DNA of 64,000 bases. Origin: Gemmatales bacterium. Lineage in GTDB: Bacteria > Planctomycetota > Planctomycetia > Gemmatales > HRBIN36. The DNA lies in NCBI GenBank assembly GCA_041640595.1, contig JBEPZY010000003.1:444342-508341 (forward strand). The letters are read 5' to 3'. Below the pieces are notes generated by a model, which saw only the letters and a list, made by a program, of their open reading frames with translations, did no database searches and was not told where the DNA came from. Below, piece after piece: positions 1 to 64,000 of the stretch. The stretch's first letter is position 1. Each line of letters starts with the position of its first letter. Both the position numbers and the translations under genes were made by a program.

Positions 1-2
1 TC

Positions 3-857
3 GGTGCGGTGGTCTCCAAACTCCGCAGCGGTGCCGACAATGCCGTCCCACCGTTCGTCAGTCTCCGCGGCATGTCCCGTGGCACAGAACCGGGCTTCCT
101 GGGTATCGCACACCGACCATTCACGCCCAGTGGTCCCGGTTTGCAGAACCTGCGGCTGCCGGGCAACGTCTCGATGGAACGCTTCGAAGATCGCCGCGCT
201 CTGCTGACCAGCTTCGATAGCCTCCGCCGGGAAATTGACGCCAGCGGCACGGCGGAAGGGCTGGACGCCTTCACGCAGAAAGCGATTGACATGGTGCTGT
301 CCGGCAACGTTCGCCGTGCTCTCGACCTGAGCACCGCCGATGCCGCCACACGCGAACGCTATAAGGGGGTGGAGCAATTCCTGACAGCACTGCGGCTGAT
401 CGAAGTCGGCGTGGGCTGCGTGACTTTGAGCATCGGTGGCTGGGATACCCACAGCAACAACTTTACCACCCTCAAACGCCAGCTCCCGCAAGTGGACAAG
501 GGCGTGGCCAACCTGATTCAGGATTTGCACGAGCGCGGGCTGGACAAAGACGTGCTGGTGGTGATGTGGGGCGAATTCGGCCGAACGCCGAAAGTCAATA
601 ACAACGCTGGCCGCGATCACTGGGCACCGGTCATGTCCGCCCTGGTCGCCGGTGGTGGCATGAAGATGGGCCAGGTCATCGGCTCCAGCACGGAACGCGG
701 TGAACGACCGAAAGATCGTCCGTGCACCGTCTCCCAGGTTCTGGCGACGCTCTACACCGCGATGGGCATTGACCCGGCCATGACCTTCCTCAACGGGGCG
801 GGACGTCCTGTTCATCTGCTCGACGATCGCCAGGTGTTGACGGAACTGCTCGGCTAA
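3..857 (+). CDS. DUF1501 family protein, 5'-truncated by the window edge
   Basis: Motifs GGWDTH, GEFGRTP and GRDHW typical of planctomycete DUF1501; the frame is open from the window start. Confidence 0.85.
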   Translation, partial: GAVVSKLRSGADNAVPPFVSLRGMSRGTEPGFLGIAHRPFTPSGPGLQNLRLPGNVSMERFEDRRALLTSFDSLRREIDASGTAEGLDAFTQKAIDMVLSGNVRRALDLSTADAATRERYKGVEQFLTALRLIEVGVGCVTLSIGGWDTHSNNFTTLKRQLPQVDKGVANLIQDLHERGLDKDVLVVMWGEFGRTPKVNNNAGRDHWAPVMSALVAGGGMKMGQVIGSSTERGERPKDRPCTVSQVLATLYTAMGIDPAMTFLNGAGRPVHLLDDRQVLTELLG

Positions 858-893
858 TTTCCCGCATCACACCGACAAAACTTGCCATCCGGT

Positions 894-927
894 CCAGGCG
901 CGGGAGGCTTGATCCTCCCGCGTCTGG
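894..927 (+). other. Intergenic stem-loop (possible mRNA stabiliser or terminator)
   Basis: CCAGGCGCGGGAGG-cttgat-CCTCCCGCGTCTGG inverted repeat with no U-tract. Confidence 0.5.
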
Positions 928-1092
928 TGCTGATTACGGCTATTCCAACCAAACGAAGTTTGCCAACCGCTCACCGGGGACGAACGCAACGCTGCGAAAT
1001 CGTGCGGAACTATTACGGGCCGAAGACTCGCCCTTGCCATGAACCTGCCGGCTCTGGTTGAGCCATTTCAAACGATCGAGAGGAGAAACACC

Positions 1093-3621
1093 ATGTGCAA
1101 TATCAGGAGCATACTGGGTTTGGCCCTGGGCTTCTCGCTATATGGTTTGCTGCTGGGACTTCCTGCTGCGGCAGCGGATAGCATCACACCTGGCTATCGC
1201 CCGAAGCCCGAACAGATTAGCAGACTCGAAATCCATCCCCGGGAAGTTCGCCTGCGCGGCTGGCATGATGCCGCGCAACTGGTTGTAACGGCGACGCTGA
1301 CAGATAACCGGTTGCAGGATATGACGGGGGACGTAACCTACACGGTGAGCCAGCCGGACGTTGTCAAGGTTTCTCCCTCCGGCATGGTCACGCCGGTACG
1401 AGACGGAACGGTGGAAATCACCGCAAGTTTTGGCCCTCACCGAGCCACCATCCGCGCCACCGCCGAGAAGGTCAACGAAAATCTCCCGATCAACTTCGGC
1501 AATCAAATCGTGCCGATCTTTACCAAACTCGGCTGCAATTCCGGTGGATGCCACGGCAAAATCAGCGGACAAAACGGATTCCGGTTGTCGCTCATCGGTT
1601 CCGATCCCGAACTGGATTACATGACGCTGCTGAAAGAGAGCCGGGGTCGGCGTATTTTCCTGGCGGCGCCGGAGAAAAGTCTGCTCCTGCTCAAGGCCAC
1701 CGGACAATTGCCGCACGGTGGCGGCAAACGCATGGAGGTTGGCTCGGACGAATACCGCATGATCGTCCGCTGGATCGCTGCGGGAACGCCGTTCGGCGAC
1801 CCCAAAGACCCGGTCGTGGTGCGCATTTCCGTCCACCCGGAACACCGCATCACGACTCGCCATAACCGTCAGCAACTGGCTGTCTATGCTCATTACAGCG
1901 ATGGCAGCGTCGAGGATGTTACCCGTCGGGCTCAGTACGAAACCAACGACGTGGAAATGGCCAGCGTGGATTTCACCGGACTGGTGACCACGATGGGGCA
2001 GGCAGGTGAAGCGGCGATCATGATCCGCTATCAGGGCCATGTCGCCGTGTTCCGTGCCACCATACCGCTGGGTGTTCCGGTGCCGCCGTGGTCGTTTGAA
2101 CCGAAGACCATCGTGGATCGCTACACGGCAGCAAAATGGCGGCAACTGGGCCTGATGCCGTCGGAACCGGCCAGCGACGAAACATTTATCCGCCGCGCCT
2201 ATCTGGACATCACCGGCACCCTGCCATCGGTGGAAGAAGTGCGGGCGTTCGTCGCCGATCCCGATCCGAACAAACGCGACAAGCTCATTGACCGGCTGGT
2301 GGATAGCGAGAACTACGCCTACTACTTCGCGCTGAAATGGGCGGACATTCTCAAGGTGAAGCGGCGCAACAATCCGCAGCGTGCAGCAGGCACCTTCGCT
2401 TTCCATAGCTGGATCAAGGACTCGCTGGCCAGCGATAAGCCTTACGACCAGTTCGTGCGGGAGATTCTGTGTGCGGTGGGCGATGATCGGCAGTGCCCGC
2501 CGGTCTTCTGGTACACGGAGTTGCAAAATCCTGAGCAGTTCGTGGACGACGTGGCCCAGGTCTTCCTCGGCATGCGAATCAACTGCGCTCAGTGCCACCA
2601 TCACCCGTATGAAAAGTGGAGTCAGGACGATTACTGGGGACTGGCGGCCTTCTTTGGCCGGGTTGGTCGCAAACCGGTTTCTCTGCTCGGCGTGCAGGTG
2701 CAGAATCAGAACCAGACCCGCATCGCCGTCTTCAATCGCACAACCGGCAATGTCATCAACAAGCGCACCGGCCAGCCCGCAGTGATGAAACCGCTGGAAG
2801 GGGAGCCGGTTACCATCGCTCCTGGCGAAGACCCGCGGGTCAAGTTGGTCGAATGGATGACCGACCCGAAGAATCCATTTTTCGCCAAGGCGGTGGTGAA
2901 TCGCTACTGGGCTCACTTTTTCGGTCGCGGCATCGTGGATCCGCTCGACGATATGCGCGACACCAATCCGCCCACCAATCCGGAACTGCTCGACGCTCTG
3001 GCCAAAGATTTCATCGAGCACGGCTACAGTCTCAAACACCTGGTGCGCACCATCTGCAAGAGCCGCACCTATCAGCTCAGCTCCGTGCCCAACGAGTTCA
3101 ACAAGCACGACAAACAGTCCTACGCACGCTATTACCCGAAGCGGATGAGCGCGGAAGTGCTGTACGACGCCGTGTCGGTGGTAACCGGCAGCCCGCCGAG
3201 TTTTCCGGGAATGCCTGGCGACCGTTTCGGTGCCGCCCGCGCGATTATGCTGCCCGATGAGGCGTTCCAGAGCTATTTCCTGGACGTGTTCGGTCGGCCG
3301 CAGCGTCTGAGTGCCTGCGAATGCGAACGAGTCAACGAGGCCAACCTGGCGCAGGTGTTGCACCTGCTCAATTCCCAGGAGATTCAGGATAAGCTGAGCC
3401 GACCGGGTGGCCGCGCCGATCGCCTCGCCAGCGATCCCCGACCCGATGCCGAAAAGATCGAGGAACTCTTCCTGCTGGCCCTGGGCCGTCGGCCAACACC
3501 CCAGCAATTGCAGGTCGCGTTGCAGACGATCGAACGTCGTGGCCCACAGAATAAGAAACAGGCCTACGAAGACATCATCTGGGCGCTAATTAACACCAAG
3601 GAATTCCTGTTTATCCAGTGA
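1093..3621 (+). CDS. Secreted DUF1549/DUF1553 protein with Ig-like repeats
   Basis: RBS AGGAGA at 1081; signal peptide; CNSGGCH, CAQCHHHPY, FIRRAYLDITGTLP, NPPTNPELLD and C-terminal WALINTKEFLF motifs. Confidence 0.88.
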   Translation: MCNIRSILGLALGFSLYGLLLGLPAAAADSITPGYRPKPEQISRLEIHPREVRLRGWHDAAQLVVTATLTDNRLQDMTGDVTYTVSQPDVVKVSPSGMVTPVRDGTVEITASFGPHRATIRATAEKVNENLPINFGNQIVPIFTKLGCNSGGCHGKISGQNGFRLSLIGSDPELDYMTLLKESRGRRIFLAAPEKSLLLLKATGQLPHGGGKRMEVGSDEYRMIVRWIAAGTPFGDPKDPVVVRISVHPEHRITTRHNRQQLAVYAHYSDGSVEDVTRRAQYETNDVEMASVDFTGLVTTMGQAGEAAIMIRYQGHVAVFRATIPLGVPVPPWSFEPKTIVDRYTAAKWRQLGLMPSEPASDETFIRRAYLDITGTLPSVEEVRAFVADPDPNKRDKLIDRLVDSENYAYYFALKWADILKVKRRNNPQRAAGTFAFHSWIKDSLASDKPYDQFVREILCAVGDDRQCPPVFWYTELQNPEQFVDDVAQVFLGMRINCAQCHHHPYEKWSQDDYWGLAAFFGRVGRKPVSLLGVQVQNQNQTRIAVFNRTTGNVINKRTGQPAVMKPLEGEPVTIAPGEDPRVKLVEWMTDPKNPFFAKAVVNRYWAHFFGRGIVDPLDDMRDTNPPTNPELLDALAKDFIEHGYSLKHLVRTICKSRTYQLSSVPNEFNKHDKQSYARYYPKRMSAEVLYDAVSVVTGSPPSFPGMPGDRFGAARAIMLPDEAFQSYFLDVFGRPQRLSACECERVNEANLAQVLHLLNSQEIQDKLSRPGGRADRLASDPRPDAEKIEELFLLALGRRPTPQQLQVALQTIERRGPQNKKQAYEDIIWALINTKEFLFIQ

Positions 3622-3644
3622 CACCGTGATAGCACAGCTTATTT

Positions 3645-3686
3645 GCCGCCGGGTTCGCGCACTGGCGTGAGCCCGGCGGTTTTGTT
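3645..3686 (+). terminator. Intrinsic terminator
   Basis: 16-bp stem GCCGCCGGGTTCGCGC-actg-GCGTGAGCCCGGCGGT followed by TTTGTT. Confidence 0.7.
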
Positions 3687-3711
3687 ATGATGGATACACG
3701 CTGCCGGGACG

Positions 3712-6534
3712 ATGGATCGAGGCACCATGAAGCAAAGCACATTGACCCGAGCACGTTGGGCTTTTGCCCTGGTTTTGCTCTTGCTGTCGGGCCGGCCCGC
3801 AGGGGCTTTTATCGAACGCTTGACGCCCCTGGGCGATCTGCTGGAAGACTCGGATTACATCTTCCTTGCTCGAACGGAGTCGGTGAGTGCTGAGAAAAGT
3901 CTGGCCGTCTTTCAGGCGGTCGAGGACTTGAAAGGGCGCACGCCGTGGCGAACGTTGCGGGTGCATTTGACCGGCGACAAGGAAAAACACGTTCCGCATT
4001 TGCTCAAACGCATCGCTCCGCAGGTGCCGGTGGTTTTTTTTCTGACACGAGTGGACAAGCAATGGCTGGGCCTGGGTTACACCGAGGGAACCTGGTTCCA
4101 GATTATCGGCCGACCGGCAAGCGAGACCGTGCACTGGCACTTTACCCACTGCGAGATTTACCTGCGGCGCACCTTCAAGGGCAGCACCAGCGAACTGGTG
4201 CAGATTATCCGCGAAGTGCTGGCGGGCAAACGCAAACCACCGCCACCTAACCCGAAAGAGCCGCCCGGTTTCGGCCCGGAATTGCCGCCGAATAAACCCA
4301 GTGCGGAACACGGCAGGCGGAACTCGTCGGCCTCAGTCGTGCGCGGCGGGGTAATGCACGCCGCCGTTGATGGCGTGAGCCACGATAGGCTGACGCATGC
4401 CGATCCTGATTGCAGGAGCCACGGCGGGCTAACACATGGCGATCCTGATTGCGTGAATCACGGCGGGATGACGCATGCCGATCCTGATTGCAGGAGCCAC
4501 GGCGGGCTGACGCCCGCCGCTCTCGATTGTGGGCACCACGGTGGGCTGACGCCCGCCGCTCTTGATTATGTGAATCACGGTGGGCTGACGCCCGCCGGTC
4601 TTAGCTCGCGTGCGGACACCGTAGGGAAGGGCGATAATGCCCACGCTTATGGTGGGCGACATCCCCTGGCGGTCATTTTGTTACCGCCGCTGGCTGGATT
4701 ACTGGCCCCGCTGGTGTCGCTGTTATTTCCCGGCGTGTTGCTGGCCGTCTGGAGACAGTATCGGTTGCTGGTTTACGTTCTGCTGGTGCAATCCACGCTG
4801 GTTCTGACACAGACGCTGCTGGGCTGGTGGTATCCGTCGGCGTGGTGGCTGGCGCCGCGGTACTGGTGGTGGCCGACGGTGATTCTCTTCGCGGTGGGTT
4901 TTCTGCTCGGTACGATTTCCGCTCGTCGGTACCATGACGGTCGCGCATCTGCCACCGATGCGAGCGGTTCGGTGATGAGCAGCGGCGTGCAGCGTCCGGT
5001 GCGCCTGGAGTGGTGGGCGTTGGCCACGCTGTTGCTGGTCGGGATCGGCTGGGGCGTGTGGGCCTGGCAACGATACGGCTCTGCCTGGGATCAAATGACG
5101 CCGCTGACCGTGGGCAGTGCGGTGGGCCTGCTGCATCTGGCTGCACGCAGGACTCTTAGCTCGAACTTCCCTATCACGCACTGGCGAACCGGACAGGTCA
5201 TCCTTGGGGCGATGCTGCTGTGTGGCCTGGGATTAGTCTGGCTGGAAGAGCGGGAACGCCAAGCTCCTACCCCCGCAGTGCCGACTCAGGTTCCCGCAGC
5301 GGAAGATTGGTTGCAGTATCGTGGCGGGCCGTACCGAACTGGTCGGGTAAGCGATTCGCCCGCACCACAGCGGCCGAAAGTATTGTGGCGTTGCAATCTC
5401 GGCTTCGGACGGGGACGATTTTACGTCCATAGCACGCCCACAGTGCTCGGCGATTGCGCCTATTGCGGAGTGTTGCACGAAATCCAGGGGCAAACCCGCG
5501 GCTACCTGGTGTGTGTCAATATCGCCCCACGCTTGTCCGACACGGGAGAAACTTTGCCGCCCGGCACTGTGCTCTGGCGGTTTGATGCCGAAGGCACGCT
5601 GAAACCGATTTTCGCTTCGGCTACGGTGCGGGCTGGTCGGCTGTATATCGGCGAAGGCTACCATCAGGATCGCGATTGCCGGCTCCTGTGTTTGGAAGCC
5701 GGGAGTGGACGGCTACTGTGGCAATACCCGACACGCAGTCACGTCGAGTCCACACCCGCGCTGGTGGAAACCGGCCAGCATGGTGACGGAGCAAATCCGA
5801 CCGTGGTTGTCGGGGCGGGCGAAGACGGACTGCTGGCCGTGAGCGAAAATCTTTCCGCGAGCGATGTCACAGTCGCCTGGAAAATACCGCACTGGCATGT
5901 GGACGGCAGCCCTCTGGTCGTGGATGGGACGGTGTATTGCGGTTCTCTCCTGGGCGACTCGCCGACAACCCAGACGCCCTTTGTCGGTGCGTTTCAGCTG
6001 AGCGATGGACGAACACTCTGGCGAATCGAGACTCCCCTGCCTGTCAGCGCGTCGCTGGTCTGGGCCGAGGGCAAAATTCTGGTGCCGCTGGGTACGGGCA
6101 AGATCAACGTCGAGTCGGCAACAGAACGGGGCGGCCTTTTGGCTCTCGATGCCGCTACCGGCCGGAGACTCTGGTACTTTCAACAATGCGGCCCGGTGTT
6201 CAGCACGCCAGCGGTGCAGGGGGGCAAAGCGTATTTCGGCTCCAAAGACGGCTGGCTGTTCTGCCTCGATGCTGAGACTGGACAAATTGTCTGGCGGCAA
6301 CAACTCGACGCCGCCGTGATTGCATGCCCCGCCCTGGCTGCGGACGCTGTCGTTGCCGTCTCCGTTCGCGGTACCGTCTATTCGTTCGACGCTGCTACGG
6401 GTCAGTTGCGCTGGCGACTCGACGACCTGGTCTCGGACGCACCTCTTGCGGATGTTTATTCCAGCCCCGTGCTCCATCGCGGACGCATTTATCTCGGCGT
6501 TGGCCGTAAGCTGGTCTGTATCGGCGAAGAATAA
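3712..6534 (+). CDS. Membrane protein with an N-terminal exported domain, several TM helices and a C-terminal PQQ-like beta-propeller; carries an in-frame REP-derived repeat insert
   Basis: 940-aa ORF; signal peptide; hydrophobic block; DWLQYRGG and repeated LDAxTGxxxW propeller motifs. Confidence 0.8.
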   Translation: MDRGTMKQSTLTRARWAFALVLLLLSGRPAGAFIERLTPLGDLLEDSDYIFLARTESVSAEKSLAVFQAVEDLKGRTPWRTLRVHLTGDKEKHVPHLLKRIAPQVPVVFFLTRVDKQWLGLGYTEGTWFQIIGRPASETVHWHFTHCEIYLRRTFKGSTSELVQIIREVLAGKRKPPPPNPKEPPGFGPELPPNKPSAEHGRRNSSASVVRGGVMHAAVDGVSHDRLTHADPDCRSHGGLTHGDPDCVNHGGMTHADPDCRSHGGLTPAALDCGHHGGLTPAALDYVNHGGLTPAGLSSRADTVGKGDNAHAYGGRHPLAVILLPPLAGLLAPLVSLLFPGVLLAVWRQYRLLVYVLLVQSTLVLTQTLLGWWYPSAWWLAPRYWWWPTVILFAVGFLLGTISARRYHDGRASATDASGSVMSSGVQRPVRLEWWALATLLLVGIGWGVWAWQRYGSAWDQMTPLTVGSAVGLLHLAARRTLSSNFPITHWRTGQVILGAMLLCGLGLVWLEERERQAPTPAVPTQVPAAEDWLQYRGGPYRTGRVSDSPAPQRPKVLWRCNLGFGRGRFYVHSTPTVLGDCAYCGVLHEIQGQTRGYLVCVNIAPRLSDTGETLPPGTVLWRFDAEGTLKPIFASATVRAGRLYIGEGYHQDRDCRLLCLEAGSGRLLWQYPTRSHVESTPALVETGQHGDGANPTVVVGAGEDGLLAVSENLSASDVTVAWKIPHWHVDGSPLVVDGTVYCGSLLGDSPTTQTPFVGAFQLSDGRTLWRIETPLPVSASLVWAEGKILVPLGTGKINVESATERGGLLALDAATGRRLWYFQQCGPVFSTPAVQGGKAYFGSKDGWLFCLDAETGQIVWRQQLDAAVIACPALAADAVVAVSVRGTVYSFDAATGQLRWRLDDLVSDAPLADVYSSPVLHRGRIYLGVGRKLVCIGEE
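4342..4605 (+). repeat. About seven 39-bp tandem units derived from the REP-like palindrome, in-frame (HGGLTPAALDxxx)
   Basis: Units start at 4342, 4381, 4420, 4459, 4498, 4537 and 4576; the last three match CACGGCGGGCTGACGCCCGCCGCTCTTG, the reverse complement of the intergenic REP. Confidence 0.9.
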
Positions 6535-6575
6535 AGCAGACGTATTTCCCGCCGGAATCACGCATCGAGCATGGC

Positions 6576-9395
6576 ATGGCCGGAGCAATGACCGAAGACC
6601 TGCTGGTCTTTGCCGGAGAATCGCTGGCTGATGTCGAATTGGTCGGCGGTAAAGGGGCCAGCTTACTCGAGCTGGCCAGGGCTGGCTTTCCGGTACCGCC
6701 ATTTTTTGTGCTGACCACGAATGCCTGGCGGCAAGCGTGGGCGCTCGAAACTGCTTCGGAAAATACGGCACGCTGGTCCGGCTCGGCTACCGCAGAAACT
6801 CAGCCGCAGGATTTACCCCCGGCTTTACGTGCATTGGTGGCATCGGCGTATGGGCGATTGGGCGGCGGAGCGGTAGCAGTACGGTCGTCGGCGGTGGCGG
6901 AAGATAGCCACGACGCCAGTTTTGCCGGACAGCAGGAAACGATCCTCGGCGTCGAAGGGCTGGAGGCCTTAGTCCAGGCGATTTTGCGTTGCTGGGCGTC
7001 CGCGGCATCGGAGCGTGCTCAGGTTTACCGGTCGGTTCGCCTGACCGAGCCAGGCAGCGTAAACCACCCGGCAGTATCCAGCATCAAGGCATCGCAGAGT
7101 GATCCGGCTGTGCCTGGCTGCGATTCACCGGCTGTGCGTAACTGCGATGTGCTGGCCTCGTCTTTGCCGCCTGGTCATTGGCCCATGGCCGTGGTTGTTC
7201 AGCAGCTCATCGAAGCGGAAGTGGCCGGTGTTCTGTTTACCCGCGATCCGACGGACACCACGGGCGAGCATGTGCTCATCGAAGCTGCCTGGGGTCTCGG
7301 TGAGGGTGTGGTCAGCGGTAAGGTTATGCCCGATCGCTACCGTGTGCGTCGGCAGGATGGTGAGGTAGTGGAGCAGCAAATCGCCGACAAATCCTGCTGT
7401 GTTCGGCGAAACGGTCTGGAAACCGTCCCCGAATCACTGCGGTCACAACCCTGCCTGACTCCCGAACAATTGTCGGAGCTGACACGGCTGGCGTTGCAAG
7501 TGGAACAGTATTACGGCGAGCCCCGCGACATAGAGTGGGCCTTGGCTGCCGGCAGGTTCTGGTTACTGCAAGCCCGCCCCATTACCACTGTTTCCGCGTG
7601 GGAGCGGGAGAGTTACCGCCGGGCGGAAATAACGCGGTTGCGGCAACTGGCCGAGCCTCGCGGTACCGTGTGGGCTCGCTACAATCTGGCCGAATCGCTC
7701 ACCGTTCCCACGCCGATGACCTGGGCGGTGCTGCAGCGGTTTATGAGTGGGCGTGGCGGTTATGGCCAGTTACTGCGCGACGTCGGTTTCGATCCCGATC
7801 CTCGGCTGGATGAGCTGGGCTTTCTCGACCTGGTGGCTGGTCGGCCCTACGTGAACCTCAGTCGGGAGCCCTGGTGTTACTTCCGCCATTTTCCTTTCTG
7901 GTATCCGTTTGCGAGTCTGAAAGCGGAGCCGACGCGGGCACTGTATCCGCGTCCCCAACCCGACTGGTCGCGGCTGGGCTGGCGCTTCTGGCTTTATTTG
8001 CCGTGGACTTTCTGGAAGATGCTGCGGCAAACGCTACGGCTGCACCGTCTGGCCGGTGAGTTGCCGGAGTTGCTGCGACGGGAAATCTATCCGGAGTTTG
8101 CTCGTGCCGCCGAATCGGCTCGCCGCGAATCTCTGCGTGGTTTGTCCGATCGGGCGGTGTGGGAGCGGTTTCGCCACTGGGAAAATGCCACGCTGATCGG
8201 CTTCGCCCGGCAGGCCTTACAACCGACCGTGGTTCTCGGCCAGTTACTCGGTTCGCTGGAACAGATGCTCCGCAAAACGCTCCCCGCCCCGGAAGCCGCC
8301 AACGCGGTACGACAGTTGCTCGTCGGCGTTCGACCCGATGCAGAAGCGGATGTGGCCAGCGGGCTGGAAAAACTCAGGCAAGGAAAGTGGTCGCTGACGG
8401 AATTTGTCCAGCGGTTCGGTCATCGCGGCGAATTGGAGATGGAATTGGCCCAACCACGATGGGAAGAAACTCCCCACACCCTGCTCGCTCGTCTCCAGCC
8501 TGGCGATTCACTTTCCGCAAACGACCAAACCTTCCCGGTGCCCCCCGTTGCCTCAGACACCGCTGGACAACAAAAAGAACTGGCGAATTTCTGCTCCGAC
8601 AATCAGGCCCAGTTCGAACGCAGCTGGCAGAGGCTGGCGGAAAAATTGCGGCAATCAGCTGCCGATCTCGACACGCTCCGACAACTGGTGGAACGTGTCC
8701 GCGAGTTTGCGGCCCTGCGCGAAACCAGCCGGCATTATCTGCTTCTGGGTTACAGTATCCTGCGGCAATGCCTGGTGGAATTGGGACGCCGCTGGCATCT
8801 TGGCGACGGTATCTTCTATCTGACGCCCGAGGAAATCGAACGCCTGATCGGTTTGCCTGTCCGCTCAGCGGACCCCGCTGCGGTGATACCGCAAAATAGT
8901 TTCGCGGTAGGCGACCAGCATATTTCAGCCGCCGATCCGTCCTGGCACCAGGTGCGTCAGGCGATCCGGCAACGCCGACGGGAGCGGCAAATTGCCCTGA
9001 CCCTGGAGGTGCCGACCGTTCTTTTCAGCGATGATCTCGAAGCCCTGGGCCGACCGATTCAGGTCAGCGGAGCGGATACCGTTCAGGGCATCGCCGTTTC
9101 GCCCGGCGTGGGAGAAGGCCCGGCTCTGGTGTTGCGGGAACCGCGTTCGTCTGGCACACAGCAGGGCTACGTCCTGGTGTGCCCATCTACCGATCCGGCG
9201 TGGGTGCCGCTCTTCCTCCAGGCCAGCGCTTTGGTCATGGAAACCGGCGGAGTGCTCTCGCACGGTGCCATTGTCGCCCGCGAGTTCGGGTTGCCCGCCG
9301 TGGTCGGCATTCCGGACGCCTGTCAACGCTTTCGCACCGGTCAACGGCTCCGCGTCAACGGCAACACCGGCGAAGTGCAGCTGCTCGAGGGCTGA
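6576..9395 (+). CDS. PEP-synthase/rifampin-phosphotransferase-architecture enzyme (ATP-grasp, central domain, His swivel)
   Basis: VGGKGASL, AVRSSAVAED, SFAGQQET, GLGEGVVSG, DIEWA, LLQARPIT and C-terminal SHGAIVAREFGLPAVVG. Confidence 0.85.
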   Translation: MAGAMTEDLLVFAGESLADVELVGGKGASLLELARAGFPVPPFFVLTTNAWRQAWALETASENTARWSGSATAETQPQDLPPALRALVASAYGRLGGGAVAVRSSAVAEDSHDASFAGQQETILGVEGLEALVQAILRCWASAASERAQVYRSVRLTEPGSVNHPAVSSIKASQSDPAVPGCDSPAVRNCDVLASSLPPGHWPMAVVVQQLIEAEVAGVLFTRDPTDTTGEHVLIEAAWGLGEGVVSGKVMPDRYRVRRQDGEVVEQQIADKSCCVRRNGLETVPESLRSQPCLTPEQLSELTRLALQVEQYYGEPRDIEWALAAGRFWLLQARPITTVSAWERESYRRAEITRLRQLAEPRGTVWARYNLAESLTVPTPMTWAVLQRFMSGRGGYGQLLRDVGFDPDPRLDELGFLDLVAGRPYVNLSREPWCYFRHFPFWYPFASLKAEPTRALYPRPQPDWSRLGWRFWLYLPWTFWKMLRQTLRLHRLAGELPELLRREIYPEFARAAESARRESLRGLSDRAVWERFRHWENATLIGFARQALQPTVVLGQLLGSLEQMLRKTLPAPEAANAVRQLLVGVRPDAEADVASGLEKLRQGKWSLTEFVQRFGHRGELEMELAQPRWEETPHTLLARLQPGDSLSANDQTFPVPPVASDTAGQQKELANFCSDNQAQFERSWQRLAEKLRQSAADLDTLRQLVERVREFAALRETSRHYLLLGYSILRQCLVELGRRWHLGDGIFYLTPEEIERLIGLPVRSADPAAVIPQNSFAVGDQHISAADPSWHQVRQAIRQRRRERQIALTLEVPTVLFSDDLEALGRPIQVSGADTVQGIAVSPGVGEGPALVLREPRSSGTQQGYVLVCPSTDPAWVPLFLQASALVMETGGVLSHGAIVAREFGLPAVVGIPDACQRFRTGQRLRVNGNTGEVQLLEG

Positions 9396-9694
9396 TCCTC
9401 GCCAGGACTCAGCGCTTTCGATAAATCTCACGCCCTTCAGGAAATTCCGTTGCCATCCGACCGCTGTTCGGCAGCAAAATGGGTTACCGCTTCAGCTGAC
9501 ACAAACTGCAGTAACGCTCGAATCAACTCGTTTCCGCGAGCTGAGAGCTGGTCTGGATGCAGCCAGGTTTCCTGGCTTGCGCAGTCTCCGAATGGGGCTG
9601 GCCTCGCCACTTTCCATTATCAGCAAACCTTGTGAAAGCGAAGCCGCACTATTAGCGAATTTGAAGTCGAGTTCGCTGCCGCTGGGTGAAACCT

Positions 9695-9703
9695 TGCTAG
9701 AAT
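9695..9703 (+). promoter_or_regulatory. Possible extended -10 promoter
   Basis: TGcTAGAAT about 55 bp upstream of the 9759 ORF, whose RBS is GGAGG. Confidence 0.35.
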
Positions 9704-9758
9704 AAAATCGGTCAAGCGTCGCCGGGCCGAACCAGATTCGCTACTGGGAGGATGGAAG

Positions 9759-10187
9759 ATGATTCCTGCACGTTCCGGCCCACTGGAAACCGCGTATCGT
9801 CGGTTACGACAGGATGCCGAGACGCTCGAGCAACTGCTGGCCCAGCCTCCCAACCAGCAAAGTGCCGAAGAACTCAAACGGAAGTTGCACGCCCTGCACC
9901 GCGATGTTTGCAACTATTATCGCCGGGTCGAGCCACAGAGCTTCGTTCAGGAAATCACCGACCGCGCTCCGTATCTGCGGCGGGAACTGGAACAATGGCA
10001 ACGCCAGCATCAGCTTCTGATGCAGGAACTGGAACGCACCTGCCGGCAAATTCGCCGACAGCGAAACCACCTCGCGGACAACAAGTCTCGCCTGCAGCAA
10101 TTGCTCCGCGCCATTCTGCAACACGAAGCGGAACGCGACCAGCTGGTGTATCGGTCGTTTTATCCCGAACCTGCTGCCCTGGATTGA
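9759..10187 (+). CDS. Small helical hemerythrin-like (HHE) domain protein
   Basis: Helical pattern with LH, QH and HEAERDQL motifs; good RBS. Confidence 0.5.
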   Translation: MIPARSGPLETAYRRLRQDAETLEQLLAQPPNQQSAEELKRKLHALHRDVCNYYRRVEPQSFVQEITDRAPYLRRELEQWQRQHQLLMQELERTCRQIRRQRNHLADNKSRLQQLLRAILQHEAERDQLVYRSFYPEPAALD

Positions 10188-10189
10188 CA

Positions 10190-12103
10190 TCAAGCGCTGC
10201 GGGTAGAATCGCCGCTTGAACGCCGATGGAGGATGAAGTGCCGGCCTGCGGACACCAATAAGGACAAACTCAGCCCGGCGACGCAGCTCCAGCAAAACCA
10301 GTCTCCCCAGCGAACGTAAATGGTCAGGCCGGCATATTGGGGGACATCGGCAACAAAGACGGCAGCGCACGCTTTACTGGCTCGCCAGTTCTCCTTCGGC
10401 AACGCCAGTATCGAACCGTCACCGTCAATCACCGCCGAAATGCCCATGTTGACGCTACGCACCAGGGCCCGGCGAGTTTCGGCCGCGCGGAAACGAGCAA
10501 TCGCCAGGTGTTGTTCATGTTCCTCCGAGCCGTGAAACCAGCCGTCGTTGCTCAGGTTCACGAAAAAATCGGGAGTCGTCTGGGCAAAAAACTGTCGGGG
10601 CAGGTGCGGTACCGTATCTTCGTAACAGATCAGCACGGCGAACCTGATGCCTCCTTTCGTGACCACCGCCAGGGGCTTCGCCTGGGTGCCAGGCAAGATG
10701 GAATACTCGTCGCTATAAGGCGACAACCATTCCATCCACGGAAAAATATCTCGCAGGGGGACGTATTCACCAAAAGGAATGCAATACATCTTGTCGTAAC
10801 GGCCGAGGACATTGCCCTGGCTATCCACGAGCAAGGCCGAATTGTACCGCACCAGCCGATACCGAATCGCACCCGGCTGGGATGGTGTTCCCGTATCATC
10901 CACGAAATAAAGTCGGGTGTTGACACCGTGCACCTGCGGAACCGGCAGCAGTCGAGCCAGTTCCCGAATCGTGGCTAACGTCTCCCTTTCTTCCTCCCGG
11001 ACCTTCTCGAACTTTTCCGGGGTGAACAAGTCCCAGGGACGAGCAACAGGCGTGTTCGTCGAAGCCGGGTCAGCGGTCACCTTCTCCACACGCACCCAGG
11101 TGTAGGGCATGGAGGTCTCCGGCCAGACCACCAGCTTTACCTGCGGGTCATGCCGCAAGTGTGCGTGAACCTGCATCACCAGCTCTTTGAACGAATCCAG
11201 AAACTTTTGCCACCGTTCCTCGGAGGGCTCATTGCGTATCTCCTGCGGTTCGTTGGGCTGAACAATGACAATGCGTGCCACGCCGAACGGTGGGAACCCC
11301 TTTTGCCAGTGCCGGGCCAGTAACGGATTCACAAGCAATAAGCCGACAGCCAGCAGGCTCCACCAGAACAGAGCACGATTCGACAGGGCTACCGTCGCCG
11401 TCATGGATGCCGGACAGCACTGACCGCGTCGGTGCCACCTTACGAGAAACTCGGCGATCACTGCGTTGACCAGCATGACCAGTGCGCTGATGCCGTAAGC
11501 TCCCGTTACCGGCACCAGTCCCAGATAGGGCAGGAGATGGTGCTGGGTATGCGCCAGAAAATACCAGGAAAATCCAATGTCGAGGCGGGCCCTTACGAAT
11601 TCGCAAACCGTCCAGACTAGCGGGGCAGCAAGCGGCAAAGGCCAACCTTGCCGGGTCACCAGCCAGCGCACACCGACTGCAAAAAGCCACCAGTGCAACG
11701 CCAGCAACAGAGCCAACCCGAACCAGGCGAAATACATGGTCGGATGGGCCAGCCGTACCCATTGCACGGCCAGCAGGCCGAACAGCATCCCACCGGCGAA
11801 ACTCGAAAGCAGTACACGACCACGCCCGATGCGAAGTAGCCACAACCACGGCACCAGTGCGAACCAGGCCAGCCAGCCCCAATCCGCAGGAAAATAAGCG
11901 AGCCAGAGCAGCAATCCGCTCAGTAAAGACAGCGGCCAGACTAACCGCTCACGCCAGCCCTGCGCTTGCGGTGGCGGGGAAGGATCCGTTGCCGGCGATT
12001 GCCAATTCGCTGGCCGGTCTGCCATTGCTGCATGGATACTGCCTGCTGTCTCTGAAGTATCCGTTACCTGAACGGGGCGAATATTGTCAGCGCTTTGGCT
12101 CAC
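10190..12103 (-). CDS. lnt: Apolipoprotein N-acyltransferase
   Basis: N-terminal TM helices; nitrilase triad motifs VWPET, YDKMYCIPFGEY and LICYED; SNDGWF. Confidence 0.92.
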   Translation of the reverse strand: MSQSADNIRPVQVTDTSETAGSIHAAMADRPANWQSPATDPSPPPQAQGWRERLVWPLSLLSGLLLWLAYFPADWGWLAWFALVPWLWLLRIGRGRVLLSSFAGGMLFGLLAVQWVRLAHPTMYFAWFGLALLLALHWWLFAVGVRWLVTRQGWPLPLAAPLVWTVCEFVRARLDIGFSWYFLAHTQHHLLPYLGLVPVTGAYGISALVMLVNAVIAEFLVRWHRRGQCCPASMTATVALSNRALFWWSLLAVGLLLVNPLLARHWQKGFPPFGVARIVIVQPNEPQEIRNEPSEERWQKFLDSFKELVMQVHAHLRHDPQVKLVVWPETSMPYTWVRVEKVTADPASTNTPVARPWDLFTPEKFEKVREEERETLATIRELARLLPVPQVHGVNTRLYFVDDTGTPSQPGAIRYRLVRYNSALLVDSQGNVLGRYDKMYCIPFGEYVPLRDIFPWMEWLSPYSDEYSILPGTQAKPLAVVTKGGIRFAVLICYEDTVPHLPRQFFAQTTPDFFVNLSNDGWFHGSEEHEQHLAIARFRAAETRRALVRSVNMGISAVIDGDGSILALPKENWRASKACAAVFVADVPQYAGLTIYVRWGDWFCWSCVAGLSLSLLVSAGRHFILHRRSSGDSTRSA

Positions 12104-13343
12104 GCAGACACCATAGATGTTTCCAGGTGCGGATCAACACGAGATCATCCACGATGACCGGCGTGGCGTGGGTGGTTTCGCCATCGAGTTCATTTTTCGC
12201 CAGCAATTCAAACTTCGGGCTTGCCGCTACCACGTAGGTTACGCCGCGCTTGTCGGTCATGTACAATCGTCCGGCAGCATAGACGGCACTGCCCCAGAAA
12301 GGTTCACCAAGCCGTTCAGTCCACAGCACCTTGCCACTGCGCCATTCTAAGCAATGCAACGAGCCCGGGCTGGCATTGGGTTGGAAGAAATAGTCGCCGA
12401 CGAGCACGCCGCTACCGATCCGCTGAGGATTACGCTGCTCGGTTCGCCAGAGGCGATTGGCAGTGATATTGCCCTGCCCTTCCGGCCGAACCGCCAGTGC
12501 CGGGCCACCGTAGCCGCAACTGACCACCACCACTTCGGGCGAAACCACCGGCGAGGTGTAAACCAGCTTCCCCAACCCTTCGCAGCGCCAGACTTCCTTG
12601 CCGGTTCTGGGTTCGTAGGCGGCGAGGAAGTCCGGCCAGGCAGCAATAACCAGCACGCGATCGTCCGTTTTCAAGATTGCCGGCGTGGCCCAGGAACCAA
12701 GCCAATCGGAAGGTTTCTCGCCATATTTTCCACCGGGAATATCCACTTTCCACACCTCTTTGCCGTCGGTCAGGCTCAACGCTACCAGGAACGTGCGTTC
12801 TCCCGGACCACAATTGAGAAACACCAGGTCGTCGTGAATGACCGGGGAGGCGGCGTTGCCCCAAATCTGATGAATTTTTCCGGTGTCGTAACGCCAGAGA
12901 AGTTTCCCCGCGAAGTCGTAACAATAAACCCCCGCGGAGCCAAACGAAACGACCACGCGCTTCCCATCCGTAGCCGGAGTTGCAGAGCAGTACGGATTGT
13001 CGCGGTGAGTAGGCTCCTTATCCGGATATTGCACCACCTGCCGCCACAATTCCTTGCCGGTGTTGCGGTCGAGGCAAAGCAGGGCGCGTTGATGGCCGTC
13101 AGCGTCGAGCGATTGCGGCAGGAAAATACGGTCCTGCCAGACAACCGGAGTGGCATTGCCAGGCCCCGGCAGTTCGACCTTCCAGGCGACATTTTCCTTG
13201 ACCGACCAGCGCAACGGTGGCCGGGCATTGGCAGGCACGTGGCCATTTCCATAGGGGCCACGAAAGCTCGGCCAGTTGGCCTGGCTCACCGTCAGTGCAC
13301 AGACAAAGCTCACCGCAGTAAATGTGGCGTAGCGCAGCGTCAT
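12087..13343 (-). CDS. Secreted PQQ-like beta-propeller protein
   Basis: Signal peptide; NWPSFRGP and propeller repeats. Confidence 0.85.
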   Translation of the reverse strand: MTLRYATFTAVSFVCALTVSQANWPSFRGPYGNGHVPANARPPLRWSVKENVAWKVELPGPGNATPVVWQDRIFLPQSLDADGHQRALLCLDRNTGKELWRQVVQYPDKEPTHRDNPYCSATPATDGKRVVVSFGSAGVYCYDFAGKLLWRYDTGKIHQIWGNAASPVIHDDLVFLNCGPGERTFLVALSLTDGKEVWKVDIPGGKYGEKPSDWLGSWATPAILKTDDRVLVIAAWPDFLAAYEPRTGKEVWRCEGLGKLVYTSPVVSPEVVVVSCGYGGPALAVRPEGQGNITANRLWRTEQRNPQRIGSGVLVGDYFFQPNASPGSLHCLEWRSGKVLWTERLGEPFWGSAVYAAGRLYMTDKRGVTYVVAASPKFELLAKNELDGETTHATPVIVDDLVLIRTWKHLWCLREPKR

Positions 13344-13441
13344 GGCAGGCTCCTTTTGCGGGACAGGAGGGAATGGCCTTGCTTGGATGGCAGGAAGGTG
13401 CCCCTCATCCGAGCGGAATTTCCAGGAGCGGTGGGCGGTAT

Positions 13442-13545
13442 TCCGCAGTGGGTCACGGTATCGGTCATCAGGTGGGCAAGTGGCCCATCAAACCACTTCC
13501 CTTCGATCGCGGCGGTCTGCTGTGGATTGCGGTATCGGTCATCAG
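13442..13545. repeat. Direct-repeat doublet A (30 bp, 25/30 identical, 44-bp insert)
   Basis: 13442-13471 versus 13516-13545, sharing an exact CGGTATCGGTCATCAG. Confidence 0.65.
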
Positions 13546-13644
13546 TCCGCCGGGCATCGCTGAAAAGTGACGGGCGTCAGCTCGTCGGGGAATCCCCGAA
13601 TCGGAGAGTGTCCGCCCGGCATGGGTTAGCGGGTGCACGGTGGG

Positions 13645-14298
13645 TCAAGATTTTTTCGCGTCCAGTTCGGAGGCGGGATGAATTTGCTCTGTGGGCATCT
13701 GTGTGCGTCCCCAGGCGAACCAGGCGTTTTCGATAGCGCGGCGAAATTGCTCGTACTCTTTCACGCCGCGCAGCACCAACACTTCCTGGCTCTGGGAGCG
13801 AATTTCGAGGTCGGCCGCCTGATAGAATTCCTGTTCCGAGCCGGGCACCACCTGCACGGCCAGGCGCGGAAAATCGCCGCCCGGTTCGGTGGCGATATCC
13901 CTTAAGGCCAGTTCCCGTACCGGCCGACCCGACCAGCCTTTCAGAATGCGAATGGCTCGATTGGTCAGGACGTAGCGCGTGGCCGTTACAGGCATGATCC
14001 GCAGAAAGAAAAACGGCGCCAGCAACAACCAGGCCAGCAAAGCCATGACCGTCGCGATCGGAAGTGCCACCAGCATGGCAATGATGCTCAGCCCGGTCGG
14101 TAACCGTAAGGCCGAGCGAATCACCTGCCGCGCTGCCAGCTGGATGCTAGCGCCGAGCCGCGCCGGCGCTCCCCCCAGATAAGCCGTAACCGACGGCCAG
14201 CGTTCCGCCAGTTTCGCCTCGGCAATCTCCGGCTGTATGTTCCCCAGAATCGCCTCCGTTCGCATGTCCCGAACCTGGGGTCGGTTGCCTGGCGTCAT
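13645..14298 (-). CDS. Membrane protein with a bacterial PH-like domain
   Basis: TM hairpin followed by a TRYVLTNRAIRI..G motif. Confidence 0.6.
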   Translation of the reverse strand: MTPGNRPQVRDMRTEAILGNIQPEIAEAKLAERWPSVTAYLGGAPARLGASIQLAARQVIRSALRLPTGLSIIAMLVALPIATVMALLAWLLLAPFFFLRIMPVTATRYVLTNRAIRILKGWSGRPVRELALRDIATEPGGDFPRLAVQVVPGSEQEFYQAADLEIRSQSQEVLVLRGVKEYEQFRRAIENAWFAWGRTQMPTEQIHPASELDAKKS

Positions 14299-14441
14299 AT
14301 CGCAATTTCTCCTCGGTTCTTGCCGGCTAATGCGAGCATGTGGTTCGTGGCTATTCAGGCAAACGAAAATGTTGCAGCGTGCATCCGCATGGATTTCCCA
14401 AAATTATCGCAAAACACAAAGCCAGGGCAAGCGCCAGTATG

Positions 14442-15959
14442 TCAACGTATTTTGCGGATTGCCGATCGGCCGTACAGGGCGTACCAGGCGTGCAGCGCGA
14501 GCAACTGCATGACAAACACCAGTCCGAACAAACAGGTTACGAGGAGATTCGCCACCAGTAAAACACTCCGGTCGGGAACCAGCCCTCCCATGGTGTAGTC
14601 GCTGCTCACCAGGCCGAGCAGGTGGCCGAGCATGAGCAACAATCCAGCCCCACTCAAACAGGCGCTGCCCCAGATGGCCCACAACCGATGCCCCGAAACA
14701 AAGATTCCCAGCGCCAGTCCCGGCAAGTAGCCGCCACAGAGCCACGTCAGAATATGGAGGAGCAGGGACTGGTATTGCGGCGGCTCCAAAACTTCGGTGG
14801 CCAGCAGCAGAAGGCCCAGCAAACACCACAAAATAAACGCCCCGCTGACCAGGGTCATCACCAGAGCGGCGTCGTGCATTCGGGCTGGATGACGCAGCCA
14901 CAAACGGAAACGGTAAGCCATTTCCTGAACCGGCACCTGCACCGCTTCGCCGGCGAGAAAACGTTGCAGGTCGCCGGCCAACGCTGCTGCCGAACTGTAG
15001 CGATCGCCTGGCGACAGATGCAGACACTTCTGGCAGATGGCCACCAGTCCAGCCGGTGCTTGCGGGTTGAGCTGGCCGATGGGCACAATCGCACCGCTTC
15101 GCACCGCCTCAAAAACTTGTGCCAGGCTGCCACCGGAAACCGGCGGCTGACCCGTCAGCAGCTGGTATAAAATCGTTCCCAGCCCATACACATCCGTCCA
15201 GACGCCCAACGTCCCGCCTGCCCAGGTTTGTTCAGGGGCCATGTAAGGCGGCGTACCCGCCAGTTCGGGTGGATTATCGGAAAATCCCTGCAACCGGGCC
15301 AGACCGAAATCGGCAATCTTGGGCCGGCCGTCAGCAGTCAACAATACGTTCCCGGGTTTCAAATCCAGATGCAGCACTCCCGCTTCGTGAGCATACTGCA
15401 CTGCCTGAGCCAGGGCGAGCATGATCCGGGCTATTGCAGTGAAATCCAGAGCTGCTTCCTGTGCCAGGCGCTGGCTCAACGTTCCGCCATCCACATATTC
15501 CAGCACTAGGCACAGCCGATTCTCATATTCCAGCACGTGATACAGCTGGACGACGTTGGGATGTTGCAACCGCGCGGTGGCCTGAACTTCGGCGAGCATG
15601 TTTGTCACCGCAACGCCGGCGCGGGGCTGACGCAGTAATTTGAGCGCCACGCGGCGTCGCATATCGCCATGCCAACCCAGATACACGGCCGACATTCCGC
15701 CCTTGCCCAGTCGGGCAGCGACCCGGTATTCGCCTATGAACAACGGATCGACGGCACCTTCCTGGGGCACCGCACCCGGTTCCGAGACCTCCCTCGCTTC
15801 CGCCTCAGCGTCCGCAAAGAACGGCACGGTGGCTTCCTGTGGCGGCAAAACTTGTTCCGCGGCCATCGGCACACCAGCGTCGCCACGAACTGGCCCAGTC
15901 CCTTCCGGCAAGCCAGACCGGTTCGCTTCTGGTTGATCAGACGAAGCGGCAGCATTCAT
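14442..15959 (-). CDS. Hanks-type Ser/Thr protein kinase with C-terminal TM helices
   Basis: GKGGMSAVY, VALK, HLDLKPGNVL, DFGLA and GTPPYMAPEQ; start codon uncertain. Confidence 0.9.
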   Translation of the reverse strand: MNAAASSDQPEANRSGLPEGTGPVRGDAGVPMAAEQVLPPQEATVPFFADAEAEAREVSEPGAVPQEGAVDPLFIGEYRVAARLGKGGMSAVYLGWHGDMRRRVALKLLRQPRAGVAVTNMLAEVQATARLQHPNVVQLYHVLEYENRLCLVLEYVDGGTLSQRLAQEAALDFTAIARIMLALAQAVQYAHEAGVLHLDLKPGNVLLTADGRPKIADFGLARLQGFSDNPPELAGTPPYMAPEQTWAGGTLGVWTDVYGLGTILYQLLTGQPPVSGGSLAQVFEAVRSGAIVPIGQLNPQAPAGLVAICQKCLHLSPGDRYSSAAALAGDLQRFLAGEAVQVPVQEMAYRFRLWLRHPARMHDAALVMTLVSGAFILWCLLGLLLLATEVLEPPQYQSLLLHILTWLCGGYLPGLALGIFVSGHRLWAIWGSACLSGAGLLLMLGHLLGLVSSDYTMGGLVPDRSVLLVANLLVTCLFGLVFVMQLLALHAWYALYGRSAIRKIR

Positions 15960-16484
15960 AGCGGCAATTCCCCGGTAAGCCACGCAATTGCATTTGCCAA
16001 CCAGGTGCAAAGTTTCGGCACCCGGCGCCGGAACGAAGGGCGCAAATAGTGGATGGCCTCTCGCAGAAACCATACCACCAGCGCAGCGGGCAAATGGAAT
16101 GCGAACACCACTGCTAACCCGACGGCCCGATCGGTTACGAAAACTCTCAGCCACTCGCAACTCGGTGGCCAATGGAGTTCGGGGCATGTTTCCCGGTGGC
16201 CGATCCTGGCCATGATAAGGACTCGTTTTGAGCCGGCAGGCTGACGCTCGCCGTCTCCGGTTGGATCGCCCCGATTCCTGCCCTCACCGCCATTCTTTCA
16301 GGAGCCGTCCCAGGCACTCGCCCCTACTCGTTGTATTTTACGCATAGAACTCCGAATTGTGGCAAAACCGATGCAGGCTGTGCACGGGACAGTCTCAGTA
16401 CGCCGGCTTAGCAACGGCGGCTCAATGTTTGGAGTCCCTGGTTACCGTGGCGGAAGACCGCATGGGCGGTGGCAAGCGTGCTGA

Positions 16485-17729
16485 TTATGCCGCCTGCCGA
16501 TCTGACTCCCACGCAGCCAGAGGCAAATCCGGCAGCACCTGCCGCAAAAAGGCGACTATTTCTCTCCGGAAATGTGTCCGATCGAAACGCAGCGCGTTCT
16601 GGCGGCAGGCTTCGGGGCGAAAGAGTTGGCTTTCCCGTTCAAAGCGCAAAATCGCATCGACTAACGATTCTACGGAGGCCTGGTGGAACCACAAGCCGGT
16701 TGGTCGCGAGCTGTGTTCGGGCGGGATCACTGTCTCGGTGGCCCCACCTTTTCCCAGGGCAATGACCGGCGTGCCGCACGCTTGCGCCTCCACGGGAACG
16801 ATGCCGAAATCTTCCTCGCCCGGAAAAATCAAAGCGCGGCACCGCTGCAGATGTTCGCGTACCAGGCTGTCCGGCAGCCAGCCGGCGAAATGCACTGTCG
16901 GCCCGGCCAGTTCTCGCAGCCGCCGCTCCTCGCTACCGCTGCCGATAACCAGCAAATGCCGGCCTAATTGCGTGCAGGCTTGCACTGCCAGATCCACACG
17001 CTTATACGGCACCAGCGCTGATACCACCAGGTAATACTCACGCCGCGACACCGAAGCGGGTCGGAAAAAATCGGTATCCACTGGCGGATAGATGACCTGG
17101 CTTTCGCGGCCGTAACACTCGCGGATGCGCTGTTGCACGGTGCGACTGTTGGCCAGGAAATAATCCACCTGTTCAGCGGTTCGCCGATCCCAGTCCTGCA
17201 GCAGGTCCAGTACATGCTCGCGCAGTCGAAAAAGCCAGCGCGGCATTTTGACCGCCGACCGATGGAACCCGCCCGCCTGAGATTCTCTGAACACATCGTG
17301 TCGGTGTCTCGGCGTGGTGGCAGCACTTGCTTCGCTGCTTTCGATCTCAGGAAAATACTCCCGCCGTAAATGCCAGACATAGCGCATCGGCGTATGGCAA
17401 TAACAAACATGCACCGCTTTCGGAGAAATGGCGGCAGCTTTGGCGACCGCGTGGCTGGAACTGATCACCAGGTCGTAACCACCCACCCGCAGCGTCCGCA
17501 CTGCCAGCGGCAACAGCGGTAATAACCAGCGATAATAGCGTTCCACCTTCGGCAGATAGCCGAGCCAGCTTTTCCGAATATGACGCTGTTCGATGATCGG
17601 CACGGTGCTGCCAGGACGATAAAACAGCGTAAACAGGTCGGCCTGGGGAAAGAGTCGGCACAACTCTGCCAGCACCCGTTCGCCACCGCGGTAACTCACC
17701 AGCCAGTCATGCACCAGAGCGATTCGCAC
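16485..17729 (-). CDS. Glycosyltransferase family 4
   Basis: MRIALVHDWL...GGERVL and EDFGIVPVEAQACG; GGAGG RBS. Confidence 0.9.
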   Translation of the reverse strand: MRIALVHDWLVSYRGGERVLAELCRLFPQADLFTLFYRPGSTVPIIEQRHIRKSWLGYLPKVERYYRWLLPLLPLAVRTLRVGGYDLVISSSHAVAKAAAISPKAVHVCYCHTPMRYVWHLRREYFPEIESSEASAATTPRHRHDVFRESQAGGFHRSAVKMPRWLFRLREHVLDLLQDWDRRTAEQVDYFLANSRTVQQRIRECYGRESQVIYPPVDTDFFRPASVSRREYYLVVSALVPYKRVDLAVQACTQLGRHLLVIGSGSEERRLRELAGPTVHFAGWLPDSLVREHLQRCRALIFPGEEDFGIVPVEAQACGTPVIALGKGGATETVIPPEHSSRPTGLWFHQASVESLVDAILRFERESQLFRPEACRQNALRFDRTHFRREIVAFLRQVLPDLPLAAWESDRQAA

Positions 17730-17830
17730 CGTTCAGTCGCCTCCCTGCGACTTCTGCCGGGCCGGCTTACCTGCTGCCGCGCTTTCGGGCTGGCCAGACG
17801 CCGCCCGGACCTCTGAAAGCGACGGAGCAT

Positions 17831-18148
17831 TCAATTGAGCGACGGCTCACCGCGAATGCCCCCTTCTCCGGTCAGGCGTACCCCATCACCGCGAATGCCC
17901 AGTTCCTGCAACCACTTGCGCAGGCCCTCCAGACTGATCGGTTCGCGGGGTGGCTGACGCAGATACGGATGGCTTTCCGTTTGCACAAAAACATACAGTT
18001 GCAAATCCGCCCGATATTCCACCTCATAGGTGCGCTGGAGGCTAAAACCGGCCCGTTTGAGACGGTAGGCAATCCAGGCACGCCGGCGTTCGGGGGGAAT
18101 GCGATCCAGCATCGCTTGCGTAATCACACAACGTTTCATCACCCTCAT
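17831..18148 (-). CDS. Hypothetical protein
   Basis: Plausible composition, co-oriented with the GT4 gene; no recognisable motif. Confidence 0.45.
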   Translation of the reverse strand: MRVMKRCVITQAMLDRIPPERRRAWIAYRLKRAGFSLQRTYEVEYRADLQLYVFVQTESHPYLRQPPREPISLEGLRKWLQELGIRGDGVRLTGEGGIRGEPSLN

Positions 18149-18246
18149 TGTAAACCCCGGGCCGGCTTCCTTCAACCTCGCTCGATTGTCCTCGTTCGGG
18201 TCGGCCGGAATGGCGGGATAACGTTACGCCGACGGTACACGGAGCT

Positions 18247-18342
18247 GTCCCCGTATCGCTAATGCTGCACGGCGAAGTTGGTGTCTATCTCCGACCACAG
18301 TTGGCACACGAGTCCCAGCATCGCTAATGCTGCACGACGAAG
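18247..18342. repeat. Direct-repeat doublet B (31 bp, 28/31 identical, 34-bp insert)
   Basis: GTCCCCGTATCGCTAATGCTGCACGGCGAAG versus GTCCCAGCATCGCTAATGCTGCACGACGAAG. Confidence 0.85.
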
Positions 18343-18556
18343 CCTTCAGCATTTCCCAGCGCACCCGCTCTCCGAAACATTCGTCCAGAGATTGTGCGCG
18401 AGACCCTGCCGCGTTCACGAGCACTATCTCGACATCCGCACAGCTCCGGATTAGACTGAACTGCGGGTGAACAACTACCGACTACGGAGCAATTGCAAGG
18501 CGGGGGATTCTGGTGTCGGCATTCTCTTCCACGTCCAGGTCGGGGAGGTCTGAGCC

Positions 18557-18991
18557 ATGTCACGGTTCCTCGATTTCCTCGCTTTTTGCTGTCTGACCCT
18601 GGGACTGACGAGCTTCGCACTGGCTGGTTATTACTTTGTGCGTGACCTCGATCAGCCGGGAGCCTATCTGGAACAGGAGCAAATCGAGCTGGGTGAGGTG
18701 CCGCCCGACAAAACTGTAACGGTCTATGTTGCGGTCGTGAACCCGACCTGGCACACGGTGCGACTGGTGGGCATCGGCCACTGCTGAAACCTCAATTGCC
18801 GCTTCCGGGCGAAGCATCTCGACCTCGCGACGATTTATCCAGGTCAGCGGCTCATCCTGCCCTGTGTCGTCAAAACCGGCGTGGCAGGACACGAATTCGC
18901 TGGTCAGATTCACCTCTGGTTAGACGACTACGGCCTGCGTGAACTGGTCGTCCATGTGAAGGGTCAGGTGGTCGCCAACCGCAGCAACTAA
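18557..18991 (+). CDS. DUF1573-like Ig-fold membrane-anchored protein with an in-frame TGA at 18785-18787 (candidate selenoprotein; otherwise a pseudogene)
   Basis: GGAGG RBS; the frame continues for 67 codons past TGA to TAA; DUF1573-like pattern on both sides (LGEV...VVNP..TVRLVG..HC*NLNC...IYPGQ...G.FAGQIHLW...LVVHVKGQV). Confidence 0.65.
18801..18815 (+). promoter_or_regulatory. Candidate bacterial SECIS hairpin
   Basis: GCTTC-CGGGC-GAAGC; the loop G lies 20 nt downstream of the UGA. Confidence 0.45.
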
Positions 18992-19222
18992 CCCGCAACA
19001 ACGTTTACCACTTCCCTGATTGCCGCTCTGGGTGGGACATACGCCCGACGTCGGTTGCGGCTTGTCCTTGCATGCTCCAGCTTCCGAAAAACGGAACCCA
19101 GAAGCCGAATCGGTGTTTATGAGGTTAAGGCACGCACAGAGCCGAAACGAACTCAATAGGTGTGCTGGTGCTGGCTAGGCAAACAACCAGCCGGCACCGT
19201 AACCGCAAACAAGGAGCTGGCC

Positions 19223-19528
19223 ATGAAGCGATTGCTGACGGCAGTAGTGGCGGCAACCATCGCCATAAGTTGCCCTCTCTGGGCAGCAGATGCTAACAAA
19301 AAGCCGGCGAAAAAGGCCAACAAACTGGAGCAGGTTTTCAAAAAGCTCGACACCAATAACGATGGCAAACTCTCCCTCGACGAGTTTCGCAAAATTGTGG
19401 ACTATCGCCCCAAGCTCAAAGAAAAAGCAGCCAAGCTGGATAAGCGATTCACCAAGCTCGATAAAAACGGCGACGGCTCGGTGAGTCTGGACGAATTCAA
19501 GGCTGGCGGCAAGAAGAAAACGAGCTAA
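19223..19528 (+). CDS. Secreted EF-hand protein
   Basis: AAGGAG RBS; signal peptide; DTNNDGKLSLDEF and DKNGDGSVSLDEF loops. Confidence 0.9.
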   Translation: MKRLLTAVVAATIAISCPLWAADANKKPAKKANKLEQVFKKLDTNNDGKLSLDEFRKIVDYRPKLKEKAAKLDKRFTKLDKNGDGSVSLDEFKAGGKKKTS

Positions 19529-19649
19529 CCTGCCGACCGACGGCGAAGCGCCGCACAGGGCTAATAATTGTCTGCCTGCGTTCGGGTCTGCGGCGTAAAG
19601 CAGGAACGCTTTGTCGAATAGCGATGCAACTTGCACGCCATGCAACTGG

Positions 19650-20896
19650 CAGCCACAGGGGCTAACGGTCCCCCGTTCCTGGTTGCACACGCGACAGAGC
19701 CGTGACGAAAGCGACATTACGTCGCTAACGCGATTCATGGCACAACCACGGGGGGCTTACGCCCCCCGCTCTTGTTTGCACGACGTTTGTTCGCTGCATA
19801 AAGCGACATTGGCAGTGCACATACGCACGTCCGGCTCAAGAGCGGCGGGCGTCAGCCCGCCGTGGTTGGAGAAACGCGCTTGCAGGATGATTCGCTTCGT
19901 GTTCGGCGAACGAACGCACCTTGACAAGAGCGGCGGGCGTTAGCCCGCCGTGGTTGGGGAAACGCACTTGCAGGACGATTCGCTTTATGTTTGGCGAACG
20001 AACGTACCTTGACAAGAGCGGCGGGCGTCAGCCCGCCGTGCTGCCGAAAAACGTATCTGCAACGGCGAGCGATTTTCGCACAGCGACTACGTTTGCCCGG
20101 TGCAAGCAGCCTCACGACCACGGGGGGCTAACGCCCCCCGCTCTTGTGTTAGTGTACGGACGTCCGCCGGCGAAAAACGATTTTTTCGATGCACAAACGC
20201 ACGTCCGGCTCAAGAGCGGCGGGTGTCAGCCCGCCGTGGTTGGGGAAACGCGCTTGCAGGGCGATTCGCTTCGTGTTCGACGAACGAACGCACCTTGACA
20301 AGAGCGGCGGGCGTCAGCCCGCCGTGGGTTTGCAAACCGCATCTGCAACTGCTCTGCGCTGGATTTCCGCGTTGCAGGTTTGCATTTCGAGAACATTCCA
20401 CGGGGGGCTTACGCCCCCCGCTCTTGTGTTAGTGTACGGACGTCCGCCGGCGAAAAACGATTTTTTCGATGCACAAACGCACGTCCGGCTCAAGAGCGGC
20501 GGGCGTCAGCCCGCCGTGGTTGGGGAAACGCGCTTGCAGGGCGATTCGCTTCGTGTTCGACGAACGAACGCACGCCGACCAAGAGCGGCGGGCGTTAGCC
20601 CGCCGTGCTGCCGAAAAACGTATCTGCAACGGCGAGCGATTTTCGCACAGCGACTTACGTTTGCCCGGTGCAAGCAGCCTCACGACCACGGGGGGCTAAC
20701 GTCCCCCGCTCTTGTGTTAGTGTACGGACGTCCGCCGGCGAAAAACGATTTTTTCGATGCACAAACGCACGTCCGGCTCAAGAGCGGCGGGCGTCAGCCC
20801 GCCGTGGTTGGAGAAACGCGCTTGCAGGGCGATTCGCTTCGTGTTCGGGGAACGAACGCACGCCGACCAAGAGCGGCGGGTGTCAGCCCGCCGTGG
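19650..20896. repeat. REP/BIME-like palindrome mosaic, array 1
   Basis: Direct CAAGAGCGGCGGGCGTCAGCCCGCCGTG at 19837, 19925, 20013, 20211, 20299, 20491, 20580, 20779 and 20868; inverted variants near 19650 (degenerate), 19746, 20118, 20398 and 20686; recurring linkers. Confidence 0.92.
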
Positions 20897-20992
20897 CTCG
20901 GAACACGCGTTTGCAGCGGCGAGACCCTTGATATCTACGTCGCCATCCAGAACCGCCATCCGACTCGGAAAGCGCGTTTGCAGCGGCGAGAC
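20897..20992. repeat. Direct-repeat doublet C (29 bp, 27/29 identical, 38-bp insert)
   Basis: CTCGGAACACGCGTTTGCAGCGGCGAGAC versus CTCGGAAAGCGCGTTTGCAGCGGCGAGAC. Confidence 0.8.
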
Positions 20993-21125
20993 TCCGAACA
21001 AACGGAAGACTGGCTAGCGAGACTTTCGGCGGTCGGATTTCAGAACGGCGGTGTACCGATATACCGACCCATCGCTACTTCCGGCCTCGATAGCAAGAGC
21101 GTGGTGCAGAGCCTTGTGTGTTGAC

Positions 21126-21215
21126 GATCCTGGCCAAGCTACGAAGAAGTTGAGGTTTGCTCATGCAAATGCAATCCCTGTAAAAGATCCTGGCCAAGCT
21201 ACGAAGGGGTTGAGG
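21126..21215. repeat. Direct-repeat doublet D (30 bp, 28/30 identical, 30-bp insert)
   Basis: GATCCTGGCCAAGCTACGAAGRRGTTGAGG at 21126 and 21186. Confidence 0.88.
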
Positions 21216-21422
21216 GAAATCCGCGAACATCGCCGCCCAGATGGCGAATCAGAAACAGGTACTGGCGATTATAATCTCAAAGATGACAGCGCCTGTCCCA
21301 GGCAGGCATGGGACCGGCGAGATGGCGTCTGCTCCAGTCGCTGTCCGGTTGGCGAATAAGACGACCGCATAACTCCAGTCAACCCCTCCGAGCACAAATG
21401 GCAAGAGTGCGGGAATGGGCCT

Positions 21423-22193
21423 ATGCTGGCGAAGCGAATCATACCGTGTCTGGATGTAGATCGCGGCCGGGTCGTCAAGGGCGTGAATTTCGTCAACCTG
21501 CGTGACGCAGGTGATCCGGTGGAGATTGCAGCCCGATACGAAGCCCAGGGAGCTGACGAGCTGGTGTTTCTGGACATCACCGCCAGCCACGAAGGCCGCG
21601 ATATTATGCTCGACGTGGTGCGTCGAGTGGCCGATACGATTTTTATGCCCTTTACCGTCGGCGGTGGCATTCGCACACTCGAGGATGCGACGCGGCTCAT
21701 TCAGGCCGGGGCCGAAAAGGTCAGCATCAATTCCGCAGCGGTGCGGACGCCGGAGTTGATTACGCAAATAGCTCGCAAGTTCGGCCGGTGTGCCACTGTG
21801 GTCAATATTGACCCGCGGAAGGTACGCAGGAATGGTCGGGTGATGTACGAGGTGTTCATCAACGGAGGGCGAATTCCGACAGGTCTGGACGCCCTTGAGT
21901 GGGCCAAACGCGTCGAACAACTGGGAGCCGGTGAAATTGTCCTGACCTCGATGGATTGCGACGGCACCAAAGCCGGATATGATCTGGAATTGACCCGGCT
22001 GGTGAGCGAAAGCGTAAACATCCCAGTCGTGGCCAGCGGTGGAGCAGGGTCGCCCGAACACATTTATCAGGCCCTGACGATAGGCGGAGCGGATGCGGCA
22101 CTGGCGGCCAGCATCTTTCACTACAACGAACACGGTATCCGTGAGGTCAAAGCCTACCTGGCACAACGCGGCGTGCCAGTACGGCTGACCTGA
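21423..22193 (+). CDS. hisF: Imidazole glycerol phosphate synthase cyclase subunit
   Basis: [25 protein letters not shown] and ALAASIFH. Confidence 0.97.
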
Positions 22194-22313
22194 ATTTCGG
22201 CCCGGAGGGTTATGGATTTTGTGCCCCTACGGCTGTAAACTAATAGATGCACCGGGTCAAAAATTGCGGGGAAGGAGGCGTCTTTTCTTATTCGAGTAGT
22301 TGAGGAGGCGACG

Positions 22314-23501
22314 ATGGCACAGGCGGTCACCGGTAGCGAGCAAAATGCTGTCCCGGCAGCACCACGTAAAGAGCCGGAGATCAACAAACTCTTCCGTGCG
22401 GTAGTGAAACTGGAAGGTTCCGACTTGCATCTGAAGGTGGGCCAGCCACCCATGGTGCGGGTCAAAGGCCTGATTCGCCGACTCGATCACCCGCCGTTGA
22501 CCCAGGAAGATATGGAGCGGCTGTTTTTGCCGATCATGAAGGAACAACATCGCAAGGTGTTTTTCGAGACCGGCGGTGTGGACTTCGCCCACGTGATTGG
22601 CGAAGATGAACACCGTTTCCGTGTCAACATGTTTCGCCAGCGGGGCAAATGGGGCCTGGTCGCTCGCCGCGTCAACAATGTCATCCCACCGTTTGAGAAG
22701 CTCGGTCTGCTCATTCCCGAACAGGAGAAGGTTCGCAAGCCCGGAGAACCGGCGACCATCGAAAAACTGTGCATGTTCGATCAGGGGTTGATCATTCTGG
22801 CCGGCGTTACCGGTTCTGGTAAAAGCACGACCATTGCCGCCATGCTGGAATACATCAACTCCCGCGAGCCGGTTCACATTCTGACTCTGGAAGACCCGAT
22901 CGAATACCTGTTCCAGGACAAAAAGGCGATAGTGAACCAGCGGGAGATCTACGTGGACGTTTGCGACTGGCACACGGCTCTGAAGCACGCGGTGCGACAG
23001 GACCCGGACGTGATTCTGGTCGGGGAGTTGCGTGACCGGGAGTCATTCGAGTCGGCGGTACACGCGGCGGAGACCGGGCACCTGGTGTTCGGCACAGTGC
23101 ACGCTTCCAGCGCCGCCAGCACGATTAGCCGCATCCTCGACCTGTTCCCGCCCGACATGCACGGGGCGATCCGTCAGGCGCTGGCCTTCAACCTCAAGGC
23201 GGTCATCTGCCAGAAACTGCTCCCCTCAATCAAGCCTGGCAAATCCCGGGTGCCGCTTCTGGAAATCATGATCGTCAACCAGGTCATCCGCGAACTGATT
23301 CTGAAGGGCGAAGATAAGAAAATCCAGGACGCCATCCGTCTGGGTTATCCGGAAGGCATGATTGACTTCAACGAACACCTGCGGCAGCTGGTAGAAGCCG
23401 GAGAAATCAGTCGGGAGACGGCTCTGGAAGTCTCGCCCAACCCGGACGCGCTCAAGATGGCACTGAAAGGAATCAAAGTAGCACAACCTGGCATTCTATA
23501 A
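22314..23501 (+). CDS. pilT: PilT/PilU family type IV pilus ATPase
   Basis: GSDLHL, GVTGSGKST, TLEDPIE, RQDPDVILVGELRD and ETGHLVFGTVH. Confidence 0.92.
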   Translation: MAQAVTGSEQNAVPAAPRKEPEINKLFRAVVKLEGSDLHLKVGQPPMVRVKGLIRRLDHPPLTQEDMERLFLPIMKEQHRKVFFETGGVDFAHVIGEDEHRFRVNMFRQRGKWGLVARRVNNVIPPFEKLGLLIPEQEKVRKPGEPATIEKLCMFDQGLIILAGVTGSGKSTTIAAMLEYINSREPVHILTLEDPIEYLFQDKKAIVNQREIYVDVCDWHTALKHAVRQDPDVILVGELRDRESFESAVHAAETGHLVFGTVHASSAASTISRILDLFPPDMHGAIRQALAFNLKAVICQKLLPSIKPGKSRVPLLEIMIVNQVIRELILKGEDKKIQDAIRLGYPEGMIDFNEHLRQLVEAGEISRETALEVSPNPDALKMALKGIKVAQPGIL

Positions 23502-23699
23502 CAGGTATAACTTCCGCGCCTTTTTCCCAGTCTTTTCAGCGCGGTGGCGACGACGAAGCCCTGGCCGGTTCAGCTAGCGACAAGCTGGGCTTTATTTTCA
23601 CGCTTATTTATTCCTCGTCATCCCAGCAAGCCGTTAGCCAGAGCAACAAGGCCAAGGCTATTCGCAGGCTGACCGCGCTTGAGTGCCGGTGGGGTCTTT

Positions 23700-25418
23700 A
23701 TGCGGTCATTGGTGATCGTCTGGCTGGCGCTGTTCGGGTTCGGGCTGGTTATTGCTCCCGAGCTCGCTTGGGCAGCCGAGTTTCCGCGTGGCGAAGGGTT
23801 TTATTTCAGCGTGCCGAAAATGTTAGCAGTTCTTGCCTATTTTCTGGTCTGGCTGTTTTGTTGCGGCTGGGTAGATGCCGATGCTCAGGAACTCGACCTC
23901 GAACGCCTCACCTGGACAGGTATGACCATTGCCGGTGGCGTGGTGGGGCTGTGGTTATTCTGGTTGATGCCGCGTTTCTTCATCGGATACGTTCTGGCTC
24001 TGACCCTTCTGGCCGTGCCGGTGTTCTCGTACCTGCTTGGTCGCGATGCTCAGGTGGACCCGGTGCAAAGGGTGCTGACCAGCCGTCAGTTCAAGCGCCT
24101 GCTGCAAAAGGTATTTCGCATTGACCTGGGCGTGCCCGACGAACCGCCCAAAGCGAAACCGGTGCGGATACACTTTCTGCCCATCGGAGAAGAACGGCCC
24201 CAGCGAAACAGACGCTTACAGAAAGCGCGAGCCCAGCGGGGTTATCGTACCCTGCAAATGTTGCTGGAGGAAGCTTACCGTCGCCGGGCCAACGGCATCC
24301 GTGTGGAGATCGGCTCGGCAGGGGGGATGGTGCATTACCAGGTGGATGGCCTGCCCCATGCCGCGGTCGTCCTCGGACCGGGTCGGGCAGACGGTCTGGT
24401 GCGGGTGTGCTTGACGCTGGCGCAACTAAACTGGCCCCCGAACGGGCAACGTGTCCGTGGCGATTTCCCCTGTCAAATCGAACGCCAGCGCTATCGTGTT
24501 CGCGTCAGTTTCGATCGCCAGGAACTCAGAAGCCATCTGACGCTACGCCTGTATGCTGAAACCCATCGGGTTCCGGCCCTGCGGGAACTGGGCTTTGCTC
24601 CGGTGGTAGTGCAACAGTTGCAGCGGATTCTCAGCGGGCAGCGGGGTTTATTGATCATCTGCGGGCCGGAAGACAGTGGGCGAACCCAGCTGGCCTACAC
24701 CTTGTTGCAGGCCGCTCACCAACGCGGTTTACAGGCCACCAGCGTGGAATGGCCCTGCGACGTTCACCTCGAAGGTATCCGCTGGGTACCGGCAGAACCT
24801 CAGGCGGATGAACGTTTCCCGGCAGCGCTGAAACGCGTGCTGGGAGAAGTCAACGCCGACGTGGTGTTGGCCGGGGACCTGGATTCCAGGGAATTGTTCA
24901 GCGTGGCCTGCCAGCGAGCCGCCAAGCTGGACTTGCTTCTCATCGGCACCATCACGGCCGACGACGCCGTCCAGGGTTTGCAAAAGCTCTTCGAACTGGG
25001 GCTGACCCCGGCCGGATTTGCCCGACTGCTTACCGGTGTGCTGGCCGTGCGCCTGGTGCGGACGCTTTGCCCGGCTTGCAAAGTGAAATTTAAACCCAAC
25101 CCCGAACTGTTACGGCGAGCGAATCTTCCCGCCGAGCGGGTGCAATTTCTGTATCGTTCACCAGAACGAACGGCCAACCAGGACGGCGTGGTCTCCTGCA
25201 TAAGCTGCCAGGACCTTGGCTATCGCGGACGCATGCCGATCGTGGAACTGCTCCTGCCTACGGATGAACTGCGGGAACTGGTCAAAACTCGCCCTACGCC
25301 AGCCGTGCTCAGAGAGGCTGCCCTTCGCAGTGGCATGAGGCCTTTTTCCACGGAAGCGCTGCGGCTGGCTCTGGATGGACATACTTCGCTTATGGAAGTC
25401 GCCAGCTACTTGCAATAA
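23700..25418 (+). CDS. Membrane-anchored GspE/PilB-like protein with degenerate ATPase motifs
   Basis: N-terminal TM helices; LRELGF, GPEDSGRT, RLVRTLCPAC, CISC and GYRGRMPIVE. Confidence 0.8.
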   Translation: MRSLVIVWLALFGFGLVIAPELAWAAEFPRGEGFYFSVPKMLAVLAYFLVWLFCCGWVDADAQELDLERLTWTGMTIAGGVVGLWLFWLMPRFFIGYVLALTLLAVPVFSYLLGRDAQVDPVQRVLTSRQFKRLLQKVFRIDLGVPDEPPKAKPVRIHFLPIGEERPQRNRRLQKARAQRGYRTLQMLLEEAYRRRANGIRVEIGSAGGMVHYQVDGLPHAAVVLGPGRADGLVRVCLTLAQLNWPPNGQRVRGDFPCQIERQRYRVRVSFDRQELRSHLTLRLYAETHRVPALRELGFAPVVVQQLQRILSGQRGLLIICGPEDSGRTQLAYTLLQAAHQRGLQATSVEWPCDVHLEGIRWVPAEPQADERFPAALKRVLGEVNADVVLAGDLDSRELFSVACQRAAKLDLLLIGTITADDAVQGLQKLFELGLTPAGFARLLTGVLAVRLVRTLCPACKVKFKPNPELLRRANLPAERVQFLYRSPERTANQDGVVSCISCQDLGYRGRMPIVELLLPTDELRELVKTRPTPAVLREAALRSGMRPFSTEALRLALDGHTSLMEVASYLQ

Positions 25419-25491
25419 CGAAGCCGATCCACTCCGAGAGCCTGCTGGCCGGGCTTGCCATGCTGATTGTGCCAAACTTCCGAGTACCGCC

Positions 25492-26157
25492 ATGCTGGAA
25501 CTGCTGACCGTCGTGCTGACGCTGGCCACGGCTGCCTGGTTCGCCAACCAGGGTTTGTTTTTCGCCGCGGTGATGTGGTTCACCGTCTGGCTGGCGGGAT
25601 TTTTCGCCTTCTGGCTTTTCGAACCGCTGGCAGGCATCCTGGAAGCGTTGTGCGGCCCTTTCGCGGATGCGGTAGCGCTGACCGGATTATTCGCCCTGGG
25701 AGTCGTGGCCTTGCGCTGGGCTCGCCGGGTCCTGGTGCGACACGAGATCGAATTTCCCATCTGGGTGGAACGTGCCGGTGGGGCCGGCTTTGGTCTGCTG
25801 ACGGGATATGGTCTTGCCGGACTGATCTTTTGCGTCTGGCAGACACTTCCCGTGCAGGAACGCTTCCTGGGCTACGATCCCCAGCAGGGCGTCGGACTGG
25901 GCAAACCGGACCGCCTCTGGCTGGCCGCTATGCACCGCGCCAGTCGTGAGCAGCTGGCCCGTGGCGATCCGACTCTGGAGGAGCGCTACGTGTTCGACCC
26001 GGACGGGAGTTTCGTCTGGCGTTACGCCCGCTTTCGGCGAATTCCCTCAAGTCGGCCAGAAGCAGATGCCGCGGCGCAAGGCGAAACCCGACAACCTCGG
26101 CATCCGCGCGAGGAATTCCCATTCGGTCCTGTTTATGAACCCCGGCAGCAAGATTGA
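25492..26157 (+). CDS. CvpA-like membrane protein
   Basis: Four hydrophobic segments; xGLF motif and ERAGGAGFGLLTG. Confidence 0.65.
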   Translation: MLELLTVVLTLATAAWFANQGLFFAAVMWFTVWLAGFFAFWLFEPLAGILEALCGPFADAVALTGLFALGVVALRWARRVLVRHEIEFPIWVERAGGAGFGLLTGYGLAGLIFCVWQTLPVQERFLGYDPQQGVGLGKPDRLWLAAMHRASREQLARGDPTLEERYVFDPDGSFVWRYARFRRIPSSRPEADAAAQGETRQPRHPREEFPFGPVYEPRQQD

Positions 26158-27488
26158 TCGGCCAGCCCCAGGCGCTGACCAACCGCATCAACCAATTCCG
26201 CGTCCGGAACCTTGACCTGATCACCGGAACGCAAATCTTTCACCTGCCAGACGCCCTGAGCGATTTCCTGCTCGCCGCCAATGATCGCCAGCCGGTGCCC
26301 GCGCCTGTTGGCATAGCGAAGCTGAACGTCGAGCTTTTTCGGCTCCGGGTACAATTCGGTGCCGATCTTCGCCTGGCGGAGCCGCGCTGCCAGCCGAGCG
26401 TACAGCGCAAGCTTGTCGGGCACAAAGAACACCACCAGCACCGGAGCGGTGGCACAGCTTTGCGGCAACATTTTCAGTTCCTGCATGGCCGCCAGCACCC
26501 GATCCAGTCCCAGCGACGCTCCCACACCCGGCAAAACCTGTTTCGTGTACAAACTGGCGAGATTATCATACCGTCCCCCGGAACACACGCTGCCGATCCC
26601 CGGCAGGTCGTCGAGGAAGGTTTCGTACACCGTGCCGGTGTAGTAATCCAGTCCGCGAGCAATCGCCAGATCGATTTGCACGACCCCTTCAGGAATCCCC
26701 GCTGCCTGCGTGACTTCACACAGCTCCCGCAAACAGGCCAGGCCGTGTGCGGTTCTGGCGTTGTGGCCGAACTCCGACTCGACACGGCGGAAAATTTCCT
26801 GCGGCGAACCGCGAATCTCCGCCAGATCGAGAATCCGCTTCGCCTGCTCCGCAGCGATCCCCACACGCTCTCGCAATTCCTCCTCCACGCCACTGCGGCC
26901 AATTTTGCCGTATTTGTCCAACGCGCGCAAAACCGAAGTGCTTTTGTCGGCCAGACCCAGTTCCTCCAGCAGACCGTTCAGCACCTGCCGGTGGTTGACG
27001 TGTATGCGAAAGCGCTCGAAACCGATGGCTCGCAAAAGGTCGTAAATGACAAACACCACCTCGATGTCGGCCGCGTTGGCGGTCGTGCCGATGGTGTCGA
27101 AATCGCACTGGATAAATTCACGGTATCGGCCCCGCTGCGGATTTTCCCCACGCCAGACCGGCCCGATGTGGTACCGTTTGAATGGCGTCCCCAGCCGACC
27201 GATATGTTCCGCGGCAAAGCGGGCGAATGGTACCGTCAGATCAAACCGCAGCGCTACCTCCCGTCCGCCCGCATCCTGGAAACGGTATAGCTGTTTATCG
27301 GTTTCTTCCCCGCCCTTGCCCAGGAGAATCTCCGCGTATTCCAGGGCCGGCGTGTCCATCGGCAGGTAACCGTAAGAACGATACACCTGCCGCACCCGGG
27401 CAATGACCTCTTCGCGCGGCAGCTGCAATTCCGGCGGATAATCGCGAAAGCCCTTCAGCGTTCTCGGTTCGATCAGCGTCTGCGTCAC
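26133..27488 (-). CDS. hisS: Histidine--tRNA ligase
   Basis: KGFRDY, LRFDLTVPFAR, WRGENPQRGRYREF, ARGLDYYTG and GGRYD. Confidence 0.97.
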   Translation of the reverse strand: MTQTLIEPRTLKGFRDYPPELQLPREEVIARVRQVYRSYGYLPMDTPALEYAEILLGKGGEETDKQLYRFQDAGGREVALRFDLTVPFARFAAEHIGRLGTPFKRYHIGPVWRGENPQRGRYREFIQCDFDTIGTTANAADIEVVFVIYDLLRAIGFERFRIHVNHRQVLNGLLEELGLADKSTSVLRALDKYGKIGRSGVEEELRERVGIAAEQAKRILDLAEIRGSPQEIFRRVESEFGHNARTAHGLACLRELCEVTQAAGIPEGVVQIDLAIARGLDYYTGTVYETFLDDLPGIGSVCSGGRYDNLASLYTKQVLPGVGASLGLDRVLAAMQELKMLPQSCATAPVLVVFFVPDKLALYARLAARLRQAKIGTELYPEPKKLDVQLRYANRRGHRLAIIGGEQEIAQGVWQVKDLRSGDQVKVPDAELVDAVGQRLGLADQSCCRGS

Positions 27489-27703
27489 GGTCAGTTCCCG
27501 AAAAAGCGGCGACCAGGAGCGGCGAGCGTCAGCCCTTGGCTTTTATACGCTGCCTGAATCGTTTGCTATTGTATGCCGCGCTGCCTCGTCTGCCGCGGAG
27601 TATTTGCGTAAAATTGAAGTGGAAACATCTACCACCGGGCGACGCCAAGCGCGGGCGTCGCTTTTCATTTCTGGCCACCACAGTCGGCAGGCGGAACTTC
27701 GAT

Positions 27704-27728
27704 AGCGGCGGGTATAAACCCGCCGTGG
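27704..27728 (+). repeat. Solo degenerate REP copy (others near 13569, 16233, 27514, 35805 and 36088)
   Basis: AGCGGCGGGTATAAACCCGCCGTGG keeps the hairpin. Confidence 0.65.
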
Positions 27729-27747
27729 TGCCTGCTACGCGCCAGCA

Positions 27748-30633
27748 ATGGAGGTCGTCAAGTTGCCAGAGGAACGCACAATCCCCAGCGGAACTGGAAC
27801 GCCGACACCGCCCGGCGATGGAGCCACGCTCACACCGCCCGGTGATGCCGGCCGGGTGTTGCTTTTAAACATCGAAGATGAGCTCAAGGCGAGCTACCTC
27901 AGCTACGCCATGAGCGTCATCGTCAGCCGTGCTTTGCCCGATGTGCGCGATGGGTTGAAGCCATCGCAGCGGCGAATTCTGGTGGCGATGAACGATCTTA
28001 ACCTGGGCCCGACCGCACCGCGGGTCAAATGTTCCAAAATCTGCGGCGAAACTATGGGTAATTATCACCCCCACGGCGACGCCGCCATTTACCCGACCTT
28101 GGTCCGCATGGCCCAGGAATGGAACATGCGGCACGTCTTGATTGACAAGCAGGGCAACTTCGGTTCGCTGGCCGGGTTACCCCCAGCCGCCATGCGTTAC
28201 ACGGAAGCCCGCCTTTCACCCATCGCTGCCGAAATGCTCGACGACCTCGACAAAGACACCGTGGACATGGTGCCCAATTACGATGGTCGTCGGCTCGAAC
28301 CCACCGTGTTGCCCAGCCGGTTCCCGAACCTGATCGTCAACGGTTCCGATGGTATCGCCGTCGGCATGGCTACCAGTATTCCACCGCACAATCTCCGCGA
28401 GGTCTGCGATGCCCTGATCCGCCTCATTGACCAACCGCAAACCACCATCGAACAACTCATGGAAATCATCCCCGGCCCGGATTTTCCGACCGGCGGCGTG
28501 ATCTGCGGTCGTCAGGGCATCCTCGAAGGCTACCGTACCGGTCGGGGCAAGATCGTCATCCGCGCTCGCGCACGAATTGAGGAGGAAGGCAACCGCACGC
28601 AGATCATCATCACCGACATCCCCTTCCAGCAGACCCGCAACCGCATCATGGAAGCGATCGGCGAAGCGATCCGCAACGAAAAAATCACCGGCATCCAGGG
28701 CGCTCCCCGCGACGAAAGCAGCGAACGGCGTGGCGAACCCGTGCGCATCGTGCTCGACCTCAAACGTGAAGCCGACCCCAATATCGTCCTCAACCAGCTC
28801 TATCAATACACGCCATTGCAGGAAACTTACAGCATCATCCTGCTCGCTCTGGTAGATGGCCGACCGCGTTTGCTCAACCTGAAGCAACTCCTTGAGGAAT
28901 TCCTGCGGCATCGCGTGCGTGTCATCCGCCGACGCACCGAGTTTTTGCTGCGGGAAGCCAAACGCCGCGCCCACATCCTCGAAGGCCAGCTTATCGCGCT
29001 GGCTTCACTCGATCAGGTCATCGAAATTTGCCGCACCTCTCCCAGCCGGGCGGAGGCCAAGAATCGGCTGCGCGGCCTGGTAGTTTCCGCAGCGCTGATG
29101 GAGCGGGCGCTGGGAGCGGAAGCTTTTGCCGCTCTTCAGCGGGAAATCGGTCCGCGAGACACCTACAGCATGTCCGAAGAGCAGGCCGAGGCGGTGGTAC
29201 GCATGCAACTCGGCCAGCTCGCCGCTCTCGAACGCGACGAAATTGTCCAGGAGTACGCTCAACTCCGCACGCAAATTTCCGAACATGAACGCCTCCTCAG
29301 CGATGAACATAACATCCTGGCCGTCATTCGCAAAGAGCTCGAAGACCTCCGCGACCGTTACGCCGACGACCGCCGTACTCAAATCCTCGACACGCCACCT
29401 TCTGAAGTTCGCCTCGAAGACCTCATCGCCGAAGAACTCAATGTCGTCAGCATCAGCCACAAAGGCTACATCAAACGCTTACCGCTCAACACCTACAGGG
29501 CACAGCATCGCGGCGGCAAAGGCGTGACCGGTGCCCAGCCCCACGAGGACGATTTTCTCGAACACCTTTTCGTGGCTTCTACGCACGCCTACTTGCTCTT
29601 TTTCACCAGCACCGGCCGGGTCTATTGGCTCAAAGTCTATGACATTCCGCAACTCAGCCGCACCTCTCCTGGCCGGGCCATTGTCAACCTCCTGTCACTC
29701 AAGCCGGAGGAGAAAATTACCAGCGTCATTCCGGTGCGGCGTTTCGACCCGCATCGCTATTTGCTCATGGCCACCCGCCAGGGTCTGGTCAAGAAAACTC
29801 CCCTGGAAGCCTACAGCCGTCCCAAGAGCGGCGGTATCATCGGCATCCATCTCGAAGAGGGTGATAGTCTGGTCAGCACCGTCCTTACGCAGGAAGGTGA
29901 CGAAGTTGTGCTGAGCACACGCCAGGGCATGGCCATTCGCTTCGCGGAATCGGATGTGCGACCCATGGGTCGGAATAGTCGCGGCGTCAAAGGAATCACG
30001 CTCGAAGCCGATGATGCAGTGGTCGGCATGGTGGTTGCCGATCCCGAGGGATACCTCCTGACCGTTTGCGAAAATGGCTTCGGCAAACGCACACCCTTCG
30101 GACCCAACGAAGGCCCGGCCGCTGCCGAGTCCCACCTCGAAGAGGAAGTTGCAGAAAGCGACCTGCCGGAAACCGAGCCAGTGGATGCATCGGCCGACGA
30201 CGCGACCACCAGCCGTTCCAGCATGCGTTACCGTGTGCAACGCCGGGGCGGCAAAGGTCTGCGCGACATCAAGACCTCCGAACGCAACGGCCCTGTGGTG
30301 GCTGTGCTCAGCGTTCGTGACGGCGACGAAATGATGCTGATCACCCAGCAAGGCATGGTCACACGTATCCGTGTGGACGAAGTACGGGTCACGGGCCGAA
30401 ATACCCTCGGTGTCCGCCTCATCCAGCTCAACGAGGGAGACCGCGTCGTGGGCGCTGCTAAAATCGCCCGCGAAGACTTGGATAGTCAGCTAGCCTCGAA
30501 TGCTCCTGCCACTGAGTCGCCTGCTCCTTCCTCGCCCGAAGCAGAGATTCCCTCGAGTGGAGAATCGGCTCCCGATAATGCTGTAAGTCCCGGCCATGCT
30601 GATTCTCCATCTACACACGAAACCAGCGACTGA
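27748..30633 (+). CDS. gyrA: DNA gyrase subunit A
   Basis: RALPDVRDGLKP, YHPHGD, AAMRYTE and GyrA-box QHRGGKG. Confidence 0.96.
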   Translation: MEVVKLPEERTIPSGTGTPTPPGDGATLTPPGDAGRVLLLNIEDELKASYLSYAMSVIVSRALPDVRDGLKPSQRRILVAMNDLNLGPTAPRVKCSKICGETMGNYHPHGDAAIYPTLVRMAQEWNMRHVLIDKQGNFGSLAGLPPAAMRYTEARLSPIAAEMLDDLDKDTVDMVPNYDGRRLEPTVLPSRFPNLIVNGSDGIAVGMATSIPPHNLREVCDALIRLIDQPQTTIEQLMEIIPGPDFPTGGVICGRQGILEGYRTGRGKIVIRARARIEEEGNRTQIIITDIPFQQTRNRIMEAIGEAIRNEKITGIQGAPRDESSERRGEPVRIVLDLKREADPNIVLNQLYQYTPLQETYSIILLALVDGRPRLLNLKQLLEEFLRHRVRVIRRRTEFLLREAKRRAHILEGQLIALASLDQVIEICRTSPSRAEAKNRLRGLVVSAALMERALGAEAFAALQREIGPRDTYSMSEEQAEAVVRMQLGQLAALERDEIVQEYAQLRTQISEHERLLSDEHNILAVIRKELEDLRDRYADDRRTQILDTPPSEVRLEDLIAEELNVVSISHKGYIKRLPLNTYRAQHRGGKGVTGAQPHEDDFLEHLFVASTHAYLLFFTSTGRVYWLKVYDIPQLSRTSPGRAIVNLLSLKPEEKITSVIPVRRFDPHRYLLMATRQGLVKKTPLEAYSRPKSGGIIGIHLEEGDSLVSTVLTQEGDEVVLSTRQGMAIRFAESDVRPMGRNSRGVKGITLEADDAVVGMVVADPEGYLLTVCENGFGKRTPFGPNEGPAAAESHLEEEVAESDLPETEPVDASADDATTSRSSMRYRVQRRGGKGLRDIKTSERNGPVVAVLSVRDGDEMMLITQQGMVTRIRVDEVRVTGRNTLGVRLIQLNEGDRVVGAAKIAREDLDSQLASNAPATESPAPSSPEAEIPSSGESAPDNAVSPGHADSPSTHETSD

Positions 30634-30694
30634 ATATAGAACCAGCCTTTCTCTAACATTCAGCCTGGCCGGGATATAATCCCTGGAGATAAAC

Positions 30695-31240
30695 ATGGAC
30701 CCTGCCGGATATCGCCATGTGCCACCGGGAACACGCATTCCCTCGGTTGTTAACGCCATTGTCGAAATCCCTAAAGGTCGCCGCAATAAGTTCGAGATCG
30801 ATAAGAAAACCGGACTGATCCGCCTCGATCGCTATCTTTATTCTTCCAGCCATTACCCCGGCGATTACGGCTTTATTCCCCAGACCTTAGCGGAGGATGG
30901 CGATTATTTAGACATATTGGTCATGGTCAACGAACCGACATTTAGTGGTTGTCTCATCGAAGCGCGGGTCATCGGACTGTTCAAGATGCGGGATCGCGGT
31001 GTCAATGACTATAAGATTCTCGCCGTGCCGCACACCGATCCTTTATTCGCAGAGATTCGTAAGCTGGACGATGTGCCGCAACATTATCTGAAAGAGGTAG
31101 AGCATTTCTTCGCCACCTATAAACAGTTAGAGGGCATCCACACCGAAACACTGGGCTGGGCCGGTCCGGAAGAAGCAACCGCAGAGGTGCGGGCCAGCGT
31201 GGACCGCTACTTAGAACATCTGCGGGAGTCCGTGCAATAG
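30695..31240 (+). CDS. ppa: Inorganic pyrophosphatase, family I
   Basis: EIPKG, YGFIPQTLAEDGDYLD and FFATYKQLE. Confidence 0.95.
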   Translation: MDPAGYRHVPPGTRIPSVVNAIVEIPKGRRNKFEIDKKTGLIRLDRYLYSSSHYPGDYGFIPQTLAEDGDYLDILVMVNEPTFSGCLIEARVIGLFKMRDRGVNDYKILAVPHTDPLFAEIRKLDDVPQHYLKEVEHFFATYKQLEGIHTETLGWAGPEEATAEVRASVDRYLEHLRESVQ

Positions 31241-31250
31241 GGATAGGAAT

Positions 31251-32228
31251 ATGCGAGTTCTCATTACCGGCGGTTTTGGCTGTATAGGTGCGTGGATCAT
31301 TAGAGAGCTAATTAGTCGTCAGGTACCGGTATTTGTTTACGACATCCGCGAAGACCGCCGCCGATTGCGTTTGATTATACAGGAATCGGAGCATCAACAA
31401 GCTACCTATATTAGCGGTGATATTACAGACCGCGAACGTTTAGAGGCTGTTTGCCGCGATTCAGGTATCAGTCACATCGTTCATTTAGCGGCGTTGCAGG
31501 TGCCTCTCTGCCGCGCAGATCCCATCCGCGGTGCTCAGGTCAACGTAATCGGTACGCTCAACGTCCTGGAAACCATGCGCCGCCTGAACGGGCAAATTCA
31601 GAACTTGGTTTACGCTAGTTCCGCTGCTGTTTACGGTCATCCGGAACGTTATGCCGGGAATCAAGACCTTGATGAAACCGCCCCGCTTATACCGGAAACG
31701 CATTATGGTGCCTATAAGGTCTGCAACGAACTTAATGCGCGGGTCTATTACTTAGAGCACGGAATGCCCAGCATCGGCCTGCGGCCGTGGACGGTGTATG
31801 GCGTGGGGCGTGATTTTGGCATGACCAGCGAACCGACGAAAGCTATCTTAGCGGTGGCGCTGGGTAAGCCTTACCGTATCAGTTACGGTGGCTGGCAGGA
31901 TTTCCAATACGCAGAGGATGTGGCTCGCGCATTTGTGCGTTGCTTAGAGCGACCAGCTCGGCAGGCCGTGGTTTATAACCTTCGCGGGGTCTTGGCCGAC
32001 ATGCCGACGTTTCTCAGAACCCTGGCGAATGTGGCTCCGGAAGCGGAAACGCTTATCAGTTACACGGAACGGCAGCTTCCCATTGCTCCTCGCTTATCGG
32101 ATGCCCGTTTGCAAAGGGATTATGGTCCGTTGACGATCACCCCGCTGGAAGATGGCATAAGAGAAACTCTGGATCGGTTTCGCATGTTGCGGCAACGCGG
32201 CCTGGTCAGCGAAGCCGATCTGGCTTAG
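31251..32228 (+). CDS. NAD-dependent epimerase/dehydratase (extended SDR)
   Basis: TGGFGCIG, ASSAAVYG and YGAYK. Confidence 0.9.
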   Translation: MRVLITGGFGCIGAWIIRELISRQVPVFVYDIREDRRRLRLIIQESEHQQATYISGDITDRERLEAVCRDSGISHIVHLAALQVPLCRADPIRGAQVNVIGTLNVLETMRRLNGQIQNLVYASSAAVYGHPERYAGNQDLDETAPLIPETHYGAYKVCNELNARVYYLEHGMPSIGLRPWTVYGVGRDFGMTSEPTKAILAVALGKPYRISYGGWQDFQYAEDVARAFVRCLERPARQAVVYNLRGVLADMPTFLRTLANVAPEAETLISYTERQLPIAPRLSDARLQRDYGPLTITPLEDGIRETLDRFRMLRQRGLVSEADLA

Positions 32229-32401
32229 CCCGTGGCCGAGCCAGCGGCCAATGCCTGCGGTCGTGGTTCGCCATACGGTTGCCGATGCCAGGAAAGCGGA
32301 ACGGCGATGAATGCAATTGACAGGACCGGCTGTGGGGCGGACAATAACCAGCCAGTCCCCAATACCGCACGGGCGAGCGTATTTGAGCCAGGGATGGCGA
32401 C

Positions 32402-33421
32402 ATGCTCAGCGTGGTGATTCCTTGCTATAACGAAGCGGAGACGTTGGCGGTCAGCTGGCCACGATTGCACCAGGCGTCGCTGGAGTGGGATGAACCCTGC
32501 GAGTTTATTTTCGTGGATGACGGTTCCCGGGATGGGACGTGGCAGGTGATTCGGCAGCTAGCGGGCGAGGATGAACGGGTGCGGGGTGTGCGACTCGTGA
32601 CGAATCAGGGCCAGCAATGGGCCATCGGCATCGGCTTGCAGGAAGCGCGGGGAGACGCTGTTGTCGTCCTGGATGCCGACCTGCAGGACCCGCCGGAACT
32701 GGTTAATGACATGCTGGCCGCCTGGCGTGACGGTGCCGACATGGTCATCGCCGTGCGTCGGCAACGCCAGCGGGAAGTGTGGTGGAAACGACTGGGCGCG
32801 CGACTGGTTTATGGCGGGCTGTGGCGGTGGAGCATGGGGCGAAGTTTGCCCGACGCCGGGGATTTTGTGTTACTGGATCGAAAAGTGGTACGCTGGCTAT
32901 TGCGGTGGCGGATGCGGCGACCGTTCTGGCGTGGCATGCGTGAATGCGGCACCTTTCGCAGAGCCTATGTGGAATACGATCGCCAGCCACGTGTTGCCGG
33001 GAAAAGCCATTATTCGCTGCGGCGACTGTTGCGGCTGGCGTGGGACGGCCTTTTCGGTGTGACGGACATGCCGGCACGTCTGGCGGTCTGGTCATTGTGT
33101 GGCTTGCTGTTGGCGTGCGCCGCACTGGTGCTGGCTTGTGCAAGAGCGAATGGTGCGGGTCTGGTGGCTGCGATTTGCCTGGCTGCTTTCCTGCTCGTCA
33201 GCGGAGAGCTGGCGATTCTGTCGGTTCTGGTGCTGCGAGCGGTTCGTCTTTTCGAGATGCCAGCAGACGCCTGGATCATCGAACGCACGGCCTCATCCGT
33301 CAGCAAACGAACGTCGGCACCAGTGGTTTGCGCTCCTGCACGCAGGAATCGCGCCGATGCCACAGGGAAAAAGTCCTGCCCTGCCGACCGTCGGAAGAAA
33401 ACCAGGTATGATAATGAGTAG
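32402..33421 (+). CDS. Glycosyltransferase family 2 (GtrB/ArnC-like)
   Basis: SVVIPCYNE, VDDGSRDGT, DADLQDPP and two C-terminal TM helices. Confidence 0.88.
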   Translation: MLSVVIPCYNEAETLAVSWPRLHQASLEWDEPCEFIFVDDGSRDGTWQVIRQLAGEDERVRGVRLVTNQGQQWAIGIGLQEARGDAVVVLDADLQDPPELVNDMLAAWRDGADMVIAVRRQRQREVWWKRLGARLVYGGLWRWSMGRSLPDAGDFVLLDRKVVRWLLRWRMRRPFWRGMRECGTFRRAYVEYDRQPRVAGKSHYSLRRLLRLAWDGLFGVTDMPARLAVWSLCGLLLACAALVLACARANGAGLVAAICLAAFLLVSGELAILSVLVLRAVRLFEMPADAWIIERTASSVSKRTSAPVVCAPARRNRADATGKKSCPADRRKKTRYDNE

Positions 33422-33469
33422 CGGTTGGGGCAACGGGCATGACGCGTGGTCACCCAGGAGGTAGATGCG

Positions 33470-34618
33470 ATGAGTAACAGCGGCGAAATTCCGACGGTGC
33501 AACCGGCTCCGAACGTGCCGACCGTAATCATTCGAGAAACGGTACGAACTTCGACCACGGCCAAAGTGCTGGTCTGGCTGTTTGGCACGTTGTTGCTGGT
33601 GTCGCTTCTGGGGAATTGCATTCTGGCCGGGTTGCTGGGTTCCCTGGCTCCGAGCGGTTACAGCGACCGTTTGCAGCAGAAATACTACGGAGGTAACGCT
33701 GGCAGCGATCAGGTAATTGCCCTTATCCGACTGGAAGGCGTGATTCTGGAAGGGACGCTGGACTACCTGTACAAACAGTTTCGCGATGCCGCCCAGGATG
33801 AGCACGTCAAGGCAGCGGTTCTGGTGATCAACAGTCCGGGCGGAACGGTTACCGGGAGCGAACTGCTGCACGAATACGTGGAGCGAATGCGTGCTGGAAA
33901 CTGGGAGAAACAATCTGCTCCGAAGCCGGTGGTTACACATATCGAAAGCATCGCCGCCTCGGGGGGTTATTATGTTGCCGCGGCCAGTGACCACATTGTT
34001 GCCCAGCCGGGGAGCGTGACCGGCTCGATAGGCGTATTTGCTGCGTTTCTCGATCTGCACAAGCTGGCGGAAAAATACGGCGTGGCTATGCACGTCATCA
34101 AGCGTGGCGAACTGAAAGGGCCAAGCATCCTTCACGAACTGACGCCGGAAGAACGCCAGCAATGGGAATTGCTTGTCGGGGAAGCTTATGCGCGATTTCA
34201 AGAGGTAGTAGCTGGTGGTCGCCGTAACAAACTCAAATACCAGTTGCGGGAACCCTTCGAGTTGAAAACCGACACAGGCCAGGCAGTCACGCGACGGATT
34301 GCCGATGGTGGCGTGTTCACCGCCAACCAGGCAAAAGAGCTGGGGTTGATAGATGACCTCGGCTTTCTGCCCGAAGCGATCAAAAAAGCAGCCGAACTGG
34401 CCAATCTGAGCGAGTACAAGGTGGTGGAGTATAAGCGACCGTTCGGCTTTTTCTCGGACCTTTTCGAGAGCCGAGCGGAAAGTCAGCAGGCTGGCGTCCG
34501 GCCAGGGCATCTCGATTTGAGCAACTGGCCGATGCTGACCATGCGGTTGTGGTATCTGACGCCCGGCTACGAACTGGCCCCGGTGCCGATGCTGGAGGTG
34601 TTGCAGCGTCGCCCGTAA
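33470..34618 (+). CDS. sppA: Signal peptide peptidase, S49 family
   Basis: INSPGG, AASGGYY and TGSIGV; GGAGG RBS. Confidence 0.88.
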   Translation: MSNSGEIPTVQPAPNVPTVIIRETVRTSTTAKVLVWLFGTLLLVSLLGNCILAGLLGSLAPSGYSDRLQQKYYGGNAGSDQVIALIRLEGVILEGTLDYLYKQFRDAAQDEHVKAAVLVINSPGGTVTGSELLHEYVERMRAGNWEKQSAPKPVVTHIESIAASGGYYVAAASDHIVAQPGSVTGSIGVFAAFLDLHKLAEKYGVAMHVIKRGELKGPSILHELTPEERQQWELLVGEAYARFQEVVAGGRRNKLKYQLREPFELKTDTGQAVTRRIADGGVFTANQAKELGLIDDLGFLPEAIKKAAELANLSEYKVVEYKRPFGFFSDLFESRAESQQAGVRPGHLDLSNWPMLTMRLWYLTPGYELAPVPMLEVLQRRP

Positions 34619-34632
34619 AAGCAGTCCCTGGC

Positions 34633-35850
34633 ATGGATGCCCACTCCCTGTCTCAGCACAACTGGCGAAGGATTCTAATCATCAAACCCTCGGCGTTCGG
34701 GGATGTGTTGCACACCCTGCCGGTACTGGTGAAATTGCGTCGGCGCTATCCCGAGGCGGAGATTGACTGGCTGATCACGCCGGAAAATGCCGAGGCAGTG
34801 CGTTACCATCCAGCTCTGAGCCGGGTAGTGCTTTTTCCCCGGCGGGAAGTGCGTTTGTTTGGCCAGGGGCGATTGTCATGGCGAAAGTGGTGGCAATTGC
34901 TGGCGGAGTTGCGTAGGCGGCGTTACGAACTGGTGCTTGACCTGCAAGGGCTGTTGCGTTCCGGTTTGTTGACCTGGTGGACTGGGGCTCCGGTGCGGAT
35001 CGGTTTCGATCGGCCGCGGAGGGGTCTGCGAGCACCGCGCGATCGCCTGGCCGGCCATTGTCAGCATGGTTGGCGTGGCACGCGCGAGGGAGCCTGGCTC
35101 GCCTACACCCACCGGCTGCCCATTACCAATCTCGACGTGCACGCGGTGGATCGCTATTTGTGGGTGGGTCGGTGGCTCGGTTTTGATGACAGTCCGCCGG
35201 ATTTGCGCGTTTACTGGCCCCGTGATGCTGACCATTGGGCGGAAGAACTGGTGCATCGAGAAATCGGTCGGCAGCCGTTTGCCGTGATCGCCCCGGGAAC
35301 GGTTTGGCCGACCAAGCGCTGGTCGGTTGAAGGTTTCGCGGAAGTGAGTCGGCAATTGCTGGCCGACGGGTTTCGTGTGGTGCTCATCGGTTCACCGCGG
35401 GACACGGAAGTATGTCAGGCTGTGCATTCGCGGGTGCCCCAGGCTCTTAACCTGGCCGGTCAGACGCGGATCACGCAACTGATGGCTCTGATGCACCGTG
35501 CCACCGTGTGCCTGACCAACGACAGCGGACCGATGCACCTGGCCGTTGCTCTGGGCAAGCCGCTGGTGGCCATCTTCGGCCCGACCGACCCGGTGCGGAT
35601 CGGCCCCTATGGTCGCCCGCAAGCAGTCCTGCAAGCTCCGTTGCCCTGTGTGCCGTGTTACTTTCGCCACCTGGCCCAGTGTCCCCACCAGCACGCCTGC
35701 ATGCACGCAATCACACCGCAGCAGGTGCTGAGTCGCATCTACGAAAGCCTGAACGGCCGGCTGATGCACGCCGTTCACTCCGGTGGACTTCCAACCAGCG
35801 TTCACCACGGCGGGCTGACAAGCGATGCTTTCGGTCAGCAGAGCGGCTAG
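34633..35850 (+). CDS. Glycosyltransferase family 9 (LPS heptosyltransferase-like)
   Basis: IIKPSAFGDVLH, DLQGLLRS, TKRW and NDSGPMHLA. Confidence 0.9.
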   Translation: MDAHSLSQHNWRRILIIKPSAFGDVLHTLPVLVKLRRRYPEAEIDWLITPENAEAVRYHPALSRVVLFPRREVRLFGQGRLSWRKWWQLLAELRRRRYELVLDLQGLLRSGLLTWWTGAPVRIGFDRPRRGLRAPRDRLAGHCQHGWRGTREGAWLAYTHRLPITNLDVHAVDRYLWVGRWLGFDDSPPDLRVYWPRDADHWAEELVHREIGRQPFAVIAPGTVWPTKRWSVEGFAEVSRQLLADGFRVVLIGSPRDTEVCQAVHSRVPQALNLAGQTRITQLMALMHRATVCLTNDSGPMHLAVALGKPLVAIFGPTDPVRIGPYGRPQAVLQAPLPCVPCYFRHLAQCPHQHACMHAITPQQVLSRIYESLNGRLMHAVHSGGLPTSVHHGGLTSDAFGQQSG

Positions 35851-36161
35851 CTCCGTACAGATGGCCTCAAAAAAACCGCTTTCGGCATCGCCGCTTCTCG
35901 GACAACGCATACGATCTCGGCAGGACAGGTTATTCCGGAAACCGATTCCAAGCATGACGGGCTGCTGCTCACGGTCCCACGTAAGGTAACAACCGCGGCG
36001 GATTCCGGCCTCGCCAAATAGAGCTGGGCGGAACGGCCTTCCTTTCGCGATGCCAGGCCGAGGTCGAAATGACCGTGTGAGTCGGGAAAGAGCGGGTGTA
36101 CACCCGCCGTGCCCCCAGTCGTGACTGCAAACCGAACATCTCTTTCGCAGCGAGAAACGGT

Positions 36162-36779
36162 ATGGCACGGGGAATCGTCCTGGCGATGACGGGAGCGAGC
36201 GGTGCTCCGTATGGAGTACGGCTGCTGGAGGTGTTGTTGCAGGCGGAGCGGTTCGTGCATCTGGTAATCAGCCCGGCAGCGGTTCAGGTGCTACGCACCG
36301 AACTGGGGCGGGGAATTGACCTCAATCGGTTTGAACTGAGCCAATTACTTCCTTCCTTGTCGCCGGCCCACGCAGCGCTGGTGCAGTATCACCATTATCA
36401 GAACCTGGCCGCCAGCATCAGCAGCGGTTCGTTCCTGACCGAGGGCATGGTGATTTGTCCGTGCAGCATGGGGACGCTGGCCGCCATTGCCAGTGGGATG
36501 TCGCAGAACCTCATTCACCGAGCTGCCGACGTCCACCTCAAAGAACGCCGCAAACTCATTCTCGTACCGCGGGAGATGCCCCTGCACCGTATCCACCTGG
36601 AAAACATGCTGCGTTGCACCGAGGCCGGTGCGATTGTGATGCTTGCCAGCCCGGCCTTTTACACCCGCCCGCAGACCGTGGCCGAAATGGTAGATTTCGT
36701 GGTCGGCCGCATTTGCGATCAACTCGGAGTGCCGCATTCGCTGCTCAAACGCTGGGGAGAACCGTCCGCGAGTGGCTGA
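36162..36779 (+). CDS. ubiX: Flavin prenyltransferase
   Basis: MTGASGAPYG, SSGS, PCSMGTL and RAADVHLKERRKLILVPRE. Confidence 0.95.
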   Translation: MARGIVLAMTGASGAPYGVRLLEVLLQAERFVHLVISPAAVQVLRTELGRGIDLNRFELSQLLPSLSPAHAALVQYHHYQNLAASISSGSFLTEGMVICPCSMGTLAAIASGMSQNLIHRAADVHLKERRKLILVPREMPLHRIHLENMLRCTEAGAIVMLASPAFYTRPQTVAEMVDFVVGRICDQLGVPHSLLKRWGEPSASG

Positions 36780-37882
36780 GGCGAACCGGGCCAGTATTCG
36801 CCGAGCGTCTGGCGGAGACGATCGAGTATCCGAGCGATGCCGCGACGACCGAGTTCGAGAAGCGCTTGCAAATCTTCCAGGGCGAACGTGTCCTCCTCAC
36901 CCCCGGCCTGCACTTCGACTAGCCGACCGTCTCCGGTCATGACGAGATTCAAGTCCACGGCGGCGTCTTTGTCTTCGGCGTAGTTCAAATCGAGGATACG
37001 CTGACCGTGCCACAATCCGACACTGACAGCGGCAACGCTGCCAGTCAGGATTTCCGACAGCGGATTGGGAAGTTGATCGCGCAGGGCCACCAGAGCATCC
37101 ACCAGAGCGAGAAAACCTCCGTTGATGCTGGCCGTGCGCGTGCCTCCGTCCGCTTCTAACACATCGCAATCAATCCAGAGCGTGCGTTCGCCCAGTTTTT
37201 CGAGGTTGAGGCAGGTGCGTAAGCTGCGGCCAATAAGACGCTGAATTTCAACACTGCGCCCGTCCGGTTTGAGACTGACGCGTGCCTTGCGTGGAGCGGT
37301 CGAACCGGGCAGCATGTTGTATTCCGCCGTCAGCCAGCCTTTACCGGTGCCGACCAGGAAGGGAGGAACCGTTGGTTCCACGCTACAGGTACATAAGACG
37401 GCCGTGCGCCCCATGCAGAAAATCACTCGCCCCGGAGCTGATCCCCAGGCGGGCCGCACGATCTGGATCGGTCGCAATTCATCCGCGGCCCGTCCGTCTG
37501 GTCTGGCCGGTGGCGTAGCGGCAACCTGAGCGGCTGAGGACGGCAGCTCCTGTACTTCTGGACCAGGCGGGCCACTGTCGCTCGCCGCTGCCGTATTCTG
37601 CGGCGCGACCACTTGAACAGTACCGACGGGTTCGGTTGTCGAGATGGAAATCTGGCCAGGTGATTCCGCTAGCGCCGCGTTGCCGTCCGTCGGGCACGGT
37701 GAGCCTGTGGCAGTTGCTCGCGGCAGCGCGGAAGACGAGGCATTCACGCCAGCCTGACCGGCGTCGGTAACCGGCTGCGTCAGGCTTGTCGAATCACTAA
37801 GAGCAGGCCCACTCTTCGCACTCATCGCTGCCAGTCTCCAGGCGGAACTCCATGTTGTCTGGCGTTGTCCATTTGCGCCCAT
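36719..37882 (-). CDS. rph: Ribonuclease PH with a low-complexity N-terminal extension (start uncertain)
   Basis: RPDGRAADELRP, GWLTAEYNMLP, EIQRLIGRSLR and ADGGTRTASING. Confidence 0.92.
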   Translation of the reverse strand: MGANGQRQTTWSSAWRLAAMSAKSGPALSDSTSLTQPVTDAGQAGVNASSSALPRATATGSPCPTDGNAALAESPGQISISTTEPVGTVQVVAPQNTAAASDSGPPGPEVQELPSSAAQVAATPPARPDGRAADELRPIQIVRPAWGSAPGRVIFCMGRTAVLCTCSVEPTVPPFLVGTGKGWLTAEYNMLPGSTAPRKARVSLKPDGRSVEIQRLIGRSLRTCLNLEKLGERTLWIDCDVLEADGGTRTASINGGFLALVDALVALRDQLPNPLSEILTGSVAAVSVGLWHGQRILDLNYAEDKDAAVDLNLVMTGDGRLVEVQAGGEEDTFALEDLQALLELGRRGIARILDRLRQTLGEYWPGSPQPLADGSPQRLSSECGTPS

Positions 37883-38204
37883 TTTATCGCCGCGCCCGGA
37901 AAACAGCACCAGTCGCTGGTCGGAAACTTTCCGGCATACATACGAGGCCGAACCTTGGCCGATAGCGCTGCCCGGCAGGTCAGATGCTGAAGGTCGCGCG
38001 TCGAACGCCCGCCTCCCCAATGACCAGGACTTTACTCATAATGTCCCGGCAGGTCAGGGTTCCGTTCGCCAATGGTCCCGACCGGTTCATGCCCGCCGCT
38101 GCCAGCGGTCGGGGTCGGATCGCCTGGTAAGCATTAGCCCCGGCTGGAAAAAGTTGACTCCCTTCCGGCAACGCTCGTGGGGGTCAGCGTCGGATCGCTT
38201 GCGA

Positions 38205-38558
38205 TCACTCGCCGCTGTGTTCGCGCAAGTCGTCCAGGTTGGCCTGACACACCTGACAGCCGATCACCTCCAGGTGAAACCGGCAATAATCGGCGACAGC
38301 TTTGGGGAGTTCGTTGGCCAGATACAACGCCCACTCTTCGCGGCTGGGACAGCTGATCTGAAACCGCCGCCAGATGGCCCCGACGCTGTGTTCTCCCTGA
38401 TCGCGGCGGGCCATCAATTCCGCCAGTTGCCGGCGCAATTCCGGATCGGCACGCAATGCTGACTCGATCCGCGCCATTTCGCTGTCGGTCAGCGTTTCCT
38501 CCAGGAACGCTTCCAGGTCCTGCAACGTAACAGCGGGCTGCTGACTGCTGGTGTTCAT
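38205..38558 (-). CDS. Soluble anti-sigma factor-like protein with a ZAS-like motif
   Basis: ATGA overlap with the sigma gene; C-terminal CP...FHLEVIGCQVC. Confidence 0.7.
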   Translation of the reverse strand: MNTSSQQPAVTLQDLEAFLEETLTDSEMARIESALRADPELRRQLAELMARRDQGEHSVGAIWRRFQISCPSREEWALYLANELPKAVADYCRFHLEVIGCQVCQANLDDLREHSGE

Positions 38559-39208
38559 CCTGCTTCCTCGGAGAGGCACTGTGGCTGCAGTTCGGGAAAG
38601 ACGTCGGGATTGAGCTGGCGTTGTCGCAACAATTCCCGCAGGCGTTCCAGTGCGGCAAAACGGATATTGGCCACCCGCTGCGGTTCGATATGCAGGCAGG
38701 CGGCCACCTGGCGGTTCGGCCAGCCTTTGACCAGGAGCAACTCCATCACCTTGAGCTTTTCGTATTCACCGCGGCGTTTCCATTCGCCCACCAGTTGAGC
38801 GAGGGCATCGGCTAAGGCCCGGCTTTCCAGTTCCCGACGTTCCTGGCTGCGAAATTGAGTGGATGGTCCGCTTCGGTTCGACGCCAGGTTCCAGCCAGGA
38901 TTTTCTTCCTGGAGTTGCTGCAAGGGATGCCGGCCGGACTTACGCAAACGGTCAATGATTTTGTTGCGCAAAACGCTGAACAGGAAGGTTTGCAGGTCCC
39001 AACTTTGCGAAAGATGCAAAGCGGCGTTATGCAGAGCCAGGAAGGTTTCCTGCACGACATCGCGAGCTTCTTCGGCATCGCGCAAGCGTCGTCGCGCACA
39101 GGCGAGCAATCGGCCCTCGTATCGCGCCACCAGCTGCGACCAGGCTTGTGCATCGCCGCTTCGAATCCGCTCCAGCAACCAGCGATCGGAAAGCGATGTG
39201 CCTACCAT
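38555..39208 (-). CDS. ECF RNA polymerase sigma factor
   Basis: GDAQAWSQLVARY, ARDVVQETF, RNKIIDRLRK and a region-4 HTH. Confidence 0.9.
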   Translation of the reverse strand: MVGTSLSDRWLLERIRSGDAQAWSQLVARYEGRLLACARRRLRDAEEARDVVQETFLALHNAALHLSQSWDLQTFLFSVLRNKIIDRLRKSGRHPLQQLQEENPGWNLASNRSGPSTQFRSQERRELESRALADALAQLVGEWKRRGEYEKLKVMELLLVKGWPNRQVAACLHIEPQRVANIRFAALERLRELLRQRQLNPDVFPELQPQCLSEEAG

Positions 39209-39370
39209 CGGGGTTTCCTTCACCGCTGCCAGGGCACCTTTGTCTATATGCTACGCGTCGCCCCAGAACCGATGCAGGGCACACGCTCCTTGCTAACATG
39301 AACACAACCGTAACCGATCAGACACGCAACATCGCCATCTCACCGAGAGACGGCAGGCTTTCATGGCAAG

Positions 39371-39466
39371 CCGACGGTCCGCTCACGTTCTGCTCTTTCC
39401 GGGAACTTCCGGAAGCCAACGCTAGCTGAGTTGCCCCCGACCACCTGCTAACGTTCTGCTCTACCC
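39371..39466. repeat. Direct-repeat doublet E (30 bp, 23/30 identical, 36-bp insert)
   Basis: 39371-39400 versus 39437-39466, with core GCTMACGTTCTGCTCT. Confidence 0.55.
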
Positions 39467-39874
39467 CTGCTGGCTATCAGTGCGTGTTGGGAAATCGTCA
39501 CCGGCCAGGGTTGCCCTGGCAAAAATCGGCTGGCCGACGGACGAGGGGATAAAAGCCTTGCCTGCATTGACCGGACCTGGGGCATGACCGCACCTGCTGC
39601 GCGCTCAGGAGAGGCGAAGAAACAAAGGCCTTGCTTACGATTGGCCGGGTCATTAGAAAGAAATTAACGTGGCTTGGATCCACCGCAAAGTTTGCCCAGG
39701 GCGGGGGTAATCATGGTCAGCGATAGTCCTGAGCTTGCCGCGGGGAAACGAACAGGAACCGATCATCCGGGTCACCGTGTGCGCACCACTCAAGCCATCG
39801 GTTCTCCTTCCGGCCAGGTTGGTCGCTCGTCCCCACCGCTACCGATGGTTTGCAATCGGATGGTGAGCCCGGGA

Positions 39875-40270
39875 ATGTGCCGGTGGGCTGCCATAACCAT
39901 CATGGTGTGCCTGGTGATCCATGTGCCGGCGATGTGTCTGCAGGAAAAACCCAAGTCGCCGCCGCAGGTTACGCTACAGCAGATGCGAACCCTGGTGCAA
40001 CGACACCTCGAGCTAATCCAGGCAAAGAAAGCCGAGGACCTGCAGCGTCATTTCACGCCTCGCCTCCGCGAACACATTACTCCGGAGCTGTTGCAGGAGG
40101 TGCAACCCCGGCTGGCGAAAGCGAAAGTTGAGGAGCTGGTCGCGGAAATCCGCCAGCTTGAGAAAAATGGCCGACACCTGGTGATCGTTCGCAGAAACAA
40201 TGGACGGCTACTGACGGTGTTTGTCTGGCACCATGATCAATGGTTGGCCGATACGCTTTGGTTCCGTTAG
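39875..40270 (+). CDS. Small secreted hypothetical protein (NTF2-like pattern possible)
   Basis: Signal peptide; helices then beta strands ending WLADTLWFR. Confidence 0.6.
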   Translation: MCRWAAITIMVCLVIHVPAMCLQEKPKSPPQVTLQQMRTLVQRHLELIQAKKAEDLQRHFTPRLREHITPELLQEVQPRLAKAKVEELVAEIRQLEKNGRHLVIVRRNNGRLLTVFVWHHDQWLADTLWFR

Positions 40271-40339
40271 CTCTCACTATCGGTCGCCAGGGAGTATCTA
40301 GCCTTACGGTTGGCGGATAGGCTTTGGTTCCGCAAGCTC
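40242..40339. repeat. Direct-repeat doublet F (32 bp, 28/32 identical, 34-bp insert) duplicating a gene 3' end
   Basis: GGTTGGCCGATACGCTTTGGTTCCGTTAGCTC versus GGTTGGCGGATAGGCTTTGGTTCCGCAAGCTC. Confidence 0.85.
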
Positions 40340-40761
40340 CCCTGTTTCTACGGGGGACAACCGGACACCATCGGGTCGAAACGGTTGCCAGCACCGGGTC
40401 GGAAACGACCCCAATCGGGTTGCCCGTGGGCATCGCAGCATGCATTACCGCCACCGTCGCCAACGCGGCCTTACGAAAACGTTACTCGCCAGGTGAACGT
40501 TTTATCCCGGGCAGCTCATGCCATCGCGATCTGCTCGTTGGAAAACCTGCCCAGCCCGATTAGCTGTCTGCGTCAATAAAGCAGTGTGCTTCCCTCATTA
40601 TGGGTGCCCGACGAATCCACGCGGGAGCATAATTTGCCGGCAGTCGTAAACTGGCAGGGGAGGTTGTATGCCGTCCGTGCATGCGTTGATCGCCGATAGT
40701 CGCCTGGTGCGTACAATGCTGGCAGATTCCCATCGGCTACTCACAGTAACGGAGAGGCCGC

Positions 40762-41505
40762 ATGCACATTTACAGCTCCCTTTGTGACGACTTCGGAATC
40801 TTCTGCTCCCTGGCGACGGAACTACCGTTTCCGACCAACCGTGAAACCGTCCTGAGCTTTTTCGAGGCGTTGCAGAAGGAGTTTCCGCAGTTGCGTCACT
40901 TTTACGCCCGCGAGGCCGACGAATTCGCGCTGGAACAGGACAAAACCGAGGACACCTACGCTTCGGTGACGCTGGAGTTGCGGCGGTTGAGTTGCGGCCA
41001 GCACAATCCGAGTTCGTTCAGCGATGTGGATACCCTGGTGGAACGGGTGCTGGAACTGGCCCCGTATTACCTCAATCTTTCGCCGCTCGACCTCACCGCT
41101 GTGGACGTGCTGTTCGGCTTCGACCTGGTTTATAACGGCAACCACGATGCGGTGGTGCTGGAGGCATTGGGTGCGGCACCCTGGATGGAAGGATTGCTGC
41201 ACATCCCGGAAGCGAAAGTGCTGAACTATCAACCAGCCCTGACCCTGGGCCTGGACGAAACCTATCGCCTGCAATGCCGTTTGCAAATCGAGACCCGCAC
41301 TACCACCTATCAGGTGCGAACCGGCGAATTTCACGACGAACCGATCAGCGTTTATTTCAGCATTCGCCAATACCGTCATGGCGAACCGATCAAAAACCTG
41401 CCGGAGACCTATCGCCGACTCCGTGAAGAAGGGCAGGAACTCGTCGAACAGTATGTCATTCCCCAGGTAGTCCGACCGCTGGCTCAGGCTATCGGGGCCA
41501 AGTGA
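40762..41505 (+). CDS. Hypothetical protein
   Basis: GGAG RBS; typical codon usage; adjacent to the aminotransferase gene. Confidence 0.75.
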   Translation: MHIYSSLCDDFGIFCSLATELPFPTNRETVLSFFEALQKEFPQLRHFYAREADEFALEQDKTEDTYASVTLELRRLSCGQHNPSSFSDVDTLVERVLELAPYYLNLSPLDLTAVDVLFGFDLVYNGNHDAVVLEALGAAPWMEGLLHIPEAKVLNYQPALTLGLDETYRLQCRLQIETRTTTYQVRTGEFHDEPISVYFSIRQYRHGEPIKNLPETYRRLREEGQELVEQYVIPQVVRPLAQAIGAK

Positions 41506-41516
41506 GGAAGCACACG

Positions 41517-42806
41517 ATGCCGCTGCGCAGTGTCTTTGCCAGCAACTTGCGTGCGGAGACGGCATTTACTGTGCTTGCGGTAGCGCAGCGACTGGCAGCG
41601 CAGGGCAAGGAAATCGTCGGGTTGCATATCGGCGATAGTCCGTTTCCCAGCCCGCGGGTTGCCGAGGAAGCCGCTATTAACGCCATCCGACAGGGCCAGA
41701 CGCATTATTGCCAGTCGGGCGGTTTGCCGGAAGTACGGGCCGGGATTGCGCGCTGGTATCAACGTGAATTCGGCGTAACGGTCAGCCCGGAGCAGGTTGT
41801 CGTTGGCCCCGGTGCCAAGATTTTCGAGCAGCTGTTTTGTGAAGCTGTCCTCGACCCAGGGGATGATGTCCTGGTGTTCAGCCCGTATTTTCCGACCTAT
41901 CCCCCGAATATCGCACGGCGAGAAGGGCGGTTGTGGCTGGCCAACCTGCGTGCCGATCGGCAATTTCGCCCCGATCCCGCGGAGGTGGAACGCTTCCTGC
42001 GACAGGCCCGCCGTCCCAAAGCGATATTCCTCAATTCGCCCCACAATCCGACCGGCGGCGTCGCCACTGCTGAAGACCTGCAAGCCATCGTTCAGCTGGT
42101 GCGTGGCCGCGACATTGCTATTTTCAGCGACGAACCCTATTGCCACATGGTCTGGCAGGGCCGGCATCATACCCCCTTGCAGTGGCCCGACGCCGTGGAC
42201 CAAACCGTCGCTGCTTATACGTTGAGCAAATCGTACAGCATGAGTGGCTGGCGGATCGGTTTTGCCGTGGCTGGTCGTGAATTGGCTGCCACCCTGGAGA
42301 CCCTGGTCAATACCAATCTCTCCTGCACGCCGCCATTCGTGCAACTGGCAGCGCTGGCGGCTCTGGAGCACGGCCAGCAGGAGCGCGATCAAGCGATGGC
42401 TCAGTTTCGCCGCAAAGTCGAAATTCTTGTGCGTGGTCTGCAACGCATTGACGGCATCCGTGTCGCCATGCCCGCCGGAACCTTTTACGCTTTTCCCGAT
42501 GTCAGCGTCTGGTGTCGGCGTTACGGAATTACCTCGCACGGTCTGGCCATGTATCTGCTGGAAGGAGCGGACGACTATTTCGGTGTGGCATGCCTCGGCG
42601 GCGAATGTTTCGGTGAGGCCGGGCTGGGCTATATCCGCTTCAGTTGTGCCGAGCCAGACCAGCGAATCGAACAGGCGGTGGCTTTCCTGGCGGATGCCCT
42701 GCAACGTAGCCATCGCGTGCAGAAGTATCTGCAGGAGCATCCGCAATACGCGCTTGCCGAAGCCTTGTCCGCGAGAAGCCATGTTGCCGGTTTGACAGTC
42801 GGATGA
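41517..42806 (+). CDS. PLP-dependent aminotransferase class I/II
   Basis: NSPHNPTG, SDEPY and SKSYSMSGWRIG. Confidence 0.92.
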   Translation: MPLRSVFASNLRAETAFTVLAVAQRLAAQGKEIVGLHIGDSPFPSPRVAEEAAINAIRQGQTHYCQSGGLPEVRAGIARWYQREFGVTVSPEQVVVGPGAKIFEQLFCEAVLDPGDDVLVFSPYFPTYPPNIARREGRLWLANLRADRQFRPDPAEVERFLRQARRPKAIFLNSPHNPTGGVATAEDLQAIVQLVRGRDIAIFSDEPYCHMVWQGRHHTPLQWPDAVDQTVAAYTLSKSYSMSGWRIGFAVAGRELAATLETLVNTNLSCTPPFVQLAALAALEHGQQERDQAMAQFRRKVEILVRGLQRIDGIRVAMPAGTFYAFPDVSVWCRRYGITSHGLAMYLLEGADDYFGVACLGGECFGEAGLGYIRFSCAEPDQRIEQAVAFLADALQRSHRVQKYLQEHPQYALAEALSARSHVAGLTVG

Positions 42807-42925
42807 CACACCATGCGCGATTGGCGACCAGGTAACTGTGCCATCGCCAGAATTAACCGTCCGACGGCCGCTTCCCGCTGAGCATCGGTGAGAGCGACTG
42901 GTTGGTAATCATCTGGCCTGTCAGC

Positions 42926-43744
42926 ATGCAACCGTGCCTGAGCCAGACCTTGACTCTGCAATGCAGCTTTCTCGAAGACGTGCAGCATTTTGCCGCTGCC
43001 GGCGCTCAGGCTATGGTCGTCTGGCTGACGAAACTGGAGCAAGCCGTTGCTGCTTACGGTCTGGAACGTCTCCGGGAAGCGCTGGGGCAACGGCAACTGC
43101 GCGCCGTCGCTGCTGCTGGTCAGGGCGGGTTATTCTCCGCTAGGGGTGAGCAGCGGCGTCTGGCGTTCGACCAGTTTCAGAAGCGGCTGGGATTGTGCCA
43201 GGCATTGGGCATTGAAACGGTGATCGTGGCTTGCGATTTCCCTCACATTGCCGAAGCCGGTGACTGGGAACAGGCCCTGAGGCAATTGCGACTCACCGCT
43301 CAACTGGCCGCCAGTTATCAGATTCGTCTGGCCCTGGAACCGCAAGGACGGGCTGCGTTTTGCGCCAGCCTCGATACCCTGGTGCGAGTGGTGGAAAGCT
43401 GCGGCGAGGCGAATGTCGGCGTCAACCTGGACGTGTTCCAGTACTATATCGGCCCGAGCAAACCCGAAGACCTGGCTTTGCTGACAGCCAGCAATCTCTA
43501 TTTTGTGGAACTGAGCGATCTGGCCGGCATACCCCGGGAATGGGCCCTGGATCGACACCGAATTTTACCGGGCGACGGTGAATTCCACCTTCAGCCGATT
43601 CTGGATCACTTGCGTCGCATTGGCTATCGCGGTTACGTCGCCGTCGAAGCCCCCAACCCCGACTTCTGGAGCATGAATCCGGTGCGGGTCGCCGAAACCG
43701 CCTTGCGGGCTTTAGAACGTCTCCTGCAAACGAAAAACGAGTAA
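42926..43744 (+). CDS. Sugar phosphate isomerase/epimerase (xylose-isomerase-like TIM barrel)
   Basis: LALEP, NLDVFQ, RILPGDG and GYVAVE. Confidence 0.85.
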   Translation: MQPCLSQTLTLQCSFLEDVQHFAAAGAQAMVVWLTKLEQAVAAYGLERLREALGQRQLRAVAAAGQGGLFSARGEQRRLAFDQFQKRLGLCQALGIETVIVACDFPHIAEAGDWEQALRQLRLTAQLAASYQIRLALEPQGRAAFCASLDTLVRVVESCGEANVGVNLDVFQYYIGPSKPEDLALLTASNLYFVELSDLAGIPREWALDRHRILPGDGEFHLQPILDHLRRIGYRGYVAVEAPNPDFWSMNPVRVAETALRALERLLQTKNE

Positions 43745-43750
43745 CCCGCC

Positions 43751-43857
43751 TTTCTGTTCGACCGCTTCCAGACCAGATGCGGCCCATGAAAACTGTCCTG
43801 GACTCGCTTAGAGAAGGCCCCAAGGTTTGTGTTCGACCGCATCAGACCAGATACGGC
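43751..43857. repeat. Direct-repeat doublet G (about 33 bp with one indel, 42-bp insert)
   Basis: TTTCTGTTCGACCGCTTCCAGACCAGATGCGGC versus TTTGTGTTCGACCGCATCAGACCAGATACGGC. Confidence 0.8.
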
Positions 43858-44256
43858 GAATGGCCAAGGGGACAATGATTCGCGCCCACTTTGAAACAGC
43901 GGCATGATGAATTATGCCGCACCCCTGATTTTGGAATGGCCGGGCACAATGGTTGGCCGACCGGTGTTTCCGGCGCTGGGCAGGCGTAATTGTGGATACC
44001 CCGGACACGATGAGCGGTGTTACCGGAGCCGCTCAAAGCCTGACACCGGAAAGACGCGATGGAATCGTTCGCCGGGCGGGAACTGCTGTCGGTGAATGTG
44101 CGTATAATGTTTGGTGGCAGACCGGTACCCGGCAGGGCTGCCGACCGGTTTCGTTTGCTGAACTTGCCGGGTTGTATTGACCAGCCAGGCACAGGAGCGT
44201 AGATTGGCGGCTAAGTTAGTGGCGTCATTATCGGCCAGCACATTCGGACAATCGCC

Positions 44257-47200
44257 ATGACAGCATCCACAACTTCGTCTGCGAAAGAACCGATGACTTC
44301 CGCCCATCAGGACAATTTGCCGCAGGACATCAGCATCTGGGAGAAAATCGGCGACGCTATCGGAGCGTTTTCGGAATCTGCCGTCCGCTGGCTGACGCGG
44401 TTGCTCGGTTCCAGCAACGATCGAGCTTTGCGCGCTCTGGGCTATCGCAAGACGGGCGACCCGGAAAAGCCATACGAGGTAGTTCCCGGCTCGCTGCTGG
44501 CCCGCATCAACGATCTGGAACCACGCATGCGGGAACTGAGCAACGAAGAGTTACGCAGTCTGGGCGCGCAGTGGAAACAGCGCGTCGCCAATGGGGAATC
44601 TCTGGACGATTTGCTGGTGGAAGTGTTCGCGGCGGTTCGGGAGTCGGCGCGGCGTTATAAGGACATGCGGCATTTCGATGTGCAGATTCTGGGCGGCATT
44701 GTCCTGCACCAGGGGAAAATCGCGGAAATGGCCACCGGCGAAGGTAAAACGCTGGTGGCGACACTCCCGGCTGTCCTGAACGCTCTGACCGGCGAAGGGG
44801 TGCATATCGTTACGGTCAACGACTACCTTGCCCGCCGCGACTGCGAATGGATGACGCCGATTTATCAGGGCGTCGGTATCACCGCCGGCTATATTCAATC
44901 GGACATGGATGCGCCGCAACGGCGTCGCGCTTACGAATGCGACATCACCTACGGGACTAATAGCGAGTTCGGCTTCGACTACCTTCGCGATAACATGAAG
45001 CCCGCGCGGTGGGGCGATCCCCGCTATCCTCCCTACATGCAGCAGTGTCAGCGGGGCTTGAATTACGCGATCATTGACGAGGTGGATAACATCCTCATTG
45101 ACGAAGCCCGCACGCCGCTGATCATCTCCGGCCCGGCGTTCGGAGACATTCAAAAGTTCATCATCGCCGACCGCGTCGCCCGCCAGCTCAAACCGGGCGT
45201 GCATTTCGAGATCAAGGAAAAGGAACATGCCTGCCCGTTGACCGAGGAAGGCATCCGCGAGGCGGAACGTCTGGTCGGGGTCGAGAGTTTCTACACCGCC
45301 GGTAATATGGAATGGCCGCACCTGATTGACAACGCCCTCAAGGCCCACCACCTCTACAAGCGCGATAAGCATTACGTGGTCATGCCCCACCCGGAAACCG
45401 GGGAAATGAGCGTGATCATCGTGGACGAGTTTACCGGTCGGTTAATGATTGGCCGGCAGTGGAGCGATGGTCTGCACCAGGCCGTGGAGGCCAAAGAAGG
45501 TGTGCCCATCAAACAGGAAACGCAGACCCTGGCCACCATCACCTTGCAGAATTTCTTCCGTTTGTACAAGAAAATCGCCGGGATGACCGGTACGGCCATG
45601 ACCGAAGCCGATGAGTTCTGGAAAATCTACAAACTCGAAGTCGTGGCCATTCCCACCAACAAGCCCTTGCGACGCATCAATTACCCCGACGTGATCTTCC
45701 GCACCGAACGGGAAAAGTGGAACGCCGTCGTGGAAGAGATCGTGGAGGTGCACAAAACCGGCCGACCGATCCTCGTCGGCACCGTTTCGGTGGAGAAATC
45801 CGAAAAGCTGGGGGAAATGCTGAAACGGCGTGGCATCAAGTTTGAATTGCTCAACGCCAAACCCGAAAATGCCGCTCGTGAAGCTGAGATTATCGCTCAG
45901 GCTGGCCGCATCGGAGCGGTGACCATCGCCACCAACATGGCCGGTCGCGGCACCGACATTATTCTGGGGGGCAATCCCGAATTCCTTGCCTGGGCCAAAC
46001 TCCGCCATCAGTATCCCAGCCGACTCGATGTTCCTCCCGACATCTGGAAGAAAACTGTCGAGGAAATCGAAGCCCAGGAGAAGATGAAAGAAGAAGGCCG
46101 CAAGGTTGCCGAACTGGGCGGCCTGCACGTCATCGGTACGGAGCGGCATGAGGCTCGCCGGATTGATAATCAGTTGCGGGGTCGTGCCGGTCGTCAGGGC
46201 GATCCTGGCTCCAGTCGCTTTTTCCTCTCTCTGGAAGACGACCTGATGCGGATTTTCGCCGGCGACTGGGTCAAAAAGGTGCTCACCGCCCTGGGCATGA
46301 AAGAGGGCGAATGCATCGAAAGCCCGATGGTCAGCCGCCAGATCGCCAAAGCCCAGAAACGAGTCGAGGAACGCAACTTCGACATCCGCAAGAACCTCCT
46401 CGAATACGACGAGGTCATGGATTTGCAACGGCGGCGGGTGTACGGCTATCGCCAGGAGTTGCTCGAGGGTGCCAACGGTCGGCTGCGCATCCTGCAAATG
46501 ATGCGACAACAGATCGAGAAGGCGGTCGCCCGTTATCTCGATGAAAACTACCCGGCGGAATCGTTCGCCGCCTATGCCAGTTCGCGTTTCGGCGTGGAAC
46601 TGGAAGCGGATGATTTTCGTCGTTGTACTTTTGATGAGGCCCAGCGGATCGCCCGCGACCGTGCCCAAAGCCTGGCTGTGAGCTTGTTGCAGGACCAGAT
46701 CGAAGAATGTTTCAATCCAGCTGAGGACCGGGCGGACTGGAAATGGGAGGCGTTCCGGAAATTCCTCCTGTCGCGCTGGAACATTCAATGGAGCATCCGC
46801 AAACTGCAAGAGACGGACCGCGACGAGCTCGTCGAAAAACTCCTGCCGGAAATCACCGCCTATATCGAAAAGCTCGACCTGCAGGAAGGAGCCGCCTTTT
46901 TTGACCCGGACTATGGGCTGAAAAGTTTGTGCGAGTGGGCGAATCGGAAGTTTGTGCTCGGATTGAAGCTGGAGGAACTGCGCAACAAGCAGGCGGAAGA
47001 ACTGGTGGAGTTGCTCTACCAGCGGTGCCTGGAAATGTACCGCCGGCGCGATGTGGAGTTTCCGGTGCAAGTCGGTCTGGCTCGTTTTCTCCCCGAACGA
47101 TCCGTTCTGGGTGTACCTCTCAATGACCGGGCCGGATTGCTGGCCTGGGCCCGGCAACGCTTTGCCCCGGCGGCAGAGCTATTCAACGAGCACGATTTTG

Positions 47201-47934
47201 AGCATCTGTCGCGTGCCCAGTTAAAGGCCGTTTTGCTGGAAGCCAGCCAACGAACCTATCCGGCCGACGGCCTGGAGCAGATAGAGCGAAAACTCGCGGA
47301 AACCTTCGGCGAGCAGGAATCCTTGAGCGAATCCGACGCCGCTCGTCTGGCCGAATGGGCGCAGCAAACCTTGCAACTTCAGGTGCAGCCGCAGGATTTG
47401 CGTCATGTTGACCGCGACACCGCCCGGCAGGTGCTGGCTAATGCCTTTGACGACCGCTACCGGCCCGAAATGCGAACCATGGAGCGCTCCCTTATCCTCA
47501 ACGTCCTCGACTCCGCCTGGAAAGACCACCTGTACGCGATGGATTATTTGCGGGCCGGTGTCGGGCTGGTCGGTTATGCCCAGATCGATCCCAAGACCGA
47601 ATACAAGCGGCAGGGAATGAAACAGTTCGAGGTGATGTGGGAAAATGTTGCCGACCGCGTCACCGATCTCGTCTTCCGTATGGAAGAAGGCGGCGACGAA
47701 GTAATGGAAACGGTCTGGCACATCACCGCCACCACCCACGAATCGCCGCCTCCGGTTCTTTCCGCCGATAGCATTCGGGCGCAGCAGCAGGAGGCGATAG
47801 CCAATTCGCAACGGGGCGAGGCCAAGAAGACCGAGCCGATTCGCAACACTGCCCCGCGCGTCGGACGCAACGATCCATGCCCGTGCGGCAGCGGCAAGAA
47901 GTACAAACATTGCTGCCTCAAGGCACGCTCCTGA
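44257..47934 (+). CDS. secA: Preprotein translocase SecA (expanded, 1225 aa)
   Basis: [36 protein letters not shown] and SEC-C motif [13 protein letters not shown]. Confidence 0.97.
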
Positions 47935-47989
47935 CACTTCCCGGCCGCCACAACGGATTGCTGGCCATCTCCGGACAGGATGTCCCCTT

Positions 47990-49354
47990 ATGCCCAACCT
48001 GCTCGATGCCCTCTACGCGCTGGCCCTGATGGGTGTTAGCCCCTGGCTGTTGTGGCAGCGTTGGCGTTACGGCAAATATCGCCGCGGTATGTGGCAGAAA
48101 CTGACCGGCTCTTTGCCACCCCGCCCCGAGCCTGGACCGTGTTTGTGGCTGCACGCCGTTAGCGTCGGGGAAGTGTTACTTTTACGTCCGTTTCTGGCAC
48201 AACTTCGCCACCAGTATCCGCACTGGCAAGTGTACCTGACCGTGGGCACGGAAAGCGGTCTGGAAATGGCCCGCCGACACTTTCCGGATCTGCTTACCAC
48301 ATTCGCTCCCGCAGATTTCACCTGGGCCATTCGCCAGGCTTTCGACCGCATTCGGCCCGACCTGATTTTGCTGACCGAAGTGGAACTCTGGCCCAACTGG
48401 CTGGCGGAAGCGCGACGCCGCCAGGTGCCTGTAGCCGTGATCAATGGCCGGCTCAGTCCCCGCAGTTTTCACCGCTACCGCTGGCTGGGCCGTGCTTTTG
48501 CTCGCTACACTGCCGCTATCCGATTGTGGGCCATGCAAAACCAACTCTACGCCGAGCGTTTACGCCAGCTCCACATACCGGCGGAACGAATTGCGGTCAC
48601 CGGTTCGATGAAATTCGATGGCCTGAACCGAGCAGGTATCAGCACGCAGACACGCACACTGGCCGAATTGTTTGGGCTGAGCCAGCCCGATGATCCCGGG
48701 AAAACCGAAATGGTTTGGGTCGCCGGCAGCACCCAGGAACCGGAAGAACGAATCGTGCTCGATGTTTATCGAAGCTTGCTCAAACGTTTCCCAGGTCTGC
48801 GACTCATCCTGGTGCCGCGCCATCCGGAACGTTGTCCGGAGCTGGCGCGCTGGATGGAATCGTCTGGCTGGACGGTGATTCGCCGCAGCACCCTGGGACA
48901 GACAACCGAGCGTTCCCGCTCCCTCGACCCCGCGTGTCCGGGCAACTCTCCGCAACAATCTCCGCCCGTTATCCTTGTGGACACCCTGGGGGAACTCATC
49001 CACGTCTGGGGTCTGGCGGACGTCGCTTTTGTCGGTGGCAGTTTCGGCAACCGCGGCGGGCAGAACATGCTGGAACCCGCGGCCCTGGGCGTGGCGGTGG
49101 TTTTCGGCCCCAATGTTTGGAATTTCCAGGATGTTGCCGAGCAACTGTGTCATCACCGGGCCGCACGCCAGGTTCTTTCCCCGCAGGAGTTGGAAGCCGC
49201 TTTATCGGAACTGTTATCCACACCCTATCTCCGCCAGGAAATCGGACACCGAGCTCGCCAGTTCGTGCAAACGCAGCAAGGCGCTGTCCTTCGCACACTA
49301 ACGACTTTACAACCATTGCTCGATCATTCAACCGCCCGCACCCAAGCCGCCTGA
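47990..49354 (+). CDS. waaA: Kdo transferase
   Basis: WLHAVSVGE, EVELWPN, VPRHPER and GGQNMLEPA. Confidence 0.93.
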   Translation: MPNLLDALYALALMGVSPWLLWQRWRYGKYRRGMWQKLTGSLPPRPEPGPCLWLHAVSVGEVLLLRPFLAQLRHQYPHWQVYLTVGTESGLEMARRHFPDLLTTFAPADFTWAIRQAFDRIRPDLILLTEVELWPNWLAEARRRQVPVAVINGRLSPRSFHRYRWLGRAFARYTAAIRLWAMQNQLYAERLRQLHIPAERIAVTGSMKFDGLNRAGISTQTRTLAELFGLSQPDDPGKTEMVWVAGSTQEPEERIVLDVYRSLLKRFPGLRLILVPRHPERCPELARWMESSGWTVIRRSTLGQTTERSRSLDPACPGNSPQQSPPVILVDTLGELIHVWGLADVAFVGGSFGNRGGQNMLEPAALGVAVVFGPNVWNFQDVAEQLCHHRAARQVLSPQELEAALSELLSTPYLRQEIGHRARQFVQTQQGAVLRTLTTLQPLLDHSTARTQAA

Positions 49355-49685
49355 GAGCTGCCGACCTGTTCAGTCCGCCGTTACAATGCGTTTTTTCGAC
49401 ACTTGCAGCATTCGATGGGCTGTCCAAACCCAGGTTCTTTCCGGCAGATGCGAATTTCCCACCATTTTTTAGCCGAAAAGGATGCCAGCCGGATGAGCAA
49501 AACCTGGGCCGAATACGATGGCCTTCCAGGAAGCGAGCCATTCCAATCCCCAGGAAGACGGCCAGCCCCATCGCACAGAACACCCGTCATGTGGCAAGGA
49601 TGTAGTTCATTCGGCCCAGCCTGGCGGAATCTCTTTCCTGGCAAAAAGGTAACCTCCTGAACCCTCGAAGCAAAGGAGAAGGTCT

Positions 49686-50228
49686 ATGCGCAAAAGCTGG
49701 CTCATGCTGGCCCTTTTCGGATGGTGCAGTTGGTGGACCGCTGCCTGGGCACAGGACTCCGTCGTGCCGGTGCAACCGGAAATTGTCCTGGTTGACCACC
49801 ATGCGGAAGCCAAACCCGCCCCAAGTGCCTGCGCTCCCAGTTGCGCCTGCCGGCCGACATTCTGTCTGCCACGAATTTCGCTTTCAGGCCTGTTCTGTCG
49901 GCTGCAACCCTCGTGTCAACCCTGTCCGCAGCCGTGTCCGCCTTCCTGTCCCAAAGTACACGCTGCTCCGTGCTGCGGTCACCACGTTCGGCCACTCTTC
50001 TGCCGCGAACCGCAGCCCTGCCCCAGGCCAGTAGTGCATTGCCATGTGCAGGCTCCCGTTTGCCATCAACCCTGTCCGAGTTCCTGCCACCCAAGCCTGC
50101 TCGAACGCCTGCACAATCTCCTCCGCCGCGATTGCTCCGCCCCCTGCTCCGCTACGTGTGCGCCAGTAACCCCGGCCCCTGCGAAATCCGAACCGGAAAA
50201 GGCTCCCCTTCCCAAACCAGCTAAGTAA
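49686..50228 (+). CDS. Secreted Cys/Pro-rich protein
   Basis: AAGGAG RBS; signal peptide; 21 Cys in 180 aa; own terminator. Confidence 0.75.
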   Translation: MRKSWLMLALFGWCSWWTAAWAQDSVVPVQPEIVLVDHHAEAKPAPSACAPSCACRPTFCLPRISLSGLFCRLQPSCQPCPQPCPPSCPKVHAAPCCGHHVRPLFCREPQPCPRPVVHCHVQAPVCHQPCPSSCHPSLLERLHNLLRRDCSAPCSATCAPVTPAPAKSEPEKAPLPKPAK

Positions 50229-50303
50229 CTATCTTACCCTGCTCATCTCGACCCGCTAAGCAACAACGCTCAACCTGCACTAACCAGACCGTTATTCGCT
50301 CAC

Positions 50304-50327
50304 GGGCGGTACCCACCGCCCTTTTTT
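50304..50327 (+). terminator. Intrinsic terminator
   Basis: GGGCGGT-accc-ACCGCCC-TTTTTT. Confidence 0.85.
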
Positions 50328-50462
50328 GTTTACCTTCGTCAGCCCACTAAATTAATTCCAGGCCGAACACGACCTTGCCGGTTTTCCTCGACGTGCCGAT
50401 TTTATTCAACTTATCGCTCCCCTAATGACGATTGGGTATTCGGGACAACCAGGGAGCGATTT

Positions 50463-51938
50463 ATGTTAGACTCCATTTCGTCCCTGCTCTTTTCAATGTC
50501 GTGCCAGCATTTAGTGCTTGCGGCACGCAGTAGATTTATTCTGCTAAGCTCAGCCGCTACGCTCTTAGTTTTCCTGCCCGTTGCCTGTATGACCTCTGAA
50601 GCTGTACACGTTTATATACCACCTGTCTCCAGCGAACCTGCGGCTGGCCGGGATCACATCTTGACCGCTTTTCCGCCAGCTGATAATGCGCCGCTTCCCC
50701 GCGACATAACGGATGCCGACGCTGCGCTTTTCAAAGGCCCGGAACTTACGTTATCGGAGTTAATTAGTGCCGTACTGACCCGCAATCCCACACTGACTGA
50801 AATGAATGCCGCCTGGCAAGCGGTCCTCGCTCGTGTTCCCCAAATCTCCGCCTACGACGATCCCATGTTCCGCGTAACCGTCGGCCCAGGCTCTATCAGT
50901 TCCGACACTGTAGATTTTGCATATCGTCTGGAAATCAGTCAGAAAATCCCTTTTCCTGGCAAACTAAGTCTGCGCTGGGAACAAGCCACCCGCGAAGCCG
51001 ACGCTGCTGCCAGCGACTACCTCGATGCTCGCTTGCAAATCATCGAGGCGACCTGCTTGCTTTATTATGAGTACTACCTCGTTCACCGTGCCCTCGAAGT
51101 CAATCAAGAGAACCTGAAACTTTTGCAGGAAGCCCGGCGCACCGCCGAAGCCCGCGTTCGTACGGGTCAGTCGCCGCAACAGGAATTGCTCCAGATCGAA
51201 GTTGAACTTGGCAAACAACGGGAGCGTGAACTTATACTCCGCCGCACACTCACCGTAACTAAAGCACGCATCAATGCCCTGCTCCATCGCCTGCCCGATG
51301 ATCCCTTACCCCCTCCGGTTTCTCAACTTGTCCCTGCGGCGGATCTGCCGCCTCTTGAACAACTCTATAGTTCCGCCCTGCTTTATCGTCCCGATCTAAA
51401 AGCAGCACGGCAACGTTTAGAAGCCGAGCAGCTTAGTCTGGCACTTGCTGAGCGAGAATATTATCCAGACTTAGAGGTCATGGCTGCTTACGATGCCTTT
51501 TGGCAGGAACGCCCTCTGCGTACCATGATCGGATTCGGTGTTAATCTTCCGGTGCAACTGAGTCGGCGTCGCGCTGCCCTTGCTGAAAGCCTGGCTCGTA
51601 TTACTCGACGCCAGGCCGAACTAAACCGCTTGACTGACCAGATCCATCTCCAGGTGCGTGATGCCTATACGCGAGTCGAGGAGAATTCCCAGCTTTTGCA
51701 ACTGTATGACAAGCAGCTTATCCCCGCCGCTCAGGCTAACGTTCGGGAAGCCGTTGCCGCCTATACTGCCGGTCGCATTCCCCTGCTGGGCCTGCTTGAA
51801 GCGCAACGTAATCTCGTACAGTTGCGCGACCGTTACTTTGAAATTTTCGCAGATTACTATCGCTCCAGGGCTTCTTTAGAGCGGGCCGTGGGCGCTCCGC
51901 TAATCCACGACGAGAAAGCAACCCATAATCATCCCTGA
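50463..51938 (+). CDS. TolC/CusC family outer-membrane factor
   Basis: RNPTL, SQKIPFPGKL, YYPDL and LLEAQR; start uncertain. Confidence 0.88.
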   Translation: MLDSISSLLFSMSCQHLVLAARSRFILLSSAATLLVFLPVACMTSEAVHVYIPPVSSEPAAGRDHILTAFPPADNAPLPRDITDADAALFKGPELTLSELISAVLTRNPTLTEMNAAWQAVLARVPQISAYDDPMFRVTVGPGSISSDTVDFAYRLEISQKIPFPGKLSLRWEQATREADAAASDYLDARLQIIEATCLLYYEYYLVHRALEVNQENLKLLQEARRTAEARVRTGQSPQQELLQIEVELGKQRERELILRRTLTVTKARINALLHRLPDDPLPPPVSQLVPAADLPPLEQLYSSALLYRPDLKAARQRLEAEQLSLALAEREYYPDLEVMAAYDAFWQERPLRTMIGFGVNLPVQLSRRRAALAESLARITRRQAELNRLTDQIHLQVRDAYTRVEENSQLLQLYDKQLIPAAQANVREAVAAYTAGRIPLLGLLEAQRNLVQLRDRYFEIFADYYRSRASLERAVGAPLIHDEKATHNHP

Positions 51939-51975
51939 CGAGTCCTTAGTGCCACGTCCTTCATCCGGTCGGGTT

Positions 51976-54900
51976 TCACTGCCGCGACAATCCATGTATA
52001 GATTCTGGCTCTAAATCTGCGTGTTGATCGCCTGCACTAAGTGTGTGCAGTTTCAGCCACCTTGCACGCCGAACCCAATAAAACCGCACCGGTAAGAATA
52101 TGTCAACCACTTCGTCGGCAATTAATAGCCCACCCAGAACCGGCAGCGCCATCGGCGCCAGGATTTCCCCGCCTACTCCTTGTGTAAACACCATCGGAAA
52201 AATGGCCAGAATGGATACGCCTTCGGTCAAAAGTTTCGGTCGCAGGCGGTGAGCCGCTCCTTCAATCACGGCCTCGCGCAATTCTTCCAGGGACTTGATT
52301 TTTTCCAAACCTCCACGCCTTTCTATAGCATCTCGCAGGTACACCAGCATAATAATCCCTGTTTCCGTTGCCATGCCGAAGCACGCAATGAATCCCACCC
52401 ATACCGCCACGCTGAAATTCATGGGCGGCGTGTTCCAACCATATAACAACTTCGGAAACAACCATAGCATAAAGACACCCCCGGCCAGCGCTTCCGGCAC
52501 CGCTAACATCATCAACGCAGCATCCACAGCATCCTTATAGGTGAAATACAGGATGATAAAGATTAGTGCAATCACCAGGGGAAAAGCGATTCGCAGCGTT
52601 TGAGCAGCACGCAACTGGTGCTCGAATTCTCCACTCCAGCTAATGGTTACTCCTTCCGGCAACATTACTTGCTGTGCTACTATCCGCTGTGCCTCCTCGA
52701 CAAACCCGACAATATCCCTGCCCCGCACGTTGAGCGTTACCGTATTGTAGAGCCGGCCATTTTCGCTCTTGATCATCACTGGCCCTTCCACAATTTTGAC
52801 CTCAGCCACCGCACCAAGAGGAATTACACTTGGCGCAGGAATCCCATGAGGTGGCACAGTACGATGCAAATCGCGGGACCCGCCTCCCTGTCCTTCGCTG
52901 GTTACTTCCGCAGTATTAGACATTTCTAAGCCGAAACTTAGGCCCATACCAGCATTACCTGCGCGGATCGGAATGTGTCGCAGGCTCTCCTCATCTTCCC
53001 GCCAGGCACGCGCCAGGCGCACTACCACAGCATAACGATTGCGCCCATCCACAATATAGGTGGATGGTCGGCTGCCCATAACGAGTTCGATCTCCCGTGC
53101 CACATCCTCGACACTCAAACCATAACGCGCCGCCCGCACCCGATCAATCTCCATTTCCACATAGCCTTTACCCACTATGGGACTAGCTATGACGTCGGCG
53201 GCTCCTGGAATTGGCTTCAGTACCGACTCTATCTCCCTGCATATCCGATCTATCGTTTCCAGATCCGGTCCGAATACCTTGATTCCGATATCCGTGCGAA
53301 CCCCCGTGGATAACATGTCAATGCGATTAATGATCGGCATGGTAAAGATATTACTCCACCCGGGCACCTGCAACACCCGTTGCATCTCATCCGCAACTAA
53401 GTCGCCATTTTTGCCACCTTGCCTCGGCCACAGCAAAACCCACTTTCTAAACGATTCCACAGCCGCTTGCTTAATCGCTATCAGCTTATCATGTGCAGGA
53501 TCGTTCCGGCCCGCTGCACTAATATCACCATCGCGTCCCATGCGAAAGTCCTGCACATGAAGATGTCCTGCATCCTGAGAAACAAGTCCCATCGGAGCAG
53601 CAAGGCGAAGCAATTCCTCAATTGCGTACCACGTAAAGATTTCTGTTCCCTGATCGAACAGCTCCCAGTTAACCCGTTCTACCTGCTCCCGCCAGGCTCT
53701 ATCCCTGAACGTGAGCAGATCAGCAAACACCAGATCAGCTAACCTCACTGGCCTGCCGGAAATCTCCTGCTTCAGCTGAACGAGGGCATACTCGAAGTGA
53801 TATTTAGTAAGCCAGCCAAGGGCCCCAGCCAACGTTAGATAGCCCGTGAGCACCACAGTAATAATCGGTACCCATACGTACCAGCGAAAAAAGATGAGCA
53901 GGCAGAGTCCTATAAACGCGACGACGGCGAGACCCGCAAAAAACTTAGTGGGTAACAATCGAAACGGATTAGCAATTGCCAGGGCGGTCGCTGGTTCCCC
54001 GACCAGGTCGCGCTGCACTAGATCATCCGCCACTCGTAACGCTAACCGATCTATATCCTCTATAGCCGGGTGCCGTGCCAACCAGATGCCATATTCTGAA
54101 GACAGCTCTTCTGTCAATTGCTCAACTAGCCGGTTCCGTATTTTCTCATCCGCTAGGTCTCTTGCGGAAAGGGCCATTCGGTCCAAAAGATCGTTCAGGC
54201 AATATTCAACAAGACGGTGTGACAAATAGTCCTCGAACTCGCGATATCGCAGCAGGGCCAGTTGCCGCATCGCTTCATCAAAGCGTTCGAGTGCCTTTTG
54301 CGTGGCCTCGTTAGTCAAGTCCTGCGTGTGCTTAGCATCGGCATCGCCGTGTAACAATCCGTGTTCCTGCAATAAGGATAAGATGTATTTGGTCTGCCGA
54401 TGGGCATCGTGAAATTTCAAGACCCGGTGGGGCCAGAACTGGCGAGGCCGAAAATTCACATAAGTTTCTACCATATCGAGCGGCGCAGGATCGGTAGGGG
54501 TATCGGCACGACCAGCCTTGCCAGCAACTGAGGCAACTTCCGGAAAACTTCGCAGCAACCCATCTCGGTGTTTGAGATCGTCAATCGCCTGGGTTATGCT
54601 GGCGCGGGGTACGGTGATCGGCATATCCATCAAGGTACCTTCATCCAGCGGCGGAATAAACTCAACACCGATCCGGTGCTTAGGGTCTATACTGTAAATC
54701 ACCAGGCCCACCAGAAGAAGTGTTATAAACGAAACACCCTGCCACAGCAGGCCTTCGGTGAATGCTACCGTAAGCAAGGTTACCACCAGGAACGTGGCAA
54801 GGAAGAAAATTCGCCAGGCAGTTTCGGAGGCTCCCAGTCCAAAAGTTGCCTGGACAGGAAAAACCCCCGCAGCCACGATCAACATTGCCGCAAACATCCA

Positions 54901-56529
54901 CATAACTAAATTCCGACGCGGCAACGCCCAGGTCAAAAAAGGTTTGTAGATGTTAATAAGACTCCGAACGATCCAGTTCTCTTCCTCGCTGCGTAGCCTT
55001 CCCTTGATAAAGATCGGTATAAGTGCAGGAACAACTGTTACGGAAATAATTGCTACGCCAACCATGGCAAAGCTTTTCGTGAAAGCTAGCGGTTGGAAAT
55101 ATTTACCTTCTCGACCACTAAGCAGGAAAACGGGAATGAAAGAGAGCAGCATAATAAGCACGGAGAAAAAGATTGGACGTCCAACCAGACGACAGGCCGC
55201 CAGGACGTATTCCGTAGTGTCACCGACTATCTTGCGATTGCCAAAGCGGTTACGCAATGTGTGTGTGGCGTTTTCCGTCATGACGATGGCCTGGTCAACT
55301 AAGACCCCTATCGAAATGGTGATACCTGCCAGGGACATAATATTCGCCTGGATATCCACGATGTTGAGCCTGCGCAGTATCCACATCGTCAGGAAAGAGA
55401 ACAAAACCGAAAGTGGCAACGTAACACAAATCACGAACACACTGCGCACATGCACAAGCACCAGCAAAATGGCCAGCGCGGCGATAAGCATTTCGTGCCA
55501 CATGACATCCGTGAGGGTATGAATCGCTCCCTCGATCAACTGAGTGCGGTCGTAAACCGGAACAATGCGCACACCCTCAGGTAAGCCCGGCTGTATTTCG
55601 CGGATTTTTTCCTTGATTGCCTCAGTTACTCGCAACGGATTCTCACGGTGCCGCATGAGTACGATCCCGCCAACCACTTCGCTACCGTTATACTCAAAAA
55701 CACTTCGACGCAGTCCGGTACCTATCTGCACGTTAGCCACCTGGCGAATATAGATAGGTACACCGTCCCGGTAAGCGACTATCGTGTTTTCGATGTCCTC
55801 TTTCCCTCGAATCCACCCGACGCCGCGGATCAGGTATTCGGCATTGTTTTTTTGTACCACATGGCTTCCAGCGGGCATGTTGGCTTTACTTAGTGCTACA
55901 TTTAGATCGCTCAGAGTCAGACCATAGAGGCGGAGCTTTTCCGAAACCACTTCCACCTGATACTCTAGAGGCGCACCACCTAGGGCTGCTACCTGAGCTA
56001 CTCCGGGCACGGAATTAATCTGGGGAATGACATAGAACTTATTGACGGCCCACAAAGTCCCAGGGTCCTGTGGATGCAACGGGCTGGGTACCAATGCATA
56101 GGCGAAGATTTGGCCGACGGCAGTTGCGTCGGGAGCCAGCTGCGGTACCACTCCCGGAGGCAGGATGGTACTGCCGCGTATTTCATCCAGTTTCTCAAGA
56201 ACCCGCTGCCGGGCGAAGTAAAAATCCACGCCATCCTCGAACACTATAGTGATCATAGAAAATCCAAACTCCGATGATGAACGAATCGCCCGCACACCTG
56301 CCAGTCCCTGTAGTTTTAGCGATAGTGGATAGGTGACCTGATCCTCGATTTCCCTGGGACTGCGACCTATCCATTCCGTAAAGACAATTACCTGATTCTC
56401 GCTAAGATCGGGAATGGCATCGATCGGGGTTTGCAGAACAGCATAGATAGCCCACACGGTGAGTACAGCCGCCACTAATAACACGATCACGCGGTTCCGT
56501 ATTGAGTATTCAATGACGCGTTCTATCAT
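51976..56529 (-). CDS. cusA: CusA/SilA-type heavy-metal RND permease with large insertions (1517 aa)
   Basis: DAIPDLSENQVIV, GRSPREIEDQVTYPL, DPAPLDMVET, PIINRIDMLSTG and RLRPKLLT. Confidence 0.9.
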   Translation of the reverse strand: MIERVIEYSIRNRVIVLLVAAVLTVWAIYAVLQTPIDAIPDLSENQVIVFTEWIGRSPREIEDQVTYPLSLKLQGLAGVRAIRSSSEFGFSMITIVFEDGVDFYFARQRVLEKLDEIRGSTILPPGVVPQLAPDATAVGQIFAYALVPSPLHPQDPGTLWAVNKFYVIPQINSVPGVAQVAALGGAPLEYQVEVVSEKLRLYGLTLSDLNVALSKANMPAGSHVVQKNNAEYLIRGVGWIRGKEDIENTIVAYRDGVPIYIRQVANVQIGTGLRRSVFEYNGSEVVGGIVLMRHRENPLRVTEAIKEKIREIQPGLPEGVRIVPVYDRTQLIEGAIHTLTDVMWHEMLIAALAILLVLVHVRSVFVICVTLPLSVLFSFLTMWILRRLNIVDIQANIMSLAGITISIGVLVDQAIVMTENATHTLRNRFGNRKIVGDTTEYVLAACRLVGRPIFFSVLIMLLSFIPVFLLSGREGKYFQPLAFTKSFAMVGVAIISVTVVPALIPIFIKGRLRSEEENWIVRSLINIYKPFLTWALPRRNLVMWMFAAMLIVAAGVFPVQATFGLGASETAWRIFFLATFLVVTLLTVAFTEGLLWQGVSFITLLLVGLVIYSIDPKHRIGVEFIPPLDEGTLMDMPITVPRASITQAIDDLKHRDGLLRSFPEVASVAGKAGRADTPTDPAPLDMVETYVNFRPRQFWPHRVLKFHDAHRQTKYILSLLQEHGLLHGDADAKHTQDLTNEATQKALERFDEAMRQLALLRYREFEDYLSHRLVEYCLNDLLDRMALSARDLADEKIRNRLVEQLTEELSSEYGIWLARHPAIEDIDRLALRVADDLVQRDLVGEPATALAIANPFRLLPTKFFAGLAVVAFIGLCLLIFFRWYVWVPIITVVLTGYLTLAGALGWLTKYHFEYALVQLKQEISGRPVRLADLVFADLLTFRDRAWREQVERVNWELFDQGTEIFTWYAIEELLRLAAPMGLVSQDAGHLHVQDFRMGRDGDISAAGRNDPAHDKLIAIKQAAVESFRKWVLLWPRQGGKNGDLVADEMQRVLQVPGWSNIFTMPIINRIDMLSTGVRTDIGIKVFGPDLETIDRICREIESVLKPIPGAADVIASPIVGKGYVEMEIDRVRAARYGLSVEDVAREIELVMGSRPSTYIVDGRNRYAVVVRLARAWREDEESLRHIPIRAGNAGMGLSFGLEMSNTAEVTSEGQGGGSRDLHRTVPPHGIPAPSVIPLGAVAEVKIVEGPVMIKSENGRLYNTVTLNVRGRDIVGFVEEAQRIVAQQVMLPEGVTISWSGEFEHQLRAAQTLRIAFPLVIALIFIILYFTYKDAVDAALMMLAVPEALAGGVFMLWLFPKLLYGWNTPPMNFSVAVWVGFIACFGMATETGIIMLVYLRDAIERRGGLEKIKSLEELREAVIEGAAHRLRPKLLTEGVSILAIFPMVFTQGVGGEILAPMALPVLGGLLIADEVVDIFLPVRFYWVRRARWLKLHTLSAGDQHADLEPESIHGLSRQ

Positions 56530-56560
56530 GGCTATCCTCCTGAGCGCGGCGATGAATTCA

Positions 56561-58432
56561 TCATGGTCGAGAACGCTGTTCCTGCTGGCGCAGTTTCCGA
56601 ACTGTGGCCACCGTTTGTTGTGGATGTTTGCGGGCTTCTTCCACGCAACCAGAGCAACATAAGAAGACCGGCTCTCCATCGAGGATGATCTTGACTGGTG
56701 GTCCCATACTGCCGAGGCGGTTCTGCTGCTGAATAGGACAGTAGCGCTGGCGAGCAGCTAATTCACGATCGGCCTGACGGGGTAGTTTCGCCAGGTTCGC
56801 GCGAATCCATGCTTCTTCGTCATGCGCGGATGAAATGTGAACGCTCTCCTGCTGGTGGTGGCGATGCTGCAGACCGGCGGCACCGAAATATAGAGATGCC
56901 GCAGCCGGATTCAGGCGGGTCTCCGCATCCAGCAGGAATGAGCCGGCGGTAACAATAAGATCATCAGCTTCTAAGCCTGCCAACACCGGGTAATAGCCAA
57001 CACCCTGTTCATCTTCCATGCGTGGCCCTAATTGCACTAATACGGCTTCATATAGTCCCGGGCCGATTTGCCGATACACTATCTTCTGGCGACCGGTGTC
57101 AATTACCGCTAATTCAGGGACAGCCAGTAAATAACCGTGATGCAGAAGCGTCAGGTTTCCAGCAGCCCAGATGGTCGAAGGAAGCGTTGTCAGTTCGGAT
57201 AAAGGGGCGGCTGGAACCATCGAGTCCAGGAGATTAGATACGGCCAGGATCAGGGCATTACGTACTGCGACATGCTGCTGGAGTAAAGGAATCTGCCGGG
57301 GCAGAATGTTTAGTTCCACGCGGGCCGAGGTTCCCGGCCGGAGCTTATGCTGAGGATTGGGAATTTCGTAGCGGACGCGTATGGTACGAGTGTTCCAATC
57401 CAAGTGTGGGTGAATAAAGGTAAGAAGACCGGCAAATCGCTCCTCGCCCGTAGCCTGAGTCGTCGCCACTACCGGCAGGGCAAGTTGGCGGGCTTTTTCC
57501 TGGCGATGGAATACCTCCTGGGGCGGCAGATAAACTAAATCCGTCTCGTAAACCTGCCCTTCAATCCACACTGTAGAAAGGTCGGCGACATCATAAATGG
57601 GAGCGCCTTCCTCGACATACTGGCCTTCCCTGACATAACGAGTAATTACATGGCCTTCTATAGGGGAACGGATTTTTAGATGGGTGATCGGCTGATCCTG
57701 GCGAAGAATAGCGGCGATCTGATCCTCGTCAATGCCCCAGAGGCGGAGTCGCTCGAAGGCAGTCTGATAGAGGAATTGATTGCCGCTGCGTTTGGCTTCT
57801 AACAGGTTTTGTGAGGTAACGATTAACTCCGGGCTATAGAGCAATGCCAGGTCGTCGCCGGCGTGAACCATCTGTCCGGTCTGGTTAATATAGAGCTTAT
57901 CAAGACGGCCCTTGACGCGGGCGGCAATCTGTCGGAGCGCACGTTCATCGAATTCGACATAACCGAGGGTGGTAATAGTTTTATTCAGGCGGATATAGGC
58001 AACGGGCCAGGTGCGAATGCCGGCGAGGATGACACGATAAGGCGAGAGTTGCACCCGACTCAGCACCCCGGGCGGCAGGGGTTCGGGTAAGTGAAGACTC
58101 TTTTTGCGTCGGGCCAGGGGCATGTGACAGATAGGACATTCGCCGGGTTGATCGCGAACCACGTTCGGATGCATAGGGCAAAACCATTCCTGCTCGGCTG
58201 CGGTGTCCGCAACTGCGGGAGACGGGCGCGTCCATTTGCGATAGTACCCGACCAGGACATCCCAGTAAATGATCACCACGCCGATCAAAATCAGGAGCAA
58301 AATGAACCGGAGCCGGGCAAGGTTGACGAGCAAGACAAACTGAAGCCAGTACCGCCAACCCCGGCGAGGCGGTTGATCAGCTGGCATAGGATGCTGCACA
58401 GGTTGCAAAGGTTGCGAGAATGTGTCGGACAT
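56561..58432 (-). CDS. cusB: CusB-type periplasmic adaptor with an N-terminal CPMHP metal-binding domain and a C-terminal YHS/TRASH-like domain
   Basis: CPMHP...CPICHMPL, IADL/VADLSTVW-type motif, and CPI...LGSMG...LCCSGC. Confidence 0.88.
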   Translation of the reverse strand: MSDTFSQPLQPVQHPMPADQPPRRGWRYWLQFVLLVNLARLRFILLLILIGVVIIYWDVLVGYYRKWTRPSPAVADTAAEQEWFCPMHPNVVRDQPGECPICHMPLARRKKSLHLPEPLPPGVLSRVQLSPYRVILAGIRTWPVAYIRLNKTITTLGYVEFDERALRQIAARVKGRLDKLYINQTGQMVHAGDDLALLYSPELIVTSQNLLEAKRSGNQFLYQTAFERLRLWGIDEDQIAAILRQDQPITHLKIRSPIEGHVITRYVREGQYVEEGAPIYDVADLSTVWIEGQVYETDLVYLPPQEVFHRQEKARQLALPVVATTQATGEERFAGLLTFIHPHLDWNTRTIRVRYEIPNPQHKLRPGTSARVELNILPRQIPLLQQHVAVRNALILAVSNLLDSMVPAAPLSELTTLPSTIWAAGNLTLLHHGYLLAVPELAVIDTGRQKIVYRQIGPGLYEAVLVQLGPRMEDEQGVGYYPVLAGLEADDLIVTAGSFLLDAETRLNPAAASLYFGAAGLQHRHHQQESVHISSAHDEEAWIRANLAKLPRQADRELAARQRYCPIQQQNRLGSMGPPVKIILDGEPVFLCCSGCVEEARKHPQQTVATVRKLRQQEQRSRP

Positions 58433-58630
58433 GGTATTTCTCCCGAAGAAGCGTCCTGCGGCTAAACGCCGTCAGGCATTCGGAGCAGTCAGGGGCTGGT
58501 GTTCACCATGCGGGCTGGTTACAGGCTGGACGGATGCCCCACGTGCATTTGTTTTGCTGATCACGCGCAGGCGAAACAGTCCACGCGCGAACGGCGGGTG
58601 GGCGGTGATTACCTAGTTCAACAAAATGGA

Positions 58631-59149
58631 CTACAGGCGGAGGAAATGTAACAGGAGGACGAGGGTTGTGCCAGGATGAACCGACTCCCTGGTTTCCAAT
58701 AACCAGGAGCCGGAAAGCATGTTTCCCGCGAGCCAGGGAGTGACACTTTCCGACCAGGACGAAGCAGCGGGTTCCTGGAGGGAGAAGAAATTTTTCGGAG
58801 CAAATCCCGCGGCCAGCACAACGTTTTTCAGGCACAGCGGGCGGGTCGGAAGCTGAACGGGTGCGGAGGAGCCAGTCTGGTCGGCGTCAGGCTGGCAGAG
58901 AGGACAGGCCCAGTGGGAAGACTTCGCCCTGGCAAGCGAAGCTGGCGGCAAGTCCTGGCAGCAAGCGTTGGGGCAGCAGCAACGCGGGGAACTGTCCACG
59001 GACTGAGCGATGGGGCGAGCGCTACCGTAGGGACAGAGGCAATGGAAACGTGGCCAGCTGCCCATCAGCGTCGCCACCACACTCAGGTACACGACAGCTA
59101 CGTGCAAGAGATTTTTCCGGCAACGCATCATCCCTATTATAGGGCACAA
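58631..59149 (-). CDS. Cys-rich hypothetical protein upstream of cusB
   Basis: N-terminal hydrophobic helix; CLC, CCC, CC and CPLC clusters; start uncertain. Confidence 0.55.
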   Translation of the reverse strand: MCPIIGMMRCRKNLLHVAVVYLSVVATLMGSWPRFHCLCPYGSARPIAQSVDSSPRCCCPNACCQDLPPASLARAKSSHWACPLCQPDADQTGSSAPVQLPTRPLCLKNVVLAAGFAPKNFFSLQEPAASSWSESVTPWLAGNMLSGSWLLETRESVHPGTTLVLLLHFLRL

Positions 59150-59204
59150 AATGCCCTTCCGGTGTGTCGATGCCGACCTGGAGCGGAAAATAAGAGAAAA
59201 GGGC

Positions 59205-59233
59205 TTGTCGGCAGGGAGCGACCTTCGTAGATT
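59205..59233 (+). promoter_or_regulatory. Sigma70-type promoter for the rpmJ/alpha operon
   Basis: TTGTCG-17 bp-TAGATT. Confidence 0.6.
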
Positions 59234-59319
59234 ATTTCGTCCGCGCTGGCAAAAAGGCCAAGCCGCGGCATTAGACGCGTGTGGATCAGCCGTGTGTGGC
59301 CAGTGCGGAGGAGATTGCC

Positions 59320-59433
59320 ATGAAGGTTCGAGCCAGCGTCAAACGCATGTGTGAGAATTGCAAGATTGTCCGCCGCAAAGGCGTGGTGCGCGTGATCTGC
59401 ACCAATCCACGCCACAAACAGCGGCAGGGATGA
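59320..59433 (+). CDS. rpmJ: 50S ribosomal protein L36 (zinc-binding form; absent from the ORF track)
   Basis: My translation: [47 protein letters not shown]. Confidence 0.97.
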
Positions 59434-59489
59434 AGCCGGAACCGGCTAAGGGTACGCCGTGACCGATTGCCGGAGAGCGAGGAAAAATT

Positions 59490-59876
59490 ATGCCGCGTGT
59501 GCTAGGCGTTGACATTCCTGGAGAGAAGGCGCTGCACATCGCCTTACGGTACATTTATGGCATCGGGCCAACCACCGCACTGGAAGTGTGTGAAAAGGCG
59601 GGAATAGACCCGCTGCGCAAGGCCAAAGACCTCAACGACGACGAACTGAGTCGCATCAGCGGTATTATTGACCGCGAATATGTGGTGGAAGGTCAGTTGC
59701 GGCGGCAAATCCAGCAAAACATTGCCCGGTTGAAAGATATCCAGTGCTATCGGGGAATTCGCCATCGGCGCGGTTTGCCGGTGCGGGGCCAGCGTACCCG
59801 AACCAATGCACGCACCCGCAAAGGACCCCGGAAGACGGTTGCCGGGAAGAAAGGTGTCAAGGAATTGCGTGGCTAG
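59490..59876 (+). CDS. rpsM: 30S ribosomal protein S13
   Basis: YIYGIG and [19 protein letters not shown]. Confidence 0.98.
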
Positions 59877-59940
59877 CCGCTCCGGAAGCGCACCCCAGTA
59901 GCGGTCGCTTCGCTGGGATAAAAACTCTGGGAAGGGAGCC

Positions 59941-60321
59941 ATGGCCAAGGGAAAAAAGAAAAAGGCCAAACGTCACGTCACGCGAGGCATCGCCCATATC
60001 AAGGCGACTTTCAATAATACCATCGTCACCATCACTGACCCGAACGGTGATGTCGTCTGCTGGGCATCCGCAGGAACGGCTGGGTTTAAGGGGAGTCGCA
60101 AGAGTACGCCGTTCGCTGCCCAGCGTGCTGCCGAGATGGCTGCGGAAAAAGCCAAGAAGCTCGGCATGCGCGAACTGGAAGTGCGTGTCAAGGGAGCTGG
60201 GGCAGGACGAGAATCGGCGATTACCGCTCTGCAAACGGCTGGGCTGGAAATCAAAGCCATCGCGGATGTGACGCCGATTCCGCATAACGGTTGCCGACCT
60301 CCCAAACGCCGACGTGTATAA
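59941..60321 (+). CDS. rpsK: 30S ribosomal protein S11
   Basis: [16 protein letters not shown] and [13 protein letters not shown]. Confidence 0.98.
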
Positions 60322-60393
60322 TATTGGCCGCCTTGCCGACACATAGCAAAACTGGGTGCGGCGACATTTTCGACAAACCAACAGGAAATCCGT

Positions 60394-61038
60394 ATGGGAC
60401 GCTACCTCGACGCCGTCTGTAAATTGTGCCGACGCGAAGGCAAAAAACTTTACCTCAAGGGCAGCCGCTGCTATTCCCCCAAGTGTGCCATCGAGCGGCG
60501 GAATTATCCGCCGGGCATGCACAATCGGCGAACCAAACTGAGCGAGTATGGCCTGCGGCTCCGGGAAAAGCAACGGCTCAAGCGATTTTATGGCGTCTCC
60601 CAGCGTCAGTTCGAACGCATCTTCGACATTGCTTCGCGTTCCAAGGAAAACACCGGCGAAATGTTACTGACGCTCATGGAGAGGCGGCTGGACAATATCG
60701 TGCATCGGCTGGGCTGGGCGGTGAGCCGACGGGCCGCTCGTCAGATGGTGGCTCACGGGCACATCAAAGTAAACGGTCGCCGCGTGGATATTCCCAGCTA
60801 CCTGGTCAACGTCAACGACGAGATCACCCTGCGACCATCGGCGAAGACCCTGCAGATGGTGAAAGATGCCCTGAGCCAGATGTCGGCAAATCAGCCTCCG
60901 GCTTTTCTGGAAGTTAGCAATGGTGAGAACCCGCGAGCCAAGGTAGTCCGGTTGCCGACCTACGAGGACGTGGATCCCAGGATCACGCGCGAAATTGAAA
61001 TCAACCCGCAACTCATCATCGAATTCACCACCCGCTAA
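60394..61038 (+). CDS. rpsD: 30S ribosomal protein S4
   Basis: CKLCRREG, LREKQRLK, ERRLDN and ARQMVAHGHI. Confidence 0.98.
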   Translation: MGRYLDAVCKLCRREGKKLYLKGSRCYSPKCAIERRNYPPGMHNRRTKLSEYGLRLREKQRLKRFYGVSQRQFERIFDIASRSKENTGEMLLTLMERRLDNIVHRLGWAVSRRAARQMVAHGHIKVNGRRVDIPSYLVNVNDEITLRPSAKTLQMVKDALSQMSANQPPAFLEVSNGENPRAKVVRLPTYEDVDPRITREIEINPQLIIEFTTR

Positions 61039-61213
61039 GCTGCTGCGAGAGCGATTCGGTCTTGAGCGTTGGGGTGGAATCTGGTAGAGCGAAAAAGCGA
61101 CAACGCTCTCAGCGTTGTCTCAGGGAATTGCCTTGGGGGCCAACGAAACGGCGGATGCAGGCTCGCTCTGTAGAGGCCCCGGCGAGCGAGACAATCCGCG
61201 GAGGGTAAAACGT

Positions 61214-62215
61214 ATGCGGATTCGCTGGCGCGGTTTGGAGCTTCCCAGCAAGCTCACTTGTGATCGAACAACCCTGACCGATACCTACGGCAAATTCTAC
61301 TGCGAGCCCTTTGAACCGGGCTTTGCCGTAACCATAGGGAACAGTCTGCGGCGGGTGTTGCTTTCCAGCCTGGAAGGAAGCGCGGTTACGCGCGTCAAGA
61401 TTGAGGGAGTAGCCCACGAAATTACCACCATTCCCGGCGTGGTGGAAGATGTAACCGACATCATCCTCAACATCAAAAGCCTGGTGGTCAAAAACACCAG
61501 CGACCAGCCGCAAACCATTTACATTCGCCGGGAAGAACGTGGGATCGTCCGTGCCGCGGACATCATCACCACCGAATCGGTGCACATTATCAACCCGGAA
61601 CACATTATTGCCACGTTGACCGAAGATGTTCGCTTCAACGTGGAAATGACCGTGGAAAACGGCCGTGGTTACCGCACTGCCGAGGAAAACGCCGGGAAGG
61701 ATCGGGAAATCGGCGTGATTCCGCTCGACGCCAGTTTTTCGCCGGTCGTGCGTGTGCGGTTCAGCACCGAGGAAACGCGGGTGGGTCAGCGCACCAATTA
61801 CGAACGGCTCATTCTGGAAATCTGGACGAATGGTACGATCACTCCGCAACTGGCTATCGTCGAGGCTGCCAAAATCCTCCGCAAGCATCTCAACCCATTT
61901 ATCGAGTACACTGACCTGGGCCCGGAAGTGCCTGCCGTAGAGGAACACGCCGAGGCACCCTCGGGGCCGTTCGTGGACCTCGAACTGATGCGCAAGCTCG
62001 ACATGAGCACCTCGGAGTTCGGCCTGGACTTGCGAGTGTGCAATACCCTGGAATCGCACGGCATCCTGACTATTCGCGATCTCGTCGCTCATACCGAGGA
62101 TGAGCTGCTGCAGATTCGCAATTTCGGAGAGACGACGCTGAAGTACGTCAAGGATAAACTGGCCGAAGCCGGGCTCCATCTGGGCATGAAAGTACCCGGA
62201 GCCCGCACCAGCTGA
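61214..62215 (+). CDS. rpoA: RNA polymerase alpha subunit
   Basis: [19 protein letters not shown] and IRNFGETTL. Confidence 0.97.
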
Positions 62216-62286
62216 TACACGGAAAGGCAAGTCCAGCTGGCCTCGGTCGGTCATGCGAATGCTGGGCGTCAACCGGAGAATTCACC

Positions 62287-62820
62287 ATGCGCCATCAAAA
62301 AGCCGGTCGCAAACTCGGACGCAATGCTGCCCATCGCCGCGCACTGATGCGTAACCTGGCCTGGGCATTGTTCCAGCACGAGCGAGTGGTCACCACAGTG
62401 GCCAAAGCCAAGGAAGTTCGCCGTTTCGTCGAGCGGATTATCACGATCGCGCGCAAAGATACCCTGCATGCGCGGCGACTGGTGCTGGCACGGATGGGCG
62501 GGAAAAAACGCGTCTGGGTTCAGCAAAAGGATGGCCGAGAAATCGAGGTGGACCTGTTCCAGAAATTGTTCCGTGAAATCGCTCCGCGTTATCGAGAGCG
62601 TCCGGGCGGTTACACGCGGGTGGTGAAATTGACCCGCCGTAGAGTTGGCGATGCCGCCCCACTGGCCGTCATCGAACTGGTCAAAGAACCTTACGAGCCG
62701 AAAGAAAAACGCCAGCCTTCCACCCAGGAGGTCGTCCGTCCGGAGGTCACATCACCACCGCCGACCGAATCCTCCTCCGCTCCTGGCTCATCGGAATCCT
62801 CGGCTCCCTCCGCACCATAA
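62287..62820 (+). CDS. rplQ: 50S ribosomal protein L17 with a Ser/Pro-rich tail
   Basis: MRHQKAGRKLGR, TTVAKAKE and RPGGYTR. Confidence 0.97.
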   Translation: MRHQKAGRKLGRNAAHRRALMRNLAWALFQHERVVTTVAKAKEVRRFVERIITIARKDTLHARRLVLARMGGKKRVWVQQKDGREIEVDLFQKLFREIAPRYRERPGGYTRVVKLTRRRVGDAAPLAVIELVKEPYEPKEKRQPSTQEVVRPEVTSPPPTESSSAPGSSESSAPSAP

Positions 62821-62901
62821 TCGAAAGTTTGCCCGCCACTGCACCGACGTGCGAGAACTACTGCCACGTTCCCTCTGCACCATAATCGAAAGTTGGCCCG
62901 C
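62805..62901. repeat. Direct-repeat doublet H (32 bp, 30/32 identical, 33-bp insert) duplicating the rplQ stop region
   Basis: TCCCTCCGCACCATAATCGAAAGTTTGCCCGC versus TCCCTCTGCACCATAATCGAAAGTTGGCCCGC. Confidence 0.9.
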
Positions 62902-63052
62902 TCCGGTACGTTCGTCCGCTCTGACTTTGCCCTAATGGAAAGATGGCCAATATCCAAAGCCTTATTGCTGCTCGGGGACGGTATCCTCGGCTTTAGCTTT
63001 GCCGCAGGCCATTCGCATTTGCCTGCAAGCGGGGCGTTGCCGTCTGCTCACC

Positions 63053-64000
63053 CAGGAGCGGCGGGCGTTAGCCCGCCGTGGGTGCTACGATGACGGGCTA
63101 CAATGCCCATCAAGTAATGGTCGGCGCATAGCGACTGTCGAACAAAGAGCGGCGGGTGTTAGCCCGCCGTGGGTGCTACGATGACGGGCTGCAATGCACA
63201 TCGAGCAATGGTCGGCGCATAGCGACTGTCGAACAAAGAGCGGCGGGTGTCAGCCCGCCGTGGGTGCCACGATGACGGGCTGCAATGCACATCGAGCAAT
63301 GGTCGGCGCATAGCGACTGTCGAACAAAGAGCGGCGGGCGTTAGCCCGCCGTGGATCTGGTAGATCGAACGTAGTCCGCGGGGTGCCGCAATTACCCGCA
63401 AGCACGCTACGTAACCCACGGTCGGCTCACGCCGACCGCTCTTGTTGCACGACGCTACGCCCGACCGAAAAATAACGACATCTGCGATGCACGAACGCCC
63501 GTTCACAAGAGCGGCGGGCGTTATCCCGCCGTGGGTGCTACGATGACGGGCTGCAATGCACATCGAGCAATGGTCGGCGCATAGCGACTGTCGAACAAAG
63601 AGCGGCGGGCGTCAGCCCGCCGTGGATTTTCAAACCACGTCTGCAAGTGCCATACGCTGGATTTCCGCGTTGCGAACTCGCATGTGAGTCCATGAATCCA
63701 CGGGGGGCTTACGCCCCCCGCTCTTGTGTAGCCGTGCGAATGTCCGCCGACAAAAAGCGATGTTTACGATGCACGAACGCCCGTTCACAGGAGCGGCGGA
63801 CGTCAGCCCGCCGTGGATTTTCAAACCCCGCTGCAAGTGCCATACGCTGGATTTCCGCGTTGCGAACTCGGTGAGTCCACGGGGGGCTTACGCCCCCCGC
63901 TCTTGTATTGCCGTGCGAATGTCCGTCGACAAAAAAGCGATTTTTGCGATGCACATACGAACGTTCACAAGAGCGGCGGGTGTCAGCCCGCCGTGGGTGC
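63053..64000. repeat. REP/BIME-like palindrome mosaic, array 2 (runs off the window end)
   Basis: Direct REPs at 63056, 63147, 63238, 63329 (91-bp period), 63509, 63600, 63791 and 63971; inverted copies at 63416, 63698 and 63877. Confidence 0.92.

What the first reader, a model, noticed from the sequence alone, without database searches (positions are those of the whole stretch)
13442..62901. Dispersed repeat-spacer-repeat doublets with CRISPR-like geometry: possible fossil record of ectopic spacer integration
Seen: eight doublets start at 13442, 18247, 20897, 21126, 39371, 40242, 43751 and 62805. Each is a 29-33 bp direct repeat around a unique 30-44 bp insert, with periods of 74, 65, 67, 60, 66, 66, 75 and 65 bp. 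The repeats are unrelated to each other, so they are not one repeat family. They look like local target-site duplications, and two of them copy pre-existing gene ends. The copies differ by about 2-7 changes, suggesting events of different ages. Known: Cas1-Cas2 inserts a spacer of about 30-45 bp while duplicating a repeat-length target, and it can do so off-target. IS target duplications are far shorter. Inference: a Cas1-like or unknown integrase has repeatedly written short DNA fragments into this chromosome. No cas gene is present in the window.
Basis: partly seen in the sequence, partly recalled or inferred. Interest (0 to 1): 0.85.

Follow-up and report, generated by a model that had tools for sequence, protein, structure and literature searches.

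The report
Off-target CRISPR spacer insertion scars
The eight repeat-insert-repeat units are real, and they belong to about 240 such scars across this genome whose sizes match its two CRISPR arrays, so the cell's own CRISPR integrases have most likely pasted spacers into ordinary DNA many times.

Summary
All eight doublets exist. Outside the true arrays the genome holds 249 clean units. Their periods form two sharp peaks, 65-68 (115) and 72-76 (134), against about 1.5 per other period value and 0 in a shuffled genome.

The genome has two large CRISPR arrays. One has a 30-nt repeat and period 66, beside type I-B and III-B cas genes. The other has a 37-nt repeat and period 74, beside cas2, a reverse transcriptase gene and cas1. 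The duplicated length follows the period: median 30 against 36.

Eleven doublets lie in multicopy elements whose paralogues show single-copy empty sites shorter by exactly one period. One ectopic insert overlaps a native spacer. The window's 40242 insert is a piece of the cell's own 23S rRNA gene.

This is natural off-target Cas1-Cas2 integration, known from the laboratory, at a scale my paper searches did not find described. The scan flagged the same pattern on another piece of this genome and read it as a copying error. Empty sites in orthologues or other strains could not be shown.

The parts
13435..13545 (.). Doublet of the 37-nt class: copy 13435-13471, insert 13472-13508 (37 nt), copy 13509-13545; period 74; 29 of 37 alike
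   Evidence: Lies between two minus-strand ORFs. This gap is 370 bp here against 103-128 bp in three same-genus genomes.
18247..18342 (.). Doublet of the 30-nt class: copy 18247-18277 (31), insert 18278-18311 (34), copy 18312-18342; period 65; 28 of 31 alike
20897..20992 (.). Doublet of the 30-nt class: copy 20897-20925 (29), insert 20926-20963 (38), copy 20964-20992; period 67; 27 of 29 alike. Copy 1 overlaps the last unit of a REP-like hairpin array.
21126..21215 (.). Atypical doublet: copy 21126-21155 (30), insert 21156-21185 (30), copy 21186-21215; period 60; 28 of 30 alike. The duplication is of native length but the insert is 6 nt shorter than native spacers.
39371..39462 (.). Older doublet of the 30-nt class: copy 39371-39396 (26 still alike, 21 of 26), insert to 39436, copy 39437-39462; period 66. 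Lies between an ECF sigma factor gene (-) and a 198-aa ORF (+).
40242..40339 (.). Doublet of the 30-nt class: copy 40242-40273 (32), insert 40274-40307 (34), copy 40308-40339; period 66. The insert equals the antisense of the genome's own 23S rRNA gene at G000:C5:166631-166664 (33 of 34). Copy 1 holds the end of ORF 39674-40270.
43751..43862 (.). Doublet of the 37-nt class: copy 43751-43788, copy 43826-43862, 31 of 38 columns alike with one 1-nt indel; period 75/74. Starts 7 nt after ORF 42902-43744.
62805..62901 (.). Doublet of the 30-nt class: copy 62805-62836 (32), insert 62837-62869 (33), copy 62870-62901; period 65; 30 of 32 alike. Copy 1 holds the 3' end of rplQ (L17, 62287-62820).

Best explanation
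The doublets are scars of off-target (ectopic) spacer integration by the genome's own two Cas1-Cas2 integrases. Each integrase makes two staggered strand transfers into non-CRISPR DNA, one native repeat length apart: 30 nt for the type I-B module and 37 nt for the reverse-transcriptase-linked module. It joins a spacer-sized fragment of 34-40 nt between the cuts. Gap repair then duplicates the target, which gives target-insert-target with a period of about 66 or 74. Sites are chosen with only weak sequence preference: a G at the 5' border on each strand, and some likeness to the native repeat ends. Scars survive almost only between genes. A few sites were hit again and grew into small new arrays. 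Shown here: the geometry, its match to both arrays, the filled and empty paralogous sites, the sources of some inserts, and the presence of the cas genes. Inferred: that Cas1-Cas2 did the catalysis, and that the scars are neutral.
For: (1) Outside the true arrays, clean doublets number 115 at periods 65-68 and 134 at periods 72-76. The mean over 70 other period values is 1.46. A shuffled genome gave 0.
(2) The native arrays have a 30-nt repeat with period 65-68 (mode 66) and a 37-nt repeat with period 72-76 (mode 74).
(3) The duplicated length tracks the period. The median is 30 against 36. Counts of R 27-33 versus R 34-45 are 75/11 for the short-period class and 30/87 for the long-period class, Fisher p 3e-19.
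(4) The class A period distribution does not differ from that of the native array (chi-square p 0.41).
(5) Only two cas1 genes are in the genome, each with a cas2 and beside one of the arrays.
(6) Of 300 doublets tested, 11 have paralogous copies with one target copy and a length difference equal to the period. A twelfth is off by 1 nt. Alignment A1 shows a 65-nt surplus made of one target copy plus one insert.
(7) The insert of G000:C2:174386 matches native spacer C8:12372-12402 at 30 of 31 nt, shifted by 2-3 nt.
(8) Some inserts trace to the cell's own DNA: the 23S rRNA gene (window 40242), C1:732923 (33 of 33) and C3:406663 (34 of 36). With plausible borders, two of these three have the native PAM CCG.
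(9) Border bases: G is first and C is last in 46-61% of sites against 27-36% at random intergenic sites. Likeness to the native repeats exceeds random (10.1 against 8.3 matches, and 9.5 against 8.8). This is the same kind of preference reported for P. furiosus Cas1-Cas2 off-target sites in vitro (PMC6698737, passages read).
(10) Samples from relatives: G002 and G003 carry the 37-nt type of array, and their 3 ectopic doublets all have period 74. G015, where no cas1 was found, has 0 in 400 kb.
Against: No empty site was obtained in an orthologue or another strain. Same-genus genomes are only 72-78% identical. The listed rows for four other runs showed no 65-75-nt skips.

The duplicated length has a long lower tail. 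A few perfect doublets combine R 29-32 with period 72-75, which fits neither native geometry.

The class B period distribution differs from the native one (p 0.002).

Only 1 of 261 inserts overlaps a native spacer. Three young inserts had no exact match in the viral collection.

The 23S-derived insert has CCC, not the native CC[AGT] PAM.

Density is very uneven within the genome: 0 in contig C6, and 0 in C1:400-900 kb.

G003 has a I-B cas1, yet its 376-kb sample showed no period-66 doublet. One does lie beside its cas1.

G008 has an array but no scars in 400 kb, so having the system is not enough.
Confidence: 0.87

Rival explanations
1. A lineage-specific copying error, such as template switching or slippage with a fixed step. 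It would add about 65-75 nt made of a short copy plus a compensating duplication, independent of CRISPR.
For: The border between duplication and insert is fuzzy, so length trade-offs can be read into the data. A few perfect doublets have R 29-32 with period 72-75. The scars look neutral and lie between genes. Some inserts are copies of the genome's own DNA.
Against: There are two discrete peaks, not one, and both the period and the duplicated length of each equal one native array. Of the 126 doublets with at most 2 mismatches, 2 have inserts traced to a unique place in the cell's own DNA. One insert overlaps a native spacer. Period and array geometry agree in G002 and G003, and there are no doublets in G015, where no cas1 was found.
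Confidence: 0.05
2. Ordinary tandem duplications or minisatellites of 60-75 bp, of which only one half stayed alike.
For: In 62805 some likeness continues past the repeat (9 of 17 further bases). Real coding repeats of 66-75 nt also occur in the genome (LRR, Met/Gly-rich) and contaminate the raw counts.
Against: The inserts are unlike the DNA that follows or precedes the unit; this was a filter. Paralogous empty sites lack exactly one target copy plus one unrelated insert. Slippage does not predict two sharp peaks.
Confidence: 0.03
3. A different mobile element or integrase (casposon-like, MITE or IS) that makes long target duplications.
For: Several doublets sit in IS copies or REP-like elements and were copied along with them.
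Against: The inserts form no family. 60 of 300 have any other match, and most of those are copies of the whole locus or low-complexity DNA. Only two Cas1-family genes are in the genome, both beside arrays. The element sizes of 30-44 nt are those of spacers.
Confidence: 0.02
4. The doublets are selected, working elements, such as paired protein-binding sites or small-RNA units, and not scars.
For: 13 loci carry two or more spacers. Two young doublets are shared by strains from other studies.
Against: The repeats share no sequence. Density per kb is the same in convergent, divergent and tandem gaps. The two copies drift apart, from 0 to 8 mismatches.
Confidence: 0.03

Closest known systems
Non-canonical (off-target) spacer integration, 'neo-CRISPR' loci: Nivala, Shipman and Church 2018, Nat Microbiol 3:310. 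The paper itself is not held. It is known here only through what 10.1101/148544, PMC7054753 and PMC9456107 say of it (passages read).
   Same: A spacer-sized insert flanked by a duplication of non-CRISPR DNA one repeat long. Repeated hits at a site can seed a new array.
   Different: There, E. coli type I-E with over-produced Cas1-Cas2, rare events detected by deep sequencing, and sites near IHF-like motifs. For nature, only 'circumstantial evidence' in two other species is reported (10.1101/148544). Here there are about 240 fixed natural events from two systems (I-B and RT-linked) in one genome.
In vitro off-target integration by Pyrococcus furiosus Cas1-Cas2 (PMC6698737; passages read)
   Same: Paired integration sites spaced by the repeat length (30 bp). 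Strong preference for G at the site, and likeness to the repeat borders (G1, T2).
   Different: That was a plasmid assay with purified proteins, so there was no inheritance and no selection. The preference seen here is weaker.
Repeat-length ruler of the Haloarcula hispanica type I-B system (PMC4872114; only the listing and the start of the abstract seen)
   Same: A 30-bp repeat is duplicated accurately. The native I-B repeat here also holds AACC and GTGGG.
   Different: There, mid-repeat motifs are required for accuracy. The ectopic targets here lack them, yet most are still duplicated over about 30 nt.
Ectopic spacer acquisition inside arrays of Streptococcus thermophilus (PMC7999890, PMC5338259; listing and abstracts only)
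   Same: Integration away from the leader-proximal repeat.
   Different: Those events use true CRISPR repeats inside the array. These use unrelated chromosomal DNA.
Intergenic minisatellites / VNTRs
   Same: Short direct repeats between genes that may gain or lose units.
   Different: VNTR units repeat as a whole and have no unique insert. Their periods are not tied to the repeat and spacer lengths of the cell's CRISPR arrays.

Membership tests
Off-target Cas1-Cas2 spacer integration (neo-CRISPR unit) | The target duplication has the length of the native CRISPR repeat | tested here: met
   Median R is 30 for periods 65-68 and 36 for periods 72-76, against native repeats of 30 and 37 nt. There is a lower tail, and a few outliers exist.
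Off-target Cas1-Cas2 spacer integration (neo-CRISPR unit) | The insert has the length of native spacers | tested here: met
   Period modes are 66 and 74 in both the ectopic and the native sets. Class A is indistinguishable from native (p 0.41). Class B is shifted somewhat (p 0.002). Native spacers are 35-38 nt.
Off-target Cas1-Cas2 spacer integration (neo-CRISPR unit) | cas1 and cas2 are present in the genome, with arrays that show activity | tested here: met
   There are two cas1 and two cas2 genes, with open frames, beside arrays of 337 and 244 counted spacers. 31 I-B spacers, 28 of them in the leader-proximal fifth of the array, match contig C15.
Off-target Cas1-Cas2 spacer integration (neo-CRISPR unit) | An empty site differs from the filled site by exactly one target copy plus one insert | tested here: met
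   11 of 300 doublets meet this through paralogous copies; alignment A1 is an example. Empty sites in orthologues or strains were not obtained.
Off-target Cas1-Cas2 spacer integration (neo-CRISPR unit) | The inserts are drawn from the same protospacer pool and PAM as the native spacers | tested here: inconclusive
   1 of 261 inserts overlaps a native spacer. One duplicated insert resembles the targeted element C15, with no PAM there. Of 3 self-derived inserts, 2 have CCG and 1 has CCC.
Off-target Cas1-Cas2 spacer integration (neo-CRISPR unit) | Catalysis by Cas1-Cas2 | not testable with these tools
   This needs integration assays or cas1 mutants.
Bona fide CRISPR array | Three or more copies of one conserved repeat, with a leader and crRNA processing | tested here: not met
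   242 of 255 loci have two copies only, and the repeats are unrelated between loci. 13 loci have 3-6 copies. Processing was not tested.
Tandem duplication / VNTR | The whole unit is repeated head to tail | tested here: not met
   The inserts are unlike the neighbouring DNA (filter), and the empty sites lack the insert.
Transposable element with target-site duplication (IS, MITE, casposon) | The inserted sequences are members of one family with defined ends | tested here: not met
   The inserts are unique apart from copied loci. There is no third Cas1-family gene.

The most novel reading that the evidence does not exclude
In this hot-spring planctomycete two different CRISPR integrases, one of them linked to a reverse transcriptase, have written spacers all over the chromosome. 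They did so often enough to make up about 2% of its intergenic DNA and to start at least 13 multi-spacer 'neo-arrays', one carried and amplified inside an IS element. The genome would then be a natural record of how new CRISPR arrays are born. Ectopic spacers are probably not turned into guides, so they would also be an interference-blind sample of what the integrases capture. Of the 126 young inserts, only 2 trace to a unique place in the host's own DNA, which would mean capture itself is strongly biased to foreign DNA.
Probability: 0.5. Interest if true: 0.9.

Novelty: new variant of a known kind. Interest (0 to 1): 0.8.

Why it matters
Off-target spacer integration is known from over-expression experiments and from test-tube assays. 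It is usually treated as rare and harmful. According to the passages I read, natural evidence is limited to circumstantial cases. A genome that keeps about 240 datable scars from two systems offers several things:
- an estimate of the off-target load of CRISPR adaptation in nature;
- the intrinsic target rules of a I-B and an RT-linked integrase, read from many natural sites;
- direct examples of array birth, from one spacer up to five;
- a set of captured fragments that interference has not filtered;
- a concrete source of growth in intergenic DNA.

Tried and rejected
- Orthologous empty sites. Same-genus genomes match only at 72-78% in coding DNA, so the intergenic DNA cannot be aligned. Only gap lengths could be compared.
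- Protein-level empty site. The in-gene doublet G000:C3:60599 lies in a variable linker, and four orthologues give no clean answer. The second candidate gene is a kinase with many paralogues, and its doublets lie in an unconserved tail.
- Strain polymorphism. Contigs of four runs from four studies were laid on a 19-kb stretch holding 7 doublets. No 65-75-nt skip was among the 15 joints listed of 101. Contigs break at the repeats. Two doublets are spanned by other strains' contigs, so they are shared.
- Metagenome loci. The only close locus is 99.99% identical to the window.
- Viral origin. The cores of three young inserts gave no exact match in the viral contig collection.
- In-frame test. 14 of the 17 'inside gene' doublets have periods divisible by 3. 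Most of these are coding repeats or doubtful ORFs, so I draw nothing from the count.
- Base composition. Class A inserts (GC 0.543) resemble native I-B spacers (0.551) more than intergenic DNA (0.571). Class B does not discriminate. This is weak evidence.
- Leader-like flank. There is hardly any excess likeness to the native leader ends: 5.7 against 5.2 matches of 20, and 5.6 against 5.3.
- The Nivala et al. paper could not be read.
- My gene map is a crude ORF scorer that% of the genome coding, so the genic and intergenic shares are approximate.
Full report
OBSERVATION. The repeat finder returned seven of them. The eighth, at 43751, appears in direct alignment and aligns over 38 columns with 31 matches and one 1-nt indel. 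The periods are 74, 65, 67, 60, 66, 66, 75 and 65. The duplicated lengths are 37, 31, 29, 30, 26, 32, about 37-38 and 32 nt. The repeats are unrelated to one another. By my ORF map, all eight lie between genes or on gene ends. Copy 1 of 40242 holds the end of ORF 39674-40270, and copy 1 of 62805 holds the end of rplQ.

GENOME-WIDE PATTERN. The window is G000:C3:444342-508341, in an assembly of 4.45 Mb and 42 contigs. I scanned the whole genome for short-range direct repeats, using 11-nt seeds and ungapped extension. The scan gave a huge excess at periods 60-79. Part of that excess is true CRISPR arrays:
- C1:359749-377936 has a 37-nt repeat and periods 72-76, with mode 74.
- C8:2-21980, continuing on C10, has a 30-nt repeat and periods 65-68, with mode 66.
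- C20 holds a small third array.

With the arrays removed, two sharp peaks remain. I then kept only pairs with a duplicated length (R) of 24-45 nt, identity of at least 80%, and an insert unlike the DNA before and after the unit. That leaves 115 units at periods 65-68 and 134 at periods 72-76. The mean over 70 other period values is 1.46. A third peak at 87-93 belongs to a REP-like hairpin family. A shuffled genome gave 0 hits.

The duplicated length follows the period. The median is 30 nt for the short-period class and 36 nt for the long-period class. Counts of R 27-33 against R 34-45 are 75/11 and 30/87, Fisher p 3e-19. So both the duplication and the insert copy the geometry of one or the other native array. 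The class A period distribution cannot be told from that of the native array (p 0.41). Class B has more units at 72 and 75 than the native array (p 0.002).

About ten of the 249 are coding repeats or copies that travelled with duplicated elements. I therefore speak of roughly 240 units.

THE MACHINERY. Only two Cas1-family genes are in the genome, and each has a cas2 and lies beside an array. Next to the 30-nt array are cas2, cas1 (best NCBIfam model: type I-B), cas4, cas3, cas5 and cas7, followed by cmr1-6 and cas10 (type III-B). Directly upstream of the 37-nt array lie cas2, a 550-aa reverse transcriptase of the group II intron kind, and cas1. The RT match is below its model's cut-off.

The I-B system looks active. 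31 of its 337 counted spacers match a 9.6-kb, 50%-GC contig of the bin (C15), and 28 of those 31 lie in the leader-proximal fifth of the array. They show a 5'-CC[A/G/T] PAM and a 28:3 strand bias. C15 encodes mostly unknown proteins and gives a weak, sub-threshold hit to protein-primed type B polymerases.

INSERTION, NOT DUPLICATION. I compared 300 doublets, each with 200-nt flanks, against the genome. Eleven lie in multicopy elements (IS copies or REP-like arrays) whose other copies carry a single target copy. In those cases the length difference equals the period exactly: 64, 65, 66, 73, 74 or 75 nt. A twelfth is off by one nucleotide. In alignment A1 the flanks match closely (mean column identity 81% with the gap counted), and the filled site has 65 extra bases, made of one target copy plus an unrelated insert.

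WHERE THE INSERTS COME FROM. Of 300 inserts, 60 have another match in the genome. Most of these are copies of the whole locus or low-complexity DNA. The informative cases are these:
- The insert at C2:174386 overlaps native spacer C8:12372-12402, matching 30 of 31 nt with the ends shifted by 2-3 nt. It is the only such case among 261 inserts.
- The insert of window doublet 40242 is 33 of 34 identical to the antisense of the genome's own 23S rRNA gene.
- Two further inserts match unique chromosomal places: C1:732923 (33 of 33) and C3:406663 (34 of 36).
- With borders placed where the sequence allows, two of these three self-derived protospacers carry CCG, the native PAM. The 23S one carries CCC.
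- One duplicated insert resembles C15 at about 30 of 35 nt, with no PAM there.

Of the 126 doublets with at most two mismatches between their copies, 2 have an insert traced to a unique place in the cell's own DNA.

SITE CHOICE AND FATE. G is the first base, and C the last, of the duplicated segment in 42-46% of cases. After orienting each site against the native repeat, these figures are 49-61%, against 27-36% at random intergenic sites. T at the second position and A at the second-to-last position are also enriched. Overall likeness to the native repeats is modest but above random: 10.1 against 8.3 matches of 30 for class A, and 9.5 against 8.8 for class B. One perfect class B site ends in GATTGAAAC, like the native repeat. 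In vitro, P. furiosus Cas1-Cas2 shows the same kind of rule: 30-bp spacing, G at the site, and G1/T2 (PMC6698737, passages).

By my crude gene map (79% coding), 192 of 246 units are fully intergenic, 37 touch a gene end and 17 are inside ORFs. Most of those 17 are coding repeats or doubtful ORFs. Density per kb is alike in tandem, divergent and convergent gaps, at 0.24-0.30. The units add up to 17.3 kb, about 2% of the intergenic DNA.

The two copies of a unit differ by 0 to 8 bases. Twenty units are perfect. That suggests a long-running and possibly ongoing process.

Of 255 loci, 242 hold one insert and 13 hold two to five. Those 13 include a four-repeat locus at C1:328964. They also include a unit inside an IS-like transposase gene that is present at two places and was amplified to eight repeats at C8:39280-39870.

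RELATIVES. Of 20 relatives, 12 have a cas1 match.
- G002 and G001 (same genus) carry a 37-nt array of the same family. G008 has a 36-nt repeat with period 66.
- G002, 391 kb sampled: 1 ectopic doublet, period 74, R 38.
- G003, 376 kb sampled: 2 ectopic doublets, both period 74. A period-67 doublet lies beside its I-B cas1.
- G008, 400 kb sampled: none.
- G015, no cas1 found, 400 kb sampled: none.

Equal samples of G000 contigs C2 and C3 give 59 and 32. So the geometry follows the arrays, but the high load is particular to this genome.

The load is also uneven within the genome. C6 (256 kb) has 0, C7 has 2 and C1:400-900 kb has 0. The REP-like hairpins are missing from C6 and C7 as well. I cannot explain this.

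WHAT COULD NOT BE SHOWN. I obtained no empty site in an orthologue or another strain, and no viral match for three young inserts. Two young doublets are present in contigs of strains from other studies, so even these are not very recent.

COMPARISON WITH WHAT IS KNOWN. Off-target integration that creates 'neo-CRISPR' units was shown in E. coli with over-produced Cas1-Cas2 (Nivala et al. 2018). That paper is not held, and I know it only from citing passages. One of those passages says natural evidence is circumstantial and limited to two other species.

My searches returned no report of a natural genome with many such events, or of off-target events by an RT-linked module. I saw listings and abstracts, and read passages in four papers. 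This holds only for the library searched.

The scan's own notes hold single-event cases in other genomes. For another piece of this same genome, note e1-2367128 read the pattern as a neutral copying error. The match to the two arrays argues against that reading. The organism is called a planctomycete (Gemmatales) in those notes, which I did not verify. The runs that hold it are mostly labelled hot-spring or microbial-mat metagenomes.

VERDICT. The best explanation is ectopic integration by the native I-B and RT-linked Cas1-Cas2 modules (confidence 0.87). The mechanism is of a known kind. The scale, the two-system signature and the natural neo-arrays are new as far as I could search.

Noticed in passing
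window 4344-4616, 19837-20916, 63041-63645: Arrays of a REP-like hairpin element (core GGCGGGC-loop-GCCCGCC) with periods of 39, 88-91 and 91 nt. The genome holds several hundred copies. Several ectopic doublets sit inside copies of this element. No copy was counted in contigs C6 and C7.
   Followed up: partly
G000:C15:1-9585 (L097): A 9.6-kb contig with 50% GC (genome about 58%) is matched by 31 I-B spacers, 28 of them in the leader-proximal fifth of the array, with a 5'-CC[AGT] PAM and a 28:3 strand bias. This is the signature of primed adaptation. It is probably a virus or plasmid. Its proteins are mostly unknown, apart from a matrixin-like peptidase and a weak protein-primed PolB hit.
   Followed up: partly
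G000:C8:39280-39870 and G000:C1:329450-329620: A two-spacer neo-array lies inside an IS-like transposase gene. It is present at two places, and at one of them it was amplified in 148-nt steps to eight repeats. A mobile element is therefore carrying an ectopic mini-array.
   Followed up: partly
G000:C3:328735-328965: A nested unit. A degenerate copy of the native 30-nt repeat flanks a spacer that resembles C15 (with a CCG PAM there). The whole is itself flanked by a duplication of about 30 nt, 132 nt apart (twice 66). This may be an ectopic insert that looked like a repeat and was then used as a target.
   Followed up: partly
G000 contigs C6, C7 and C1:400000-900000: These parts hold almost no ectopic doublets (0, 2 and 0). 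Contigs C2, C3, C8, C9 and C10 hold 0.3-0.56 per kb of intergenic DNA. The cause is unknown.
   Followed up: partly
window 50000-58000: GC drops to 51-55% with a strong negative GC skew. The stretch holds a 1567-aa ORF on the minus strand (51976-56679). I did not examine it.
   Followed up: no
G000:C9:139927: 23 of 24 bases of this doublet's insert match the I-B cas1 gene itself (C8:23069-23092). This is a partial match and may be chance.
   Followed up: no
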